From positions 38,700 to 102,699 of the forward strand of contig CASEME010000010.1 in NCBI GenBank assembly GCA_949289125.1: a stretch of DNA of 64,000 nucleotides, read 5' to 3'. Numbering within the stretch: position 1 is the first letter of the stretch; the number at the start of each line of letters is the position of its first letter. The stretch comes from an uncultured Eubacteriales bacterium. GTDB lineage: Bacteria > Bacillota > Clostridia > Christensenellales > CAG-314. Below, piece by piece: positions 1-64,000 of this stretch. The translations under genes and the position numbers were made by a program. A model generated the notes under the pieces. That model did no database searches. It saw nothing but the letters and a program-made list of their open reading frames with translations, and was not told the origin of the DNA.

Positions 1-610
1 TGGCAACAGTAATGGTACTTGTGTGTATGCGTCCTTGCGATTCGGTATCGGGCACACGCTGTACTCTGTGCACACCGCTCTCAAACTTAAATTTGCTGTA
101 TGCACCGTTGCCCACCACCATAAAGCTGCACTCTTTGAGTCCGCCAAGCTCACTTTCGTTGACGTCCAATTCTTCTATCTTCCAACGGTTTTTCTCTGCG
201 TACATATAATACATACGGCGCACTTCGTTGGCAAACAATGCCGCCTCGTCACCGCCTGCGCCTGCACGTATCTCGATAATAACGTTTTTGTCATCGTTGG
301 GATCTTTGGGCAACAACAGTACTTTTAGTTTTTCTGCCAACTGTTCTTTTTGTTTTTTGCCTTCGGCTATTTCTTCGTGCAACAAATCGAGCATCTCTTT
401 GTCCGACTCGGTCTTTTGCAAGTCGATATTGGCACGCAACTCACCGTCTAAGTGTCTGTATTGCTCGTATGTCTCCACTATCTCGGTTAGTCCGCTATGC
501 TCTTTTACCAATTTTTTCCACTGATTGTTGTCGGCAATCACCTCAGGTTTGGCAATTTCCTCTGTCAAAAATTGATAGCGTTTTACTATTCCGTCCAACT
601 TATCAAACAT
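1..610 (-). CDS. prfA: Peptide chain release factor 1 (5' part, runs off window edge)
   Basis: Not in the ORF track. Manual translation from ATG at 610 (RBS AGGGAG) gives MFDKLDGIVKRY...LLPKDPNDDKNVIIEIRAGAGGDEAALFA...KFESGVHRVQRVPDTESQGRIHTS. The PxT motif is RF1-specific, and the gene follows prmC. Confidence 0.96.
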   Translation of the reverse strand, partial: MFDKLDGIVKRYQFLTEEIAKPEVIADNNQWKKLVKEHSGLTEIVETYEQYRHLDGELRANIDLQKTESDKEMLDLLHEEIAEGKKQKEQLAEKLKVLLLPKDPNDDKNVIIEIRAGAGGDEAALFANEVRRMYYMYAEKNRWKIEELDVNESELGGLKECSFMVVGNGAYSKFKFESGVHRVQRVPDTESQGRIHTSTITVA

Positions 611-674
611 TTTGTTCTCCCTTATATTTGTTACTGCAACAAGCAATATCTTATTGCAACTGTGCTCCGCACTA

Positions 675-2576
675 TTAGTTGTTGCACTTTGCAACCACTA
701 TTCTGTCGTTGCCACCATAGTCTTTGGCAACAACTATGTCTACCCAACCGTTGTCCGACAAAATTTCCCTCACTGCTTTGCCTTGATTGTAGCCAATCTC
801 GAGTACAAGCGTTGCGCCTGCATTGAGGTGGCTTTGCGCCTGCGTTGCCAATATGCGATAAAAGTCCAAACCGTCCTGTCCGCCGTCCAATGCGGCAATC
901 GGCTCGTAGTCCTTTACAGACTTGTCCAACTGCTGTATGGTGTCGCTTTCGATATAGGGCGGATTGCTGACAATAAGGTCGTACATACCTTCTACATTGT
1001 CAAACATATCGCTTTTGACAATATCAACGTCCACCTTGTGGCGACGCGCATTGTTGCGCGCAACTGCCAAAGCACTGTCGTACTTGTCAACTAACGTTAC
1101 CTTTGCGTCGGTATTGAGCGCAACAGTGATGCCTATTGCACCGCTTCCGCAACACATATCAAGCACCTTGCCTTGCGATGGGGTGTGTTTGATTGCCTGT
1201 TCGGTCACCAATTCGGTATCTTGGCGCGGTATAAGTACGTCACTATTGACCAACAATTTGTTGCCATAAAAGTTGGCTACACCCACCACATATTGATAGG
1301 GCATACCTTGTTGCAACTTATCCCAATTATTCAAAAGGGCGGCTGCGGCGTCGGCTTTGAAAGTGCCGTCATTGCGCACGCTGTTGGGAAAGCGAAAAGC
1401 AATATCTTCTACAGCATACTGAGCGTATTGTTGGTCGATATTCCACTCTTTTAGCTTGGACGCAAGATAACTTTGCAATTCTGCCTTGTTGACGCTCTTG
1501 AGCCAATGTCTTTCGGGGATATCGGCATTTTCGTCCATCTCGAGTACAGCGTTGAAGGAAGTAATGGCAACTAAGCACATACTTTCGTCTGGCTCACGTG
1601 TGGTAAGTTTTTGAAACTGTTTGCCCAACCACTTCAACGGGCGAAACAATATAAAGTCCGTCTTAGCAAGCAACATCAGCATTTCGTAGCTGACTGCTGC
1701 TGTCAACGGCAACATTGCTATTTTGATGAGCGCACGTATCCACGTTACCGATATTTGTTCAAAGCCAACTGCATAACAGATAGCTTCCACTGCAAACATA
1801 AGCACTATGGACAACAGTAGCACAAACACAATAAAACTTGTACCGCAACGGTCGTGATAGCGACTGCATTTTTTTACATTTTCGGGCGTCAAAGGCAAAC
1901 CGCTTTCGTAACAAGCAATGGTCTTGTGCTCTGCACCGTGATACATAAACACTCTTTTGATATCTTTCATAAGAGTGATAAAGGTTAGATAACCAATGAA
2001 TACCAACAGCTTGAGCCCGCCCTCAATAAGCGAACGTGCCCACCTGATGTCCTCTATGCCTGTCCACTTCATAATATAGGTAGTGGCGTATGTGGGCAAC
2101 AGTATAAACAACGCAACGGCAAGCACCAACCCCAACAGCACGGATATCCACATCAATCCGCCCAGACCTTGTTGGTCTTTGTCCTTAGACTTTTTGTTGT
2201 TGGCTTGCGCTTTGTCAGTTTCACTGCTGTGCTCTGCGCTCGCTTGTTGCACGTTGTTGTGCTTTTGTTTGGCTTTCTTATTCTTTTTGTCAGCTTTCTT
2301 TTTGTCCTCGGTGGTTACATCCTCGGCATACACGTCGGCAGACTTGGCAGTAATTGCCATACCGGACACCAACGTCACTACAAGGTTGACAACTCCGCGC
2401 AAAAAGGGAACTTTGCTATACCACGGTTTTTTGGCAGGCAAACGGGTGGTATCTATGCGCAAGTTGCCGTTGCTGTCGCGTACTGTCAACGCAACACTGC
2501 GTGCTCCGCGCATCATAACGCCCTCTATTACCGCCTGACCTCCGATTTTTGTTTTTCTTACACTACATTTTTTCAT
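675..2576 (-). CDS. prmC: Fusion of DUF1385 membrane domain and release factor glutamine methyltransferase PrmC/HemK
   Basis: N-terminal IGGQAVIEGVMMR, YHGAEHK and RCGTSF (DUF1385). C-terminal PYQYVVG, VLIPRQDTE, LDMCCGSG, SNPPY and ALDGGQDGL (PrmC). One continuous ORF. Confidence 0.93.
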   Translation of the reverse strand: MKKCSVRKTKIGGQAVIEGVMMRGARSVALTVRDSNGNLRIDTTRLPAKKPWYSKVPFLRGVVNLVVTLVSGMAITAKSADVYAEDVTTEDKKKADKKNKKAKQKHNNVQQASAEHSSETDKAQANNKKSKDKDQQGLGGLMWISVLLGLVLAVALFILLPTYATTYIMKWTGIEDIRWARSLIEGGLKLLVFIGYLTFITLMKDIKRVFMYHGAEHKTIACYESGLPLTPENVKKCSRYHDRCGTSFIVFVLLLSIVLMFAVEAICYAVGFEQISVTWIRALIKIAMLPLTAAVSYEMLMLLAKTDFILFRPLKWLGKQFQKLTTREPDESMCLVAITSFNAVLEMDENADIPERHWLKSVNKAELQSYLASKLKEWNIDQQYAQYAVEDIAFRFPNSVRNDGTFKADAAAALLNNWDKLQQGMPYQYVVGVANFYGNKLLVNSDVLIPRQDTELVTEQAIKHTPSQGKVLDMCCGSGAIGITVALNTDAKVTLVDKYDSALAVARNNARRHKVDVDIVKSDMFDNVEGMYDLIVSNPPYIESDTIQQLDKSVKDYEPIAALDGGQDGLDFYRILATQAQSHLNAGATLVLEIGYNQGKAVREILSDNGWVDIVVAKDYGGNDRIVVAKCNN

Positions 2577-2800
2577 ATTACCTCAGCAATACGACATACT
2601 TTGCACCACAATACTATGTCTACGCAGTAATTGCCGCATTTGCTGTTTATATTGTATCAAATATCCTTAAAATAAACAACTGTTTGCGCCTCGCACGATG
2701 CGTTTGTCACACAATGCCAATGTGCAATATGTTGCATTGTGCCCGCACTTTACTGCTACACTGACAAACTGTGTGTTAATCCTGCCCAATAGCTTGGCAC

Positions 2801-2831
2801 AAAAAAAACGGACGAACCAGTTGTTCGTCCG
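2801..2831 (-). terminator. Intrinsic terminator after rpmE
   Basis: CGGACGAAC/GTTCGTCCG stem followed by a U8 tract on the minus strand. Confidence 0.75.
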
Positions 2832-2894
2832 CTCTGTTGTCCATAGTAAGCAACACTGTCACTGATATTTGCTGTGCCAAAGCACAAGCCAATA

Positions 2895-3098
2895 TTACAT
2901 GCCGTATCTTTTTTTGAACTTATCTACTCTACCGCCAGCATCCACGATCTTGGCTTTGCCGGTAAAATACGGGTGACACTTGTTGCAGATTTCCACTTTG
3001 ATGGTATCTGTATTTTTGGTTGTACCCGTCTTGAAAGTAGCGCCGCAAGCACATACAACAGTCGCTTCGTGATAATTGGGATGTATACCTTGTTTCAT
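2895..3098 (-). CDS. rpmE: 50S ribosomal protein L31 (Zn-binding C+ type)
   Basis: [37 protein letters not shown]. Confidence 0.98.
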
Positions 3099-3169
3099 GC
3101 TATTCTCCTCGACAAAATACGTTATTTCCGCACAATGCGCCTATGCACATCATTACGTTCGACTACGCA

Positions 3170-3198
3170 ATTATATTACAATGCACACGCATTGTCAA
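3170..3198 (-). promoter_or_regulatory. Consensus sigma-A promoter of rpmE
   Basis: TTGACA (3198-3193), 17 bp spacer, TATAAT (3175-3170) on the minus strand. Confidence 0.85.
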
Positions 3199-3285
3199 GC
3201 ATTATTGCCAATTTGACCGTATTGCAAAAGTTGCTTAAACAATATTGCACAATTTATGCACCTTGTTACAGCACAACACTAATAC

Positions 3286-3862
3286 TCAATACAAACTTTT
3301 GAGTATCTGCACGCACTTATCTATACCCAAAGTGCCGCTATTGAGCGTGATATCATAGTTTTGCGAATGTCCCCACTTCATATTGGTATAAAATCTGTGA
3401 TATGTGGCACGACGTTTGTCCTTTTCTCTTATGCGCTGGTCGGCAGACTGTTCTCGTTCGCCATACACCTCTACTATGCGTCGTGCACGAAAGGCTTTGT
3501 CTGCGTGTATAAAGGCGTTGAGACAATCGGCTTTGTCACGCAACACATAGTCGTCGCATCTGCCCACTATTACACAACTTTCTTTGCTTGCAATGTCGGT
3601 ATTTACTTTGCACTGCGCTTGCCAAATGATGTCTTCATTGTTTGGGCCAAAGGCGTGGCTGGATAGCAAAGACAAAAAAACCGCCCTTGGAATACTCGCC
3701 ATATTCTTGTATGTAGGTGCTGTCGAGTCCGCTCTCTGCGGCAATTTTTTCTATCAACTGACTGTCATAGTACTTGATGCCCAACTGTTCTGCCAACAGT
3801 TTGCCTATAGTGCGTCCGCCGCTGCCAAATTCACGGCTTATTGTTACTATTCTGTTTTTCAT
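3286..3862 (-). pseudogene. Cytidylate kinase-like family protein, frameshifted
   Basis: ORF 3635-3862 (VTISREFGSGG) and ORF 3286-3744 (VIVGRC..R..YHRFYT..W..YDITLNS) are two halves of one gene. Removing one base from the T7 run at 3674-3680 joins them (GGF-LSLL). Confidence 0.8.
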
Positions 3863-5269
3863 TGCTGTTCCTCCTCTGCTACTTGTTGTGTAGCCAACTG
3901 TTGTTGATGTTGCTTAAGACTGTGCTTCAGTCCGCGTATATCAAATACGATAAACAACAGTGCAAGTACAAATGCCAATCCATCGGCTATTGGTCCCGAC
4001 CACAACACGCCTTCTACGCCCATGTATATAGGCAATACTACCGCAAAAGGTATGAGAAATACTATCTGTCTTGACAAAGTGACTATTGCAGACTTAACAG
4101 GCTTGCCCACTGCCTGCAAATATATGGCTGCCACCGTCTGAAAACCGTTGAGCGGACAGAGCATTAGGAATATGCGAAAACATTTTACTGCAAATTCGTT
4201 GTACAGTCCTTCTTCCGAGCCAAACAGATTGACCATTGCCATAGGCGCAAATTGGAAGATAAAAAAGCAAATAAGTGCTACTGTCTCTGCGGCGGCTATG
4301 GCAATAAGAAAGGCTTTTTTGACACGCATAAAGTTTTTGCTACCGTAGTTGTAGCCTATTACCGGCTGTGCGCCCACTGCTATACCTACCAATATGTACA
4401 ACATTATTTGGTTGACTTTCATGACAATACCCATTGCCGCAAGCGGTATGTCCGAGCCGTATATGGACTGTTCGCCATAAGTTTTGAGCAAGTTGTTGAA
4501 CAATACCATTACTATAGATATAGCTATCTGAGTAATAAAGCTACTAAGACCAAGACTGAGAATATTGCCACATATCTTGCCTTTAAGACGAAAGTCGGCA
4601 CGCTGCAATTTGACAGTCTTGAATTTTCTCAGATACACTACAGATACGATGAAGGACGCCACCTGTCCCATAACGGTAGCTATTGCCGCACCGTACATGC
4701 CCATGTGGAACACAAATATAAACAACGGATCGAACGCCGTATTGATAATAGCGCCCAACACCATAGAAAACATTGCATACTTGGGACTGCCGTCCACACG
4801 AATCATAGCGTTGATAGCTGTGGATATCATAGTAAAGGGCAGACCTATCACAATAATTAAGCCATATTGCAACGCATACTCTCTGTTTTCGTCCGTTGCT
4901 CCAAACAAGTTGAGTATTGGGCTTAGCAATGCCAAAAATATTACAAGCAAGGCAATACCTGCTATTGTTACAAGCACTATAGAGTCGCCTACGCCCTTTT
5001 TGACGCTGTCTTTGTCACCCTCGCCCAACTTAAGACTTACAAAAGCCGCGCCACCGTCACCCACAAGCACGGCAAGCGCAATGATGGTGAGCGGAAATAC
5101 TACTGTTGTAGCTCCGTTGCCAAGATAACCTATACCCCAACCGATAAATATCTGGTCTACTCTGTTGTACAAAGCGTTGACAACAAATGCAATTACACAA
5201 GGTATTGCAAACCGCACTATCAGCTTGCCTACAGGTTCTGCGGCAAAAGCTATCTTTTTTTTCTTCCAT
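3859..5269 (-). pseudogene. MepA-like MATE efflux transporter with a frameshift in its first codons
   Basis: MATE motifs (LYNxVDQIFIG, IRxDGSPKYAM, QPVIGYNYG, LSRQ). The RBS-linked ATG near 5269 is out of frame because of an A8 run at 5255-5262; A7 would read MEEKKIAFAAEPVGKLIVRFAIP. Confidence 0.75.
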
Positions 5270-5400
5270 TTTCAACCTCCAATATATAGGTAACAAGTTA
5301 CGTATTATTACAAAAAGCAGGTAGTGCACTGAATATTACAATGACACTACCAAATTTTTTTGTATCTGCCAACTGCTGATGCCACAAGGCACAAGGGATG

Positions 5401-5838
5401 TCAATCTATATTTGCTTTGGACAAAATACTGTCTATGGCTTTTACAAACTCTGTTTGTTGTTGCTCGGACAAGTCACACAGCAACTCTGCCACCACTTCA
5501 TTATCCTGTTGCAGTATAGTTTTGTGTATGCCTTTGGACTTAGCGGTAGTAGTTATCTTTTTGTACCGTTTGTCCTGTAGGGAAGCAACACAGTTGATAA
5601 AGCCTTTACTTTGCAGTTTGGCAATAAGTTTGGTCATAGCGGGGTGAGTGACGCGCTCTATTTTTTCCAGATCGTTTTGGTGTATTTCTTGTACGCCACT
5701 TTCTTCCAAGCGACTTACCGAGCCCAAAACTCTCAGTTGTACCGAAGTAAGCCCCATAGCGCTTGCTTTTTCGTCCAATCTTTTGCGAAACTCTCTGTTG
5801 ATGATGGCAATTTTGAGCCCCATTGGCATTAGTGACAT
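5401..5838 (-). CDS. MarR-family transcriptional regulator
   Basis: GLTSVQ..QNDL..THPAMT..KLQSKGFI..DKRYKKI. Sits directly upstream of the MATE gene. Confidence 0.9.
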   Translation of the reverse strand: MSLMPMGLKIAIINREFRKRLDEKASAMGLTSVQLRVLGSVSRLEESGVQEIHQNDLEKIERVTHPAMTKLIAKLQSKGFINCVASLQDKRYKKITTTAKSKGIHKTILQQDNEVVAELLCDLSEQQQTEFVKAIDSILSKANID

Positions 5839-5967
5839 ATTGCTCTCCCTATACGTAACATATTACCTATTATACGCTCCAAATATTTGTTTGTCAACAA
5901 AACGTGTAAAGTTACCTATACCTTTTGCCACAAGTTTTTTCTATACTTGCAAGCGCAAATGCATAGT

Positions 5968-6204
5968 TCAATCATTGTCAAAGTCGTCAAAGTACTCAGC
6001 GTCAAAAAATTGAGCCAAAGTATTACCTACGCCTTGGCAAAAACTCTTGACTGTGCTTACTTTAGGACATTTTGTCCTGCCTTTAATCAAATCATACAAA
6101 GCCGAGGGAGATTTGCCACCTTTAAGACAAGCGTCACATATATTTTGGCCACTTTGTTCACATATCTCTTTTATTCTCTTAATTATAGCTTCCGTTGTAT
6201 TCAT
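5968..6204 (-). CDS. Small XRE/Cro-family HTH protein
   Basis: RIKEIC..SPSALYDLIKGRTKCPKVSTV..C..TLAQFF. RBS GAGG precedes the ATG at 6204. Confidence 0.75.
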   Translation of the reverse strand: MNTTEAIIKRIKEICEQSGQNICDACLKGGKSPSALYDLIKGRTKCPKVSTVKSFCQGVGNTLAQFFDAEYFDDFDND

Positions 6205-6277
6205 TTTGTACCTCACTATTTTCCAACAAATATTTACTTAATGACAACGCAATTACAACTGTCATATTCTCTTAAAC

Positions 6278-6303
6278 AAAAGCCGAGAAAAATCTCGGCT
6301 TTT
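6278..6303. terminator. Bidirectional-type terminator after the ABC permease
   Basis: AAAAGCCGAGA-loop-TCTCGGCTTTT. Confidence 0.7.
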
Positions 6304-6350
6304 GATGTAATATTGATATCAAGATGGACAATATGTCGTGACAACGCCAC

Positions 6351-7145
6351 TTAGCGTATATCTGTCTTTTTGAAATAGAAAGGCATACCCACAGCAAGCG
6401 CGGCAATAGGTATCAACAGTCCCACCACGCACTTTGCCATCAACGCTCCGTCCATAGTGCTTGTAAGCATACTCAGATTGAATATGGGTATCCAAGTGAG
6501 TGCCTCGTATTGACCTGTACCGAATATGACTGTAAGCTGGCTGCCTGCCAATATTAGCGGCAAACCAACATTGACAATGAGCAGTCCCAATATAAGTGGC
6601 GTAGACACGCGTTTGAAACCAACGCACAAAAACACTGTCATTGTACCAATAAGCGTCATAGATAGCAACTGCAAGCCATAGAAAGCAAACGCACTACCTA
6701 TATAGTAACCTGCGCTGTATTCATATATATTGCCCAAAATACTGATATAAAGCACACTTGCCGACAACATACCTGCCGTACAATATATAAGTATCAGTGT
6801 TACCATACTTATCATGTATGCGCCATATATCTCTGTGCGCTTTTTGTTGGCAATAATTGCGTTGCGCACCAAACCTTGTGAAAAGTCCGAACCGATAAGC
6901 AGACCTACTGCAATGACCACAAGCGTTGCCATAGTGGAAGTGACGTTTGTTTCTGCCACCAACAGTGTCAACGGATCTGCCGCCAAAGCCACAGTTTCTG
7001 CGCCGGGCAAAGATTGAGCAAAAATAAGCAGCAATTTGATTGTACCTGCCTGCAACAGAGGTGCAAACACTGCTATTGCGAGGCACACATAGAAGTAAAC
7101 GCTACGAAACAATCTGTACAACAAGGAAGAAATAACGCTGATCAT
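6351..7145 (-). CDS. ABC-2 type exporter permease
   Basis: About 6 hydrophobic segments, IGSDFSQGLVRN motif, overlaps the ATPase stop codon. Confidence 0.85.
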   Translation of the reverse strand: MISVISSLLYRLFRSVYFYVCLAIAVFAPLLQAGTIKLLLIFAQSLPGAETVALAADPLTLLVAETNVTSTMATLVVIAVGLLIGSDFSQGLVRNAIIANKKRTEIYGAYMISMVTLILIYCTAGMLSASVLYISILGNIYEYSAGYYIGSAFAFYGLQLLSMTLIGTMTVFLCVGFKRVSTPLILGLLIVNVGLPLILAGSQLTVIFGTGQYEALTWIPIFNLSMLTSTMDGALMAKCVVGLLIPIAALAVGMPFYFKKTDIR

Positions 7146-8041
7146 CTGTTACCCCCTATCATATTGAGATATACGTCCTCCAAACCGCCGCCTTCGGTGT
7201 TGACCGATTTGACTGCCACGCCGTTTTGAGCAAGGCATAGCAATACTTGAGTAGACGGTATGTCATCGTACACTTTTACTATAGTTTTGCCTGCGGCAAC
7301 AACATCTTTGTAGCCGTTACTGAGCAATACTTGTACTGCATTGTCGGCATTTTCCACCACCAACCTCAGATACGTACGATTGTAACCTGCCATCTGTTGC
7401 GCAGTAAGCGACTGCACCACCCTGCCTTTGTCCATAATTAAGTAATGAGTGGCAAGTTTGTCCAACTCGGACAAAATGTGGCTGGATATTACTATAGTAA
7501 CGCCCATCTGACTGTTGAGTTGTTGCAAAAGACGACGCATATCGTTGATACCTTGCGGATCTAAGCCGTTGATAGGCTCGTCCAACAACAGCAAGCGCGG
7601 TTTGCCCAACAAACATACAGCTATTGCCAGACGTTGGCGCATACCCAAAGAGTATTTTTTTACCTTCAGTTTGTTTTTGATATCCAACCCTACAAGTTCC
7701 AAAGTGCTTGCAATGTAGTTGACGTCGCTATCCAACCCCAATACGCGACTTTGCAATATAAGATTGTCCGCCGCACTCATAGAATCGAACAGCATAGGAC
7801 GCTCCACAATGGCAGCTACGCTACTGTCTGTGCGAGCAAGACCGTTGCAAATACTGTAAGTGCCCGATGTAGGCAACGCAAGACCTGTAAGCAGACGCAA
7901 CAGCGTTGTTTTGCCAGCACCGTTGCGCCCGATAAGTCCGCATATTGCTCCTTCGGGGATATCAAAACTCACATTGTCCACAACGGCAATGCCTTTGTAC
8001 ACCTTGGTGAGTTTGTCTGCAGTAATTATGTTTTGAGGCAT
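7142..8041 (-). CDS. ABC exporter ATP-binding protein (BcrA-like)
   Basis: GRNGAGKTT, YSLGMRQRL, LLDEPINGLDP, SSHIL. Start taken at MPQNII after RBS AAGGAGG. Confidence 0.93.
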   Translation of the reverse strand: MPQNIITADKLTKVYKGIAVVDNVSFDIPEGAICGLIGRNGAGKTTLLRLLTGLALPTSGTYSICNGLARTDSSVAAIVERPMLFDSMSAADNLILQSRVLGLDSDVNYIASTLELVGLDIKNKLKVKKYSLGMRQRLAIAVCLLGKPRLLLLDEPINGLDPQGINDMRRLLQQLNSQMGVTIVISSHILSELDKLATHYLIMDKGRVVQSLTAQQMAGYNRTYLRLVVENADNAVQVLLSNGYKDVVAAGKTIVKVYDDIPSTQVLLCLAQNGVAVKSVNTEGGGLEDVYLNMIGGNR

Positions 8042-8444
8042 ATCACCGCCCTCCTTGTACATTAAGTTAGTATATACAATACACAACAAAATGTCAATAT
8101 CCTGCTATGAATGTACTTTTTATAGTTTGTATCATCTCACAAAGCGGTCAAGGCACATGTAGGCTTATTTGCCTCTTTTTGCCTTTAACCAGCAGTAACA
8201 CAAAATAATGGCATTGCATAGTATATAACGTAAATGCTTGCAACAATGCCGTGTAGGCGTTTGCCATACCTAAGACAAGGCTTTCTCCTATTCCCCCTAA
8301 TACACGCAGGCGGGCGAAAACAGTGTTTTGTTTTCGTCCGCCTGTCGTAGTTATAATATATCTGACGTTAGTTTTGTTATTTGTTGTGCCACGCTGCACT
8401 TGCTTTGCAGCACTTATTAACTGTCGTATAGCTTTTAATTTTCA

Positions 8445-9356
8445 TTACGCCAACGCTATTGCATTGACAGTGATATTGTAGATATTGATTGCAACTATAG
8501 ACAACAGTGCAACATTGTACACAATAAGCAGTGCTATGTTGCTGACACGTTTGTTGATGATAGTACCGATAAAACCGCCTATCACTGCGCCTGCCACCAT
8601 CAGTGCCACCAACACCCACGGCATTTCTATTGTTGCAAACGTGCCCGATATTGCTGTGCGCACAATTTTTGCCGTCTGCGAAAAAACAATAAGTACCAAC
8701 GAGTTGATGGTTGCGCTCTTCATATCCATACGGAACACAAAGCACAGTATTGCTATGTTGATAGGTCCGCCACCTATGCCGATAAAGGAAGACACCATAC
8801 CAAGCGCAAGACCAATGGGAATAATAATTACAGGGTTGTTTGCCAAACGCTTTTTGGTAGCCACAGGCACATTGCCCTCTTGAGCATTGTCGCTGTGTTG
8901 AGTGTCACTTTGCTCGTCGTAAGTTTCTTTGCTCTCTGCTTGTTGTTCAGCTTCTTGTTTGGCTTGCTGTTTTTTGCGAATAACGTTCATATACAGCAAC
9001 ACAAACGCCAAAAGCAATATCAGTGCCACACCTTGCGCCACTTTAACTACGTTGTCGTTACTGTTGCTTTGTATGTAATTAAATATAAGGTCGCCTGCAA
9101 TACCACCCAAAATTGCGCCTATGCCCAAAAATACCGTTGTCTTTTTGTCAAAAGGCGTTTTGTTGATAGCGTGCTTAATAACCGATGTTACCGCCATAGA
9201 CAACACCGAAAAGGCCGACAGCATACCTATTACTACCGAATCAAACTGACTTACCGCGTCCAATACCGGTTTTATTATTACACCGCCGCCAATACCGCTT
9301 ATTGCACCCACTATGGACGCACCAAGCGCAACCAAAAAATATAGTGCTTCGAGCAT
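8445..9356 (-). CDS. TauE/SafE (TSUP) sulfite/organosulfonate exporter family protein
   Basis: Duplicated GIGGG motifs (GAISGIGGGVIIKP and SSFIGIGGGP) with a polar Q/E-rich linker. Start at MLEALY after RBS AAGGAG. Confidence 0.9.
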   Translation of the reverse strand: MLEALYFLVALGASIVGAISGIGGGVIIKPVLDAVSQFDSVVIGMLSAFSVLSMAVTSVIKHAINKTPFDKKTTVFLGIGAILGGIAGDLIFNYIQSNSNDNVVKVAQGVALILLLAFVLLYMNVIRKKQQAKQEAEQQAESKETYDEQSDTQHSDNAQEGNVPVATKKRLANNPVIIIPIGLALGMVSSFIGIGGGPINIAILCFVFRMDMKSATINSLVLIVFSQTAKIVRTAISGTFATIEMPWVLVALMVAGAVIGGFIGTIINKRVSNIALLIVYNVALLSIVAINIYNITVNAIALA

Positions 9357-9414
9357 ATCTTTTCTCCTTAGTTCAATTATACCTTGCCAAATTGCAAAGT
9401 GAAAGAGTAGAAGG

Positions 9415-9428
9415 TGCAAACGTTTGCA
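9415..9428. promoter_or_regulatory. LacI-type operator upstream of tauE
   Basis: Perfect palindrome TGCAAACGTTTGCA. Confidence 0.75.
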
Positions 9429-9591
9429 TTGACCACATATACAATAAGTTGCCGATATTGCTAATTGAACAAAGTTTTCCCTCTTGTGCAAGTACATACT
9501 GCACCAATTTTTTAATTATTGCTGACTTAAGATAAGCATAATGGTAAAATTGAAATACATACAACAACTATTGTTTAAGGAGTATATAAGT

Positions 9592-10317
9592 ATGAATACC
9601 ACACGTAAAGTAACAGCTATACTTTGTGTTATCGCATTAGCAATGACAACAGTATTTGCCCTTGTTGCGTGCAGTCCGTCCGAATATTACAACATCAAAG
9701 CAGGCGTTGTGTACAGATTTGGCGAACAAAAACTGATGATTGAGATAGACAGTCAAAGCGAACAACAAACAACCTTTCTCAACACTATTGCACCAAGCGA
9801 CATTACTTTTGGCGACAAAGCCTACGGACGCACTGCAAAGTCCATCACTTTTGTATCGGACACCGCTATAGAAGTAGTTGTTGAAGGCATTGTAGATGCA
9901 AGTGCTACGGGCGAGTATGGCAAAGTAACAATAAGTGCCAACGCTATGGCAAACAAGGCAATATCCTACTGCTATGTAAATGTATACACACCTCAGATAA
10001 CAAGCAAGGGCTCATCTTCTACAAACCCATCACGCTACAGCTCTACTCTTACACTTGGCGCAGGATACTTTGTACAAGCCAACATCAATTTGAACAACAT
10101 CACTCTTACTAACGGCACAGGTACATTGACAGCAACGTACAATGAGGACGGCACGGTAACCGTGAGAGTCACCGACTTTGTTGCTACCACAGCAGGTCAA
10201 AGCCCCGTAGTAATGTTTGCCGAAAATACAACTACTATCGGCTCACCTTTCAGTATTACTGTAGGTGTATTCAACTTTTTCAATTTTGACTACGACGTAT
10301 CGTCCAGCATTTCCTGA
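9592..10317 (+). CDS. Lipoprotein of unknown function (Thr/Ser-rich, likely beta-rich)
   Basis: Signal peptide with LVAC lipobox, RBS AAGGAG, downstream terminator. Confidence 0.8.
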   Translation: MNTTRKVTAILCVIALAMTTVFALVACSPSEYYNIKAGVVYRFGEQKLMIEIDSQSEQQTTFLNTIAPSDITFGDKAYGRTAKSITFVSDTAIEVVVEGIVDASATGEYGKVTISANAMANKAISYCYVNVYTPQITSKGSSSTNPSRYSSTLTLGAGYFVQANINLNNITLTNGTGTLTATYNEDGTVTVRVTDFVATTAGQSPVVMFAENTTTIGSPFSITVGVFNFFNFDYDVSSSIS

Positions 10318-10410
10318 TACTGATATGCTAACTTAGGCTAAACGCACATTGTTGCAACCACATATACGTCATTGTCCATAATAAGACGTTGCAACACTTA
10401 CAAACACCCG

Positions 10411-10441
10411 CTACCGCCCACACAAAGGCGGTAGTTTTTTT
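10411..10441 (+). terminator. Intrinsic terminator after the lipoprotein gene
   Basis: CTACCGCC/GGCGGTAG stem plus T7. Confidence 0.8.
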
Positions 10442-10450
10442 GCAAAAATA

Positions 10451-10504
10451 TTCAATCGTTTGCATAGCAGTAGGATAGACAATACACACAAACTGAGCTA
10501 CAAT
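10451..10504 (+). promoter_or_regulatory. LacI-type operator plus sigma-A promoter of pfk-nagA
   Basis: TTCAATCGTTTGCA (10451-10464), then TAGACA (10476), 17 bp, TACAAT (10499). Confidence 0.65.
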
Positions 10505-10606
10505 ATAATTGACATAATGTGCACAGTAAGTTTGACTGTCAGATAGTCATCGCACAGCATACTGTACCGCACATACGCACGTTATTAAAGGAGGATAGTT
10601 GACAAT

Positions 10607-11758
10607 ATGGCTAATCTGTTAATTGCTCACGGCGGAGGTCCTACGGCGGTTATCAACGCATCTCTTGCAGGTGCTATAGAGCAAGCACGCAAAGCAGGCT
10701 TTAAGGGCAAGATACTGGCACCACGTTTTGGCAGTACAGGACTACTTAACGAGGACTTTATTGACCTTACCGACATCACCGACACACAGTTGAAATTGCT
10801 GAAGTGCACCCCCGGTTCGGCAATCGGTACTTCCCGACACCCGTTGGAAGAACCCGAATACCGCAAGATAGTTGCCAATCTCAACAAGCACGACATCACA
10901 TACGTGCTGTTTACAGGTGGCAACGGCTCTATGGACACCATAGGCAATATTTACAAATACCGTCAAGGCGAGCTGTACTGCGCAGGTATCCCCAAGACAG
11001 TGGACAACGACATTGCAGTGACCGACCACGCCCCGGGATATGCCAGCAATGCAAAATACATGGCAAGGACAGTATTTGACTGCGCAAAGGACGTAATGGG
11101 ACTGCCTATACACGTATCAGTAATAGAGGCTATGGGACGCAATACAGGTTGGTTGACAGCGGCAAGCGCACTTGCACGCACACGTGACAGCGTAGCACCA
11201 CACATATTGTGCTTCCCCGAAATACCCTTTGACGACAACAAATTTTTGTCCGATGTGGAAAAAGCTCGCAAAAAGTACGGCGGAGTAATAGTAGTAGCCA
11301 GCGAAGGCTTAAAATACGCCGACGGCACACCTATCGTACCGCCCACATTGACAGTAGGCAGAGCTACATACTTTGGCGACGTATCGGCACACCTTGCAAC
11401 GCTTATACAAAAAAATCTTGGTATCAAGGCACGCAGTGAAAAGCCCGGACTTATCGGTAGATGTTGCAGTGAATTGACAAGTAGCGTAGACGTACAAGAA
11501 GCCGTACTTATGGGCGCAACAGCTTGTCAGGCAGTACTCGACAAGCAAAACGGCGTAATGGCAGGTCTTGAACGAGTATCCACCAAGCCTTATGTAGTAC
11601 GTCCGATACTTATCCCCATTGAGCAAGTAATGTTGACAGAAAAGACATTGCCCAGAGAATTTATCAACAAAGAGGGCAACGACGTCACCAAAGCATTTAT
11701 AGAGTGGGCAAGACCGCTTGTAGGCAAAATGCCCAAACAATTCAGCTACATGAAGTAA
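10607..11758 (+). CDS. pfkA: PfkA-family 6-phosphofructokinase paralog (PPi-PFK-like clade, ATP-type Gly signature)
   Basis: GGGPTAVINAS, GTSR, GGNGSMDT, PKTVDND, EAMGRNTGWL, SEG. Confidence 0.88.
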   Translation: MANLLIAHGGGPTAVINASLAGAIEQARKAGFKGKILAPRFGSTGLLNEDFIDLTDITDTQLKLLKCTPGSAIGTSRHPLEEPEYRKIVANLNKHDITYVLFTGGNGSMDTIGNIYKYRQGELYCAGIPKTVDNDIAVTDHAPGYASNAKYMARTVFDCAKDVMGLPIHVSVIEAMGRNTGWLTAASALARTRDSVAPHILCFPEIPFDDNKFLSDVEKARKKYGGVIVVASEGLKYADGTPIVPPTLTVGRATYFGDVSAHLATLIQKNLGIKARSEKPGLIGRCCSELTSSVDVQEAVLMGATACQAVLDKQNGVMAGLERVSTKPYVVRPILIPIEQVMLTEKTLPREFINKEGNDVTKAFIEWARPLVGKMPKQFSYMK

Positions 11759-11840
11759 CAACACTATTGACACTACACACTACGGCGGACCAAGGTACAC
11801 CACCTTTCCGCCGTAAATAATAACAACAAGGAGATAAATT

Positions 11841-12944
11841 ATGAGATTGTACACCAATGCAACTGCGCTGATTGACGGCGAGTTGGTACTTACAGACATA
11901 TTGACAGATAAAGGCAAAATAACAAAAATAGGCAAAAAGATAAAGTGCCCACAAGGTGCCGAAGTGTTGGACTATACAGGCAAATACATACTGCCTGCGC
12001 TTATCGACATACACACGCACGGCGCAGACGGCTACGACTTCAACTTGGCGTCGTTGGAACAGATGCTCAAAGTAATAGACTTTTACCGTAAGCACGGAGT
12101 AGGTAGCGTGTTGCCCACAGTTATGACGGACACGGACGAAACAATGTGCAATCAGTTAGCAACGGTAGCGCAACTTGCAAAACTTTGCTCCGAAGTAAAA
12201 GGCATACACTTGGAAGGACCTTTTCTTGCGCCCGACTACAAAGGTGCAATGCCCTTAGAACTGTTGCAACTGCCCTCTGTAGAGAAGTTTAAGATGTATC
12301 AAAAGGCAGCCAACGGGCTTATAAAAGTAGTGACAATATCGCCCGAACTGAAAGGCGCACAACAATTTGCAAAAGAAGTGTCGGCAATGGGCGTTGTAGT
12401 GTCACTTGGACACAGTGGCGCAGAGTATGAGGAAGCCAATGCCTGCGTCAAGGCAGGCGCAAAGAGCTTTACGCACACGTTCAATGCAATGAAACTGCCC
12501 CACCAACATCACGCCAACATAGGCGGTTGCGCTATGCTGTCCGACAACTACTGCGAACTTATCTGCGACGGCAGACACGTTTGCCCCGATATGGTGCGCT
12601 TTATGCTCAAGATGAAAGGCATTGAGCGCATAGTGTTGGTAACAGACAGTATGATGGCAGCAGGTCTGCCCGACGGTCAGTACAAATTAGGCGTCAACAA
12701 CGTAACAGTAAAAGAGGGTGACGCATTGATAACTGAAACAGGCGTAAGAGCAGGCAGTACTTTGACTGCCGACAATGCTTTTGCCAACTTTGTGCAGTTT
12801 ACAGATTTGCCCGTCAATGTAGCAATAAAAGCAATGACGGAAAACCCTGCAAAGCTACTTGGCATTTACGACCGTTGCGGTAGTATTGCCGAAGGCAAAG
12901 ACGCAGACTTTCTTGTGTTGGACGCATCGCATCTCGGCAAGTAG
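11841..12944 (+). CDS. nagA: N-acetylglucosamine-6-phosphate deacetylase family protein
   Basis: IDIHTHG, HLEGPF, LGHS, HTFNAM, DGRHV, LVTDSM, NPA, G.IAEGKDAD. Confidence 0.93.
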   Translation: MRLYTNATALIDGELVLTDILTDKGKITKIGKKIKCPQGAEVLDYTGKYILPALIDIHTHGADGYDFNLASLEQMLKVIDFYRKHGVGSVLPTVMTDTDETMCNQLATVAQLAKLCSEVKGIHLEGPFLAPDYKGAMPLELLQLPSVEKFKMYQKAANGLIKVVTISPELKGAQQFAKEVSAMGVVVSLGHSGAEYEEANACVKAGAKSFTHTFNAMKLPHQHHANIGGCAMLSDNYCELICDGRHVCPDMVRFMLKMKGIERIVLVTDSMMAAGLPDGQYKLGVNNVTVKEGDALITETGVRAGSTLTADNAFANFVQFTDLPVNVAIKAMTENPAKLLGIYDRCGSIAEGKDADFLVLDASHLGK

Positions 12945-13279
12945 TCAATGGACTTATACACAGTAAGCAAATGGCAAAACACACAAACAGCATTGCGCAT
13001 TGTTAATTGTAAACAGAAGGCAAACAATAAGCACAACACATAGTCTTTTGCAACATTGTATTGGACAGTACTCTACACGATAGCTTGGCTACACTGCTAA
13101 TTGGTGCACATAACCATATAACAACAATTACAAAATATAATACCGACATAGCGCTATCACTATGTCGGTATTTGTTTTGTCTATCACTATTACAAAGCCA
13201 TTGTACAAAATGTTATTATCCCACACTGTTGCAACTGCTATGCACTTTTGCTATCAGCAATGTAATTTTTGTCGAGTAC

Positions 13280-13528
13280 TTAGTTTGTATCGTGTTGCTC
13301 TTGGTCACTGTTTTGTTGTGTGTTATCTGTTGTATTGCTATCAACAGGTTTCTTTTGGTCGGGCAAAAATATGGCAAGAAATATTGCTATCCAAAGCGTA
13401 CAGTTGACTATGTCCGAAACAGTGTGAAAAGCATAATTACGAGTTGCGAAGTATGCAATACTAAAAGCAATATCTACAACTAACAGCAGTATTGCCACAA
13501 TTTTCATAATAAATTTTGCCTTTTTCAT
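13280..13528 (-). CDS. Small 2-TM membrane protein, hypothetical
   Basis: RBS AGAGGG, two hydrophobic helices and a polar tail. Confidence 0.6.
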   Translation of the reverse strand: MKKAKFIMKIVAILLLVVDIAFSIAYFATRNYAFHTVSDIVNCTLWIAIFLAIFLPDQKKPVDSNTTDNTQQNSDQEQHDTN

Positions 13529-13768
13529 AACTTATCCCCTCTTATAGTAATAATACCAACTATATGCAAAACATTATATTTTCATCGTTATTATAAAATT
13601 TGATTACCTTACTGTCAATACTAAAGTTTTGCTACGCACAGTTAAACATAGCAAAAAACATTATAAATATTGCTGTTTTTATCTTTCATCAGCAAATATT
13701 CATACACAAAAGCGGTCTACAAAATGTGATAAAATACAAAATATGTCAGGCATTTGCAACAAATTCAC

Positions 13769-13952
13769 TTTTCCACAACGATATTTTACTTTTGGACAAC
13801 TTTTAGCTTTATTTTGGCATATACTATGCCTCAAATACCCTCATTTTGTGGATAACTATACACTTATCCACAGAGTTATCCACAATTAACGAAAAAATTG
13901 TGCAAATGTTTTCAGTAACAGTTGCTTGACTTTTACCATTGATTGTGCATAA
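13769..13952. promoter_or_regulatory. DnaA-box cluster outside oriC
   Basis: Perfect boxes TGTGGATAA (13847-13855), TTATCCACA (13864-13872) and TTATCCACA (13876-13884). One-mismatch boxes at 13769-13777 and 13944-13952. Confidence 0.85.
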
Positions 13953-14292
13953 CTTCATTTTTGCGTGTTTTTTGAGCTGTTTGTGCGCAAAACAAAACGC
14001 ACTTTTTTTCACGAGATTTACTTGTGGTCAAAAGTGCGTCTATTTTTGTTAAAAAGTAATTGTTGTGGCAATATCTTTGCCGTATTGGCAACAACTATAC
14101 CGTATGCAACTACTACACTGATTGTTACAAAATATAGTTGTTATTCTGCTGTAAGTTTTGCAACCGACATTTTAGCTGAGGCAATCAACATACTGCTACA
14201 CAAGCAATCGGTCGCGACTGCTACAATGTCGTTGTCGTGGTTTTCGCTTGGCGCACCAATATGCCACTTATAAGCAAGCTACACTATTGCAA

Positions 14293-15567
14293 TTACTTTT
14301 TGAGTATCTTGTACATATTGCGTTTGTAGTTTTCTACGCCGTCCTGATTGAAAGGATTGACGTGTATATAGTTGGCTGACATATACACTGCAAACAGGAA
14401 GAAGTAATACAATTCGCCCAACAACTCCTCTGTAGGTTCGGGGCATACAAATTCCATACAGGGCACACCGTCATTGTAATGCGCCGAAAAACTGCCGTCA
14501 TACACTGCCTGATTGACTTTGTCGTACTGCATACCGTTGAGGTAATCAAAGCCGTCCTGCTCGTCCGACTGCGGTATCACTACCTTAGTAGGCTTAAAGC
14601 ACTTCAAGTACGTTTCCATAATAAAGCGTCTGCCTTGCTGAACGTACTGACCTATTGCGTGCAAATCTTCGCTGAAACAGTAGTAGTCGGGATAGATGCA
14701 CTCTTGTATCTTACCTTCGGTCTCGCCAAACTCCTGCAACCACCAACGCGCAAAGTGCTCGAGTTCGGGTTCAAACACAACCATACTTTCCACCTGAAAA
14801 CCTTTGCGGAAAAGCAAATTGCGCGCCACAGCGTATCTTACGGCAGGGTTTTTGTCTATTGGCATAGATTTGAGCAGTTGTTCTGTTTTGCGTGCGCTCT
14901 CTACAAGTTTGTCAATGTCTATACCAGCAACAGCCGCAGGCAACAGACCTACAGGCGTCAACATACAGTATCTGCCGCCTACTTCCTCAGGGAAAGGCAG
15001 GAAAGTGTAGCCGTATTTGTCTGCCATCTCTTTGAGGTTGTCGTGCGTTACACTGCCGCATACCGTCACACGGTCAACATACTTGTCGCCATAACGCTGT
15101 TTGAGATACTGACGGAACATACGGAAAGTAAGCCCTGGCTCTATTGTGCGGAAGTCTTTTGCAATGACGTCTATTGCCACGCTTCTGCCACCTATCTTGT
15201 CAAACACACGTTGCAAAGCCGTTGCCGACAAATTGTTGCCCGCCCAGATAATTTCCGGACAATCGGGATGGTCGTACTTAAAGCACTCCACAGCAGCAAG
15301 TGAGCCTCTATTACTACCGCCTATGCCAATTACTACCAATACTTCGGCTTGTTTTGCTATTTTGCGAGCTACTTGTTTAATTTTGGCTAACATACTGTCG
15401 TTGGCATTGTTGTCCACCACAAACCAACCTTTGCGGTCTACATCGCCGTACTTGCACTGATAACTGTCCTCAAACAACTGCTTGTTTTTCAAAATTTCGT
15501 TAGTTATTTCCTGAGACGTAACGTATTTGTCTATATACTTTTCGTTAAATTGCAATTTTAGCTTCAT
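14293..15567 (-). CDS. pgi: Glucose-6-phosphate isomerase family paralog (altered phosphate site)
   Basis: IGIGGS, VGGRY, GETEGK, DLHAIGQ, NPFNQDGVENYK. The canonical SKSGTT reads AKDFRT. Confidence 0.88.
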   Translation of the reverse strand: MKLKLQFNEKYIDKYVTSQEITNEILKNKQLFEDSYQCKYGDVDRKGWFVVDNNANDSMLAKIKQVARKIAKQAEVLVVIGIGGSNRGSLAAVECFKYDHPDCPEIIWAGNNLSATALQRVFDKIGGRSVAIDVIAKDFRTIEPGLTFRMFRQYLKQRYGDKYVDRVTVCGSVTHDNLKEMADKYGYTFLPFPEEVGGRYCMLTPVGLLPAAVAGIDIDKLVESARKTEQLLKSMPIDKNPAVRYAVARNLLFRKGFQVESMVVFEPELEHFARWWLQEFGETEGKIQECIYPDYYCFSEDLHAIGQYVQQGRRFIMETYLKCFKPTKVVIPQSDEQDGFDYLNGMQYDKVNQAVYDGSFSAHYNDGVPCMEFVCPEPTEELLGELYYFFLFAVYMSANYIHVNPFNQDGVENYKRNMYKILKK

Positions 15568-15640
15568 AATGAATATCCTTCTTTGACAAAGTTTGTTATT
15601 TGTTTTGGCTTATTAACAATATCAAGCATGTCTATTGTTG

Positions 15641-17497
15641 CTATTGTTTTTCAAATACTGCACTTATCCAATAATAATTACCTTTTTGTGTCACACATCG
15701 TGCGTACAAAAATTTGTCTACATTGAGATTTTCAAATACCTTATTTATATAATAGCTATCAATATCTTCGTGCCTTACAACACCTTGTTGATTGACAAAC
15801 TCAATATAGCGTATCTGTTCGGGCGAAACAAGTTGTACATGACAGTTTACTGTCTTTTGTGCATAACTGCCTAACAAGTGCTGTCCATCAACTTTGTAGT
15901 TGAGTGCAAAGCGTGTATGAGTGGTAGCAACAGTTTGTCTGTTGTACAGTGCGTCAAATAGGTGTGTACGGTCGTTATTTTCGCAAAATACGCCTGTCAA
16001 TCCACCGTAAGCAGGATTGCCGTCGTGTCCGTCACTGGACGCCGTAAAACTCCACTGCTTGCCACGTCTTAAAAAATCTCTTACCGTATTGTCTTTGACA
16101 TTTCGCCTTGCTTTCAGCACCATTGGCGAGCTGTCGCACTCAAATATTCCCCATTGAGTGGAAAAAACCTCGCAGTTGCGCTCGTTGTCACAACTATTTT
16201 CCCAATTTGCAAGGTCAAAGCCGCTATTAGCCTTGTCCTGTCCGTCAAGATTAGGTCTGCCGTTGCAATATCTGTGTAAGTGTGGCATTGTGAGAAAACG
16301 TTGTCCACGGTAAAAGTCCCACACGCCCCATATACTGTTGACGCCTTGGGGGTAGTCCACTTCACTCAACGAACGGTCAAACACACATACCGTGTCGCCG
16401 CGCTTTTCGTGTATTTCAAAGCCCGACAGCACAGTAAACTCTCCGTTCACATTGGCTTTGTCGGCGTTTTGGGCAATTTTGTCCCAGACCTCTTTGGTCA
16501 CATTGACTGTTGCATTGTCGTCAAAACAAAATGTCTGTTCTACAAGACACACAAAGTCCGAGTGTTGCACGTCTTTGGCATAGCGATAACATTCGCTTGG
16601 ATATGCGCCACCGTCGTTATCCCTTATGTTGGGCGTAAGGTTGCTATGCACATGAGTATCGCCCCAAAGCATACGAATAGCGTCACTTTGACACAATACA
16701 GCAGCAACTTCACATTTCAAACATCCTGCTTTTGCTACAATATGATACATACCTTCCTGTAGCACCAACGTTTTGCCTTGACAATACTTGCCGCAGTCAG
16801 TTTTTTCGCCTGTAACCAAATTGTGCGTATATATAGTTATATTGTCAGTTTGGATATTGACAGGATTGTTGAAGCGATCTGTAGCAACAATATTGACCGC
16901 AAAAGGCGTGTCGGGGCGAACATTGTTGTTGCAATATACTTTTACCATGCTTGCGCGCTCGGGCACTACTTCTATATCGTGCAAAGCGTTGACTTGTACA
17001 AAATCTTGCCCGTCTACCGAATACTCCACTTTGTAGTGGTAAAAGCTGTCCGTTTTGTTGGCAAACTGACCTGCACGCGAGGGCGGACACTCTCCCTCAA
17101 CAAAGGGACGGTCAATACCACCAAAATTTACTGTAAAGTACTGACCTTTTTTTAACGAACTAAACACAGTTGCCGTAACTATGCGGTTGCTGTCCGACCA
17201 GTTGAGTACGTGACTGAATTTGCTCTCCACTTTGCTGACAACGGTATCCACGCTTACGCTTTCGTCACAACCTATGGCGTACACATAGTTGGGCTTCCAA
17301 TAGTCGTATGTCTGCAAATATTCCTCACTGCGCTGATGTTGGTAGGCAGGTACAGTTATCCTTACCTTTGTCAAGGGCGGCAAAGCAGTATTGGCAACTA
17401 CTTTGAGATGCCATTCCAATTCTCCGTTGACTTTTACCATTTTAGGGCTTTGCGCAACAAATTTTAATTGTTTTGTCGACGTTGTGTACTTTCTCAT
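15641..17497 (-). CDS. DUF3604-like / PHP-fold metallohydrolase
   Basis: WGDTHVHS, GFE, PHLH, EVFS and ASSDGH metal-ligand motifs in the C-terminal half. No signal peptide. Confidence 0.75.
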   Translation of the reverse strand: MRKYTTSTKQLKFVAQSPKMVKVNGELEWHLKVVANTALPPLTKVRITVPAYQHQRSEEYLQTYDYWKPNYVYAIGCDESVSVDTVVSKVESKFSHVLNWSDSNRIVTATVFSSLKKGQYFTVNFGGIDRPFVEGECPPSRAGQFANKTDSFYHYKVEYSVDGQDFVQVNALHDIEVVPERASMVKVYCNNNVRPDTPFAVNIVATDRFNNPVNIQTDNITIYTHNLVTGEKTDCGKYCQGKTLVLQEGMYHIVAKAGCLKCEVAAVLCQSDAIRMLWGDTHVHSNLTPNIRDNDGGAYPSECYRYAKDVQHSDFVCLVEQTFCFDDNATVNVTKEVWDKIAQNADKANVNGEFTVLSGFEIHEKRGDTVCVFDRSLSEVDYPQGVNSIWGVWDFYRGQRFLTMPHLHRYCNGRPNLDGQDKANSGFDLANWENSCDNERNCEVFSTQWGIFECDSSPMVLKARRNVKDNTVRDFLRRGKQWSFTASSDGHDGNPAYGGLTGVFCENNDRTHLFDALYNRQTVATTHTRFALNYKVDGQHLLGSYAQKTVNCHVQLVSPEQIRYIEFVNQQGVVRHEDIDSYYINKVFENLNVDKFLYARCVTQKGNYYWISAVFEKQ

Positions 17498-17531
17498 AGT
17501 TATATTCCTTATTAAATGGTCACGCTCTTAA

Positions 17532-17587
17532 GTACTTTTCTCCTTAACACCCTGCCGCAACAACGGCAGGGTGCGTAAGAGGGAAAA
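17532..17587. other. Strong intercistronic hairpin
   Basis: CACCCTGCCG-caacaa-CGGCAGGGTG with an extended imperfect stem. Confidence 0.6.
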
Positions 17588-17623
17588 CAGACGACGAGCA
17601 ACATACAGCTCGTGCTACGCCGT

Positions 17624-18436
17624 CTATATGGCTTGTGTAATTTCTTCGTGCGTATACACTATTATATCATTGTGCAACTGTATTGCAGTTGACGGATAGT
17701 TGCCGCTGGGTTGTTCGCATACGGCACGTTTGACAGCCGTATTGTGCCAATCACGGAAGCAATACACACGCAGTTTTTTGGCGGTGAGCATTTCTTTGAG
17801 TCCCAGTGTTATTCCTTGAAGGGGAACTTCACACACCGCACCTTTGTAATTGTTGATTGCGCAGATAACTCTTGTCTCTGTGGATATATCGAGTATCCTT
17901 GTTGTTGCTTGCTGCAAATATTTGTCTATAGGCAAATTGAGCTGCTCGTTCATACCTATGTGTCCGTTGATGCCAATACCTGCAACGCAAAGGTCTATTT
18001 TGCCCAGACTTTGAAGTTTTTTGGGCAATTCCATTACGTTGGCAGCGTGCGGTTTGAGCCTGTGGTCTTGCGGTGGAGCAAGCTCGGGCAACAATCTGTT
18101 GTACAACAAATCGTCTATTTTGCGCGACAAACTGAGTCTATGTTCGTATGGCAATTCCTTGCCGTCCTCTATATATTCATCCATAAGCGCAAAATAACAG
18201 TTTTTGAGCGACAGACCTGTCTTGTTGACATATTCGGCAAAGATAGGATACTGCCCTGTCGGTCCTATCGGTATTACCATGACGGTTATGTCGCCTCGAC
18301 TGTTGTTTTGTTCTACCGTGTGCGCCATATCCATAGCACACTGAGTAAATACGTCTTGCGCTGTTGCGAGTACTTCTACAGGGACTTTTGCATTTTTCAA
18401 CAACTCCTGCTTGTCATAGTAGATGTAATCTCTCAT
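17624..18436 (-). CDS. nagB: Glucosamine-6-phosphate deaminase (NagB)-like protein, copy 2
   Basis: MDEY, GIGINGHIGMNE, ITLGLKEM, YPSTAIQLH. P-loop reads PIGPTGQY. Confidence 0.8.
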   Translation of the reverse strand: MRDYIYYDKQELLKNAKVPVEVLATAQDVFTQCAMDMAHTVEQNNSRGDITVMVIPIGPTGQYPIFAEYVNKTGLSLKNCYFALMDEYIEDGKELPYEHRLSLSRKIDDLLYNRLLPELAPPQDHRLKPHAANVMELPKKLQSLGKIDLCVAGIGINGHIGMNEQLNLPIDKYLQQATTRILDISTETRVICAINNYKGAVCEVPLQGITLGLKEMLTAKKLRVYCFRDWHNTAVKRAVCEQPSGNYPSTAIQLHNDIIVYTHEEITQAI

Positions 18437-18503
18437 ATTGTCCTCATTAGTGACAAGGGGCAGCCCGTCTTGCGAGCCAACCCCTGTGTCTGTAATTGCT
18501 TAA

Positions 18504-19523
18504 TTATTTTGCGTTGGTCGTTTTGATTAGTTGGATAGCCTCTTTCATAAGATCAAACATGATGTAGTTTTCAAGAGGAACTTTTTCGGTGATTGTGCCG
18601 GCAGCCAAGAAAGCGTCTTGCTGAACTTGGAATTTTTCTGCCATCCAACCATTGTTGAGGTCACGTTCGTACTCTTCCAAAGTCTTGAGCTGTGCTTGAC
18701 CTTTCAAAGGTTTAACAACTTCTACGTCAACTTCCAAGAAGTCTGCGCACCATTTGATAACTTGGTCTTCGTTCTTAGCCCAGTAGTCGATGGATTCAAT
18801 CAAAGCTGCAACAAATCTAACAACTTCTTCTTTGTGAGCTGCATAGTAGTCGGGAGTAACTAACCATGTGGAGATAGATGCCAAAGAGTCAAAGTCACCG
18901 GTTGAAGCAAGTACTACTGCATTGTCGCCCAATTGATCTTTGATGTTGAGTTTGTATTGTTCCCAAACGCAAACTGCGTCTACTTGACCTGTGCTCATTG
19001 CGATAACACAGTTACCCATATCCATATTGATAACGTTGACTTGGTCAGGACCTGTGCCCTTTTCAAGGCCGGCTGCTTCCAAAGCTGCGTTGACGCAGTC
19101 TTCACCGGTTGTACCAAGTGTGGTAGCAAGCGTCTTGCCTTTCAAGTCTTCCATGGTTTCAATGCCCTTGGACTTGTCGGCAATGATTTCTTCAGAGTCG
19201 CCCAACTTGTCGTATGCGATAATGTTGACCTGACCTTTTACTGCAAGGTTAGCTGCACCGTTGCCGATGTAACCGTATTGAAGGTCACCGGAGCCCATTG
19301 CTGCTACTTCGGACGGACCGGATGTAAAGCCAACGGGTTCTATCTGCAAGCCGTACTTCTCAAAGAAGCCCTGTTTCATACCGGTAACGATAGTACCTGC
19401 GCCACCATAGTTGGTGTGATATGCTACTTTGAGTTTGCCGGTGTTGTTACATGCAGCAAACAAAACTACCGTAGATACAAGCATAACAACTGCAAGTATC
19501 AAAGCAAACATTTTTCTTTTCAT
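18504..19523 (-). CDS. NitT/TauT (SsuA/TauA-like) ABC substrate-binding lipoprotein
   Basis: FAAC lipobox, GFFEKYGL, FTSGPSE..AMGSG, DLKGKT, GQVDAVCVWE. Confidence 0.88.
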   Translation of the reverse strand: MKRKMFALILAVVMLVSTVVLFAACNNTGKLKVAYHTNYGGAGTIVTGMKQGFFEKYGLQIEPVGFTSGPSEVAAMGSGDLQYGYIGNGAANLAVKGQVNIIAYDKLGDSEEIIADKSKGIETMEDLKGKTLATTLGTTGEDCVNAALEAAGLEKGTGPDQVNVINMDMGNCVIAMSTGQVDAVCVWEQYKLNIKDQLGDNAVVLASTGDFDSLASISTWLVTPDYYAAHKEEVVRFVAALIESIDYWAKNEDQVIKWCADFLEVDVEVVKPLKGQAQLKTLEEYERDLNNGWMAEKFQVQQDAFLAAGTITEKVPLENYIMFDLMKEAIQLIKTTNAK

Positions 19524-19652
19524 AATTTACCTCCTAAAAATTTTACGGTGTGCGAAACCGTAGAGTTCGTAATTAAATTCGGTGGATATACGCCGTGTCG
19601 TGCTACAACTCTATTCAACACGGCGTTGCACCGTATAGTACTGCAAGACAGC

Positions 19653-20945
19653 TTATTTTCTGTCTGCAAGGTACTCTTCGTAAACCTGACTCCAAATATA
19701 GTTTTTGAGTTTCAAAAATTCGTCTGACATTTTTGTTGCCTGATTTCTGGGGTGAGGTATATTGATGTCCACTATCTCTTTGATACGTCCGGGACGGGCG
19801 CTCATGATGACTACTCTTGACGCCAATATGATTGCTTCTTCTATGTCGTGGGTAATGAACAGACATGTTTTGCGTTCTTTTTCCCACATTTCGATAAGTT
19901 CGGTCTGCAACTGTGTACGAGTCTGAGCGTCCAATGCACCAAACGGTTCATCCAAAAGCAATATTTCGGGATTGACTGCATAAGCTCTTGCAAGTGCAAC
20001 ACGCTGTTTCATACCACCGGACAACTCTTTGGGATAGTGTTTCTCAAACTGTTCAAGTTGTACCATCTTTAGATATTTGTCTACTATAGTGTTAATCTCA
20101 ACACGAGTGTATCTTCTTGACGGCTTGGGCGGTTCGCCACGGAAGTAAACTTCCACCATCTGCTCTATTTCTTCGTGCGTATGCCCTTGCTTTCTCAACT
20201 TTTTGCGAAGTTTGCCTTCGGTGCTCTTAATCCATTGCTCACGAGTGATTGGAGCATAATAAGTAACAGGTCTTTCGCCACTGAAGTAGTTTTCCACTTC
20301 GGCTTTGATTTCTTCTTCTGTCTTGCCTTCTTTTTTGAGTTGAGCAACAAGCTTTTTCTCGTCACGTTTGCGCCAGTCGCCCATTGCCATACGGTCAATG
20401 TAAGCATCGGGTTGTTCGCCGCTAAAATACTTGTCTACTTCGGCTTTGATTTCTTCCTCGGTCTTGCCTTGCTTTCTGAGCTGAGCAACCAACTTTGCTT
20501 CGTCACGTTTGCGCCACTCGTCAACGGGAAGTTTTACCTTTTCAGTGATAGCAAGACGGGACAATTTGAGACCAAATTCTATGTTTTTGCGTACTGTCAG
20601 CCACGGGAACAATGCGTATTGCTGGAACACAACGCCACGCTCCGAACCGGTGTCTTCTACCAATTTGCCATTGCAGAATACTTGTCCGCTTGTCGCTCTC
20701 AACAAACCTGCTATAATATTGAGTATTGTGGACTTACCGCAACCGGACGGTCCTACAATACAGATAAACTCGTTTTCGTATATATCGAGGTTCATACCGT
20801 TCAAAGCTATTACTTTGCCATTACGACCATCATACTCTTTGTATACGTTGTCAATTTTTACTTTTACTTTGCGCTGTTCCTGAGGTACTGTTGTGGAAGT
20901 AACTTCTTTTTCAGTTACAGCTGTTGTTTTTGTTGTGTTAGCCAT
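19653..20945 (-). CDS. NitT/TauT ABC ATP-binding protein with internal 3 x 47 aa repeat insertion
   Basis: GPSGCGKST, VFQQYALFPWLTV, YPKELSGGMKQR, LLDEPFGALDAQTR, ITHDIEEA. Confidence 0.92.
   Translation of the reverse strand: MANTTKTTAVTEKEVTSTTVPQEQRKVKVKIDNVYKEYDGRNGKVIALNGMNLDIYENEFICIVGPSGCGKSTILNIIAGLLRATSGQVFCNGKLVEDTGSERGVVFQQYALFPWLTVRKNIEFGLKLSRLAITEKVKLPVDEWRKRDEAKLVAQLRKQGKTEEEIKAEVDKYFSGEQPDAYIDRMAMGDWRKRDEKKLVAQLKKEGKTEEEIKAEVENYFSGERPVTYYAPITREQWIKSTEGKLRKKLRKQGHTHEEIEQMVEVYFRGEPPKPSRRYTRVEINTIVDKYLKMVQLEQFEKHYPKELSGGMKQRVALARAYAVNPEILLLDEPFGALDAQTRTQLQTELIEMWEKERKTCLFITHDIEEAIILASRVVIMSARPGRIKEIVDINIPHPRNQATKMSDEFLKLKNYIWSQVYEEYLADRK
20120..20520 (-). repeat. Three in-frame tandem repeats with 141 bp period
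   Basis: W-R-K-R-D-E..LVAQL.K.GKTEEEIKAEV..YFSGE.P twice, plus a diverged third copy. Equivalent Trp codons at 20232, 20373 and 20514. Confidence 0.9.
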
Positions 20946-20947
20946 TG

Positions 20948-21739
20948 TTATATCTCCCTCTTATCTTGCCAGCCTGTCAGTTTCTTTTCCAACAGCTCGA
21001 CCACCAACTGCAATAGTAGACCAATAATACCTATTACCAAAATACCCATAAGCACTACGTCCATCTTGAAATATTGGCTTTGTGTCTGAATAAGCACGCC
21101 CAAGCCTTTTGCAGCACCTGTCATCTCTGCTGCAATAAGTGTTGTCAAAGAGGACGAAAGACCAAGTTTCATAGCAGTAATGATAAACGGTGTGGACGCA
21201 GGGATAACAATACGTACAAACATATTAAGGTCGTTTGCGCCCAATACTTTACCTGCTTTGATAAGTGTTTCGTCAACATTAAGCACGCCTTGATAAATGG
21301 TAATTACCATTGTAAGGAAAGCTGCAATGAAGATAACTACGACTTTTGCTGTTTCACCAACGCCTGCTGCTGCAACAACCAAAGGTATGTATGCAATAGG
21401 CGGGATATTTTTGATAAAGCTGATCCATGGTCCGATAAGTGAACGGACAGGTTTGTACCAACCCATCAAAAATGCTACGGGAAGCGATGCAAAAAATGCA
21501 ATTATAAAGCCAAGCAAAACTCTTTGCAGACTCATACGGGTGTGTACCCAAAGCGTGCCTGCTACTATGTATTCCCAAGCAGCCTTCAATACCAACCAAG
21601 GCGAGGAAAATACCATGCCGCCCGTCTTTGTAAGAGAGATAAGCTCCCAAACAACAAGTGCGAGTGCTAAGGACGCCAGTCCCCATACCCATTTTTCGTA
21701 TTTTTTCCAAATACTTTTCTTTGTCAATGATTTTTTCAA
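20948..21739 (-). CDS. NitT/TauT ABC permease (TauC/SsuC-like)
   Basis: SLQRVLLG, IPPIAYIP, LIKAGKVLGA, LIAAEM.GA..GLG. TTG start after RBS AGGAGG. Confidence 0.92.
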   Translation of the reverse strand: MKKSLTKKSIWKKYEKWVWGLASLALALVVWELISLTKTGGMVFSSPWLVLKAAWEYIVAGTLWVHTRMSLQRVLLGFIIAFFASLPVAFLMGWYKPVRSLIGPWISFIKNIPPIAYIPLVVAAAGVGETAKVVVIFIAAFLTMVITIYQGVLNVDETLIKAGKVLGANDLNMFVRIVIPASTPFIITAMKLGLSSSLTTLIAAEMTGAAKGLGVLIQTQSQYFKMDVVLMGILVIGIIGLLLQLVVELLEKKLTGWQDKREI

Positions 21740-21780
21740 AGTAAACCTCCTTCAATAACCGGTGCTATTATTGCTACGGT

Positions 21781-22650
21781 TTATGTGCTGTTGTCGGTGT
21801 GCGAAGCCGACTGTTTTTTTTCGTGGAAATGTTGATAAATAATATTGAGTATGACAGCAACAATTACCACGCTACAACCTATCAAACCCAATGTTCCAGG
21901 CAGTTCGCCTGCAAATATCGCAACCCATATCGGATTGAGTATTGCTTCAAGAAGACTTATTATCGATGCGGACAGCGAATTACATCGCTCGATACCTATC
22001 GAAAAAAGTATGTATGGAATACCTAATTGCACCACGCCAAGTCCTACAAGTGCCATTGTGGACGTAACGTTCATTGCCGTATAGTCTACCCCAAAATAGA
22101 ACGGTATGCCCACTATTACATTGAGCATAAAGCCGTACATACAAGCTGCTGCGGGCTGTACTTTTTCCATACCATTGACAAAAAACACACATGCAAAGGC
22201 TATACCCGACACAATAGCCAATATATTGCCCAACAATCCTCCGCCGCTCATCTGATCGGCAAATACAGTCACTATGCCGCCTATTGCCAAAAGCATTATT
22301 AGTATTTGTACTATGCTGGGCAACTTTCGGTTTTTTACCGCTGTAAATATCATTACAAATATAGGAGCTGTATACTGCAACACTATTGCATTGGCAGACG
22401 TTGTATATTGATTTGCCAATACAAACATATTGGTTGTTACACAAACACCTATTGCTCCCAATACTATTGGAATGTTTGGACGTGGAAACCTGCGCAAATA
22501 CAATGCCAAACATAATACTGCCAAAACAGACCGAAGTCCGTTCATAGCAATACCGTCCATATTAGGTATAAGTTTGATAAAAATACCGCCACTGCTCCAC
22601 ATAATAGCGGCAAAAACGATATACAACTCTCCTCTTACCGACTTTTCCAT
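21781..22650 (-). CDS. EamA/DMT family transporter
   Basis: 10 TM pattern, ANAIVLQYTAP, SLLEAILNPIW. Confidence 0.9.
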   Translation of the reverse strand: MEKSVRGELYIVFAAIMWSSGGIFIKLIPNMDGIAMNGLRSVLAVLCLALYLRRFPRPNIPIVLGAIGVCVTTNMFVLANQYTTSANAIVLQYTAPIFVMIFTAVKNRKLPSIVQILIMLLAIGGIVTVFADQMSGGGLLGNILAIVSGIAFACVFFVNGMEKVQPAAACMYGFMLNVIVGIPFYFGVDYTAMNVTSTMALVGLGVVQLGIPYILFSIGIERCNSLSASIISLLEAILNPIWVAIFAGELPGTLGLIGCSVVIVAVILNIIYQHFHEKKQSASHTDNST

Positions 22651-22760
22651 ATCTGTGTGTGGGTAACGCTGTCAGCGATTATTATCTTGATGCACTTATA
22701 CTCAACGACAAGTAAGCATTGATATTATTTTGCGTTTTTGTATATTACTCTTTTGTATTG

Positions 22761-23549
22761 TTACAACAATTCTTTTGTAAGACCTATACATGCGTCGGGG
22801 TGACCTTGCAACAGACTTGCAGGGAAGTACATAGACTTCTCTCCCAATACGGCACGTCTTACTACCGACTTGTGCCAATCACGGAACACAAACAAACGTA
22901 CTTTCTTTGCGTTAAGTATTTGTTTCATACCGATAGTTACGCAATAATCGGGCATAAGGTAGTATGCTCCGTCAAATTCGTTGAGTCCGTTGACTACTTT
23001 TGTTTCGCGCGATATCTTCTGAACACGCACGGACAAATCACAAAATTGTTTTTCGGTAATTTTGTCTTCAGCCTCGGGCGGTTCGTTGAAAGCCATGTGA
23101 CCGTTGATACCTATACCGCCAAAGCATACGTCCACGCCGCCGTGTTTAGCTATTACTTCCTCTATCACCACTCTGTTGGTAGGTGAAGGGAAAATACGCT
23201 GGCACTCAGGCATAATCAAACGTTCGTATATTTTGCCGTACACTTCTTCGTGCATAAACTTGCGAAAACTCAATTTGTTGTCAGTACCGATAAGCTCTGT
23301 TTCGCTTGCCATATATTCGTCCATATTGATAAATGTAACGTCTTTGAGGCTTATCGATTGGCTGTTGACCTTTTCCACAAAGTACGGATACTGTCCGACA
23401 GGTCCTACAGGTACAATAAACAGAGTTTTTTTGCCTGCTTTGTTGTTGGCTACGATGGTATCCACCATCATATCTGCCATTGCTTCAAACGCCTGTTGTT
23501 TGTTGTCATAAACTTTTACAGGTATTTTACCTTTAGTTACATCGCACAT
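22761..23549 (-). CDS. nagB: Glucosamine-6-phosphate deaminase (NagB)-like protein, copy 1
   Basis: NMDEY, GGIGINGHMAFNEP, TIGMKQIL.AKK, FPASLLQGHP. P-loop reads PVGPVGQY. Confidence 0.83.
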   Translation of the reverse strand: MCDVTKGKIPVKVYDNKQQAFEAMADMMVDTIVANNKAGKKTLFIVPVGPVGQYPYFVEKVNSQSISLKDVTFINMDEYMASETELIGTDNKLSFRKFMHEEVYGKIYERLIMPECQRIFPSPTNRVVIEEVIAKHGGVDVCFGGIGINGHMAFNEPPEAEDKITEKQFCDLSVRVQKISRETKVVNGLNEFDGAYYLMPDYCVTIGMKQILNAKKVRLFVFRDWHKSVVRRAVLGEKSMYFPASLLQGHPDACIGLTKELL

Positions 23550-23585
23550 TGTTATCGCCTCCGTGGTGTATGTTGATTGTTGTTG

Positions 23586-24722
23586 TTACTTTGTTTTGTA
23601 TTGTTTTGCGCACTGCTCCATGCTGTCATGTGCAAAAGCAAATGCGTCGCCCACTGTACCAAAATATACTGTGGCAGTCAAAGCTATTTCTTTGACGGCA
23701 TTTTGCATCAGTTGAACGTATTTTTTTACCTTTTCGTCTTTGTAATTGCCTGTGACTATCTGGTCGATATAGGGCGCAAGGTAGTTGCGGTAGTCAAAGT
23801 CCGACTTGTTGGCTTGCATACGTTGCCACACCTCGTCCTTTTGGTATTGGGTGTTGCTTACAAACAACTCGCGGAAGTTGCGTGTTGTGGCAAGTCTTAT
23901 GTCGGTATCGATGTTAATTTTGGATATTCCGCAAGGAATAACGCTTTGCAACTGCTCTACAGGTACGCCTTTGCCACCCACTGCGCCGCCCAATGCGTTG
24001 ATTTCTGCAACGATATATTGCGGAACAAGGGAAGAACCGTGCGATACAAGCGCACCTTCGATATGCTCGTGACGCATATTTTCCATTGACGCTATTACTA
24101 TTTCGTTGCGTAGTTTTACGTGGTCGCCCTTTACTGCGCCGTGCTTAGTGCCATATGACAATGCCAAACTGTCGCAACCTGTCTTTTTAAAAAAGTCTAC
24201 AACTGTCATCGGGTTGGTGTAACAGCTGTCCTCTGCAAATACGTCGTCCTCTGTGCCACCAAGCACGCCAAGCTCGCCTTCTACTGACACGCCGTACTTG
24301 TGAGCGTACTTTACTACTTCACGCGTCAACTCTACGTTGTCCTCGTAGGGGTGAGCCGAACCGTCTATCATAACGGAAGAAAAGCCTGCGTCTATCACTG
24401 CTTTGACACTTTCAAATGTTCTGCCGTGATCCAAATGCAACACTACCGGTATTTTTGTTTGCTCTGCCAACTTTCTTACGTGGTCTGCAATGCGCTTTGC
24501 ACCCAACTTCTTTTGGTCGAGTGTACTTTTCAAAAACTCTGCATTGCCACCCAAGTAACCTGTGCCTGGTTCGGCAACCTGTATTATTACACCGCTACGC
24601 AGTTGTTCGTGCGCCTCTATCAGGGCGTCTGCCTGACACAAAGCATTTACGTTGAATGCGCCGTGTGCAATTTTGTTGGCTGTTGCATACCGCAAAAGCG
24701 GTTTCATAGGTATGTATGACAT
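23586..24722 (-). CDS. fba: Class II (Zn) ketose-bisphosphate aldolase
   Basis: GAFNV, LHLDHG, SVMIDGS, VEGELG, GTKHG, HGSS, KINIDTD. Confidence 0.92.
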   Translation of the reverse strand: MSYIPMKPLLRYATANKIAHGAFNVNALCQADALIEAHEQLRSGVIIQVAEPGTGYLGGNAEFLKSTLDQKKLGAKRIADHVRKLAEQTKIPVVLHLDHGRTFESVKAVIDAGFSSVMIDGSAHPYEDNVELTREVVKYAHKYGVSVEGELGVLGGTEDDVFAEDSCYTNPMTVVDFFKKTGCDSLALSYGTKHGAVKGDHVKLRNEIVIASMENMRHEHIEGALVSHGSSLVPQYIVAEINALGGAVGGKGVPVEQLQSVIPCGISKINIDTDIRLATTRNFRELFVSNTQYQKDEVWQRMQANKSDFDYRNYLAPYIDQIVTGNYKDEKVKKYVQLMQNAVKEIALTATVYFGTVGDAFAFAHDSMEQCAKQYKTK

Positions 24723-24779
24723 TTTGCTCTCCTTCTTGTGTAGCCAATGGCATCTATGTGTTTGATAACTGTTTGTTTA

Positions 24780-26219
24780 CTATTCTTTATCGTCCGCCAT
24801 ACACAAGTGCACGCTTGCCGTTGTGTATGCTTTGGGCATTGCCAATATTTTGGGATTTTTGCCAACGTACTTCTGAGCGTCTTTCAATGCTTCTTCTATA
24901 GTTGCACGTGTCTTCATACCCATTGCTCTTGCATATCCGGGAGCTTTGGCGCCCACAATATATATGGCAGATGTATTCATCTCAGCTATATGACCGCAAC
25001 TTATCATGGAAAAACCGTGATAGGGGTGATAGCCGTGTTCAAATCTGTATTTGCGGATATATTCCTTATCCTGTGCCAACTTCTCGCCATACTTAGCTAC
25101 ATCTGGCAGGATATTGCCTTCCTTTTGGAAAGTCTCAAATATCTCTCTGTATGAGGGGAACTCCTCGTCGTGGAACCAACCGTCGCACACTGACGCTGCA
25201 ATAATGACGCAATTTTCCTTCATAACACGCTTGTGGCGTATTATCTGTGCGGACAGTGCCTGCATCATAAGTATGGGGTTGGTGCCCATGCCGTCGCCGT
25301 AGTGGAACTTAATTGGCATACCCACAATCATAACGTCGTACTTTTTCTTAGCCCACTTAACATAAGTGCGCTTGTCTGCAACTTCCCAGCTCAATGGTTG
25401 AATAAGTGTTGCGTCTCCTGTAAATACGGCAATCTGTCTTTGCTTGCTGTCCAACACTGCATCGCAGGTAAAGAACTTTTTGCCCATGCACTTTTCCATG
25501 TGCTGACCTATAGCGTCAAACTTCTGACGCATAAGGCTCTTGCTGCTTACAGGTACAAAGTCCTGTCTGTGCATTACTTCGGGGGTGTGGTGAGCAGATA
25601 TACACTGCCAGTTGGTAATACCTGTTGCGCAATGCTTGTATCCGCCCGAGTAACCGCCGTAAGGGTTGCCCAAAGTGTGACCAATAAGTACTGCCAAGTC
25701 ACAATCGTACACTTGCTTGTTCATAACAACGTGACTGTGAAACTTTTCTTCGTATCCCAAGTCTACAAGGTTGTCGTGGTCTTCGCTGTCGTGATTGGCA
25801 ATTTGTCCTGTTGGGTAAAACTCGTCAAAAATTTTGTCGCCCAACAGACTGCGTATTTCTTCTTCGGTATTTTTGCGATGCAAGCCGTTGCTGCACAAAA
25901 GGTGAATATCTTTCTTTTCAACGCCTGCTTTGAGACATTCGTCAATAATAATAGGAATACTTGTTTTGCGGTGACTATCTTCCTGTGTGCCGCCTTTTAC
26001 TCGGTCGGGGAAGATAATTACTACTTTGCTACCCTTTTTTACTTGTTGAGAAATGGGCTTTATTCCTATCGGGTTGAGTATAGATTGCCTTGTTGCCTCG
26101 TATTTGTCTTCTAATTGTGGAGGATCGGGCACTGTTTCTCCTGGAATAAATACATCGGTATTTTTATCAGGAAGATTGGCTTCTACAAACTCTTTACCGT
26201 ATTCAAATGTCACTTTCAT
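24780..26219 (-). CDS. larA: LarA (DUF2088) nickel-pincer-dependent enzyme family protein
   Basis: FEYG, NPIG, NGLHR, NHD, GYSGGYK, AHH. Confidence 0.85.
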   Translation of the reverse strand: MKVTFEYGKEFVEANLPDKNTDVFIPGETVPDPPQLEDKYEATRQSILNPIGIKPISQQVKKGSKVVIIFPDRVKGGTQEDSHRKTSIPIIIDECLKAGVEKKDIHLLCSNGLHRKNTEEEIRSLLGDKIFDEFYPTGQIANHDSEDHDNLVDLGYEEKFHSHVVMNKQVYDCDLAVLIGHTLGNPYGGYSGGYKHCATGITNWQCISAHHTPEVMHRQDFVPVSSKSLMRQKFDAIGQHMEKCMGKKFFTCDAVLDSKQRQIAVFTGDATLIQPLSWEVADKRTYVKWAKKKYDVMIVGMPIKFHYGDGMGTNPILMMQALSAQIIRHKRVMKENCVIIAASVCDGWFHDEEFPSYREIFETFQKEGNILPDVAKYGEKLAQDKEYIRKYRFEHGYHPYHGFSMISCGHIAEMNTSAIYIVGAKAPGYARAMGMKTRATIEEALKDAQKYVGKNPKILAMPKAYTTASVHLCMADDKE

Positions 26220-27025
26220 ATTTTTGCTCCTTTTTTGTAGGTTGCTACAATGTCTTCAAAGTCGTTGAGATAAAAACCGAAGTCTTTGCCAAAACGTGTC
26301 AAAGCTATCAATCCGCCGTCCAATGCCTCAATACTTCCCAGCATCTCTGCATTGTCCTTTTTCAGTCCGCCGCCGTACACTACAGGGCAGTTGACGATAG
26401 TTTTGACAAACTTTGTAATGTCTTCTATGTATTCTCTGTCGGGTGGAACTTTGCCCACGCCTATTGCCCATACAGGCTCGTAAGCTATGGTAACTTTGCT
26501 GAGGTCCACGTCTTTAAGACCTACTTCCAACTGATGTCTTAGTACTTCGTACTTGCGAGGTTGTTCTTCACTCTTTTCGCCTATGCAGTACAACACTTCC
26601 ATACCGCAGTTGATTGCCGCCTTTATCTCGCAGTTGAGTATAATATTGACGTCACCCTGTCCGCCACCCAACTGTAGCAGCTCGTTTTTGTCGTTACGCT
26701 CCTCGCAGTGTCCGATAATTGCGTCGGTGACACCCAATGCACTCATGGACTTTGCTGTACGCAAGGTGGTAAATGCGCCAAAGTTGCCGCCTTTTTCCAC
26801 ATCCTTACGATACACTCCCTGACAGCCTATACGCACTTTTTTGCTGCTTGCTACAGCCGTCATAACGTGCGCTTCGGGGAAAAATACCGTATAGCGACAT
26901 CCGTCTAATTTTTCAAGTGCGCTTACAATATCTTTAGACCATTGCGCACCCTTACTAAGGTCATTGATACCGCCCCAATCTCTCGGTACATCAAACCGTT
27001 TGAGGTTGAGATAAATACGTTTCAT
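26216..27025 (-). CDS. tpiA: Divergent triose-phosphate isomerase family protein
   Basis: NLK, GAFT, IIGHCEER, CIGE, IAYEPVWAIG, YGGG. Lacks VGGAS, reading IALTRF instead. Confidence 0.85.
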   Translation of the reverse strand: MKRIYLNLKRFDVPRDWGGINDLSKGAQWSKDIVSALEKLDGCRYTVFFPEAHVMTAVASSKKVRIGCQGVYRKDVEKGGNFGAFTTLRTAKSMSALGVTDAIIGHCEERNDKNELLQLGGGQGDVNIILNCEIKAAINCGMEVLYCIGEKSEEQPRKYEVLRHQLEVGLKDVDLSKVTIAYEPVWAIGVGKVPPDREYIEDITKFVKTIVNCPVVYGGGLKKDNAEMLGSIEALDGGLIALTRFGKDFGFYLNDFEDIVATYKKGAKI

Positions 27026-27083
27026 CAAAGATTATCTCCTCATTTTTGTAGGTACAGAAAAATAGCTTTTTTCTTCTAATCAC

Positions 27084-27177
27084 ACTATACGGTCAAAGGT
27101 GCAAATAGTAAAGACTGATTTTGTGCAATCGTTTGCATACAGGGGTATTGAAAAGTGCGCAATTTTAAGACTATAAT
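27084..27177. promoter_or_regulatory. Divergent promoters with a central LacI-type operator
   Basis: TGCAATCGTTTGCA at 27124-27137. Minus strand TTTACT-17-TATAGT (27112-27084). Plus strand TTGAAA-18-TATAAT (27148-27177). Confidence 0.7.
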
Positions 27178-27250
27178 CTCTCTATAAATAGTCAACAATA
27201 GCAAAAGTATCGTCAGATATTCGTACAGTTTTATTTAGGAGAAAGACACA

Positions 27251-28267
27251 ATGACGTCAATTACGTTAAAAGAATTAGCGCAAAAACTTGGTGTGTCGCC
27301 TTCGACTATCTCAAGGGTACTCAACAATAAGACATACAGTGCAAGCAAGGAGCTGAAAGAAAAGATATTGCAGGCAGTAAGCGAGTACGGCTATACTCCC
27401 AACTCTGCCGCTAAGGACTTGCGCACCAATGCACTAAAAATCGAACTTCAACTTACCGTATCGTGCGTATTTGCGCGCAGTACTTCCAAAGATAACAACG
27501 CCTTTTTTGAAAGTTTGGCACAGCAAGTGAAGATAAGCATACTCAATGAGGGTATGAAATTGGGCTACACCGTGTATGTGGACGAGATAAGCTGTTTGGG
27601 AGAGGACTTTTTTGCACTTACCAAAGGTCACGGACTTATTGTACTTGGCAGATTTGCTTCCAACGAAACGGAGTTTTTGAAAAATTATAAGCGCAACATT
27701 GTGGGTATTACCGTCAACAGATGGGACACGCCATACGACCAAGTAATAGTAGAAGGTAGCAACGCGGCAAAAATTGCACTCGACTATCTGTGCAGTCTCA
27801 ACCATCATCGCATAGCTTACATGGGCGAATGTTACAAAGAACAGCGCTACAATGCGTATATAAAGTATATAGAAGAAAATTCGGTACACTCGGACGCATC
27901 GCTTATTTTCAACTGTCAGATGACGGAAAAAGCCGCTTACGACAAAGGTATAGAAATTGCCGACAAATTGGTAGAAAAAGCTACTGCAGTGCTGTGTGGC
28001 AACGATATTACCGCTTTGGAGCTGTTGCGTGCATTGAGTAAAAAAGGTTACATGGTGCCTAAGGATATATCGGTAATAGGTATAGACGACATAGACCAGT
28101 CGCAGGAAAGTGTTCCGCCACTCACTACCGTGCATATACCTAAGCACGAGATGTGCTACTTTGCAGTCAAACTGCTTAAGTCACGTATGTCGAGACAACA
28201 TTCGCTACCTGTTCAACTCATTTTGCCGGCAACACTTACCATACGAGAGAGTGTACGCAAGGTGTAA
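27251..28267 (+). CDS. LacI-family transcriptional regulator
   Basis: TLKELAQKLGVSPSTISRVLN..GYTPNSAAKDL, NDITA, VPKDISVIGIDD, PPLTTV. Confidence 0.96.
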   Translation: MTSITLKELAQKLGVSPSTISRVLNNKTYSASKELKEKILQAVSEYGYTPNSAAKDLRTNALKIELQLTVSCVFARSTSKDNNAFFESLAQQVKISILNEGMKLGYTVYVDEISCLGEDFFALTKGHGLIVLGRFASNETEFLKNYKRNIVGITVNRWDTPYDQVIVEGSNAAKIALDYLCSLNHHRIAYMGECYKEQRYNAYIKYIEENSVHSDASLIFNCQMTEKAAYDKGIEIADKLVEKATAVLCGNDITALELLRALSKKGYMVPKDISVIGIDDIDQSQESVPPLTTVHIPKHEMCYFAVKLLKSRMSRQHSLPVQLILPATLTIRESVRKV

Positions 28268-28476
28268 AAGTCTATTGGTAATAATAACAACAGCAATGCA
28301 ATTATCTATCAATGCAATACCAACAATAATGCAAATAAGCATTGTTATACAGGCTTTGTACAAGATTTTGTTGCCGCACTTGTTGTATTGTTGCAAATTT
28401 GGACAAAAAAAGTGCCGTCAGATAGTTCTGACGACACATTGAATTAACTTGAATATAACATTTTCTATCCTTCTTG

Positions 28477-28513
28477 CAAAGCCCCTTTAGTGCAACGCAC
28501 TTTGGGGGCTTTG
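28477..28513. terminator. Hairpin between convergent lacI and aldose epimerase genes
   Basis: CAAAGCCCC...GGGGCTTTG. Confidence 0.6.
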
Positions 28514-28563
28514 ATTTGTTTTGTTGCACAATACTTATTGTATTGTACTTTTGTCAAACAATA

Positions 28564-29427
28564 TTATAGATAATTGAGTTTAGTAACCGCAGGCAAAAAA
28601 GTGATGTCATACTCGTGTTGTTTGCTCTGTTGTGCTTCTATACTATTGATATACGGACGAGTAGACAAGTCTTGTTGGCGTTGTTGCTGTGTAGTTGTGC
28701 TACCCCACCACGGTTCTACGCATATGTACTCGCCTGCGTTGGGATTGGACCACAATGCCAATACGGGGCTGTCTGTGCGGTATACGTATGTGCAGTCGGG
28801 CGTTTCCAAAGTATATGTGTCTTTGGCAAGGTCGCATAGCACCATAGTATCGTATTGTTTGAAAAATGCTTTGTTGAGTACGATACTATCTGTTTCTGCC
28901 AACAATTTTTTGTCACCTTCGTTGTCCTTGACGTCTATATAATGCAACTGTTGCTTACCAAAGTGCAAACTGCCTTTGCCGCCCTTAGCATATACGCCTG
29001 CATGACCGCCCAACATATAATACATTGTGTCTGTACCATTGTTGACAACGTTGTACATTATTTTGAGGCTGTTGTTTTCCACTTGGTAAGTTAGCGTCAA
29101 CTTGAAGTCTACAGGATATTGCTTTTTGCTCTGTTCATCGGCAACAAAAGTAAGTTGCAACATATCCGATGTCTGCTTGTCCACAACAAACTCTCTGTTG
29201 CGCACTACTCCGTGCGGTGCTGTCATCTCGTACTTTGTACCGCCATACATGTAACTGCCTGCTTTGCCTATCACGGGAAAGATGACAACGTCCTGATATG
29301 CCCAGATATCTTTGTTCTTCTGCCACATCAGTTGTCTGCCTGTTGCCTTGTGCACAACGGAAGTTATGCTTGCGCCCGTGCTTTCTACTCCTACCTCTAT
29401 GTGTTGATTGGATATATAATAAATCAT
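28564..29427 (-). CDS. Aldose 1-epimerase family protein (LacX-like)
   Basis: W...FPVIG, HGVVR, YP.DFKL...Y, GGH, YICVEPW. Confidence 0.88.
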   Translation of the reverse strand: MIYYISNQHIEVGVESTGASITSVVHKATGRQLMWQKNKDIWAYQDVVIFPVIGKAGSYMYGGTKYEMTAPHGVVRNREFVVDKQTSDMLQLTFVADEQSKKQYPVDFKLTLTYQVENNSLKIMYNVVNNGTDTMYYMLGGHAGVYAKGGKGSLHFGKQQLHYIDVKDNEGDKKLLAETDSIVLNKAFFKQYDTMVLCDLAKDTYTLETPDCTYVYRTDSPVLALWSNPNAGEYICVEPWWGSTTTQQQRQQDLSTRPYINSIEAQQSKQHEYDITFLPAVTKLNYL

Positions 29428-29701
29428 AGTAGTTTACCTCGCATCATCTGTCTGTCCGTTTTGACTATTGTAGCACATATTGCCGTACTGTCAATACCCA
29501 AAAGTCACACATAGCACTTTTGCCCCACTAACAAGTGACTTTGAGAGCAAGTTGCTCTATATCCATATATCTTATTTACTGACACTAATACTATGCTTAT
29601 GCTTGTGCTAAAGTATTTTACTGTTGATATGCGCAATTTTTGTCAAAAATAAGGGCTTACCTTAGAAAAGGTATGCCCTTAAAAATTTACTTATTTTGTT
29701 G

Positions 29702-31363
29702 TCATTTCTTGTAAATTGAATCCAACTGCTTTCCAATGGCATCTAAAACTTTTTTGTTTTCTTTCTTAGTGCCGCTTACCGTAATGTAGTTTTTGATTAG
29801 CGGTTCTGTTCCGCTGGGACGAATTATCAACTGACTGCCGTTTGCCATATTGTATTTCAATACGTTCGCCTTGGGCAGATTGTATTTTGTCTGTGTAGAG
29901 TAGTCGCAAGTGTCGACAACCTTGCTTTGTGCTATACTTTCAAATCCGTCACGACGAATATTATTCAGCAGTGAATCTTTTTTCTTCGCGCCTTCTGCAC
30001 CTTCAAATTGGTAAGATACGGTCAGGTGTTCGTAGGTGCCAAACTTGTCATACAGTTCGTTCAATATGTCTACAAGCGTCTTTCCTTGCTTTTTGTATGT
30101 GGCGGTCATCTCTGCCACCAACATTGCAGCAACTACTGCATCTTTGTCACGAACATATGTTCCTTTTAAGTAGCCGCAACTTTCTTCAAAGCCAAAGACA
30201 TAACGATTGGATTGTCCAACCTCTTCCAACTCTGCGATAACGTTGCCAATATACTTAAACCCGGTCAAAACGTCTCTTACTTGCGCGCCGTATTGCTCTG
30301 CAACTTTGTCTGCAAGAGTGCTACTCACTATTGTTTTTACAACTATTGCTTTGTCGGGCAATGCGTTGCGCTCTTTTAATGATTGCAAAATGTATTGACA
30401 CAACAATACTCCAACTTCGTTACCCGTAAGTCTTTGGTACTTGCCGTTGTGTCTTACCGCTACTCCCAATCTGTCACAATCGGGGTCGGTACCTATTACT
30501 ATATCGCTGTTTTGTTGTTCAGCCAATTTCAATGCATAAGCTAATGCTTCAGATTTTTCGGGGTTGGGATAAGGGCAGGTTGTAAAATTACCATCCGGTT
30601 GGCTCTGTTCGGGCACAACACTTATTGTGTTGACGCCTATTGTCTTAAGTACCTTTGGTACCATTATGTGTCCTGTTCCGTTGAGTGGCGTATATACTAC
30701 CGATATTCCATCGCCTGCATTGAGATTTTGTTGCATCACTGCGTCAAGATATTGTTTTTCGAGTTCGACTGTTGTATACTCGATCCGTCCTTGCGCTAAC
30801 AATTGGTCAAAATCTTCAAGTTGTACGCCAAACGGGTCCACTTTCTCTATATAGCCTGTCATCTCGTTGGCATCGTCATCGGTAAGCTGACAACCTTTAC
30901 AATCGTATATTTTGTAGCCGTTATATTGGCTGGGGTTGTGACTTGCCGTTATGTTGATACCGAGATCACAATGCAACTGTCTTACCATATAGGAAAGAAA
31001 GGGAGTTGGTTGACACTCTTTGGTAATATAACACTTAATACCGTTGGTTGCCAATACCTGCGCTACCGTCCTTCCGAACAAGGGGCTATTGAGTCGGCTG
31101 TCATAAGTTACGCACGCTGTAGCATTGTGATGAGCTTTCATACAATTTGCCACGCCCTGCGTTGTTTTGATAATTGTGTATACATTGAGGCAGTTGGTAC
31201 CTGCTCCCATTGTACCTCTCAGACCGGCCGTTCCAAATTCCAAGTTTTTATAAAAAGCATTGTTAATGGCAGTTTTGTCACCGCGCATTGCAAGTAATTG
31301 ATTATGTACCGTTTTGTCCGTGGCTTTGTGCAGCCACTCTTCAAATATTTCCTCGCTTTGCAT
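29702..31363 (-). CDS. pgm: Phosphoglucomutase/phosphomannomutase
   Basis: LEFGTAGLRG, ITASHNP, DPDCDR, FEES.GY, RPSGTEP. Start at 31363 or 31372, after RBS GGAGAG. Confidence 0.94.
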   Translation of the reverse strand: MQSEEIFEEWLHKATDKTVHNQLLAMRGDKTAINNAFYKNLEFGTAGLRGTMGAGTNCLNVYTIIKTTQGVANCMKAHHNATACVTYDSRLNSPLFGRTVAQVLATNGIKCYITKECQPTPFLSYMVRQLHCDLGINITASHNPSQYNGYKIYDCKGCQLTDDDANEMTGYIEKVDPFGVQLEDFDQLLAQGRIEYTTVELEKQYLDAVMQQNLNAGDGISVVYTPLNGTGHIMVPKVLKTIGVNTISVVPEQSQPDGNFTTCPYPNPEKSEALAYALKLAEQQNSDIVIGTDPDCDRLGVAVRHNGKYQRLTGNEVGVLLCQYILQSLKERNALPDKAIVVKTIVSSTLADKVAEQYGAQVRDVLTGFKYIGNVIAELEEVGQSNRYVFGFEESCGYLKGTYVRDKDAVVAAMLVAEMTATYKKQGKTLVDILNELYDKFGTYEHLTVSYQFEGAEGAKKKDSLLNNIRRDGFESIAQSKVVDTCDYSTQTKYNLPKANVLKYNMANGSQLIIRPSGTEPLIKNYITVSGTKKENKKVLDAIGKQLDSIYKK

Positions 31364-31724
31364 CGGACTCACTCTCCTTTGTCTCGCCCAAAAGCTGCTA
31401 CTCTGCAACTTGTACAACACACCATGCTCGTTGTTGTATCCTACGTAAGGCGATTTACCTTTTTTGTACCTATATTGTATAGCATATTTTCAAAATGTCA
31501 ATACCCTTTGCAAAAAAAGCACTATACTTTTTTGTAAAATCCGTTATAAACAAAAGTTATTGACTTTTATTTTGATAAATACAATTTAGTGTATTTGCGT
31601 TATTTTGGTACATTTTACGGTGTTTTGTCTTATTTTATTACCCATTGTCTATTTTATTTTGAAGCTGTTGTTAGCTTCTACTACAAAATGACAAGCTCTG
31701 TCGCCTGTCCTTTGTTGGTTGATG

Positions 31725-33176
31725 TTATTTTGCTTTGCTGAGCAATTTGATAGAATAATCTATACGGCGCATCGTTTCTTTTTTGCCCAAAATATCTGCA
31801 ATGTCGCTTGCACCGCCCGCAGTTGATTGCAATCCGGTAAGGGCTATACGTGCAGGCCACAACACCTGACCGTTTTTCCAACCTTTGTCCATTGCAAGTT
31901 GCAACAACGCATTGTACAAATTTTGATTGTTCCAACTGTCGCCGTCCAACTTTTCAAACGCCTGCTTTACAAGAGGCAGTACTTCACGGCTTTGTTCTAC
32001 CGTTGTTTTTTGTTTTTTGTTGACGTACAACTCGGTGTCGTAATCGCCAAACGTCACCAAAAAGTCAAGTTTTTGCTCTATCTCTGCAAAAGTTTCTATA
32101 CGGCTGTGTATAAGCGCGCACAACTTGGCTGTATCAAACTTACCGTTGAGTTTGCTCTTTTCTATCCAAGGTTGAGCGTATTTGCGGAAAGTATCTTCGT
32201 CCATTTCCTTTATATACAGTCCGTTGAGCCATGCAAGTTTGACAGGATCGAATATAGAGGGGCTTTTGTTGATGCCTTCGACCGAAAATTTGCTTTGCAA
32301 CTCTTCAAAGCTCATTTTTTCGGTGTCGTCCTTAGGTGACCAACCCAAAAGGGCGATGTAGTTGATAATAGCTTCTTTTACAAAGCCTTTGCTGATAAGA
32401 TCTTCGTAGCTTGCGTCGCCGTTGCGCTTGGACAACTTGTGCTGAGCGTCTTTCATAATGGGGGGCATGTGAATATACATAGGACGTTCCCAACCGAAAG
32501 CGTCGTACAAATAGTTGTACTTGGGTGTAGAAGACAGATATTCTATACCGCGCATAACGCAGTTGATGTTCATAAGGTGGTCGTCAATGACGTTGGCAAA
32601 GTTGTAAGTGGGCATACCGTCCGACTTGATAAGTATCTGGTCTTCCAACTCGCTGTTGTCCACAGTGATGTCGCCGTACACTACGTCATGATAGGTACTG
32701 CTACCCTCAGTGGGCATATTTTGACGGATAACATACTTTTCGCCTGCGGCAATGCGCTTTTCCACTTCTTCTTTGGACAGCGACAGACAATGTTTGTCAT
32801 ATTTGCGCGCACCGTTGACAGAGGGCAGGCTGTTGAGACGTTCTTCGGTGCAGAAACAGTAATATGCGTGGCCACTCTCTACCAACTGCTTAGCATACTT
32901 TAAGTACTCGTTTTTGCGCTCGCTCTGAATATACGGAGCATACGGACCACCTACGTCCGGACCTTCGTCATAGGTAAGTCCTGTTTCTCTCAAAGTGCGA
33001 TATATTAGTTCCACTGCACCTTCCACATATCTGCCTTGGTCGGTGTCTTCTATACGCAGTATAAATTTGCCATTGTTCTTTTTTGCATACAAATAGCTGT
33101 ACAATGCCGTGCGCAAGCCGCCTATGTGCAAATAGCCTGTAGGACTTGGTGCAAATCTTGTTCTTAGTTGTGACAT
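31725..33176 (-). CDS. gltX: Glutamate--tRNA ligase
   Basis: RFAPSPTGYLHIGG, RIEDTD, KLSKR. Confidence 0.98.
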   Translation of the reverse strand: MSQLRTRFAPSPTGYLHIGGLRTALYSYLYAKKNNGKFILRIEDTDQGRYVEGAVELIYRTLRETGLTYDEGPDVGGPYAPYIQSERKNEYLKYAKQLVESGHAYYCFCTEERLNSLPSVNGARKYDKHCLSLSKEEVEKRIAAGEKYVIRQNMPTEGSSTYHDVVYGDITVDNSELEDQILIKSDGMPTYNFANVIDDHLMNINCVMRGIEYLSSTPKYNYLYDAFGWERPMYIHMPPIMKDAQHKLSKRNGDASYEDLISKGFVKEAIINYIALLGWSPKDDTEKMSFEELQSKFSVEGINKSPSIFDPVKLAWLNGLYIKEMDEDTFRKYAQPWIEKSKLNGKFDTAKLCALIHSRIETFAEIEQKLDFLVTFGDYDTELYVNKKQKTTVEQSREVLPLVKQAFEKLDGDSWNNQNLYNALLQLAMDKGWKNGQVLWPARIALTGLQSTAGGASDIADILGKKETMRRIDYSIKLLSKAK

Positions 33177-33233
33177 ATCTTTTCTCCCTTCAAATATGTT
33201 TTGAGTTTGTTGCTATAGTATAGTTTTAGTATA

Positions 33234-33917
33234 TTATTCGCCAAGCAGTCCGTTTTTTATAAAACTAAACAACTCGCCTTTTTCGTTGTAAATAAGATGT
33301 TCGAGCAGTACCATACCAATACCGCTTAGTACTTGCTTTAGCGTATTGGTGTAAGTAATATCTTTTTGACTTGGTTTGCTCTCGCCCTTTACGTGACAAT
33401 GTATCAGCACCACGCCTGCCGCATTGTTTGCCATAGCTTCTCTTACAATGCGCCTGATGTCTATTTGTATTGCCGATTTGTCATTGCTTGTATATTCTGC
33501 CTTATTGATTACATGCGTGCGGCTGTCGGTAAACACCGCAACAAGCCGTTCGTAGCTGCTCTCTTGCAATATCTCTTTGGAATAATCAATAAGGTCGGAC
33601 AATCTTGCAATAGAACGCCCGTCCGCTTTACCTTTTGTATAGCGACTCAATATATGTTTGTATATGGCAAGATTGACTGCCGTAACGTGAGAAATACCGT
33701 CTATCTCCACCAGACTGTCGTACTCTGCGTCAAGTACGTTGGCAAGACTGCCAAAGCGGTCTATCAATCTGTGAGCAATTTTGTTGGTATCCTTGTACGG
33801 CAAAAACTGAAACAACAGTAGTTCCAACACTTCGTGCTCTTCAAAACCGTCCAAACCGTGCTTCAAAAAGCGTTGTCTCAGCCTTTCTCTATGCCCTGCA
33901 TTGGGATTTTTGTCCAT
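33234..33917 (-). CDS. radC: RadC family (HhH plus JAB) protein
   Basis: GHRERLR.RF...G, ELLELLL-like motif, L..RFGSL, HCH...PS..D. Confidence 0.88.
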   Translation of the reverse strand: MDKNPNAGHRERLRQRFLKHGLDGFEEHEVLELLLFQFLPYKDTNKIAHRLIDRFGSLANVLDAEYDSLVEIDGISHVTAVNLAIYKHILSRYTKGKADGRSIARLSDLIDYSKEILQESSYERLVAVFTDSRTHVINKAEYTSNDKSAIQIDIRRIVREAMANNAAGVVLIHCHVKGESKPSQKDITYTNTLKQVLSGIGMVLLEHLIYNEKGELFSFIKNGLLGE

Positions 33918-34027
33918 AATCTGTTTTTCTTTCTTCATCTTCAAAAAAAATACGCTAATATAATAGCACATTTTGTAATTGTTGTGTATAATATTGACAT
34001 AAGTTTTTAATAACTGCGAGGTTAGAT

Positions 34028-35359
34028 ATGACAGCTTTAGAAGTTTTGGACAAGAACTTTGACAATTTGGTAGAAGTTATTCAAAAAGCAGTATCCTACG
34101 ACACTACGCGCAGTCAGCCTCAGCCGGGCGCACCTTTTGGCAAAAACATCAAACAATGTCTCACGTACATTTTGGGTGTGGCAAAGGAAATGGGTTTTTC
34201 CGTATATGACTGTGACGGCTATGCCGGCCATGCAGATATGAAAGGCAAAGGCGATGAAGTGTTGGGTATATTGGGTCATATAGACGTTGTACCTGCCAAG
34301 GAAGAAGACGGTTGGATACACCCGCCTTTTGCCGGAGTAATAGAAGATGACAAACTGTACGGCAGAGGCACTGTGGACGACAAAGGTCCTATAATTGCTT
34401 GTCTGTTTGCTATGAAAGCACTAAAAGACAGTGGCTTTGTACCCAACAAAACTATCCGCATTATTTTTGGTTGCGACGAAGAAAGCGGTATGGAGTGCGT
34501 CAAGCACTACTTTGAAACTGTTCCCAAGCCCAATATAGCTTTTTCTCCCGACAGCGATTTTCCTGTTATCAACAGAGAAAAGGGAATTTTTCAGTTTGGC
34601 ATAGATTTTGGCAAACTCAACGGCAACATCTTGGATATACAAGGCGGTGACCGCGTCAACGTTGTTACTGCCAAATGTACTGCAGTAATTACCGATACAG
34701 TAAAACCCGTAGTTGTATACGGAGTGGAAGTTGTGCACAACGATGACAATACCTACACTCTCACTGCACACGGCAAGGCAGCACACGGTAGCAAGCCGCA
34801 AGAAGGTATAAATGCCAACTGGGCTATTTTCCGTTCGCTTGCGCTCACTTTCCCATTTGACACAACGCTCGCGTTTATCTCACAAAAAATGTGCGACTAT
34901 ACAGGCAGCAGCCTTGGTATAGATATGAGAGACGAACATAGCGGACAACTGACCTGCAGTATGAACGTTGTTAGCTACACAGACAACAAATTGCAAGTTA
35001 TGGTAGATGTGCGCTTCCCCGTGTCTTTCAGTTGCGAACAGTTTTACAGCAGACTTACCTCTGCACTGCCCTATGAAGTAACAGTAGTACACACAGCCGA
35101 ACCGCTGTTTGTCAAACAAGACAGCTTTTTGGTATCTACACTGCTTGATGTGTACAATATGTACACCGATTCTTACGCTCAGCCCATAGCTATTGGCGGC
35201 GGCACATACAGCAGAAGTTTGCCCAACTGTGTTGCGTTTGGACCATTGTTCCCCGATGAAGAAGAAACAATACACATGCCCAACGAAAACATAGACCTCA
35301 ACAGCTTAAGACAGATGACTGAGATTTATTGCGAAGCTATCCGCAGACTTGCAGAGTAA
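34028..35359 (+). CDS. pepV: M20 dipeptidase (PepV/Sapep family)
   Basis: GHIDVVP, YGRGTVDDKGP, DEESG, AHGS.P, GGGTY, H..NE. Confidence 0.92.
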   Translation: MTALEVLDKNFDNLVEVIQKAVSYDTTRSQPQPGAPFGKNIKQCLTYILGVAKEMGFSVYDCDGYAGHADMKGKGDEVLGILGHIDVVPAKEEDGWIHPPFAGVIEDDKLYGRGTVDDKGPIIACLFAMKALKDSGFVPNKTIRIIFGCDEESGMECVKHYFETVPKPNIAFSPDSDFPVINREKGIFQFGIDFGKLNGNILDIQGGDRVNVVTAKCTAVITDTVKPVVVYGVEVVHNDDNTYTLTAHGKAAHGSKPQEGINANWAIFRSLALTFPFDTTLAFISQKMCDYTGSSLGIDMRDEHSGQLTCSMNVVSYTDNKLQVMVDVRFPVSFSCEQFYSRLTSALPYEVTVVHTAEPLFVKQDSFLVSTLLDVYNMYTDSYAQPIAIGGGTYSRSLPNCVAFGPLFPDEEETIHMPNENIDLNSLRQMTEIYCEAIRRLAE

Positions 35360-35393
35360 TAATGGTTGTATATTTTTACAATTCACAACAAAC

Positions 35394-35428
35394 AAAGCCG
35401 ATGTTAAGTAACGTCGGCTTTTATTTTT
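35394..35428 (+). terminator. Terminator after pepV
   Basis: AAAGCCGA(T)GTT..AACGTCGGCTTTT. Confidence 0.7.
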
Positions 35429-35518
35429 GGTATTACTAAGTTTTTTACTAATCTGTGTTTTTTCCAAACTTAGTCTTTTCAAAATTGATTGTCTATATAC
35501 TGATTGTCTTGGTTTTGT

Positions 35519-35689
35519 TGCTCATTTTTTTTGTAGTTTATTCTCATTCTCTACTTTGGTTTTTGTTTGTTGGTTGTAGATTGCAAAGTTTACTATGCCA
35601 TAAACAAGTGCAAGGCCTGCTACAATAGCTACAGTTATCAAAAATATGGCGTTTTATTTTTTTATTACTCGTATGTCGTTGCTTCTCAT
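35519..35689 (-). pseudogene. Remnant of a small single-TM protein gene
   Basis: RBS AAGGGG plus ATG reads MRSNDIRVIKK-stop. A shifted frame continues NAIFLITVAIVAGLALVYGIVNFAIYNQQ. Confidence 0.35.
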
Positions 35690-35886
35690 TTTCCCCTTTT
35701 CCATTAACAAACTTTCTTATCATTACAAACACAACTACTGTGTTTGTTTTGTAAAATTTTTTTTCTCTTTATATTTTACTACCCTAATTATAAAAAGAGT
35801 AATTGACTCAATTACTCTCTTTATTCATTTATTTGCAACTTGCTTTCTATATTACATTCTATCTGTCAAGACAGCTTTTTACTCAA

Positions 35887-37245
35887 TCAGCGATTGAATA
35901 TTCTGTCTTTTATATCCTTAATTTGTGTAGCTATTGTTGCATTGTTTTTTACGTCGTCGCTTATTTTGTCGCGCGCGTGCATAATAGTTGTGTGGTCTCT
36001 ACCACCAAAGTACTCGCCTATAGCAATAAGGGGCGTAGACAACAGGTCGGTTATCAGATAAATACATACCTGTCTTGGGAACACTATCTCTTTGTGTTTC
36101 TTTTTGCCCACCAATGCCGATTTTTCTACATTAAAGTACTCACAAGTCTCGTCCACTATGCGGTCGATTGTTATTATTTCTTTTTTGCTGTCTATGTAGT
36201 CGCGCAATGCGTCGTTGACTATATTCATGTCATTGCAGTCGCCGCCCACCAAGCTGGAATAGCTTATTATGCGGTTGAGCATGCCTTCCATCTCTCTAAT
36301 GTTGGTGGTTATCTTTTCTGCAATAAGACTAAGCACTTTGATGTCTACGCTCTTTTTCTTTTCGATACACTTTTTTTGCAAAATTGCAATACGTGTTTCC
36401 AGATTGGGCGGTTGAATATCTGCAATAATACCCGTTGCAAAACGTGTTTTTAGACGTTCTTCAATATTTATTTCCTTAGGCGGACGGTCGGAGCAAATAA
36501 TTATCTGTTTGTTGGCAAGATACAAGTCGTTGAAAGTATGGAAAAATTCTTCCTGAGTACCTTCCTTGTTAGCCAAAAACTGGATATCGTCTATCATAAG
36601 TACGTCTAAGCTGCGATATTTTTTTCTGAATTTCTTTTTTGTATCCACATTGTTATTGTCAAGCAACGCCTCTATCAATTCGTTGGTAAAGCCTGCGCTG
36701 CTTGTGTACAACATCTTAAGTTCGGGTTTGGTGCGTCTTATCTGATTGCCTATTGCGTGCATCAAGTGCGTTTTGCCAAGACCTACTCCTCCCCATATAA
36801 ACAGCGGATTGTACTTAGAACCGGGGTTGTCTGCCACCGCTTTGCACACTGCGGCTGCGTATTCGTTGGATTTTCCCACCACAAAGTTGTTGAAGGTGTA
36901 TTGCTCCATAAACTGCGAACCGGGATCGGTATCGTCCATGTATTCTTCAGTAACGGGAATGTCTACCTCTGTATCAAGATTGGTAATGTTGTCTACGTCG
37001 TCTTCTGTAATTATTTCCACGTCCACGAGCGAAGGAAAAACTTTACTCATAGACTTTTTGATAGCGTCCTTATATTTGTTGTCTACAATATTTTTCAGCG
37101 CTCTGCTTTCTGCCATAAGTATTAGTCTATCTTTGTATATACCTACGGGAGAAAGAGTGTTGATATACAAATCGTATCCGAGCGTAGATACTTTTGTCTC
37201 CGTTTCCAACAAAATATTGTTCCAAATTTGATTGAGTTTTACCAT
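35887..37245 (-). CDS. dnaA: Chromosomal replication initiator DnaA
   Basis: YTFNNFVVGKSN, YNPLFIWGGVGLGKTHL, IDDIQF, QEEFFHTFN, NIREMEG, FGGRDHTT. Confidence 0.99.
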   Translation of the reverse strand: MVKLNQIWNNILLETETKVSTLGYDLYINTLSPVGIYKDRLILMAESRALKNIVDNKYKDAIKKSMSKVFPSLVDVEIITEDDVDNITNLDTEVDIPVTEEYMDDTDPGSQFMEQYTFNNFVVGKSNEYAAAVCKAVADNPGSKYNPLFIWGGVGLGKTHLMHAIGNQIRRTKPELKMLYTSSAGFTNELIEALLDNNNVDTKKKFRKKYRSLDVLMIDDIQFLANKEGTQEEFFHTFNDLYLANKQIIICSDRPPKEINIEERLKTRFATGIIADIQPPNLETRIAILQKKCIEKKKSVDIKVLSLIAEKITTNIREMEGMLNRIISYSSLVGGDCNDMNIVNDALRDYIDSKKEIITIDRIVDETCEYFNVEKSALVGKKKHKEIVFPRQVCIYLITDLLSTPLIAIGEYFGGRDHTTIMHARDKISDDVKNNATIATQIKDIKDRIFNR

Positions 37246-37705
37246 AATATCTCCCGTCTTGCTTTAGTAATCAACACACATTATACTTATTTTCGTACAA
37301 TTTTGCAACAACATTTTTGACACAAGTACGATAACTATTTTTTTTGATAACTATAATTGCCTATTATTGACTTTTGCACCGTGTTGTCCTATAATATACA
37401 CAATGTATATATATTTTTAGGGTAATTGTAGGCTACAACAACGCTCAAAATGCACTTATCAACAACGGTTGTGTAAATATCCTCAACTAATACACAACTT
37501 GTCCACATAAGTTATTGCAGACATACCACAACATATAGGTACAATTTTGCAACTTTTATCTATATTTATGGTTTTTGAGACAACTGACACAAGTTATTAA
37601 CATTTTCACACACCCTAATAATACTAATACCTGTAGAAATAATAATATTATGCACATAGCTACGCCACAAAGCAACAAGCGTAAGTTTTACAAAAGGAGA
37701 ACAAT
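37246..37705. other. oriC (dnaA-dnaN divergent intergenic region)
   Basis: DnaA boxes TTATCAACA (37456), TTGTCCACA (37499) and TTATGCACA (37648). Unwinding module TTATTAACA-TTTTCACA-CACCC-(TAA TAA TAC TAA TAC) at 37594-37630. Gene orientation flips here. Confidence 0.88.
37367..37395 (+). promoter_or_regulatory. Sigma-A promoter, probably for dnaN
   Basis: TTGACT-17-TATAAT. Confidence 0.65.
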
Positions 37706-38812
37706 ATGAAAATTATCGTCAACGGTTTGGATCTCAACGATGCAATCAACAAAGTAAGCAGGGCATTGCCCGCAAGAGAAGTAGCTCCGGTATTGGACTG
37801 CATCAAAATGGTAGCCGAAGGCGACAAGCTGACGCTGTTTGCTACAGATAAAGATCTTGCCATCGAACGTTCGATAACAGCTAATGTTATGGTAGGCGGC
37901 GCAGTGTTGGTACCTGGCAAACTGTTGGGAGAATATATACGCAACATCGCTTCGGAAACGGAAATTGCACTTGAATTGGACGACGGATACAAAATGCACA
38001 TATCTTCTGCCAATAGTCAATGTAATATCAACTGTATGAGCGTAGAAAACTATCCCGAACAGGAGAAAATAGACGAATCCAACAGTTTTCGCGTGACAGA
38101 ACGCAATCTCAAAGAAATTATCAACAGAGTAATATTTGCAGTAGCTACAGACGACACACGACCTATACTAAAAGGTGTGTTTATGGAAGCAAAGCAGTAC
38201 ACTTTGACTGCTGTTGCAACAGACGGTTATCGCTTTGCAATGTGCAAAAAGCCGCTTGAAAGCGAAGTAGACAATTTGTCGGCAACAATACCCAGCAGAA
38301 GTTTGTCCGAATTGTCCAAACTACTTAGCGACAGCGAAAATATAGCTACAGTATATCTCGAAAACAGCAACATGATGGTAAGGTTGGAAAATATTACCCT
38401 TATGACGCGTTTGTTGACGGCAGGTCAGTACATCAAATATGACAACCTTGTACCGAGAGAGTTTGTAACAACATTGCTTGTCAACAAAGAAAACTTTGAA
38501 AAGTCACTCAACACCGCTTCCATAATGTCGAGAAGCGACAAAAACAACCTTATTGTATTGGATATAGAAGAATATGTGATGAAGATATCTTCTACAGGTG
38601 AATACGGTACTGCAAAAGAAGAAGTGACAGTATCTTTGAAAGGCAAAGATATAAGATGTGCTTACAATGCAAAATACATCAACGACTGTCTGAAAGTGTT
38701 GGACTGCGAAACTATCAAAATGGAATTTGCACAACACAACAGTTGTATTATTACTATCAACAACAGCGACGAAGTATTGTACTTCATTTTGCCTGTAAAA
38801 CAAGTTGTATAA
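37706..38812 (+). CDS. dnaN: DNA polymerase III beta clamp
   Basis: 368 aa. LFATD, FAVATDDTRPILKG, VATDGYR, YNAKY, ILPV. Confidence 0.97.
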   Translation: MKIIVNGLDLNDAINKVSRALPAREVAPVLDCIKMVAEGDKLTLFATDKDLAIERSITANVMVGGAVLVPGKLLGEYIRNIASETEIALELDDGYKMHISSANSQCNINCMSVENYPEQEKIDESNSFRVTERNLKEIINRVIFAVATDDTRPILKGVFMEAKQYTLTAVATDGYRFAMCKKPLESEVDNLSATIPSRSLSELSKLLSDSENIATVYLENSNMMVRLENITLMTRLLTAGQYIKYDNLVPREFVTTLLVNKENFEKSLNTASIMSRSDKNNLIVLDIEEYVMKISSTGEYGTAKEEVTVSLKGKDIRCAYNAKYINDCLKVLDCETIKMEFAQHNSCIITINNSDEVLYFILPVKQVV

Positions 38813-38850
38813 TAAAGAAAAATTTTTGAAACTTACAACACACAAAAACC

Positions 38851-38888
38851 AAAACCGCAAAACAACTTTTGTTGTATTGCGGTTTTTT
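38851..38888 (+). terminator. Terminator directly after dnaN
   Basis: AAAACCGCAA-ACAAC...GTTGT-TTGCGGTTTTTT. Confidence 0.75.
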
Positions 38889-39046
38889 GATTGTAAAATA
38901 TTTGATTGGAATATACGAACAAACATTTATATACTACTAAAAACTATAATAATAAAAGATAAATAATAAATTGATTTTTCTAAGACAAAACAAATAGTAA
39001 AGTGCAAAATATGTAGTATAATATTTTTCAGAGGTTTTACTTTTTT

Positions 39047-39496
39047 ATGAATAATACGCAAAAATTTGCCGAAAGATTGTTTGAGTTGTTGATTGACAAT
39101 GATATAAAACCAGCCAATCTTGCAGATAGGCTTGGCGTCAACAGAAAAGTAATAAGCCGTTATGTAAAAGGCAAAAGACTACCTTCTGTGGATATGGCTA
39201 TTCGTATGTCACAGCACTTTGAGTGTACTATAGATTTTTTGTTGGGAAGAAGTGACAACAATGGCAAAACAGAAGTTGTCAATGCACCACTGTTCAAAGA
39301 CAGAATAGTATATCTGTTGCAATTTTTTAACAAGACAAAATATGTAATAAGCAAAGAAACACACATTGATCAAAGTGTAATATATGATTGGCAAAAAGGT
39401 ACAGTGTCACCAAGTATGAATAGTATCATCAAATTAGCCGACTATTTTGATTGTTCTGTCGAGTTTGTGATAGGAAGAACACACAACTTGTATTAG
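39047..39496 (+). CDS. Tandem double XRE-HTH protein
   Basis: Two Cro/C1 repeats, each ending PS....A/S..F.C...F..GR. Confidence 0.82.
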   Translation: MNNTQKFAERLFELLIDNDIKPANLADRLGVNRKVISRYVKGKRLPSVDMAIRMSQHFECTIDFLLGRSDNNGKTEVVNAPLFKDRIVYLLQFFNKTKYVISKETHIDQSVIYDWQKGTVSPSMNSIIKLADYFDCSVEFVIGRTHNLY

Positions 39497-39630
39497 AAAT
39501 TTGTTTTGATAAAAAAGACGTTAATATATAGATAAAGAAAAAAGCACGACTAACAACAATTCAGTCATGCTTTTTTATTATTAGAAAATCTAAGATTTTG
39601 CGGTAATTTTAATTTTGATAAAATTACTAA

Positions 39631-39951
39631 TTATTTTTGAGAAAGAGTACGTAAAAGGTCAAATATAATCTGCCGTTTATCAACGGGCACTTTGTCAAAC
39701 AGTTCCAACAAAAGTATTTGCTGTTCGTCAAGATTGCTTTCTTCTACACCGCTGTAAAACTCCGCAACAGTAATACCCAATGCAGAGCAAATGTACTCAA
39801 TAGATTGTCTGTCGGGTGTAAAAGATTTTTTGTTAAACCAATCGTACACAGTAGTAAGATACAAACCCGATTCTTTTGCAAGTTTGTACTTGCTCCAACC
39901 GCGTTGTTCAATCAGCTCTAATATTCTTTGCTGAACTGTCAAAAAACTCAC
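39631..39951 (-). CDS. XRE-family HTH regulator
   Basis: RILELIEQRGWSKYKLAKESGL..TTVYDW....TP....IC.ALGITVAEFY. Confidence 0.85.
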   Translation of the reverse strand: MSFLTVQQRILELIEQRGWSKYKLAKESGLYLTTVYDWFNKKSFTPDRQSIEYICSALGITVAEFYSGVEESNLDEQQILLLELFDKVPVDKRQIIFDLLRTLSQK

Positions 39952-40079
39952 CTCTTCTTGTCACAATATTATGTGCTAACACTACTATTTTATATCTGTT
40001 GACACTAAAAATATTAAGTGTTACTATGTAATATATTATGTGTTCTAACAAGTAATAATATTGGAGGAAAGTATAAAAA

Positions 40080-40595
40080 GTGATTTGTTGTTGTACAGAA
40101 CATAGACCAAAAGGTTTTACATGGAAAATAAACGACAAGCAGTTGTTTGATAAATATAGAAAATTATTAAAAAATATGATTGTTCAATTGATTGATAAAT
40201 ATGATATAAAAAAGTTTATAAGTGGAATGGCATTAGGAGCAGATACAGATTTTGCAGAAACAATAATACAATTGAAAGAACAATACAAAATTAAATTGCT
40301 GTGTGCATTGCCGTGTAAAAATCAATGCTTGAAATGGAATTCATCCGATATAATGCGTTATAAAAATGTATTAAAAAAAGCAGACGAAATAGAAGTTATT
40401 AGTCAGCAATATACATCAACTTGTATGTATGAAAGAAATAAATTTATGGTGGATAACAGTAATATAGTATTGGCAATATGGAACGGAAACAAGAAAGGTG
40501 GAACTTGGCAAACAATAAATTATGCGAAAAGTAAACAAAAACAAATAGTATATATAAGATTAGATAAAATAGAAGATATGGAAGTAAAAATATAG
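40080..40595 (+). CDS. SLOG family (YspA/DUF1273-like) protein
   Basis: T(E)HRP, FISGMALGAD, RNKFMVDNS, GGTWQTINYA. Very AT-rich. Confidence 0.82.
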   Translation: MICCCTEHRPKGFTWKINDKQLFDKYRKLLKNMIVQLIDKYDIKKFISGMALGADTDFAETIIQLKEQYKIKLLCALPCKNQCLKWNSSDIMRYKNVLKKADEIEVISQQYTSTCMYERNKFMVDNSNIVLAIWNGNKKGGTWQTINYAKSKQKQIVYIRLDKIEDMEVKI

Positions 40596-40628
40596 ATTGA
40601 TAAAAAAATCACGACTAATAAAATAGTA

Positions 40629-41032
40629 ATGCTTTTTTTTTTGCACACAAAGCTAATAAAGCAAATAAGCCAATTATTTCAAATCAGCTCCAACGCTACT
40701 TAGCCGCAGGCAGAGCCTGTTTTTTGCGTTAAACAAAATATAGTAAACAGACCTAATTAACGCAAGACCTAATATACAACACTAAGTAGCTGTGTTCTAA
40801 CACTGACGGGACTTGTAAGGAGCGCAAGCGACGGAATAGCGAGCATAGAGAGCGTCACCTTATTTCATAGTCACGACAAATAGACAAAAAAGGACAGTGC
40901 CCCTAAAAATGGAGCAACATTAAAGAAAAAAAAGCACGACTAACAACAATTTAGTTATGCTTTTTTTTGCACACAAAGCTAATAAAGCAAATAAGCCAAT
41001 TATTTCAAATCAGCTCAAACGCTACTTAGCCG
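40629..41032. repeat. Direct repeats of about 77 bp next to tRNA-Pro, with a shared hairpin also at 39533-39576
   Basis: ATGCTTTTTTTTGCACACAAAGCTAATAAAGCAAATAAGCCAATTATTTCAAATCAGCTC.AACGCTACTTAGCCG at 40629-40706 and 40957-41032. Confidence 0.9.
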
Positions 41033-41043
41033 TGTGCTAACAC

Positions 41044-41120
41044 TGGTCGAGGTGACGGGACTTGAACCCACGACCTCTTGGTCCCGAACCAAGCGCGCTA
41101 CCAAACTGCGCTACACCTCG
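41044..41120 (-). tRNA. tRNA-Pro (CGG)
   Basis: Reverse complement CGAGGTGTAGCGCAGTTTGGTAGCGCGCTTGGTTCGGGACCAAGAGGTCGTGGGTTCAAGTCCCGTCACCTCGACCA: cloverleaf, anticodon CGG, encoded CCA. Confidence 0.97.
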
Positions 41121-41465
41121 ATAAGCGGTATGTATTATACAATATCTGCAACAAAAAGGCAATAGAATGAGCTGTTTTTGTTGAAAATAAAGGCAATAGG
41201 TAAAAATAAAAACAATGCGACTACGTTATAATATCAAATAATTGTTAAGATAATAAGCAAAATTATAGTAAATAGTTAAAAAAAGTCGGCAATTATCACA
41301 AATATACCGTTGATATTAAACACAAGTTAAATAAAATTAGCAAAAATTATTGCAATCAGGGTAAAAAAAGTGTATTATAAGTATAATACACATTGTATGC
41401 AACTTCATAAAGGGGTAAACATAGTATTGAAGACGCACACGAGAAAATAAAAAGGAGAGATAGTT

Positions 41466-42353
41466 ATGAGCGTACTACTGTGTGACAGCAATGGAGAATT
41501 GTGGTTTGACAGAGTAAAAGAATTGGGTATGGACTACATAAGTATGCCGTACACATTGGAGAATAAGGAATATTTTTATGACTTGGGAGAAAATACTGAC
41601 TTCAGGTATTTTTATGATGCAGTAAGAAAGGGCAAAATGCCCACCACTTCTGCACTTAACCCCGAAAACTACAAAGAGATACTTGAACCGTATCTTGAGA
41701 AGGGAGAGGACGTATTGTACGTCAGTTTCTCACACAAGATGAGCGGCACTTTCAATCAGCTTGACAAAGCGATAGACGAATTGCAACAAAAGTATCCAAA
41801 GCGCAAAATACGCGTATTTGATACAAAAAGTATTTCGTTGGGTGCAGGCATTCAGATGGAAGAAGCCGCACTTATGAAACAAAAGGGTGCAACGGACGAA
41901 CAAATAATAAAACACCTCGAGCAATTTACCAACAAAGTAGGCTTGTATTTTGTTGTGGATGACCTTATGCACTTGAAGCGTGGGGGCAGATTGTCCGCGG
42001 CATCGGCTTTTGCAGGTACACTGTTTGGTATCAAACCATTACTTACTACAGATGCAGAGGGCGGATTGGGAGCTATTGCCAAAATAAGCGGCAAAAAGAA
42101 AGCTCTTACTGCTATTGCACAAAAAGTAATTGAACAACTTGCCGATACGGAACACAGCGTATATGTTGTAGACGCAGATTGTCCACAGGACGGTGATTAT
42201 GTAAAAGATCTCATTTTGCAAAAACGTCCCGAAGCAAAAATTGTACGTCAGATAGTAGGACCGGTAATAGGTTCGCACTGCGGACCGGGCACGGTTGGAG
42301 TAATATTTGTAGCAAACGAGCGTCCTATACCGCTTAAAAATACTAAAGAATAA
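41466..42353 (+). CDS. DegV family fatty-acid binding protein
   Basis: PTTS, SHKMSGT, LKRGGR, GIKPLL, GPVIGSHCGPG. Confidence 0.94.
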   Translation: MSVLLCDSNGELWFDRVKELGMDYISMPYTLENKEYFYDLGENTDFRYFYDAVRKGKMPTTSALNPENYKEILEPYLEKGEDVLYVSFSHKMSGTFNQLDKAIDELQQKYPKRKIRVFDTKSISLGAGIQMEEAALMKQKGATDEQIIKHLEQFTNKVGLYFVVDDLMHLKRGGRLSAASAFAGTLFGIKPLLTTDAEGGLGAIAKISGKKKALTAIAQKVIEQLADTEHSVYVVDADCPQDGDYVKDLILQKRPEAKIVRQIVGPVIGSHCGPGTVGVIFVANERPIPLKNTKE

Positions 42354-42370
42354 CACACAAGGGGTAGAAT

Positions 42371-43495
42371 ATGGGCGTAACTATAAAAGAAATAAGTACA
42401 AAACGCGAAAAAAAGCAATTTTTCAAATTTTTGATAGATCTATACAGGGGCAACCCCTATGCTGCGCCGAGCTTGTATGAAGACGAATTTGCAGAGTTTA
42501 ACCCCGATATCAACGATGCTTTTCGTTTTTGCGAATGCAGGATGTTTTTGGCATACAAAGACGGCAAAATTGTGGGCAGAGTAGCGGGTATATATCACAA
42601 AGGCAGCAACGACAAAACAGGCCTTAAACAACTGCGGTTTACACGCTTTGACGTGATAGACGACTTTGAAGTGACCAAAGCACTGTTTGACAAGCTAAAA
42701 GAGTGGGCAAAGCAACTTGGTATGGACGAAATAATTGGTCCTATGAGTTTTTCCGACCTCAACGAAGAGGGTATGCTTATAGAAGGCTTTGACCAAGACA
42801 GTACGTATATAGAGTTGTACAATTACCCCTATTATGTACAACACATGGAAAAGTTGGGTGCGTACAAGGTAGTAGATTGGAACTGTTACCGCATAACTGT
42901 TCCGCAAGAGACAGACGAGCGTCTGGAAAGAATGAGCGACCTCATAATGAAGCGCAACAACTACACCATTTTGGACGTGGCGCACACTCCAAAAAAGAAG
43001 TTGGACGACTACATTATGCAGTGTATGACCGTGCTCGATATATCTTTCCGCAACTTGTACGGTACAAGTCCGCTTTCCGACAAACAAAAAGCACGCTTTA
43101 TGAAAACTATATATAGCGTACTAAAGCCCGAGTTTGCCTGCGTAGTATTGCAAAACGACAAAGTAATAGGTTACGGCTATATGTGGCCTGCAATGAGCGA
43201 AGTGTTGCGCAAGGCAAGAGGCAACATTATCAAGGCAATTATCCCCTATATTCGCACAATGAAACGTCCGCTTGTAGCAGAGCTTGGTAGCATAGGCGTA
43301 TTGGACGAACATCTTAAAAAAGGTGTTACTGCAATAATAATGAACCACTGCTTGAAGGGACTGCACAAAAACGGTACAAAGTATTTGGAATCCGGTCCGG
43401 AACTTGAGACCAACCACAATGTACAAAACTTGTGGAAAAACTATGAAAAAGTACTCAACAAACGCCACCGTTGTTGGGGACTAAAAGTAGAATAG
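42371..43495 (+). CDS. Double-GNAT N-acetyltransferase family protein
   Basis: GKIVGRVAG, RFTRFDVIDD, GPM.FSD..EEGMLIEGFD, YNYPYY, ELETN. Confidence 0.85.
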   Translation: MGVTIKEISTKREKKQFFKFLIDLYRGNPYAAPSLYEDEFAEFNPDINDAFRFCECRMFLAYKDGKIVGRVAGIYHKGSNDKTGLKQLRFTRFDVIDDFEVTKALFDKLKEWAKQLGMDEIIGPMSFSDLNEEGMLIEGFDQDSTYIELYNYPYYVQHMEKLGAYKVVDWNCYRITVPQETDERLERMSDLIMKRNNYTILDVAHTPKKKLDDYIMQCMTVLDISFRNLYGTSPLSDKQKARFMKTIYSVLKPEFACVVLQNDKVIGYGYMWPAMSEVLRKARGNIIKAIIPYIRTMKRPLVAELGSIGVLDEHLKKGVTAIIMNHCLKGLHKNGTKYLESGPELETNHNVQNLWKNYEKVLNKRHRCWGLKVE

Positions 43496-43504
43496 TAACA
43501 ATAA

Positions 43505-43539
43505 TGTCGGCTGCAACACTGTTGTAGCCGACAATTTTT
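43505..43539 (+). terminator. Terminator after the GNAT gene
   Basis: TGTCGGCTGCAACA-c-TGTTGTAGCCGACA followed by a T tract. Confidence 0.75.
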
Positions 43540-43698
43540 GTGTTATGAGTCAATGTTGTTAAATTGTCAAAAACACTAAACAGCACCAATTATTGACAGT
43601 AATTTCAAAAAAGAATATTATTTTCTTGTCTTAACAGCAACAGTGTCAGTAAAAACTGCTGACACAATGTGTTGACAACAATATGGAGGATAATTACT

Positions 43699-45540
43699 AT
43701 GAAAAAAGTAATAAGTTTGTTGCTGTGTATAGTAACAGTTGCAACGCTTTGTTTTGGCTTGGCTGCTTGCAACAATACAGAGACGGATGAAGGCACTCCC
43801 GTTGTGTTTGAAGACAACGCATACGACATGGCAAACAGCGGCGATAGTATTGGACAAAAGATACTTGATACAGCGTTGTCTGGAGTAGGTAGCGGGGTAA
43901 CAAGCGGAGTTTCCAAAGTAGTATCAAGCGTAGCAAGTTGGGCAGCCGAAGGCATTATCAAGTCGCTCGGTTTTGACTACTATGGCGAAGATTCTTACAA
44001 AAAAGAAGTTTTGGACAGACTGGAAGAGCTAAATGTAAGTATAACCAAGCTGGAAGGCAAAGTAGATTGGCTTACCAAGGCTTATGCTGACCAAAAATAT
44101 TACGACAAGTACACTGCTTTCAATACTGCATACAAGGCACTTTCTGCATCAATATATACGCCGTACAATTATCTTACCATTGTAGAAAAAAAACTTGGAA
44201 TTGGGCACGGAAAAAAATCTTGAAAGCGACCTTGATTCTATCTGCCAACAAGTCAAAGGCAATACCGGTACAAGCAAATCTCAATTACATACAGAGCTTG
44301 AAAGTTTTGCCGACAACTATTTTATCAGTAGTTCTGTGTCCTCAGTTACTGAATTGCAGGAACTGAGCATATTTAAGATTGCAGCCAAATTTGTACAAGA
44401 ATTCACTGCTTATGCCGAAAACAGATACAAGCAAGTGGAAGAAATGGTAAGCTATCCTTACAGTGCATTTTATGTAGGTTTGTCACTTGTAGTATTGGAT
44501 TACACTCGTACATTGGAACAAAACGGAGTAACTCAGTATTGGTTGGACGATCAAGGCAATCTTATCGGATACGAAATACAGGAAGTCGTTGATGGCACAG
44601 AGCAAGACAAAACACCGCAATACAAAACGACTGCTTATTGGAACTGTACAAGTTTGGAAAAAGACAAGTATGTTGAAAAATACGGCGAGCTTGTCAAAGG
44701 CACTGCTTTGGAAAAAGCCGAAGCAATGACAATCAACAATGCTCCCAACGGCGGAGTTTTGCAACCTACAGCACTCAATCTTACTTCCGCAATAGCAAAA
44801 TATTACAAGTCAATGAGTTGTACAACAACTTTATGGACAAATACGCTGTCAACAATGAGGAAGGCAAACGGACATTTACCGAACTTGGACAAAAAGCTAC
44901 TGTCAATGTATCCACTGTTTGGGCAAGAGATATATTGTCTGTTGACAAAATAGGCGGCGACGGCACTATCAAAATAAATTACGACGCTTTCGGTAATATT
45001 CACAAAGACGATTTTGAAAAATTTGCAAGTACAATATTGCCATACTCGTATGAGCTAAACAGTGACGGAAGCAAAAAGAAACTGACGTTCAGAGAGTTTT
45101 TTGAAAAAGAAGGTTTCAACTTCCCCACCAACAAAAGCACAAAATATCTTATACTTGGCGCACAAAAAGGGTTGTCGGACAGAGATCAATACGTTAACAA
45201 CGGCTACAAATATACAAAGTGTATAGCTGTTGTAAGCGTCAATCTTGATACAGTAGTAGAAGACTTTGTCAACAATAAGAGTTACGAATATATCTATTAC
45301 GCTATGTACTGCAGCAAAGTATCTGTGCCGTCCACTTGTGGACCCAAATTCAGAGAAAATTGGTATTTCGTGGAAGGCAAGACAGTTGGCAGAGATTACA
45401 TGAATACACTTTTATTTTCAACACAAGACCTCAGTACTTGGAAAAACAAGCTGTTTAGCAGTCCCACAGAGTATCTTACAATCAAGGGACTTTCGTGGAA
45501 TCCTGCTAAGGGCGTACAGAGTGTAGGCAATACTTTTTGA
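43699..45540 (+). pseudogene. Large lipoprotein (about 610 aa) broken into three frames
   Basis: LAAC lipobox. Extra base in the A8 run at 44186-44193 and a missing base near 44810 link ORFs 43669-44223, 44195-44953 and 44818-45540. Confidence 0.75.
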
Positions 45541-45556
45541 GGAAAACTGAAAATTT

Positions 45557-46242
45557 ATGAAATTGATTACTTCCGGATATTTTTTCTGGATAATGGGTTT
45601 TGTCGTCGGTCAGATATATTATCTGATCGACGCTCCATATTACGGAGAAAAGCGTATCAATGCTTTTTGCTACGGACTAATTAACCTTGTGGTCATGATG
45701 GTAGGCGCAAAAATAATGTATGTAATAGAAAACTTTGGTTTTGTATTGCAAAATGGATTAGGCTTTCAAGGCTTTTCGCTGTACGGTGCAATATTTATTC
45801 AACCGCTGTCCTGCTACCTTATATCTTTGATATGGAAAAAAGACATCAAAAAAGTGGCGTCCTTTGTAATAATACCAATGGTATTGATGCTTGCCTTTTA
45901 CCGCATTGACTGTACAATATCCGGCTGTTGCGGTGGCATAACAATAGGCAATTTTGTTTTCCCAACGCAGATAACAGAGTGTGTATTTTGCCTGCTTTTG
46001 GCAGGGACGTTTATATTTGTCATGCACAAAAAAGCAATGCTCAAAGGGCAGTGTTTTGTATGGTTTTTTGTGATATACGGAGCGTTCCGCTTTGTAATAG
46101 AATTTTTGCGTGTGCGCACCAACCTGTTTTGGTTATATCTGTTTCACATCTATGGTCGCTGTTATCTATCGGTATAGGAATCGTGCTCATTGTGTTCAAC
46201 AAACAGCAAATTAACAACAAAAACACTGCTTACGAAGCATAA
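45557..46242 (+). pseudogene. Prolipoprotein diacylglyceryl transferase (Lgt)-like paralog, 3' frameshift
   Basis: GAK, G.SLYGA, RI.C..SGCC.G, FPTQ..E, YG.FRF..EFLR. The last TM helix (ISVSHLWSLLSIGIGIVLIVF) lies in another frame after about 46130. Confidence 0.72.
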
Positions 46243-46254
46243 AAGAGGTATAAA

Positions 46255-48002
46255 GTGAAAAAAACTGTCTACTTGGTATTACTTATTATTTTTGTAGTTG
46301 TTGTGTTGGTAGCTTGTCAGCCAACCCAACCGCAACAACCGCAAAATGATGACAGCTATGCACTTTTTATGTACATGAGCGGTTCGGACTTGGAGAGTAG
46401 TTCGGGTGCGGCAAGTAGCGTTATTGAGAGCATACTTTCAACAACATACAGCAACAATGTAAAAGTGTTCATAATGCAGGCGGTTCTGTAAGTTGGAAAA
46501 ATGCAGAAATTCCTAACGACAGCGTAATGATATACGAGGCAACTAACGGGCAACTTGACGTCGTCAAAGATTGCGGATTGCTTAATATGGGCGACGAAAA
46601 CACGCTCAAAAGTTTTATGACCGTAGTAAACGGCGTAAAAGCGGACAAAAAAGTGTTGTTGCTTTGGGGGCACGGTTCTTCTTACGGAATATGCCCCGAC
46701 AGCTTATTTGGCAATGACATGCTTACTTATCAAGAATTGCAGTCTGCATTATATTACAACTATTTTGACCTCATCATTTTCAATGCGTGCTACACTGCCA
46801 ACCTTGATTTGATTACATTTGTGCAAAATTATGCTGAGTACGCCATAGCTTCCGAGGACGTTTTGCCCTCTTTAGGGTATGACTATCAAGCTATGTTGCA
46901 ACTGTTTGACAACAACAACGGCAAGGATATAGAGCAGATAGGCAAAGAGATAATAGACGATACTTTGTCAAAATACAGCAACAGTTCGCTCAAAGATACT
47001 TTGACGTTGTCTCTTGTCAACCTTGCCAAGCTAAGAGAGTACTATATACAAATAAACAACTGTTTTTACGAGTGACGCTATGATATAGACGATTGGCTAC
47101 GAAGTTTTTCCCTTGCCAATACAATAGGCAGTTGTGGCAAAGATTTTGTAGACGTATTAAGTCACTTTGACGGAAGTACTTATCTTGATGACATTTTGAG
47201 CGAGATAGTTACCTACGAAATACACGGCAATCGCTACGATACAGACGGACTGTATATCTATTACAAAGAAAATATCAACTCCAACGATATGCAGCAATAC
47301 ACCGCTAATTGCGCTTACAACAACTATCTCAAAGTAATGCAACACCTTGTTGAACTGAAAGAGGGCAACTATCTGACATATATCACCAGCACCAACAGTG
47401 GGCAAGGTGTGTGCGACGCTATACTCGATGAGTTTACGCTTATTTACGGCAGTACTTTTGCATATTCCTTTTATGACAGCAACAAAGAGTTAGTCAAGAC
47501 GGATACGTTGTGTATTGAGTCACAGTTAATGGACGGCAACAATTATACTTTCCTTTCCGTGCCGCAGGGAGCGTTGTTTTTGTTGCAACTCAACGGTCTT
47601 ACTCTCAATTATGAGCTGATTACTGTGCAGGAAAGTGAAGTCAGTCAGCATAGCAAACTAATCTATACCGCCAAAGCAGTAGTCAACGGCAAAAAATGCG
47701 TATTGTATTTTACTTACGACTTTAAGTATGACTTTGACAAGCAATACTTTGGACAGTTGGACGGTTACTACACTATGATAGGCTTTTTGCCAGAGAGTGG
47801 TGACGATTGGTTTGTCATTGAGGAGCTGAAAAAGGGCGACACAATAGAACTTAACGGACAGAGTTTTGTATATGACAGTCAGCCTATACAAAGAGTTTCT
47901 CTTCCAAATGGTTACTATATCACTATTACGGTTAGCGATATTTACGGCAATAAATATTACACGCCAAAGTTTGAAATAACCAACACCGCTGTCGGCAACT
48001 AA
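46255..48002 (+). pseudogene. Clostripain-family (peptidase C11) lipoprotein, disrupted
   Basis: LVAC lipobox, YMSGSDLES, LWGHG (His), FNACY (Cys), ASED. Frameshift near 46475 and a single in-frame TGA at 47073-47075. Confidence 0.8.
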
Positions 48003-48419
48003 AACTAACAATAGTTGCTACCATACTGTTTGGTGTGGTACCAAGTTATGTTTCAATATCATTAAAAGTTGTTTGCTACAGCAAAATATGTGCAAAAATA
48101 AAGCGAGAAGAACGTACAAAATGTTCTTCTCGCTTATTGTTTTGTTTAAGTTATTTTCCGCAAGTTGCAAGTTGGTGCCACCAACTGCCGACTATGTGTA
48201 CTTTAGCTGTAGTTTATGCACAAAAATACGCAATTTGTGGACAAGTATCTTTTGTAAAATGATGCAATAATTACAAAGCAGCTAACTTGTAAGTACAGCA
48301 CCGTTGTTTTGTCAACTATCTACTATGCGTAAAGTAAAGAGCTTACTTATCAAGTGGCAATTCACAACTGCGGCAACACACTTGTACTTGTTGCCAAACA
48401 ACTATTTAACGTGCAACTG

Positions 48420-49124
48420 TTACGCAATAGTAAGCGCAAGCTCCATCATCTGACGGAAGGAGTTTTGTCTTGCGTCGCTGTCCAATTCTTCACCCGTCAA
48501 CAAGTGGTCGGATATTGTGCAAATAGCAAGAGCATTTTTGCCTGCACGAGCAGCGTTCATATACAGACCTGCTGCTTCCATCTCAACAGCAAGCACGCCC
48601 ATCTTTGTCCATGCTTTGCCACCAACTCCGTCGTCATAGAAGAGATCGCTGGACAATAGATTGCCTACTTTGTAGCGTAGTTTCATATCACGTGCAGTAT
48701 TTACCGCCTTTTCCAACAGTTCAAAGGAAGCAATAGGTGCAAAAGTGCCGGGCAAACCAAACTGATTGCCATAGCTACTTGTTGTGCAAGCGCCCTGAGC
48801 AATAACAATGTCACGAAGTTTCAAATCTTTGTTGATAGCGCCCGCACTGCCTACTCTTATAATGTTGTCCACATCGTAAAAGTTGAACAATTCGTACGAA
48901 TAGATACCGATACTGGGTATACCCATACCGCTTGCCATGACAGACACACGCTTGCCTTTGTAGTTGCCGGTGTAACCTTGTACACCTCTTACGTTGTTGA
49001 CCAATACTGCGTCTGTTAGATAGTTTTCGGCAATGAATTTGGCTCTTAACGGATCGCCGGGCATCAATACGGTCTTTGCAAAGTCACCTTTTTTTGCTGA
49101 GATATGTGGTGTAGGAATAGGCAT
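48420..49124 (-). CDS. deoD: Purine-nucleoside phosphorylase
   Basis: PTPHI, MPGDPLRAK, GMGIPS, RVGSAG, VEMEAA, TISD. Confidence 0.97.
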   Translation of the reverse strand: MPIPTPHISAKKGDFAKTVLMPGDPLRAKFIAENYLTDAVLVNNVRGVQGYTGNYKGKRVSVMASGMGIPSIGIYSYELFNFYDVDNIIRVGSAGAINKDLKLRDIVIAQGACTTSSYGNQFGLPGTFAPIASFELLEKAVNTARDMKLRYKVGNLLSSDLFYDDGVGGKAWTKMGVLAVEMEAAGLYMNAARAGKNALAICTISDHLLTGEELDSDARQNSFRQMMELALTIA

Positions 49125-49450
49125 AGTTTTGTTTTCTCCTTGTCAATAAGTATTAGAGTGCGCTTTGTTGGCAACTACCGCAAAACGAACCACTACTCAA
49201 AAATTATACAGTATAACTACCACAATGTCAATAGTGATACAAAAGAGCATAGTAGCAAAAAGCAAAGATACAATAATTAGCCAAAAAAGCCATATATGTA
49301 CAGTCAAAACTACCTCAACTGCAATGATGTGAGCGGCAAACACTTGACTTAACTATTGCAATTTGTTACAATACTAATCTGAGTATAATGAGTATTATGC
49401 GTATTGCGTACTTTTGGTAGGCAACGCATTTTCAAATAAGGAGGAACATT

Positions 49451-49585
49451 ATGAAAAGAACCTATCAACCCAAAAAGAGACAGAGAAGCAAAGTACACGG
49501 TTTTCGTGCAAGAATGAAGACTACGGGTGGAAGAAGAGTACTTCAAAGAAGAAGAAACAAGGGTCGTCATCAGCTGTCTGCCTAA
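49451..49585 (+). CDS. rpmH: 50S ribosomal protein L34
   Basis: Below the ORF-track size cut-off. [44 protein letters not shown] after RBS AAGGAGG. Confidence 0.98.
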
Positions 49586-49616
49586 CGGATAACTGCACCA
49601 ACCCGCGAGGTGACAA

Positions 49617-49949
49617 TTGCAAGCAAAGTACAGACTGAAAAAAAACTTTCAATACAACTATGTGTACAAGCACGCAAAAACGGTGTCTGACGGCAATTTG
49701 GTAATACTATATTGCAACAGCAACAACAGACAAAGCAAAGTTGGCTTTTCTGTAGGCAAGCGTCAGGGCAATGCCGTCAAGCGCAACAGGCTAAGACGTC
49801 AGCTAAAGGCAGCAATGAGGCAGTTTATGCCAAGTGTTGTGCACAATCGCAACATAGTTGTTGTGCCGCGTCGCAGTACACCATATCTGTATAGCGACAT
49901 TGTTACAAGCGTCAATCAGTTGCTTACAAAGGCAGGGCTTTTGCAATGA
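49617..49949 (+). CDS. rnpA: Ribonuclease P protein component
   Basis: RLKKN..Y, VGFSVGKR.GNAVKRNRLRR. Confidence 0.96.
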   Translation: MQAKYRLKKNFQYNYVYKHAKTVSDGNLVILYCNSNNRQSKVGFSVGKRQGNAVKRNRLRRQLKAAMRQFMPSVVHNRNIVVVPRRSTPYLYSDIVTSVNQLLTKAGLLQ

Positions 49950-50191
49950 AGTACGTCGCAATAGCTCTGCTCAAATTGTACAAAGCCACTTTATCCAAAT
50001 GGAAAGGTGGCAAAAAGTGCATTTACACCCCTACTTGTTCGGTATATTCTATGGAAGCATACCGTCAGTACGGCTTTGTAAAGGGCACTATTCTTACGGC
50101 AAAACGCTTGTTGAGATGTGCACCGTGGGGGAAAGGCGGTTTTGATCCGTTGCCCTATGACAAAAAAGGCAAGGGCAAGTGGTATTTGTAG
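49946..50191 (+). CDS. yidD: Membrane protein insertion efficiency factor
   Basis: CIYTPTCS.Y..EA..YG..KG..RLLRC.PW..GG.DP. Confidence 0.95.
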   Translation: MKYVAIALLKLYKATLSKWKGGKKCIYTPTCSVYSMEAYRQYGFVKGTILTAKRLLRCAPWGKGGFDPLPYDKKGKGKWYL

Positions 50192-50217
50192 ACAAACAGC
50201 CTTATTTAGGAGAAACA

Positions 50218-51438
50218 ATGAATAAACGCAAAGTAATTATTATTTTGTCCGTTGTGATGATGATTGCCATCACTATGCTTTTGGCAAGCTGCAGCAACAC
50301 AATAGTAGATCTTGACGATTATGTAGGTACGGACAACGGAGCAAGCAGGATCAACCTTATTGGCAAGTTAGTACAATGGCTGCACGGTTGGGTAAAAAAC
50401 TATGGTCTTACAGTAATACTGTTTACTGTATTTCTTAAAGTAGTTATGTTACCCGTTGACATTTGGCAACGTGTATCTATGCGCAAAAACAGTCTCAAAA
50501 TGCAAGCCATGCAACCTATGATGGAAGTATTGGAAAAGAGATATGCCAACAATCCGCAAAAGCTCAATCAGGAAAAGAGCAAACTTGCAAAAAAGCAAAG
50601 CGCAACAATGCTTGGTACGTGTTTACCGTTCATTGTAACTATGGTAATATTCTTCCTGTTGCTTGGCGGTCTTACCAACTACGCTACTTACAATACAGTC
50701 ATCAATTACAATGATATGCAGACGTTCTATGTCTCTGAGTATAACAGAGCTTTGGAAGATGACAATGTATATCTTGCTGCTTACAATGCGGCACTTGAAG
50801 AAGGCAAGACGGAAGAACAGGCAAAAGCTGCTGCTAACAGTGCATGCGTACGTGTAGCAAGTGAAGGCAACGCAGAACTTGGATATATTGGTATAGGTCA
50901 ATACTATGTTGACAATATCAAAGAATCATTTTTGTGGATAGACAACGTATGGCAACCCGATACTTGGGCTAACGTAATGCCCACTTATGATGAGTTTGTG
51001 CGCACTGTCAAACTCAGTGGTGAAAACCCCGAAGGCACGTACAACCTTATCCGCGAACAGGTAGTTAAGACGCACGCACGCAATACAAGCGGTAGTTGGA
51101 ACGGCCTTATGATACTGCCTATATTGTCGGTAGGTTTGTCTTTCTTGTCTATGTTTATCAATCAACGCCTTGAAAACAAAAACCGCAAGGGTGAAAAGGC
51201 AGAGATAAGCACTCAACAAGCCACCACCAACAAGATGATGCTTGTAGTAATGCCGTTGATGATGGCAGTATTCGGTTTTATGTACACGGGTGCATTTGCA
51301 ATATACATGGTAGTAAGCTACGCATTGAGCTTGCTGATTACCATTTCTATCAAAAAAACGGTAGAGAAAATGGTAGAAAAGAGTTTGCAAAAAGCCGAAG
51401 CAAAGGACAAAACGCCCAAAGCTAACTATAAGAGGTAA
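50218..51438 (+). CDS. yidC: YidC/Oxa1 membrane protein insertase (lipoprotein signal)
   Basis: NYGLTVILFT..K..LP, MQP, CLP, FLWI, lipobox LASC, synteny. Confidence 0.92.
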   Translation: MNKRKVIIILSVVMMIAITMLLASCSNTIVDLDDYVGTDNGASRINLIGKLVQWLHGWVKNYGLTVILFTVFLKVVMLPVDIWQRVSMRKNSLKMQAMQPMMEVLEKRYANNPQKLNQEKSKLAKKQSATMLGTCLPFIVTMVIFFLLLGGLTNYATYNTVINYNDMQTFYVSEYNRALEDDNVYLAAYNAALEEGKTEEQAKAAANSACVRVASEGNAELGYIGIGQYYVDNIKESFLWIDNVWQPDTWANVMPTYDEFVRTVKLSGENPEGTYNLIREQVVKTHARNTSGSWNGLMILPILSVGLSFLSMFINQRLENKNRKGEKAEISTQQATTNKMMLVVMPLMMAVFGFMYTGAFAIYMVVSYALSLLITISIKKTVEKMVEKSLQKAEAKDKTPKANYKR

Positions 51439-51444
51439 TTTATT

Positions 51445-52122
51445 ATGATAAAGACAGAAGCAACAGGCAGAACAGTGGACAAAGCAATAGAAAGTGCTTT
51501 GCAACAACTGCAGCTGACGCGTGACCAAGTGGACGTGACAGTGTTGCAGGAGGGCAGTCTGCTAAAACAAGCCAAAGTATTGGTAGCAAAAAAACTTACT
51601 GACGGCGAAAAAGTACAAAACTTTATTACAGAAGTTTTGGACAAAATGACTTTTGAAGGTTACACTGTTGACCTTGTTGAGGACGGAGAAACTATACGTG
51701 TTGACATAAAAGGTGACAACAACGGCAGCGTTATTGGATACCGTGGAGAGGTTTTGGACTCTTTGCAATATTTGTCCAGCTTGATACTCAACAACGAAAA
51801 GGCAGGTTACAAGCGCGTTGTGTTGGATAGTGAAAACTACAGACAAAAAAGAGAAAAAACGCTTGTTCACCTTGCAAAAAATTTGGAACACAAAGTAAAG
51901 CGTACAGGCAGACCTGTCAAACTTGAGCCTATGAACGCATACGAGCGCAGAATTATCCACACCACTCTGCAGGACAGCAGATATGTATCCACAGAGAGTG
52001 ACGGTACGGGCAGCAATCGCCACGTAATAGTAAGTCCCAAACTTACCAACGATATTCTCAATGCTCCTCAACGCAAAAGTCTCAACTTTGTGTACCGTTC
52101 GGAAAAGAAACGCCGTAGATAG
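51445..52122 (+). CDS. jag: Jag/EloR (KhpB) KH-R3H RNA-binding protein
   Basis: G.TVD.AI, IGYRGEVLDSLQ, LEPMNAYERRIIH. Confidence 0.95.
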   Translation: MIKTEATGRTVDKAIESALQQLQLTRDQVDVTVLQEGSLLKQAKVLVAKKLTDGEKVQNFITEVLDKMTFEGYTVDLVEDGETIRVDIKGDNNGSVIGYRGEVLDSLQYLSSLILNNEKAGYKRVVLDSENYRQKREKTLVHLAKNLEHKVKRTGRPVKLEPMNAYERRIIHTTLQDSRYVSTESDGTGSNRHVIVSPKLTNDILNAPQRKSLNFVYRSEKKRRR

Positions 52123-52200
52123 TTGTTGACAACAGGTAAAAGCGCTACACATAGTGATACCCTATTGATAACAGCGATTATTATTGACAAACAAAGCAAC

Positions 52201-52237
52201 AAACGTCCCTTGTGCAATGCACGGGGACGCTTTTTTT
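52201..52237 (+). terminator. Terminator after jag
   Basis: CGTCCC-TGTGCA..TGCAC-GGGACG plus T7. Confidence 0.75.
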
Positions 52238-52417
52238 GGGTAGCAACCTACAAAAAAATTGTCAATAATACCGATAAGTGATAAAATATAAATAAGTATT
52301 TAGTTGTTGTTAGTATTGTTTGGCATAGATCGCCACCACAACAGACAACAAGCATATAAAATATCTACAATACCCTTAGTTTATTACGATATACACGCAA
52401 AAACAGGTGCAAAACAA

Positions 52418-53731
52418 ATGGATGACAAGACAATAGTAGCTTTAGCAACGCCAATAGGCAGAAGTGCCGTAGCCGTAATTCGTATGAGCGGCGCAGACAG
52501 CATAGATATAGCAAAAAAGTTGTTTAGACCTTTTCCCACCACGCCCAATATGCTACAGGTGGGCAAACTAACAACGCCCAACTTTGTAGAACAGGCAATG
52601 TGCGTGTATTTTGTTGCGCCCAAAAGTTACACAGGGGAAAACAGCGTAGAGTTTCACTGTCACGGCGGTATGGAGATAGTAAGAGCCATTATTGACGAGT
52701 GCATAGACAAAGGTGCGCGTATGGCTTTGAACGGAGAGTTTTCCAAACGGGCGTTTATTAACGGTAAACAAAACTTATCCAACGCCGAAGGCATTATCGA
52801 GATGATAGATGCAGAGACGCAAACGGCAGTAAAGGCAGGAGAAAACTTACTTAACAACCGTTTGGGACAAATGACAGTAAGTTTGCAAGACACTTTGACC
52901 GACCTGATAAGCAGTACAGAGGCTGCGCTCGATTATCCCGAAGAAGACCTTGAGTTGCCCACTATTGACAAGATACAAACAAGTGTAAAAGCTATAGACG
53001 GTCAGCTTGTAGAGTTGCTCAATACTGTATCTGTGGGTAAAATAGTCAAATACGGTATCAATATTGCCATTGTTGGACGTCCCAATGTAGGCAAATCAAG
53101 TCTGCTCAATGCTTTTTTGGGCACAGACAGGGCAATAGTTTCTGATATAGCAGGCACAACGCGCGATACACTCAACGAGAGCGTACAGTACAGAGATACA
53201 AAATTCAACTTTGTGGACACAGCAGGACTGCGCAACGCAGACAACGCGATAGAGGCAGAAGGCATACGCCGAGCGCAAAAAGCTATTGACGACAGCGACA
53301 TTGTGTTGTGGGTGACGGACGGCACCTCCAATGACTTATCGTACAAAGTGGACAAACCGTGTATAAAAGTTTATAACAAAAGCGATATAGTAGAATACAA
53401 AGGGCTAAAACTTGCCAAAAATGCAGTAAAAGTAAGTGCAAAGCAAAATGTTGGTATAGAGGAGCTCAAACAAAAAATATACGATATGTTTGCCGCCAAA
53501 GGCCCAACCATACAAAACGGCATTGTATTGACCAATGCAAGACATATAGATTGTCTTACCAATGCGCACAAAGTTTTACAACAAATTTTGGCAGAATGTA
53601 CAACAAGCAGTATGGACATACTTGCGGCATCGTTGCGCGAGGCGTGGCAGATATTGGGCGAAATAACAGGCACTACTGCCGACGAAGCAATTATTGACAG
53701 GATATATTCCAAGTTTTGTTTGGGCAAATAG
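52418..53731 (+). CDS. mnmE: tRNA modification GTPase MnmE
   Basis: TIVALATP, PKSYTGE, GRPNVGKSS, GTTRD, DTAG, NKSD, FCLGK. Start at MDDKT. Confidence 0.97.
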   Translation: MDDKTIVALATPIGRSAVAVIRMSGADSIDIAKKLFRPFPTTPNMLQVGKLTTPNFVEQAMCVYFVAPKSYTGENSVEFHCHGGMEIVRAIIDECIDKGARMALNGEFSKRAFINGKQNLSNAEGIIEMIDAETQTAVKAGENLLNNRLGQMTVSLQDTLTDLISSTEAALDYPEEDLELPTIDKIQTSVKAIDGQLVELLNTVSVGKIVKYGINIAIVGRPNVGKSSLLNAFLGTDRAIVSDIAGTTRDTLNESVQYRDTKFNFVDTAGLRNADNAIEAEGIRRAQKAIDDSDIVLWVTDGTSNDLSYKVDKPCIKVYNKSDIVEYKGLKLAKNAVKVSAKQNVGIEELKQKIYDMFAAKGPTIQNGIVLTNARHIDCLTNAHKVLQQILAECTTSSMDILAASLREAWQILGEITGTTADEAIIDRIYSKFCLGK

Positions 53732-53875
53732 TAAACAGATATATGTATTCAACGGTGGCAACAGTTTGTACCAACTATACTACATATATTAAGTTGTTTG
53801 CACCAATTAGCAAGTTGGTGGCATCAACTTGCAAGTTGGTGACGCCAATGCAAATTTTTGCTAAAGGAAAAGTAT

Positions 53876-55735
53876 ATGAAACAATATGACATAATAGTGA
53901 TAGGTGCAGGGCACGCAGGGTGTGAAAGCGCACTTGCCGCAGCACGGTTGGGTTGTTCGGTGTTGATATTGGCAACCAATCTTGATACGGTAGGCTTTTT
54001 GGCGTGCAATCCGAGTATAGGCGGTACGGCAAAAGGACAGATAGTCAAAGAGATAGACGCTTTGGGCGGACAGATGGCGCGTACAGCAGACCAAAGTTTG
54101 TTGCAGATGCGTATGCTCAATGCGGGCAAAGGACCTGCCGTATATTCACCACGTGCACAGGTGGACAAACACGCCTACCATACCAATATGAAAAACACTT
54201 TGGAAAGTGAGCCAAACCTTACCTTGCGACAGGGCGAAGCGGTAGAACTTAACCGCAATGAGGACGGTACGTACACTGTCACCACTGCTGTAGGGCTTGC
54301 TTATCAAGGCCGAGCCGTAGTGCTTGCATGCGGAGTATATCTAAATTCGCGCTGTATTGTAGGTAAACATAGCCAAAACAGCGGGCCAAACGGATTTGCA
54401 AATGCGTGCAAACTAACCGATAGCATACGCAAATTGGGCTACACCGTACGCCGATTTAAGACCGGCACACCTGCAAGAGTTAAGGTGCAGACTGTAGACT
54501 TTGCCAAAATGAGCGAACAGCAAGGCGAAACATCACGAAGACCGTTTTCTGTTTTGACCGACCATATAGACGGAGCAAAACGCAGTTGTTATTTGACATA
54601 CACCACACCGCAGACAAAAGAGATTATATTAGCCAACAAGCAACTTGCACCGCTATTCAACGGTGATATCAACGGCGTAGGTCCGCGCTATTGTCCCTCT
54701 ATTGAGGACAAAGTTGTACGCTTTTCTGACAAAGAGCGACATCAGATATTTTTGGAGCCCGAAGGCGAATTTACCAACGAATACTATGTACAAGGCGCGT
54801 CCAGCTCCATGCCGGCAGACATTCAGGAGCAAATATACCACTCGATAGACGGGTTGGAAAATGTGCAAATTATGCGTGACGCCTACGCTATTGAGTACGA
54901 CTGCATAGACGCAACAGCACTTGACGCTACTTTGATGTCCAAACAACACAAAGGTTTGTTTTTTGCAGGGCAAATAAACGGTACAAGCGGCTATGAAGAA
55001 GCGGCAGGACAAGGACTTGTTGCAGGTATCAATGCCGAGCGTTATATACACAACAAAACACCTTTTGTTCTTACACGACACGACAGCTATATAGGTGTAT
55101 TGATAGACGACATCACCACCAAAGAAACCAACGAGCCGTACAGAATGATGACGGGGCGTGCCGAGCACAGACTTGTATTGAGGCAGGACAACGCCGATTT
55201 GCGTTTGACCGAAAAAGGCAGACAAATAGGCTTGGTAGGGGATAAGCAATACAATCTATATCTTAGCAAGGTGCAAGAGTTGGAAAATGGCAGGGCACAA
55301 CTAAAAGAAATTATTACGCCGCGCCGTATGCAAAAATTGTTCGAATATTGCGGGGAAAGTATGCCCAAGGCAGGTTTGACTGTAGACGAGGTATTGCGTC
55401 GCAACAATGTGACAGCTCAGCTTGCAAAACAATATTTGGGTGTGTTTGAGCAACTTAGTATTGAAGTGTTGGAACAGATAGAAATAGAAGTAAAGTACAG
55501 AGGGTATATAGAACGTCAGCAAAAAGTTATTGAACAAAGCAAAAAACTTGAAGACAAACTGTTGCCCAAGGATATAGACTATACTAAGATAGACGGCTTA
55601 CGTCTTGAGGCACGTCAAAAACTCAATGCTATACGTCCGCTCAACTTGGGACAAGCAGGACGAATATCGGGCGTATCACCGGCAGACGTACAGATACTTA
55701 TTGTTTATCTTGCGCAACACAAAGGCAAAGTATAG
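53876..55735 (+). CDS. mnmG: tRNA uridine 5-carboxymethylaminomethyl modification enzyme MnmG
   Basis: GAGHAG.E, CNPSIGG, FKTGTP, GPRYCPSIEDK, GQINGTSGYEEA. Confidence 0.98.
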   Translation: MKQYDIIVIGAGHAGCESALAAARLGCSVLILATNLDTVGFLACNPSIGGTAKGQIVKEIDALGGQMARTADQSLLQMRMLNAGKGPAVYSPRAQVDKHAYHTNMKNTLESEPNLTLRQGEAVELNRNEDGTYTVTTAVGLAYQGRAVVLACGVYLNSRCIVGKHSQNSGPNGFANACKLTDSIRKLGYTVRRFKTGTPARVKVQTVDFAKMSEQQGETSRRPFSVLTDHIDGAKRSCYLTYTTPQTKEIILANKQLAPLFNGDINGVGPRYCPSIEDKVVRFSDKERHQIFLEPEGEFTNEYYVQGASSSMPADIQEQIYHSIDGLENVQIMRDAYAIEYDCIDATALDATLMSKQHKGLFFAGQINGTSGYEEAAGQGLVAGINAERYIHNKTPFVLTRHDSYIGVLIDDITTKETNEPYRMMTGRAEHRLVLRQDNADLRLTEKGRQIGLVGDKQYNLYLSKVQELENGRAQLKEIITPRRMQKLFEYCGESMPKAGLTVDEVLRRNNVTAQLAKQYLGVFEQLSIEVLEQIEIEVKYRGYIERQQKVIEQSKKLEDKLLPKDIDYTKIDGLRLEARQKLNAIRPLNLGQAGRISGVSPADVQILIVYLAQHKGKV

Positions 55736-55999
55736 TAATCAGTTACAACGACACAACACTAAGCAAACAGCTTTGTCGATGTTATTATTGGACGCAAGCT
55801 GTTTTATATGTATTTGACATTGCAATGTGATATAATTTAGATAACTTACCAAATTGTTGCAACACCTAAGTTGGCGGCACCAACAAGCGAGTTGGGTGTA
55901 TTAGCTGTGTGTTTTATACACAAAAGTGGCAGTTAAACAAGTTAAAAAATACGGTATGCAACTTAGTAACTTACAATAATACTTAATTGGTGGATAACA

Positions 56000-56683
56000 A
56001 TGTTAGAGGATATAGTTTTACAAACTACGGGCATAGCACTTACTCAACAACAAGTACAGCAGTTTGATGCATATTACGAGTACTTGGTGCAAACCAACGA
56101 AAAGTTTAATCTTACAGCAATTACCGAACGACAAGCTGTGTACGAAAAACATTTTGCAGACAGTCTTGCGGCAAGTGGCTTGCTAAGTAATGGCGCTACT
56201 GTGTGTGATGTCGGATGTGGAGCAGGTTTTCCCTCAATACCACTTGCTATTGTCAATAGCAACGTTGAGTTCACGTTGGTAGACAGCCTCAACAAACGAG
56301 TACAGTTTTGCAAAGAAGTAGCAGATATGTGCTCACTTAGCAACGTAGAAGTGTTTCATTCGCGTGCTGAAGATTTTGCAAAACAGCATAGAGAAAGTTA
56401 CGACGTAACAACGGCAAGGGCAGTTGCTCCCCTCAATGTTTTGCTCGAATATCTTGCACCACTTGTAAAGGTGGGCGGCAAAGTGATTGCTTACAAAACA
56501 GACCAAAGTGAGGTTGATAGTGCCAAGCATTGTGCAGATATTTTGGGATTGAGCTTTGACAAAGCTATCAGTTTTCAGTTGCCTCAGGGCGACAACAGAT
56601 GTTTGCTTGTTTACAACAAAACAAAGCACACACCGCTAACTTATCCGCGAGGAGGCAACTTACCTCGCAAAAAACCGTTGTGA
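56000..56683 (+). CDS. rsmG: 16S rRNA m7G527 methyltransferase
   Basis: NLTAI, KHFADS, DVGCGAGFP, RAE, ARAVA, YPR. Confidence 0.97.
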   Translation: MLEDIVLQTTGIALTQQQVQQFDAYYEYLVQTNEKFNLTAITERQAVYEKHFADSLAASGLLSNGATVCDVGCGAGFPSIPLAIVNSNVEFTLVDSLNKRVQFCKEVADMCSLSNVEVFHSRAEDFAKQHRESYDVTTARAVAPLNVLLEYLAPLVKVGGKVIAYKTDQSEVDSAKHCADILGLSFDKAISFQLPQGDNRCLLVYNKTKHTPLTYPRGGNLPRKKPL

Positions 56684-57154
56684 GTTGGTGTTGGTATTTT
56701 GTTTTGTAAAACGAGCACTTATATTCTAAAACAGTATCAATAAGACAAAAATATTTGCGCTATTTTGCGTATTGGTGCAATACTACTTGAAAAAGGTCGT
56801 ATTTTGTGCTATTATATAGTATAAAGCAAATAATGGCGAAATGGCGTAGATTTGGCAAGGCTTGTTATTTGACATAGCAAGTTGCAAAATTTTAGCCTCT
56901 TACCAACATACTTTTGCTTGCAACACTGTTTGCTTGTGGTGCAAATTGCCATCGTGTACAACACACGTTGCATGCGCCAACTTTTGAGTTGGTGTCACGA
57001 GATGGCTATTTCGTGGCACGAATTAAGCACTTTGTGACATTTGGTGCTATTTTGTACAAGCGCAAAGTGTATGTTAATTTATGCATACAGTGCTCAATTT
57101 TTGTCAATATTCGTTCTGTAAGAACGTTTACAACTTTTTCTCGGGGTGTATATT

Positions 57155-57925
57155 ATGGCGAGAGTTATTGCATTTTCCAATCAAAAAGGCGGAGTGGGAA
57201 AAACCACTACTGCAATTAATCTACCTGCTTATGTAGCAGTTGGTGGCAAAAAAGTTTTGTTGGTAGACTTTGATCCTCAGGGCAATAGTACCAGCGGCTT
57301 TGGCATTCAAAAAAATGAGCTTACGCATAACTGCTACGATATGTTGATGGGCGATTGCACTGTGGATGAAGTAATAATGCACACAGGCGTAGACAATTTG
57401 GATATTATCCCAAGTAATATTGACCTTGCTGCTGCCGAAGTGGATTTGGCTTCTTTGCAATCTCGTGAAAGCCAGCTCAAAAAGGTGCTTAGTCCTTTGA
57501 TGTCTCGATATGATTATATATTTATAGATTGTCCTCCCAGTTTGGGTTTGCTTACACTCAATGCTTTGGTGGCGAGTAATGAAGTAGTAATACCTATTCA
57601 AAGTGAGTTTTTTGCTTTGGAAGGACTTTCGCAGTTGCTCAATACTATCAAAATAGTAAAGCAACGTCTCAATCCTGATTTGAAAATTAACGGTGTTGTG
57701 CTTACCATGTACGACAGCCGTACTTTGGTAAGCAAGCAAGTTACCGAAGAGATTTACAAATATTTTGGCGACAAAGTGTACAACGTACCTATCCCACGCA
57801 ATGTAAAACTTGTGGAAGCGCCAAGTTTTGGTCAACCTGTATTTGTGCATGCGCCTCGTTCCAGCGGAGCAGTGGCTTATGATATGCTAACAAAACAATT
57901 TTTACAAAGAGAGGAAGGTAAATGA
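57155..57925 (+). CDS. parA: Chromosome partitioning ATPase Soj/ParA
   Basis: NQKGGVGKTT, DPQGN, DCPPSLG, EFFALEG, IPRNV.L.EAPS. Confidence 0.97.
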   Translation: MARVIAFSNQKGGVGKTTTAINLPAYVAVGGKKVLLVDFDPQGNSTSGFGIQKNELTHNCYDMLMGDCTVDEVIMHTGVDNLDIIPSNIDLAAAEVDLASLQSRESQLKKVLSPLMSRYDYIFIDCPPSLGLLTLNALVASNEVVIPIQSEFFALEGLSQLLNTIKIVKQRLNPDLKINGVVLTMYDSRTLVSKQVTEEIYKYFGDKVYNVPIPRNVKLVEAPSFGQPVFVHAPRSSGAVAYDMLTKQFLQREEGK

Positions 57926-58863
57926 GTACAAACAAGGGTTTGGGCAGAGGATTTGCATCTTTGATGGGGCTTAACGACGTGGATGAGTTGACGCGTCGTG
58001 ACGACCTTCCCAAAAATAGCGAAGAACAGCAACAACAAGGCACTGCTGTCAATGCGTTGCAAGACGTGCTCGATTTGGAATTGACAGACATCGATCCCAA
58101 CTACGAGCAACCACGCAAACATTTTGACGAAGAAGCGCTCAATGAATTGGCGGAAAGTATCAAATTGCATGGTGTTATCCAACCGATAGTTGTAGTGCCC
58201 ATCGGTCAGCGTTATATGATAATTGCCGGTGAGCGCCGTTTTCGTGCGTCCAAAATTGCTGGCAAAAAGACTATCCCTGCAATTATCAAACATTACACTA
58301 CTCAGCAGATAAAAGAAATTAGTCTTATTGAGAACTTGCAACGTGAAGACCTCAATCCTATCGAAGCAGGCAGAGCAATTAAGACACTTATGACCGAATT
58401 TAATATGACGCAGGAAACTGCCGCAGACAGAATAGGCAAAAGTCGTTCGGCTATTGCCAATACGTTGCGTTTGCTTACTCTCAATGAAGGAGTAATCGAA
58501 CTTATCGAACAAGGTAGGCTTTCTGCAGGTCATGCACGTACTTTGGTAGTTGTTCCTTACGAAAGTCAGTTGAAACTTGCATTAAAAGGTTGCGACAATC
58601 AACTTAATGTGCGTGAAATGGAAAAATTGGTACGCGACTTTCTCAATCCCAAACCAAAAACAAAACCCGAAGTTGGTAATTCGATAGAGCTCAAAGAACT
58701 TGTGGGTAACATGCAACGCACATTTGCTACTAAAGTTTCGGCGATTGGTAACGGAAACAAAGGGCGTATATATATAGACTACTTTACCAAGGACGACCTT
58801 GATAGAATTTGTTCTCTGATTGAAGAATGGATGAATGTCAAATTCAAAGGCGAAGAAGAATAA
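57922..58863 (+). CDS. parB: Chromosome partitioning CTPase Spo0J/ParB
   Basis: KGLGRG, QPRK.F, IAGERRFRA, ENLQREDLNPIE, GKSRSAIANTLRLL, GHAR. Confidence 0.98.
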   Translation: MSTNKGLGRGFASLMGLNDVDELTRRDDLPKNSEEQQQQGTAVNALQDVLDLELTDIDPNYEQPRKHFDEEALNELAESIKLHGVIQPIVVVPIGQRYMIIAGERRFRASKIAGKKTIPAIIKHYTTQQIKEISLIENLQREDLNPIEAGRAIKTLMTEFNMTQETAADRIGKSRSAIANTLRLLTLNEGVIELIEQGRLSAGHARTLVVVPYESQLKLALKGCDNQLNVREMEKLVRDFLNPKPKTKPEVGNSIELKELVGNMQRTFATKVSAIGNGNKGRIYIDYFTKDDLDRICSLIEEWMNVKFKGEEE

Positions 58864-58871
58864 GAATTTTT

Positions 58872-58908
58872 AAAACGAGCGCAACAAACAAGTTGCGCTC
58901 GTTTTTTT
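58872..58908 (+). terminator. Terminator after parB
   Basis: AAAACGAGCGCAAC/GTTGCGCTCGTTTTTTT. Confidence 0.85.
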
Positions 58909-60361
58909 GTTTAGATATATTTTGATGTTTTTATTAGCATTAGACAATGAAACTTTTTACCCTCTGAAAATGAAAATTTTGGTAGAGAAGCGTGTCGTTT
59001 TATTATATAAAAGCGAATATATAATACTTAAATATTGCAGTTGCTGGCTAAAATAAGCTCTGAGACAGAATTTCTTTAGCACATTTTCAAAAATTTCCGA
59101 CTAAAACTACATTCATTCTGCGTGAATAATAAAAATTGCGATGATATATTTTGTTTTTAGCGCGTAAACGCAAAGATTGTTCATTATAAATGTGTTGTCA
59201 ATATTTTACATAAAAAAAATTTCGATTGACGATTTTGCGTTTGGTGTCAGGTATTGATACGCTTCAGATTTTTGTGATAGCGCTTTAGAGCCATGTAACG
59301 CAATTTTTGAGTAAGCTACGTTCGTTTTTGTACTATATAAATGAATAATATTCATAAAATATTCGCCATTACTGTCACTTAGAGACTAAGTTTAGCTATA
59401 TCTTTACCTCTAAAAGTCCGTCTAACTTTAAATTTTGCCTTCTTATTATCTATTTGTTTTGCTATGATTTTACCTGTTGTAATGCTATAATGCGTATTTA
59501 TTCATAATGTATTACTTGCTATTTTTAATACATCGAATTCGATTAGAACAGCTAATAATTAGCATAAATTAGATAATTTTGCTTGTATATTGCTATGTAA
59601 AAGTTGTTTTAATTGATTAATATGCTTTGTGGCAAAAGTTATTATCCTTTGCATCTTAAACATATTTTTGCTTCTATGTTACCAAATTTTGCGTTATAAG
59701 TCCCATTTTTTCACTATTAAGTAGTAATCATAAATGAGTTTTAGAGTTTTTATTTGGAATTTTAGCAAATTGAAGACAATTTGTAATGATTGCAATTATT
59801 GTGTGCAAAATTGCTATTTAGAAATACACTACGACAAGCAATGCATTGAAGTATATCAAATACTAATTGTATTTGTGATGTGCTAAATATAATGTTGTAG
59901 TAACAAATGAAATAGGCAGTTTATTATGCAAATAGCAAAGATTTTAGAGTTGTTTTTTTGCGATTCAACATTAAAATGCAAATTTTTATGTGATTTACGG
60001 GTTTAGAAGATATATGTTGCTGTTTAAATTGATTTATTTGTTGACTGTGCTTTATATTGTGTAAGCAAAAGCTTATTATAGTTACTTGGCATCTGATATT
60101 TGTTGTCTAAATAATTATTTGTAGTAACTATTTATTGTATATATTGCAAGTTTCTTTGTGTATATGCTTTTTAGGTGTGTTTACAGCACGTAATTTATAT
60201 TTATTCTGTAAAGAAATATAGCTAATTTAGCTTCTTGATGTGGCTATGTATCAAAGTGTGCTTGCAAATAACTGTGATTTTGCCTAAAAAAGTGCTTTTT
60301 AGGGCTATTTTACACAGTTTTATGCTATATGAGCCAGCAAAATAGTTTTTTTGCGTATTAG

Positions 60362-60536
60362 CGTTCCACGTGAAACAAAATTGATCTATACTGTTTGTTA
60401 TTTTATTAGTATAGGATAAATACGTATTGTATTAGGTGTTTCACGTGAAACTTAAAGACAGAGTTTGGGCCGCTGTTCCACGTGAAACAATGTTAAATGT
60501 GGTGAAAACTAACGTTTTGATGTTTCACATGAAACA
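60362..60536. promoter_or_regulatory. Cluster of four parS sites
   Basis: CGTTCCACGTGAAACA (60362), TGTTTCACGTGAAACT (60437), TGTTCCACGTGAAACA (60474) and TGTTTCACATGAAACA (60521), versus consensus TGTTNCACGTGAAACA. Confidence 0.95.
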
Positions 60537-62275
60537 AAAGCGCCTTAATAATCGGATAATAATGCTAAAAACGTGTGTTTCAAACAGTAAAAATGACGAA
60601 TTTTGGGTATATCATCTCTGAATTGTGTAGTAGGATAGTATATAAAAGACTAATTTGATACCTTTTATATAAGATCATAGACAGATAATTAGGTAAAAGC
60701 AAGTATTATTTGTACATAAGTACCTAATTTGCGCTAATGTGAACTTAAGTAATATACAAAATATTGTTTACATATAAAATTATCCTAATAAGTTGAAAGG
60801 CTGACCATATGTTATCTTTAACGCAGCGACATAAACGCATACAAATAAATTTAATTAACTTGTCATGGCTTTTTTGCGCGTATAAATGACTTGCAGTATA
60901 AGAGAAAATGTATTTTTCGTTTTATTGAATATTTACACTAAAGATCAGCATTGAGTAATAATAGCATGTCAAATAACAGGTCGCAAATATTGTTTAGTAT
61001 AAATATACTTAGGTCAAAGAATATTATAGTGCCACTTGCACGTTGACAGATAATTCTATTGAAAAATAGCAACTGTTAAAGCTAATTACAGTCTTTAATG
61101 TTAAAACCAAATTTACTTAATATATAAATAAGTTGGTGTCTTAAGATTAAGGGGCTTGTTGGCTTATTTATCAAGTAAGCCTATATTATAAGGAGTAATT
61201 GCCTGCGTTATATACGTTTAATCTTCTCAATATAATTGTTGCTGATATTTATTAGCTAAATATTCGTTTTGCGTTTAAAAACAGTATAATTAGCAGGCAT
61301 ACAAACTAATAATAGTGTGCAGTATTTGTTGTGCCTATCGATGTGCATAAAACTATAAGTAACAAGTATTGACTATATGTATCTACGTAATAGCAGCACA
61401 ATGTAAATAAGCCTATTCAATAGTTGAATATCTTTTGCCTGTTATAATAAACAAATTGTATAGCTAATGTATATTTTAGCAATTAAATAAAGTAGTAAAA
61501 AATGAACATATATTGCTAATAATATCAAAAAAAATATATATATTATCAATATAATATAGATATATTATATAAAATATTGTATTGTACTAAATAAAATAAT
61601 ATATTTGAAAAATAAACACTACTTAAATTATAGAGCAACTTAAATGCACCATGCAATTAGCTAAATAATAAGCATTAAATTGATAATATAAAAAGAATGC
61701 TTACTAAAATGTATTAACGTGGTAAGGTACGCTGATATAAAGATCAGCCATAAAATAACAACGTAAAACAAATTCAATATAACCATAATATAATAAGCTA
61801 ATTATCAAGCTTTAGTGAAGCATGCATTGCACCAATACTATCAGTAAAACCAAAGAAAAATAATTTATTACAAAAATGAAATTAGTCTAATGTAAAATTA
61901 CTATTCGATATAGTTCAGAAAATAACACAAAAAGCGAACAAAAACCAAGTAGTACAAATATAACCATAGCACTGTCATACACCATACTCGATAACATGCT
62001 TCTAATAAGGTCGTTTATTCAACTTAACTAAGTTTATCTAACCTACAGCTTTACAGGGCGGTATTGACAACATGTTAGAATGTATCAATATAATAAATAA
62101 CAAACTCAAATAGATAACAATCGCAAAATGCCTGTCTGTACAGCAGTTCATAAACTGCATAGCTATTGTTTACGGCAAAAGTCGTCAAAAAAAAGCCAAA
62201 ATATTTTTACCTAACTAATAAATTGCAATTCAAAGGTCAATACTTGTGTCAAATATGCAAATAGCGAGGTAAAAT

Positions 62276-62785
62276 ATGATAAGCACATCAGTCTTAAAAA
62301 ACTCAGACAAGGTGGAATTTGCAAAAGCAATAAAGCAAAAGGCGCAACAATGCAATGTTTTTATGTGTATAGGCACTCAAAAGGTAATAGCCGATAGTCT
62401 CGGGCCGCGCGTTGGTCAGATACTCAACGAAAACATGAAAACGCCGTTGTTTGTTTATGGGCTGGATAGTCTCAATATAACTGCCGAAAACCTTGTGGAC
62501 AGTTACAACTTTATAAAACAAATGCACCCAGATGAACAAATAATGGTAATAGACGCCGGCGTTGGAGAGGACGAACAAGTGGGCGAAGTGCAGTTAGTCA
62601 ACAACGGCATTGCTCCTGGCGCTGCAACGGACAAAAATTTGCCAATGGTAGGGGATATAAGCATAGTAGGCATAGTTGCCGAAAAAACCCTCAACGACTT
62701 TTATGTAACTTCAGAGGACAAAGCCTGTCTTGTTAACAAGTTAGCCAATTTTATTGCCGATTCAATTTTACTTTCCAAACAATAA
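62276..62785 (+). CDS. yyaC: Spore protease YyaC (DUF1256)
   Basis: CIGT....DSLGP.VG, VYG, A.NL, IDA, PGAA..K.LP.VGDISI.GIV. Usual position downstream of parB. Confidence 0.88.
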   Translation: MISTSVLKNSDKVEFAKAIKQKAQQCNVFMCIGTQKVIADSLGPRVGQILNENMKTPLFVYGLDSLNITAENLVDSYNFIKQMHPDEQIMVIDAGVGEDEQVGEVQLVNNGIAPGAATDKNLPMVGDISIVGIVAEKTLNDFYVTSEDKACLVNKLANFIADSILLSKQ

Positions 62786-63186
62786 AAGCAATGTTTGCAA
62801 TTTAAGATAAGTGCAAGACTTGCGTATATAATATATGATGTAGATAATCGCACAAGCATCTCATACAACAGCCGATAAAAAGACTCAAAGTGCCAATACA
62901 AAACGGTACACAATCGGCTATGTATAAGTAATTAAACAAACGGTATATTACGGTATATAAATAAAGAGCAATATAACCGTTGTATTGAAAAATTGTCAAT
63001 TTGTCATCACCACAATATGTGTGCACAAAATCTATCATAAGGGGCTAATATCTCTTAGGTGACAAACGCACACTATGTATGTTACAAATAAATTGACACA
63101 AACTGCTTAGTGTGGTAAACTACACTTTATATAAAAGGGCGTTGGCACAGGCAAAGCCGAGCAAATCGGCAGTAACAGAGAAATAG

Positions 63187-64000
<814 letters not shown>

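Follow-up and report, generated by a model that had tools for sequence, protein, structure and literature searches.

What is a second, glycolysis-like set of enzymes for, and what group (X) does its sugar carry at C6? A sequence-only reading of positions 8445-28267 of the window, the 64,000-nucleotide stretch of DNA analysed here, had proposed a parallel glycolysis for a C6-modified amino sugar. Genes were called with Pfam and NCBIfam models, bit scores being set against model cut-offs. The calls confirm the gene content of that reading, and all of the motif strings it quoted are found in the ORF translations. The cluster and one flanking gene comprise:

8445-9497 (-), TauE/SafE-family anion exporter (PF01925, 123.8 bits)
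9541-10317 (+), predicted lipoprotein without a family (signal peptide with Cys in the translation)
10607-11758 (+), PFK-like kinase, PRK14072 type (NF010675, 388.5 bits; cut-off 273)
11841-12944 (+), NagA-like deacetylase (TIGR00221, 276.3; cut-off 225.65)
14293-15567 (-), PGI-like isomerase (NF010697, 403.8; under the 443 cut-off)
15641-17497 (-), DUF3604 protein, probable metal hydrolase, accessory (PF12228, 55.1 bits over 37 residues)
17624-18436 (-), NagB-like 1, the more diverged copy (TIGR00502, 66.7; under 236.9)
18504-19523 (-), NitT/TauT-family lipoprotein binding protein (TIGR01728 SsuA_fam, 144.9; under 163.5)
19653-20945 (-), ABC ATPase with a 3 x 47-residue insertion (PF00005)
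20948-21739 (-), ABC permease, TauC/SsuC-like (PF00528; NF007545, 146.9, under 342)
21781-22650 (-), EamA-family transporter, accessory (PF00892)
22761-23549 (-), NagB-like 2 (TIGR00502, 91.7; under 236.9)
23586-24722 (-), class II aldolase (FBA-like), diverged (PF01116, 259 bits; TIGR01859, 251, under 343)
24780-26219 (-), single-histidine LarA-like nickel-pincer enzyme, core (matches PDB 9q2u and 9q3j)
26216-27028 (-), TIM-like isomerase or lyase, core (PF00121, 111.8 bits; NF000728, the best-scoring NCBIfam TIM model, 90.1, cut-off 255)
27251-28267 (+), LacI-family regulator (PF00356 and PF13377)
28564-29427 (-), aldose 1-epimerase-like protein (PF01263, 59.4 bits)

A second set of enzymes in a conserved module

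The host, a small bacterium of gut type (genome 1.33 Mb, 92% complete), encodes standard PGI, PFK (two copies), FBA, TIM and NagB outside the cluster, as a parallel pathway presupposes. This does not extend to NagA: a search of that 92% complete assembly yielded no second copy, leaving that of the cluster as the sole nagA. Identity of the cluster paralogs to the host's own copies is 25-38% (PGI-like, 25%; PFK-like, 38% to the second PFK and 25% to the PfkA type), against 44-69% to the cluster copies in two Spirochaete loci (L016 and L017). The comparisons support a second, diverged EMP/Nag-like enzyme set alongside the standard one. The cluster is a horizontally spread module, conserved as a cluster across phyla. 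A natural PFK-like::TIM-like fusion protein (P0001) is also known. PTS, sugar kinase and sulfatase genes are absent from the cluster by Pfam/NCBIfam annotation, as had been noted, and PTS EIIC was not found in the host genome, itself 92% complete.

Membership varies among loci. The PFK-like gene occurs in 32 of 89 loci, the LacI-family regulator in 25 of 89 and NagB-like 2 in 17 others (46-52% identity); NagB-like 1 is 34.5% identical to NagB-like 2 and 24% to standard NagB. The aldose 1-epimerase-like gene, beyond the range first read, is probably a cluster member; homologs (25-29% identity) adjoin the LarA-like gene in L072, L085 and L095, and another shares a gene array with it in L119. The DUF3604 protein has no relative in the PDB and a homolog (24% identity) in only one other locus, L085, and the EamA transporter occurs in 1 of 38 informative loci, that of the window. 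The ORF at 9541-10317 has no Pfam or NCBIfam match and is found in the window only, being absent from related loci; its assignment as NagB was rejected. Repeats in the ABC ATPase begin at residues 144, 191 and 238. Among 15 homologs at least 55% identical, 12 have 262-288 residues, one has 358 and one is a 112-residue fragment.

Anion sites of the cluster enzymes

Site changes were read from alignments with the host's standard copies and 12-57 subfamily members. As judged from these, the anion sites of the TIM-like, PGI-like, NagB-like and NagA-like proteins are clearly remodelled subfamily-wide, with catalytic residues retained. TIM-like proteins (57 sequences) keep the catalytic Asn, Lys, His and Glu and loop 6, YGGS becoming YGGG and GGAS becoming ALTR; the phosphate-gripper loops are rebuilt, with new conserved Lys and Arg. 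The PGI-like subfamily (15 sequences) retains the catalytic Arg, Glu, His and Lys and has acquired an Asp in its anion loop, where TKSGAT of the host's PGI is AKDFRT in the cluster copy (subfamily consensus AKdF.T). NagB-like 2 (aligned in a subfamily of 15 sequences) has PVG--PvGQ in place of the TGTSP loop and has lost the equivalent of Arg172. All 17 NagA-like members have a His where NagA carries an invariant Arg that binds phosphate (HHREPG in B. subtilis 2VHL). Hence the claim that distal-phosphate sites differ in every enzyme holds for these four and is not confirmed for the other two. PFK-like proteins retain all three arginines that we take to be the 6-phosphate binders. FBA-like proteins keep residues equivalent to Arg259 and Arg280 of H. 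pylori, losing only Ser49; in the cluster copy the QxS motif is QVA, beside a conserved 7-residue insertion, and DTDIR and FDYR retain their arginines.

Since these arginines are retained, X could be ordinary phosphate, the cluster then serving rarer sugar phosphates such as those of GalNAc/tagatose (Aga-like), tetroses or heptoses. This reading, which we nonetheless consider unlikely, is favoured by a NagA-like protein that scores above the TIGR00221 threshold and has no second copy in the host. Neither a PTS nor a kinase that would make the 6-phosphate lies in the cluster, the TIM phosphate-gripper loops are rebuilt, and the AgaI, GatY and KbaY models score far under their cut-offs. The R225A substitution abolishes the activity of a standard NagA (PMC6016474), and the phosphate-binding Arg of NagA is replaced throughout the NagA-like members.

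The loss of anion-binding Arg, Ser and Thr from the NagA-like, NagB-like and PGI-like proteins, together with the Asp gained by the last, is what would be expected were X a hydroxyl. Neutral sugars, imported as such or first desulfated by a cytoplasmic sulfatase, would then be used as unphosphorylated GlcNAc, GlcN, glucose and fructose; the PFK-like kinase would form fructose-1-phosphate, the aldolase DHAP and glyceraldehyde, and the TIM-like and LarA-like proteins would convert free triose to lactate. CUT1 sugar importers near the core in 6 of 38 loci, and the sulfatases described below, agree with this. It is nevertheless very improbable given the conserved PFK-like and FBA-like arginines, the new Lys and Arg of the TIM-like loops, the inactivity of standard NagA on GlcNAc (PMC6016474) and the predominance of anion types among the importers.

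The TIM-like and LarA-like core and its neighbours

The LarA and TIM genes, first treated as accessories, are instead the conserved core of the module. Of 69 loci, 54 have the TIM-like gene upstream of the LarA-like one and at most 700 bp from it, and 61 of 61 pairs share a strand, with a 4-nt overlap in 19 and gaps of 0-30 nt in 20; in the host, its 3' end overlaps the LarA-like start by 4 nt. Identity of the LarA-like protein to LarA_Sp (Streptococcus plurextorum; 9q2u/9q3k) and LarA_Bw (Blautia wexlerae; 9q3j) is 67-70%; both are single-histidine nickel-pincer enzymes to which Gatreddi et al. 2025 (PMC12611868) give no function. E values in a PDB search were 7.7e-205 against 9q2u and 7.2e-200 against 9q3j. 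It shares with both the lone catalytic His, the Asn replacement, the tethering Lys and the His that binds Ni; H114, N185, K195, H210/H211, H306, Y307 and H401 do not vary among 45 sequences. No other LarA homolog was found in the host genome, which encodes larE, larB and larC.

The cluster had been called undescribed. Section 2.6 of PMC12611868 already places G6P isomerase, PPi-PFK, TIM, FBA, GlcN6P isomerase and aldose 1-epimerase in the neighbourhoods of LarA_Sp and LarA_Bw, so what stands of that claim is the function. The available part of the text is silent on the strict TIM-to-LarA order, the TauE/CHR exporters, the NitT/TauT importer, the altered anion sites and the linkage to a sulfatase and its maturase. 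Its authors modelled a phosphorylated aldose in LarA_Sp and speculate on phosphosugars as substrates; with X as phosphate, the TIM-like and LarA-like proteins would be an isomerase and an epimerase. In some loci RpiB-like and ribulose-phosphate-3-epimerase-like genes immediately upstream of the TIM-like gene also suit phosphate. TIM and RpiB paralogs cooperate in the Brucella erythritol pathway.

Every characterised LarA homolog uses 2-hydroxy acids, sugar acids included (gluconate 2-epimerases), which raises the reading that X is carboxylate. The cluster would then break down sugar acids, for instance 2-acetamido uronic acids, the C3 fragment being tartronate semialdehyde, the TIM-like protein a hydroxypyruvate isomerase analogue, and the LarA-like protein acting at the hydroxyl adjoining the carboxylate, as characterised LarA enzymes do. 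Recurrent neighbours of the core suit carboxylate sugar acids just as well as the reading we prefer: HpcH and DHDPS aldolases, 2-hydroxyacid, beta-hydroxyacid and tartronate-semialdehyde-reductase-type dehydrogenases, xylose-isomerase-like barrels, and TTT and TRAP importers. Against this, most residues that surround the substrate in other LarAs are missing from the LarA_Sp/LarA_Bw subfamily, LarA_Sp showed no lactate racemase activity, and the PFK and FBA arginines are positioned for a tetrahedral oxyanion two atoms further out. Carboxylate, which needs neither a TauE/CHR exporter nor a sulfatase and maturase, thus seems improbable.

Transporters near the core support the earlier picture of anion-type importers and exporters with no C6 kinase. 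Anion-type importers are NitT/TauT, TTT and TRAP, and the closest PDB relative of the binding protein is taurine-binding TauA (6ssy, E 1.7e-15). In 7 of 10 genomes no more than 3 kb separates the LarA-like gene from a TauE or CHR (chromate-transporter pair) exporter, these families having only 1-10 matches per genome in genomes of 1.3-6.1 Mb; in the host the distance is 15.4 kb. In a set of loci that includes metagenomic ones and is restricted to those flanked by 3 kb or more, linkage is seen in 12 of 38; it is missing in G033, G402 and 26 of these 38 informative loci, many of them short-flanked. TauE and CHR were never seen together in the loci surveyed.

The reading's 'without a sulfatase' is right for the cluster and not beyond it. 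A Cys-type sulfatase and its radical-SAM maturase lie beside a CHR pair on a separate contig of the host, and a sulfatase shares the gene array in 2 of 89 related loci. One (L096) encodes on one strand a cytoplasmic sulfatase, aldolase, NagA-like, PMI-like, PFK-like, TIM-like and LarA-like proteins, two TauE proteins and an anaerobic sulfatase maturase; in the other (L112) the sulfatase lies three genes upstream of the TIM-like gene. Phosphate as X leaves the exporter and sulfatase-maturase linkage unexplained. Any of these sulfatases, the host's included, could strip sulfate ahead of the cluster enzymes. Known sulfoquinovose genes (GH31 sulfoquinovosidase, YihS, YihV) were not seen.

A candidate route and its relation to known pathways

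What is established directly is which genes are present, how they are conserved and ordered, the site changes throughout subfamilies, the linkage to exporters and the presence of the cofactor genes; from these we infer the identity of X and all reactions of the route that follows. X is most likely a sulfur oxyanion, either a 6-O-sulfate ester (for example GlcNAc-6-sulfate or GlcN-6-sulfate) or a 6-sulfonate, and we tentatively favour, at somewhat less than even chances, a module for catabolism of hexoses and hexosamines with C6 sulfate or sulfonate. The NitT/TauT-type ABC system would import a sugar that is already anionic, the NagA-like protein strip the acetyl group and a NagB-like protein deaminate and isomerise the product to the 6-X ketose, with the PGI-like protein as entry for the 6-X aldose. 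Phosphorylation of C1 by the PFK-like kinase and cleavage by the class II aldolase would give DHAP, bound for ordinary glycolysis, and glyceraldehyde-3-X. The TIM-like protein may form the enediolate of this three-carbon fragment, X being lost by beta-elimination much as phosphate is in methylglyoxal formation. The LarA-like protein, a nickel-pincer hydride shuttle with a single His, would then act on the product redox-neutrally, plausibly making lactate from methylglyoxal hydrate, and sulfite or sulfate would leave through TauE or, in other genomes, the chromate-transporter pair. This proposed chemistry resembles that of methylglyoxal synthase and glyoxalase III: a triose enediolate undergoes elimination, and an internal hydride shift then yields lactate. 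Two published results favour the route. Oxidation and reduction of aldehydes by a nickel-pincer enzyme were demonstrated in 2026 (PMC13524815), and standard NagAs, which require a C6 anion, already take GlcNAc-6-sulfate at a 7-fold higher Km (PMC6016474). LarA_Sp bore a covalent ligand of 316.5 Da that extends to the active-site entrance; this exceeds the size of a three-carbon substrate and counts against the sulfur-oxyanion reading, as do the sulfatases that could act first, the loci without exporter linkage, the Asp gained by the PGI-like protein and the absence of known sulfoquinovose genes.

The candidate route differs from the closest known pathways. It shares with sulfo-EMP (YihS/V/T/U) and sulfo-EMP2 (SqvD, SqiK, SqiA) the logic of isomerase, 1-kinase, aldolase and exporter, and their aldolases likewise yield DHAP and a three-carbon anionic aldehyde, SqiA also being class II. 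Identity with either was rejected: the cluster has a PGI-like isomerase where they have YihS or SqvD and a PFK-family kinase where they have a PfkB kinase, lacks a sulfolactaldehyde reductase or dehydrogenase and a sulfoquinovosidase, and adds NagA, NagB, TIM-like and LarA-like proteins. Its aldolase scores higher against Giardia FBA (176.6 bits) than against 8q57 (120.8) or 8q58 (114), chains that we take to be SqiA. Moreover, it has the Arg280 equivalent that SqiA lacks, which argues against sulfonate. A 2026 review of sulfoquinovose pathways nowhere uses the words nickel, triose or TauE.

Deacetylase, deaminase-isomerase, kinase and class II aldolase are clustered likewise in the NagA/NagB and Aga (GalNAc/tagatose) pathways; the cluster differs in having no PTS, NagB-like proteins far under the NagB and AgaI cut-offs, and a replaced NagA phosphate-binding Arg. 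TauE-type exporters are tightly linked to sulfite-releasing enzymes in desulfonation operons (Xsc-TauE, SuyAB-SuyZ, CuyA-CuyZ), much as the exporter is to the proposed sulfite-releasing enzyme of the module; the enzymes of these operons, like methylglyoxal synthase and glyoxalase III, are absent from the cluster, and the likeness is not one of homology. The module is thus a candidate for an uncharacterised route that would degrade sulfur-bearing acidic sugars, built around an orphan nickel-cofactor enzyme.

Gene content of the cluster and its standard counterparts

The cluster combines a set of glycolysis-like and amino-sugar-processing genes with an importer, putative exporters and a regulator.

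Cluster genes in the window, assigned with Pfam and NCBIfam
8445-29427, whole cluster: TauE, a family-less lipoprotein, PFK-like, NagA-like, PGI-like, DUF3604, NagB-like 1, NitT/TauT-type binding protein, ATPase and permease, EamA, NagB-like 2, class II aldolase, LarA-like, TIM-like, LacI
24780-26219, minus strand: LarA-like gene
26216-27028, minus strand: TIM-like gene
Cluster edge, slightly beyond the range of the sequence-only reading: aldose-1-epimerase-like gene

The motif strings cited in the sequence-only reading are all present in the translations, and Pfam and NCBIfam bear out its statement that the cluster is without PTS, sugar kinase and sulfatase. A search of the whole source genome (G000, in which the window spans C10:38700-102699; 1.33 Mb in 29 contigs, completeness 92%) likewise found no PTS EIIC. 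An anionic sugar that is imported as such would need no C6 kinase; we denote its C6 substituent X, and in our main reading X is most likely a sulfur oxyanion.

Several of the cluster proteins stand at a distance from the standard enzymes. The PFK-like protein is of the PRK14072 type (388.5 bits; cut-off 273) and the NagA-like protein exceeds the curated cut-off of TIGR00221 (276.3 against 225.65 bits), whereas the PGI-, FBA- and TIM-like copies score under the cut-offs of the housekeeping equivalogs (403.8 against 443 for PGI; 251.2 against 343 for the aldolase with TIGR01859; 90.1 against 255 for the best TIM model). The aldolase does pass the looser cbbA subfamily model (228.3 against 215.6). 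The NitT/TauT-type binding protein falls below both TIGR01728 (SsuA_fam; 144.9 against 163.5) and TIGR01729 (TauA; 76.8 against 304), its closest solved structure being the taurine-binding TauA (60 bits). The sequence-only reading called for a check for canonical copies elsewhere in the genome. Such copies exist for PGI and a PfkA-type PFK (contig C18), a second PFK (C16), FBA (C29), TIM (C2) and NagB (C19), to which the cluster paralogs are merely 25–38% identical; NagA is the exception, no second copy being found in G000 beside the one in the cluster.

The surroundings of the cluster are housekeeping genes (gltX, radC, dnaA and dnaN). The last two are divergent at 35887-38812 (dnaA on the minus strand, dnaN on the plus strand), and a sign change of GC skew near 38–40 kb places the replication origin probably no more than ~10 kb from the cluster. 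GC content falls to 0.27–0.34 at 58–62 kb. Within the cluster, a 1.35 kb gap at 12945-14292 separates the convergent NagA-like and PGI-like genes and holds only two family-less open reading frames (ORFs), 140 and 102 aa long. No gene remnants came to light there when all 916 neighbourhood ORFs were compared with it by tblastn, and 8000-32000 contains no Rfam matches. The ABC ATPase (19653-20945, minus strand; 430 aa) carries three tandem 47-residue repeats inside its nucleotide-binding domain (residues 144–284, 20094-20516; consensus WRKRDE.KLVAQL.K.GKTEEEIKAEV..YFSGE.P). Despite these repeats in the protein, TRF found no DNA tandem repeats in 8000-29500. Its 15 homologues in related loci include 12 of 262–288 aa, a fragment of 112 aa and a protein of 358 aa. 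For DUF3604, a full-text search with most subscription journals outside its scope returned passing mentions and none on function.

Anion sites of the six enzyme families

For each paralog, the alignment combined the standard G000 copy with members of its subfamily in the related loci. After filtering by identity to the window protein and by length (>0.8 × median), 57 of 63 TIM, 27 of 32 PFK, 12 of 24 FBA, 15 of 17 PGI, 15 of 18 NagB-like and 17 of 18 NagA sequences were used. The TIM-like proteins (57 sequences) retain NLKRF, IGHsEER and YEP.WAIGPGK, with the catalytic Asn, Lys, His and Glu of TIM and the loop-6 lid. Loops 7 and 8, the phosphate gripper (YGGS and GGAS), are replaced by YGGG(LK) and ALTR(F), respectively. 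In the PGI-like proteins (15), the TKSGAT phosphate loop of the G000 standard PGI has become AKdF.T, with no change in the catalytic residues (Arg, Glu, His, Lys). The TGTSP loop of NagB reads PVG--PvGQ in the NagB-like proteins (15), the Arg172 equivalent is gone and the Lys208 region is WH(R/K). In the NagA-like proteins, HQHHAN aligns with HHREPG of Bacillus subtilis NagA (2VHL), so that the invariant Arg is replaced by His in 17 of 17. The R225A variant of Mycobacterium marinum NagA is inactive, and GlcNAc-6-sulfate is a substrate of standard NagAs, at a Km raised 7-fold, but GlcNAc is not (PMC6016474).

The 12 FBA copies left out of the alignment are tagatose-aldolase-like (26–39% identity). 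In the 12 aligned, QxS is replaced by Q(g/V)A beside a conserved 7-residue insertion, and two arginines are retained: Arg276, which corresponds by alignment offset to Arg259 of Helicobacter pylori, and that of FD(p/Y)R, which aligns with the partner-subunit Arg280. The PFK-like proteins (27) keep MGR, KaRs and G.GR, whose arginines bind the 6-phosphate; of GHxQR they have lost the His and Gln alone. That His is missing from the second standard PFK of G000 too, so the motif has no diagnostic value. The claim that distal-phosphate sites differ in every enzyme was therefore too strong: four of the six (TIM, PGI, NagB and NagA) are clearly remodelled, but PFK and FBA keep their 6-phosphate arginines. 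Judged from these alignments, the remodelling is a property of the subfamilies and not particular to G000.

Conservation of a TIM-like/LarA-like core

The gene-neighbourhood conservation called for by the earlier reading was found. A scan with the PGI-like protein recovered this set of genes from two Spirochaete genomes (44–69% identity per protein) and from an uncultured Acholeplasmatales genome, the source of the closest related locus (L015). The LarA-like gene occurs at E ≤ 1e-60 in 7 of 400 sampled genomes of the phylum, and a metagenome scan with the LarA alignment gave at least 493 relatives, from which 80 loci were retained. With the window and 8 genome loci, 89 sources were examined (916 ORFs). 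Gene calls gave LarA-like ORFs in 84 sources, TIM-like in 63, PFK-like in 32, LacI in 25, aldolase in 23, NitT-type binding protein in 20, NagA-like and NagB-like in 18 each and PGI-like in 16; these counts are lower bounds because many contigs are short. Of the 20 loci flanked on each side by 6 kb or more, 17 have TIM-like, 12 PFK-like, 12 aldolase and 9 TauE or CHR (chromate-transporter family) genes.

What is most conserved is a pair that the sequence-only reading overlooked. The TIM-like gene lies within 700 bp of the LarA-like gene in 54 of the 69 loci with at least 1 kb upstream. All 61 TIM-like/LarA-like pairs are on the same strand, and the TIM-like gene comes first in 60; stop and start overlap by 4 nt in 19 pairs, as at 26216-26219 in the window, and 20 pairs are separated by 0–30 nt. 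A search for longer proteins containing the TIM-like domain gave six matches. One (P0001; 682 aa, six member sequences, on a 51 kb contig) is a natural in-frame fusion of an N-terminal PFK-like and a C-terminal TIM-like protein. Two others, P0005 (TauE and TIM) and P0002, appear to be translated intergenic read-through, gene-calling artefacts that report adjacency only, and P0004 was disregarded as its TIM N terminus is missing.

Upstream of the pair the gene content varies: the window's combination of NagA, NagB, PGI and a NitT/TauT importer; a PMI-like cupin with CUT1 sugar importers; DHDPS or HpcH aldolases and dehydrogenases with TTT or TRAP importers; or RpiB-like and ribulose-phosphate-epimerase-like genes. 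Class II, DHDPS-type and HpcH-type aldolases all free an aldehyde fragment, which suggests that this fragment is what the TIM-like and LarA-like proteins process. Many of the variant neighbourhoods are equally compatible with carboxylate sugar acids, and X may then be a carboxylate. In one TctABC/DHDPS/SDR variant (L028 5484-8264, genome G033), genes for arylsulfotransferase-family, GcvH-like and glutaredoxin-like proteins lie near the pair.

The LarA-like protein matches two solved structures along residues 1–477, those of the Streptococcus plurextorum (LarA_Sp; 9q2u, E 7.7e-205) and Blautia wexlerae (LarA_Bw; 9q3j, E 7.2e-200) homologs; classical LarA and the malate racemase Mar2 reach at most 72 bits, and the NCBIfam LarAH14/15/16 model of gluconate-epimerase-type LarA gives 220 bits against a cut-off of 740. 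LarA_Sp has a single catalytic His115, Asn185 in place of the second His, a Lys195 thioamide tether and a Ni-binding His (PMC12611868). H114, N185, K195, H210/H211, H306, Y307 and H401 are invariant across 45 aligned sequences including the window's, and match the catalytic His, Asn replacement, cofactor tether, Ni ligand and unknown-ligand surroundings described in that paper. By these sequence criteria the protein is a member of the single-histidine LarA subfamily. The same paper assigns no function to LarA_Sp or LarA_Bw and reports no lactate racemase activity, its authors guessing at 'carbohydrate metabolism'. The 316.5 Da ligand of LarA_Sp is covalent, absorbs at 340 nm and was modelled there as C9H19O10P (318.07); as a side lead, sulfoquinovosyl-glycerol, C9H18O10S (318.06), has nearly the same mass, the two formulae (318.0716 and 318.0621) lying 9.5 mDa apart.

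Genes for synthesis of the nickel-pincer cofactor are adjacent at the end of contig C13 (80328-83086; loci L126, L130 and L019).

Cofactor genes in G000
C13:80328-81035: larE (TIGR00268, 207.6 bits)
C13:81441-81833: larB (PF00731)
C13:81845-83086: larC (PF01969, 453 bits)

In G000 the phylum scan turned up a single LarA homolog; the cluster's LarA-like protein appears to be the sole client of larE-larB-larC.

Sulfur oxyanions and a candidate route

With HMMs built from Pfam-confirmed copies, TauE was found in 17 loci and half-size CHR pairs in 8–10, never both in one locus. Pfam scans of ten genomes with LarA-like genes place TauE within 3 kb of the LarA-like gene in G350 (two copies), G137, G372, G347 and G401, and a CHR pair at that distance in G221 and G404. 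There are just 1–10 TauE/CHR matches per genome (1.3–6.1 Mb), so chance adjacency would be of the order of a few percent; related genomes, however, are not independent (G372 and G347 belong to one genus). In G000 itself the distance from TauE to the LarA-like gene is 15.4 kb, and in G033 and G402 neither exporter is on the LarA-like contig. Exporter linkage is hence not universal, which speaks against a sulfur oxyanion as X.

Sulfatases provide a second connection. Locus L096 has on one strand genes for a signal-less sulfatase, aldolase, fucose-isomerase-like, NagA-like, PMI-like, PFK-like, TIM-like and LarA-like proteins, two TauE and an anaerobic sulfatase maturase, with one opposite-strand gene between the LarA-like gene and the first TauE; in L112 a signal-less sulfatase is encoded three genes upstream of the TIM-like gene. 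A related set is found in G000 away from the cluster.

Sulfatase set in G000
C18:14540-19470 (L124 5538-10467): CHR pair, divergent LysR, Cys-type sulfatase, radical-SAM/SPASM anaerobic maturase

This sulfatase has a CSPSR motif and an SGSH_C domain and is without signal peptide. G000 evidently removes sulfate from some compound that it imports, and the gene order here hints at sulfate export by CHR pairs. L096, L112 and the C18 set tie the module to sulfur. A sulfatase could nonetheless act first and leave neutral sugars for the downstream enzymes. A neighbour survey (131 of the 283 unlabelled ORFs within 6 kb, namely the nearest ones of 160–700 aa) has neither GH31 nor the Sulfatase family among its top 25 families. 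Elsewhere on the same contig, C18:175827-180466 (L125) holds another CHR pair and another TauE, split or interrupted by one in-frame TGA between its halves; genes for a radical-SAM protein and a class V aminotransferase are nearby.

TauE genes commonly sit beside desulfonating enzymes. This and the binding-protein family favour sulfonate as X, whereas the links to sulfatase and maturase and the arginines kept in the PFK-like and FBA-like proteins point to sulfate. The 316.5 Da ligand reported for LarA_Sp (PMC12611868) is larger than a three-carbon substrate, a weak point of the main reading. Taken jointly, we judge phosphate, carboxylate or a neutral sugar to be about as probable as the sulfur oxyanion of the main reading.

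Under the main reading, the imported sugar would undergo deacetylation, deamination with isomerisation, C1 phosphorylation and aldol cleavage to DHAP and glyceraldehyde-3-X. The phosphate grip of an ordinary TIM prevents elimination of phosphate. As the enediolate machinery is kept and this grip is rebuilt, loss of X is proposed at the TIM-like protein, which would make the enediolate of glyceraldehyde-3-X and let X leave to give methylglyoxal. The LarA-like protein would convert methylglyoxal to lactate by hydride shift; the second half of this conversion, in which bound pyruvate becomes lactate with the help of one histidine, is normal chemistry for LarA. Sulfite or sulfate would be removed by the exporter. 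We consider it rather unlikely that both assignments are right in full, that is, that the TIM-like protein is no isomerase but a lyase acting on glyceraldehyde-3-sulfate or sulfolactaldehyde and the LarA-like protein a nickel-pincer 'glyoxalase' taking methylglyoxal hydrate via bound pyruvate to one lactate enantiomer. A nickel-pincer enzyme that oxidizes and reduces aldehydes was shown in 2026, and according to that paper LarA-family reactions so far comprise only racemisation and epimerisation (PMC13524815).

The cluster is not sulfo-EMP or sulfo-EMP2, because its enzymes belong to other families and a sulfolactaldehyde reductase or dehydrogenase is missing: its Pfam matches include none of PfkB-family sulfofructose kinase, YihS, SqvD, sulfolactaldehyde reductase/dehydrogenase and sulfoquinovosidase. 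The aldolase is not SqiA-type either, keeping the FDYR/FDpR arginine and matching FBP aldolases with higher scores than 8q57 and 8q58; in SqiA the Arg280 equivalent is Ala, and the sulfonate is held by backbone and His (PMC10665668). The Nag and Aga pathways were rejected as well, since the NagB-like pair falls far below TIGR00502 (66.7 and 91.7 against 236.9) and AgaI NF007291 (47.2 and 80.4 against 271) and the phosphate-binding Arg of NagA is replaced. The words 'nickel', 'triose' and 'TauE' do not occur in a review of sulfoquinovose catabolism from January 2026, and a full-text search, most subscription journals lying outside its scope, found no description of the pathway. The association of the LarA subfamily with glycolysis-like neighbours is already in print: section 2.6 of PMC12611868, the nearest published account, lists genes annotated as G6P isomerase, PPi-PFK, TIM, FBA, FBPase, GlcN6P isomerase and aldose 1-epimerase, and its Figure S6 may already contain exporters and transporters credited as new here.

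The cluster is best read as an EMP-like catabolic route, and could prove to be categorically new enzymology if the TIM-like/LarA-like chemistry holds. The retention of 17 cluster genes and larEBC in a 1.33 Mb genome argues that the module is important to the organism. The single-histidine LarA subfamily, with two structures and no known reaction, gains a testable frame: a fixed TIM-like partner, a linked oxyanion exporter, occasional sulfatase and maturase genes, and a complete upstream route whose anion sites are consistently altered. Were the lyase and 'glyoxalase' assignments true, sulfur removal would be redox-neutral, oxygen-free and sulfatase-free, fermenters would use all six carbons of 6-sulfo sugars, and the LarA family would have its first reaction that is neither racemisation nor epimerisation. 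Should a 6-sulfated or 6-sulfonated sugar prove to be the substrate, the cluster would give anaerobes of gut and sediment a new route from mucin, glycosaminoglycan or plant sulfolipid sugars that releases inorganic sulfur, would bear on gut hydrogen sulfide production and the sulfur cycle, and would extend nickel-pincer chemistry beyond racemases.
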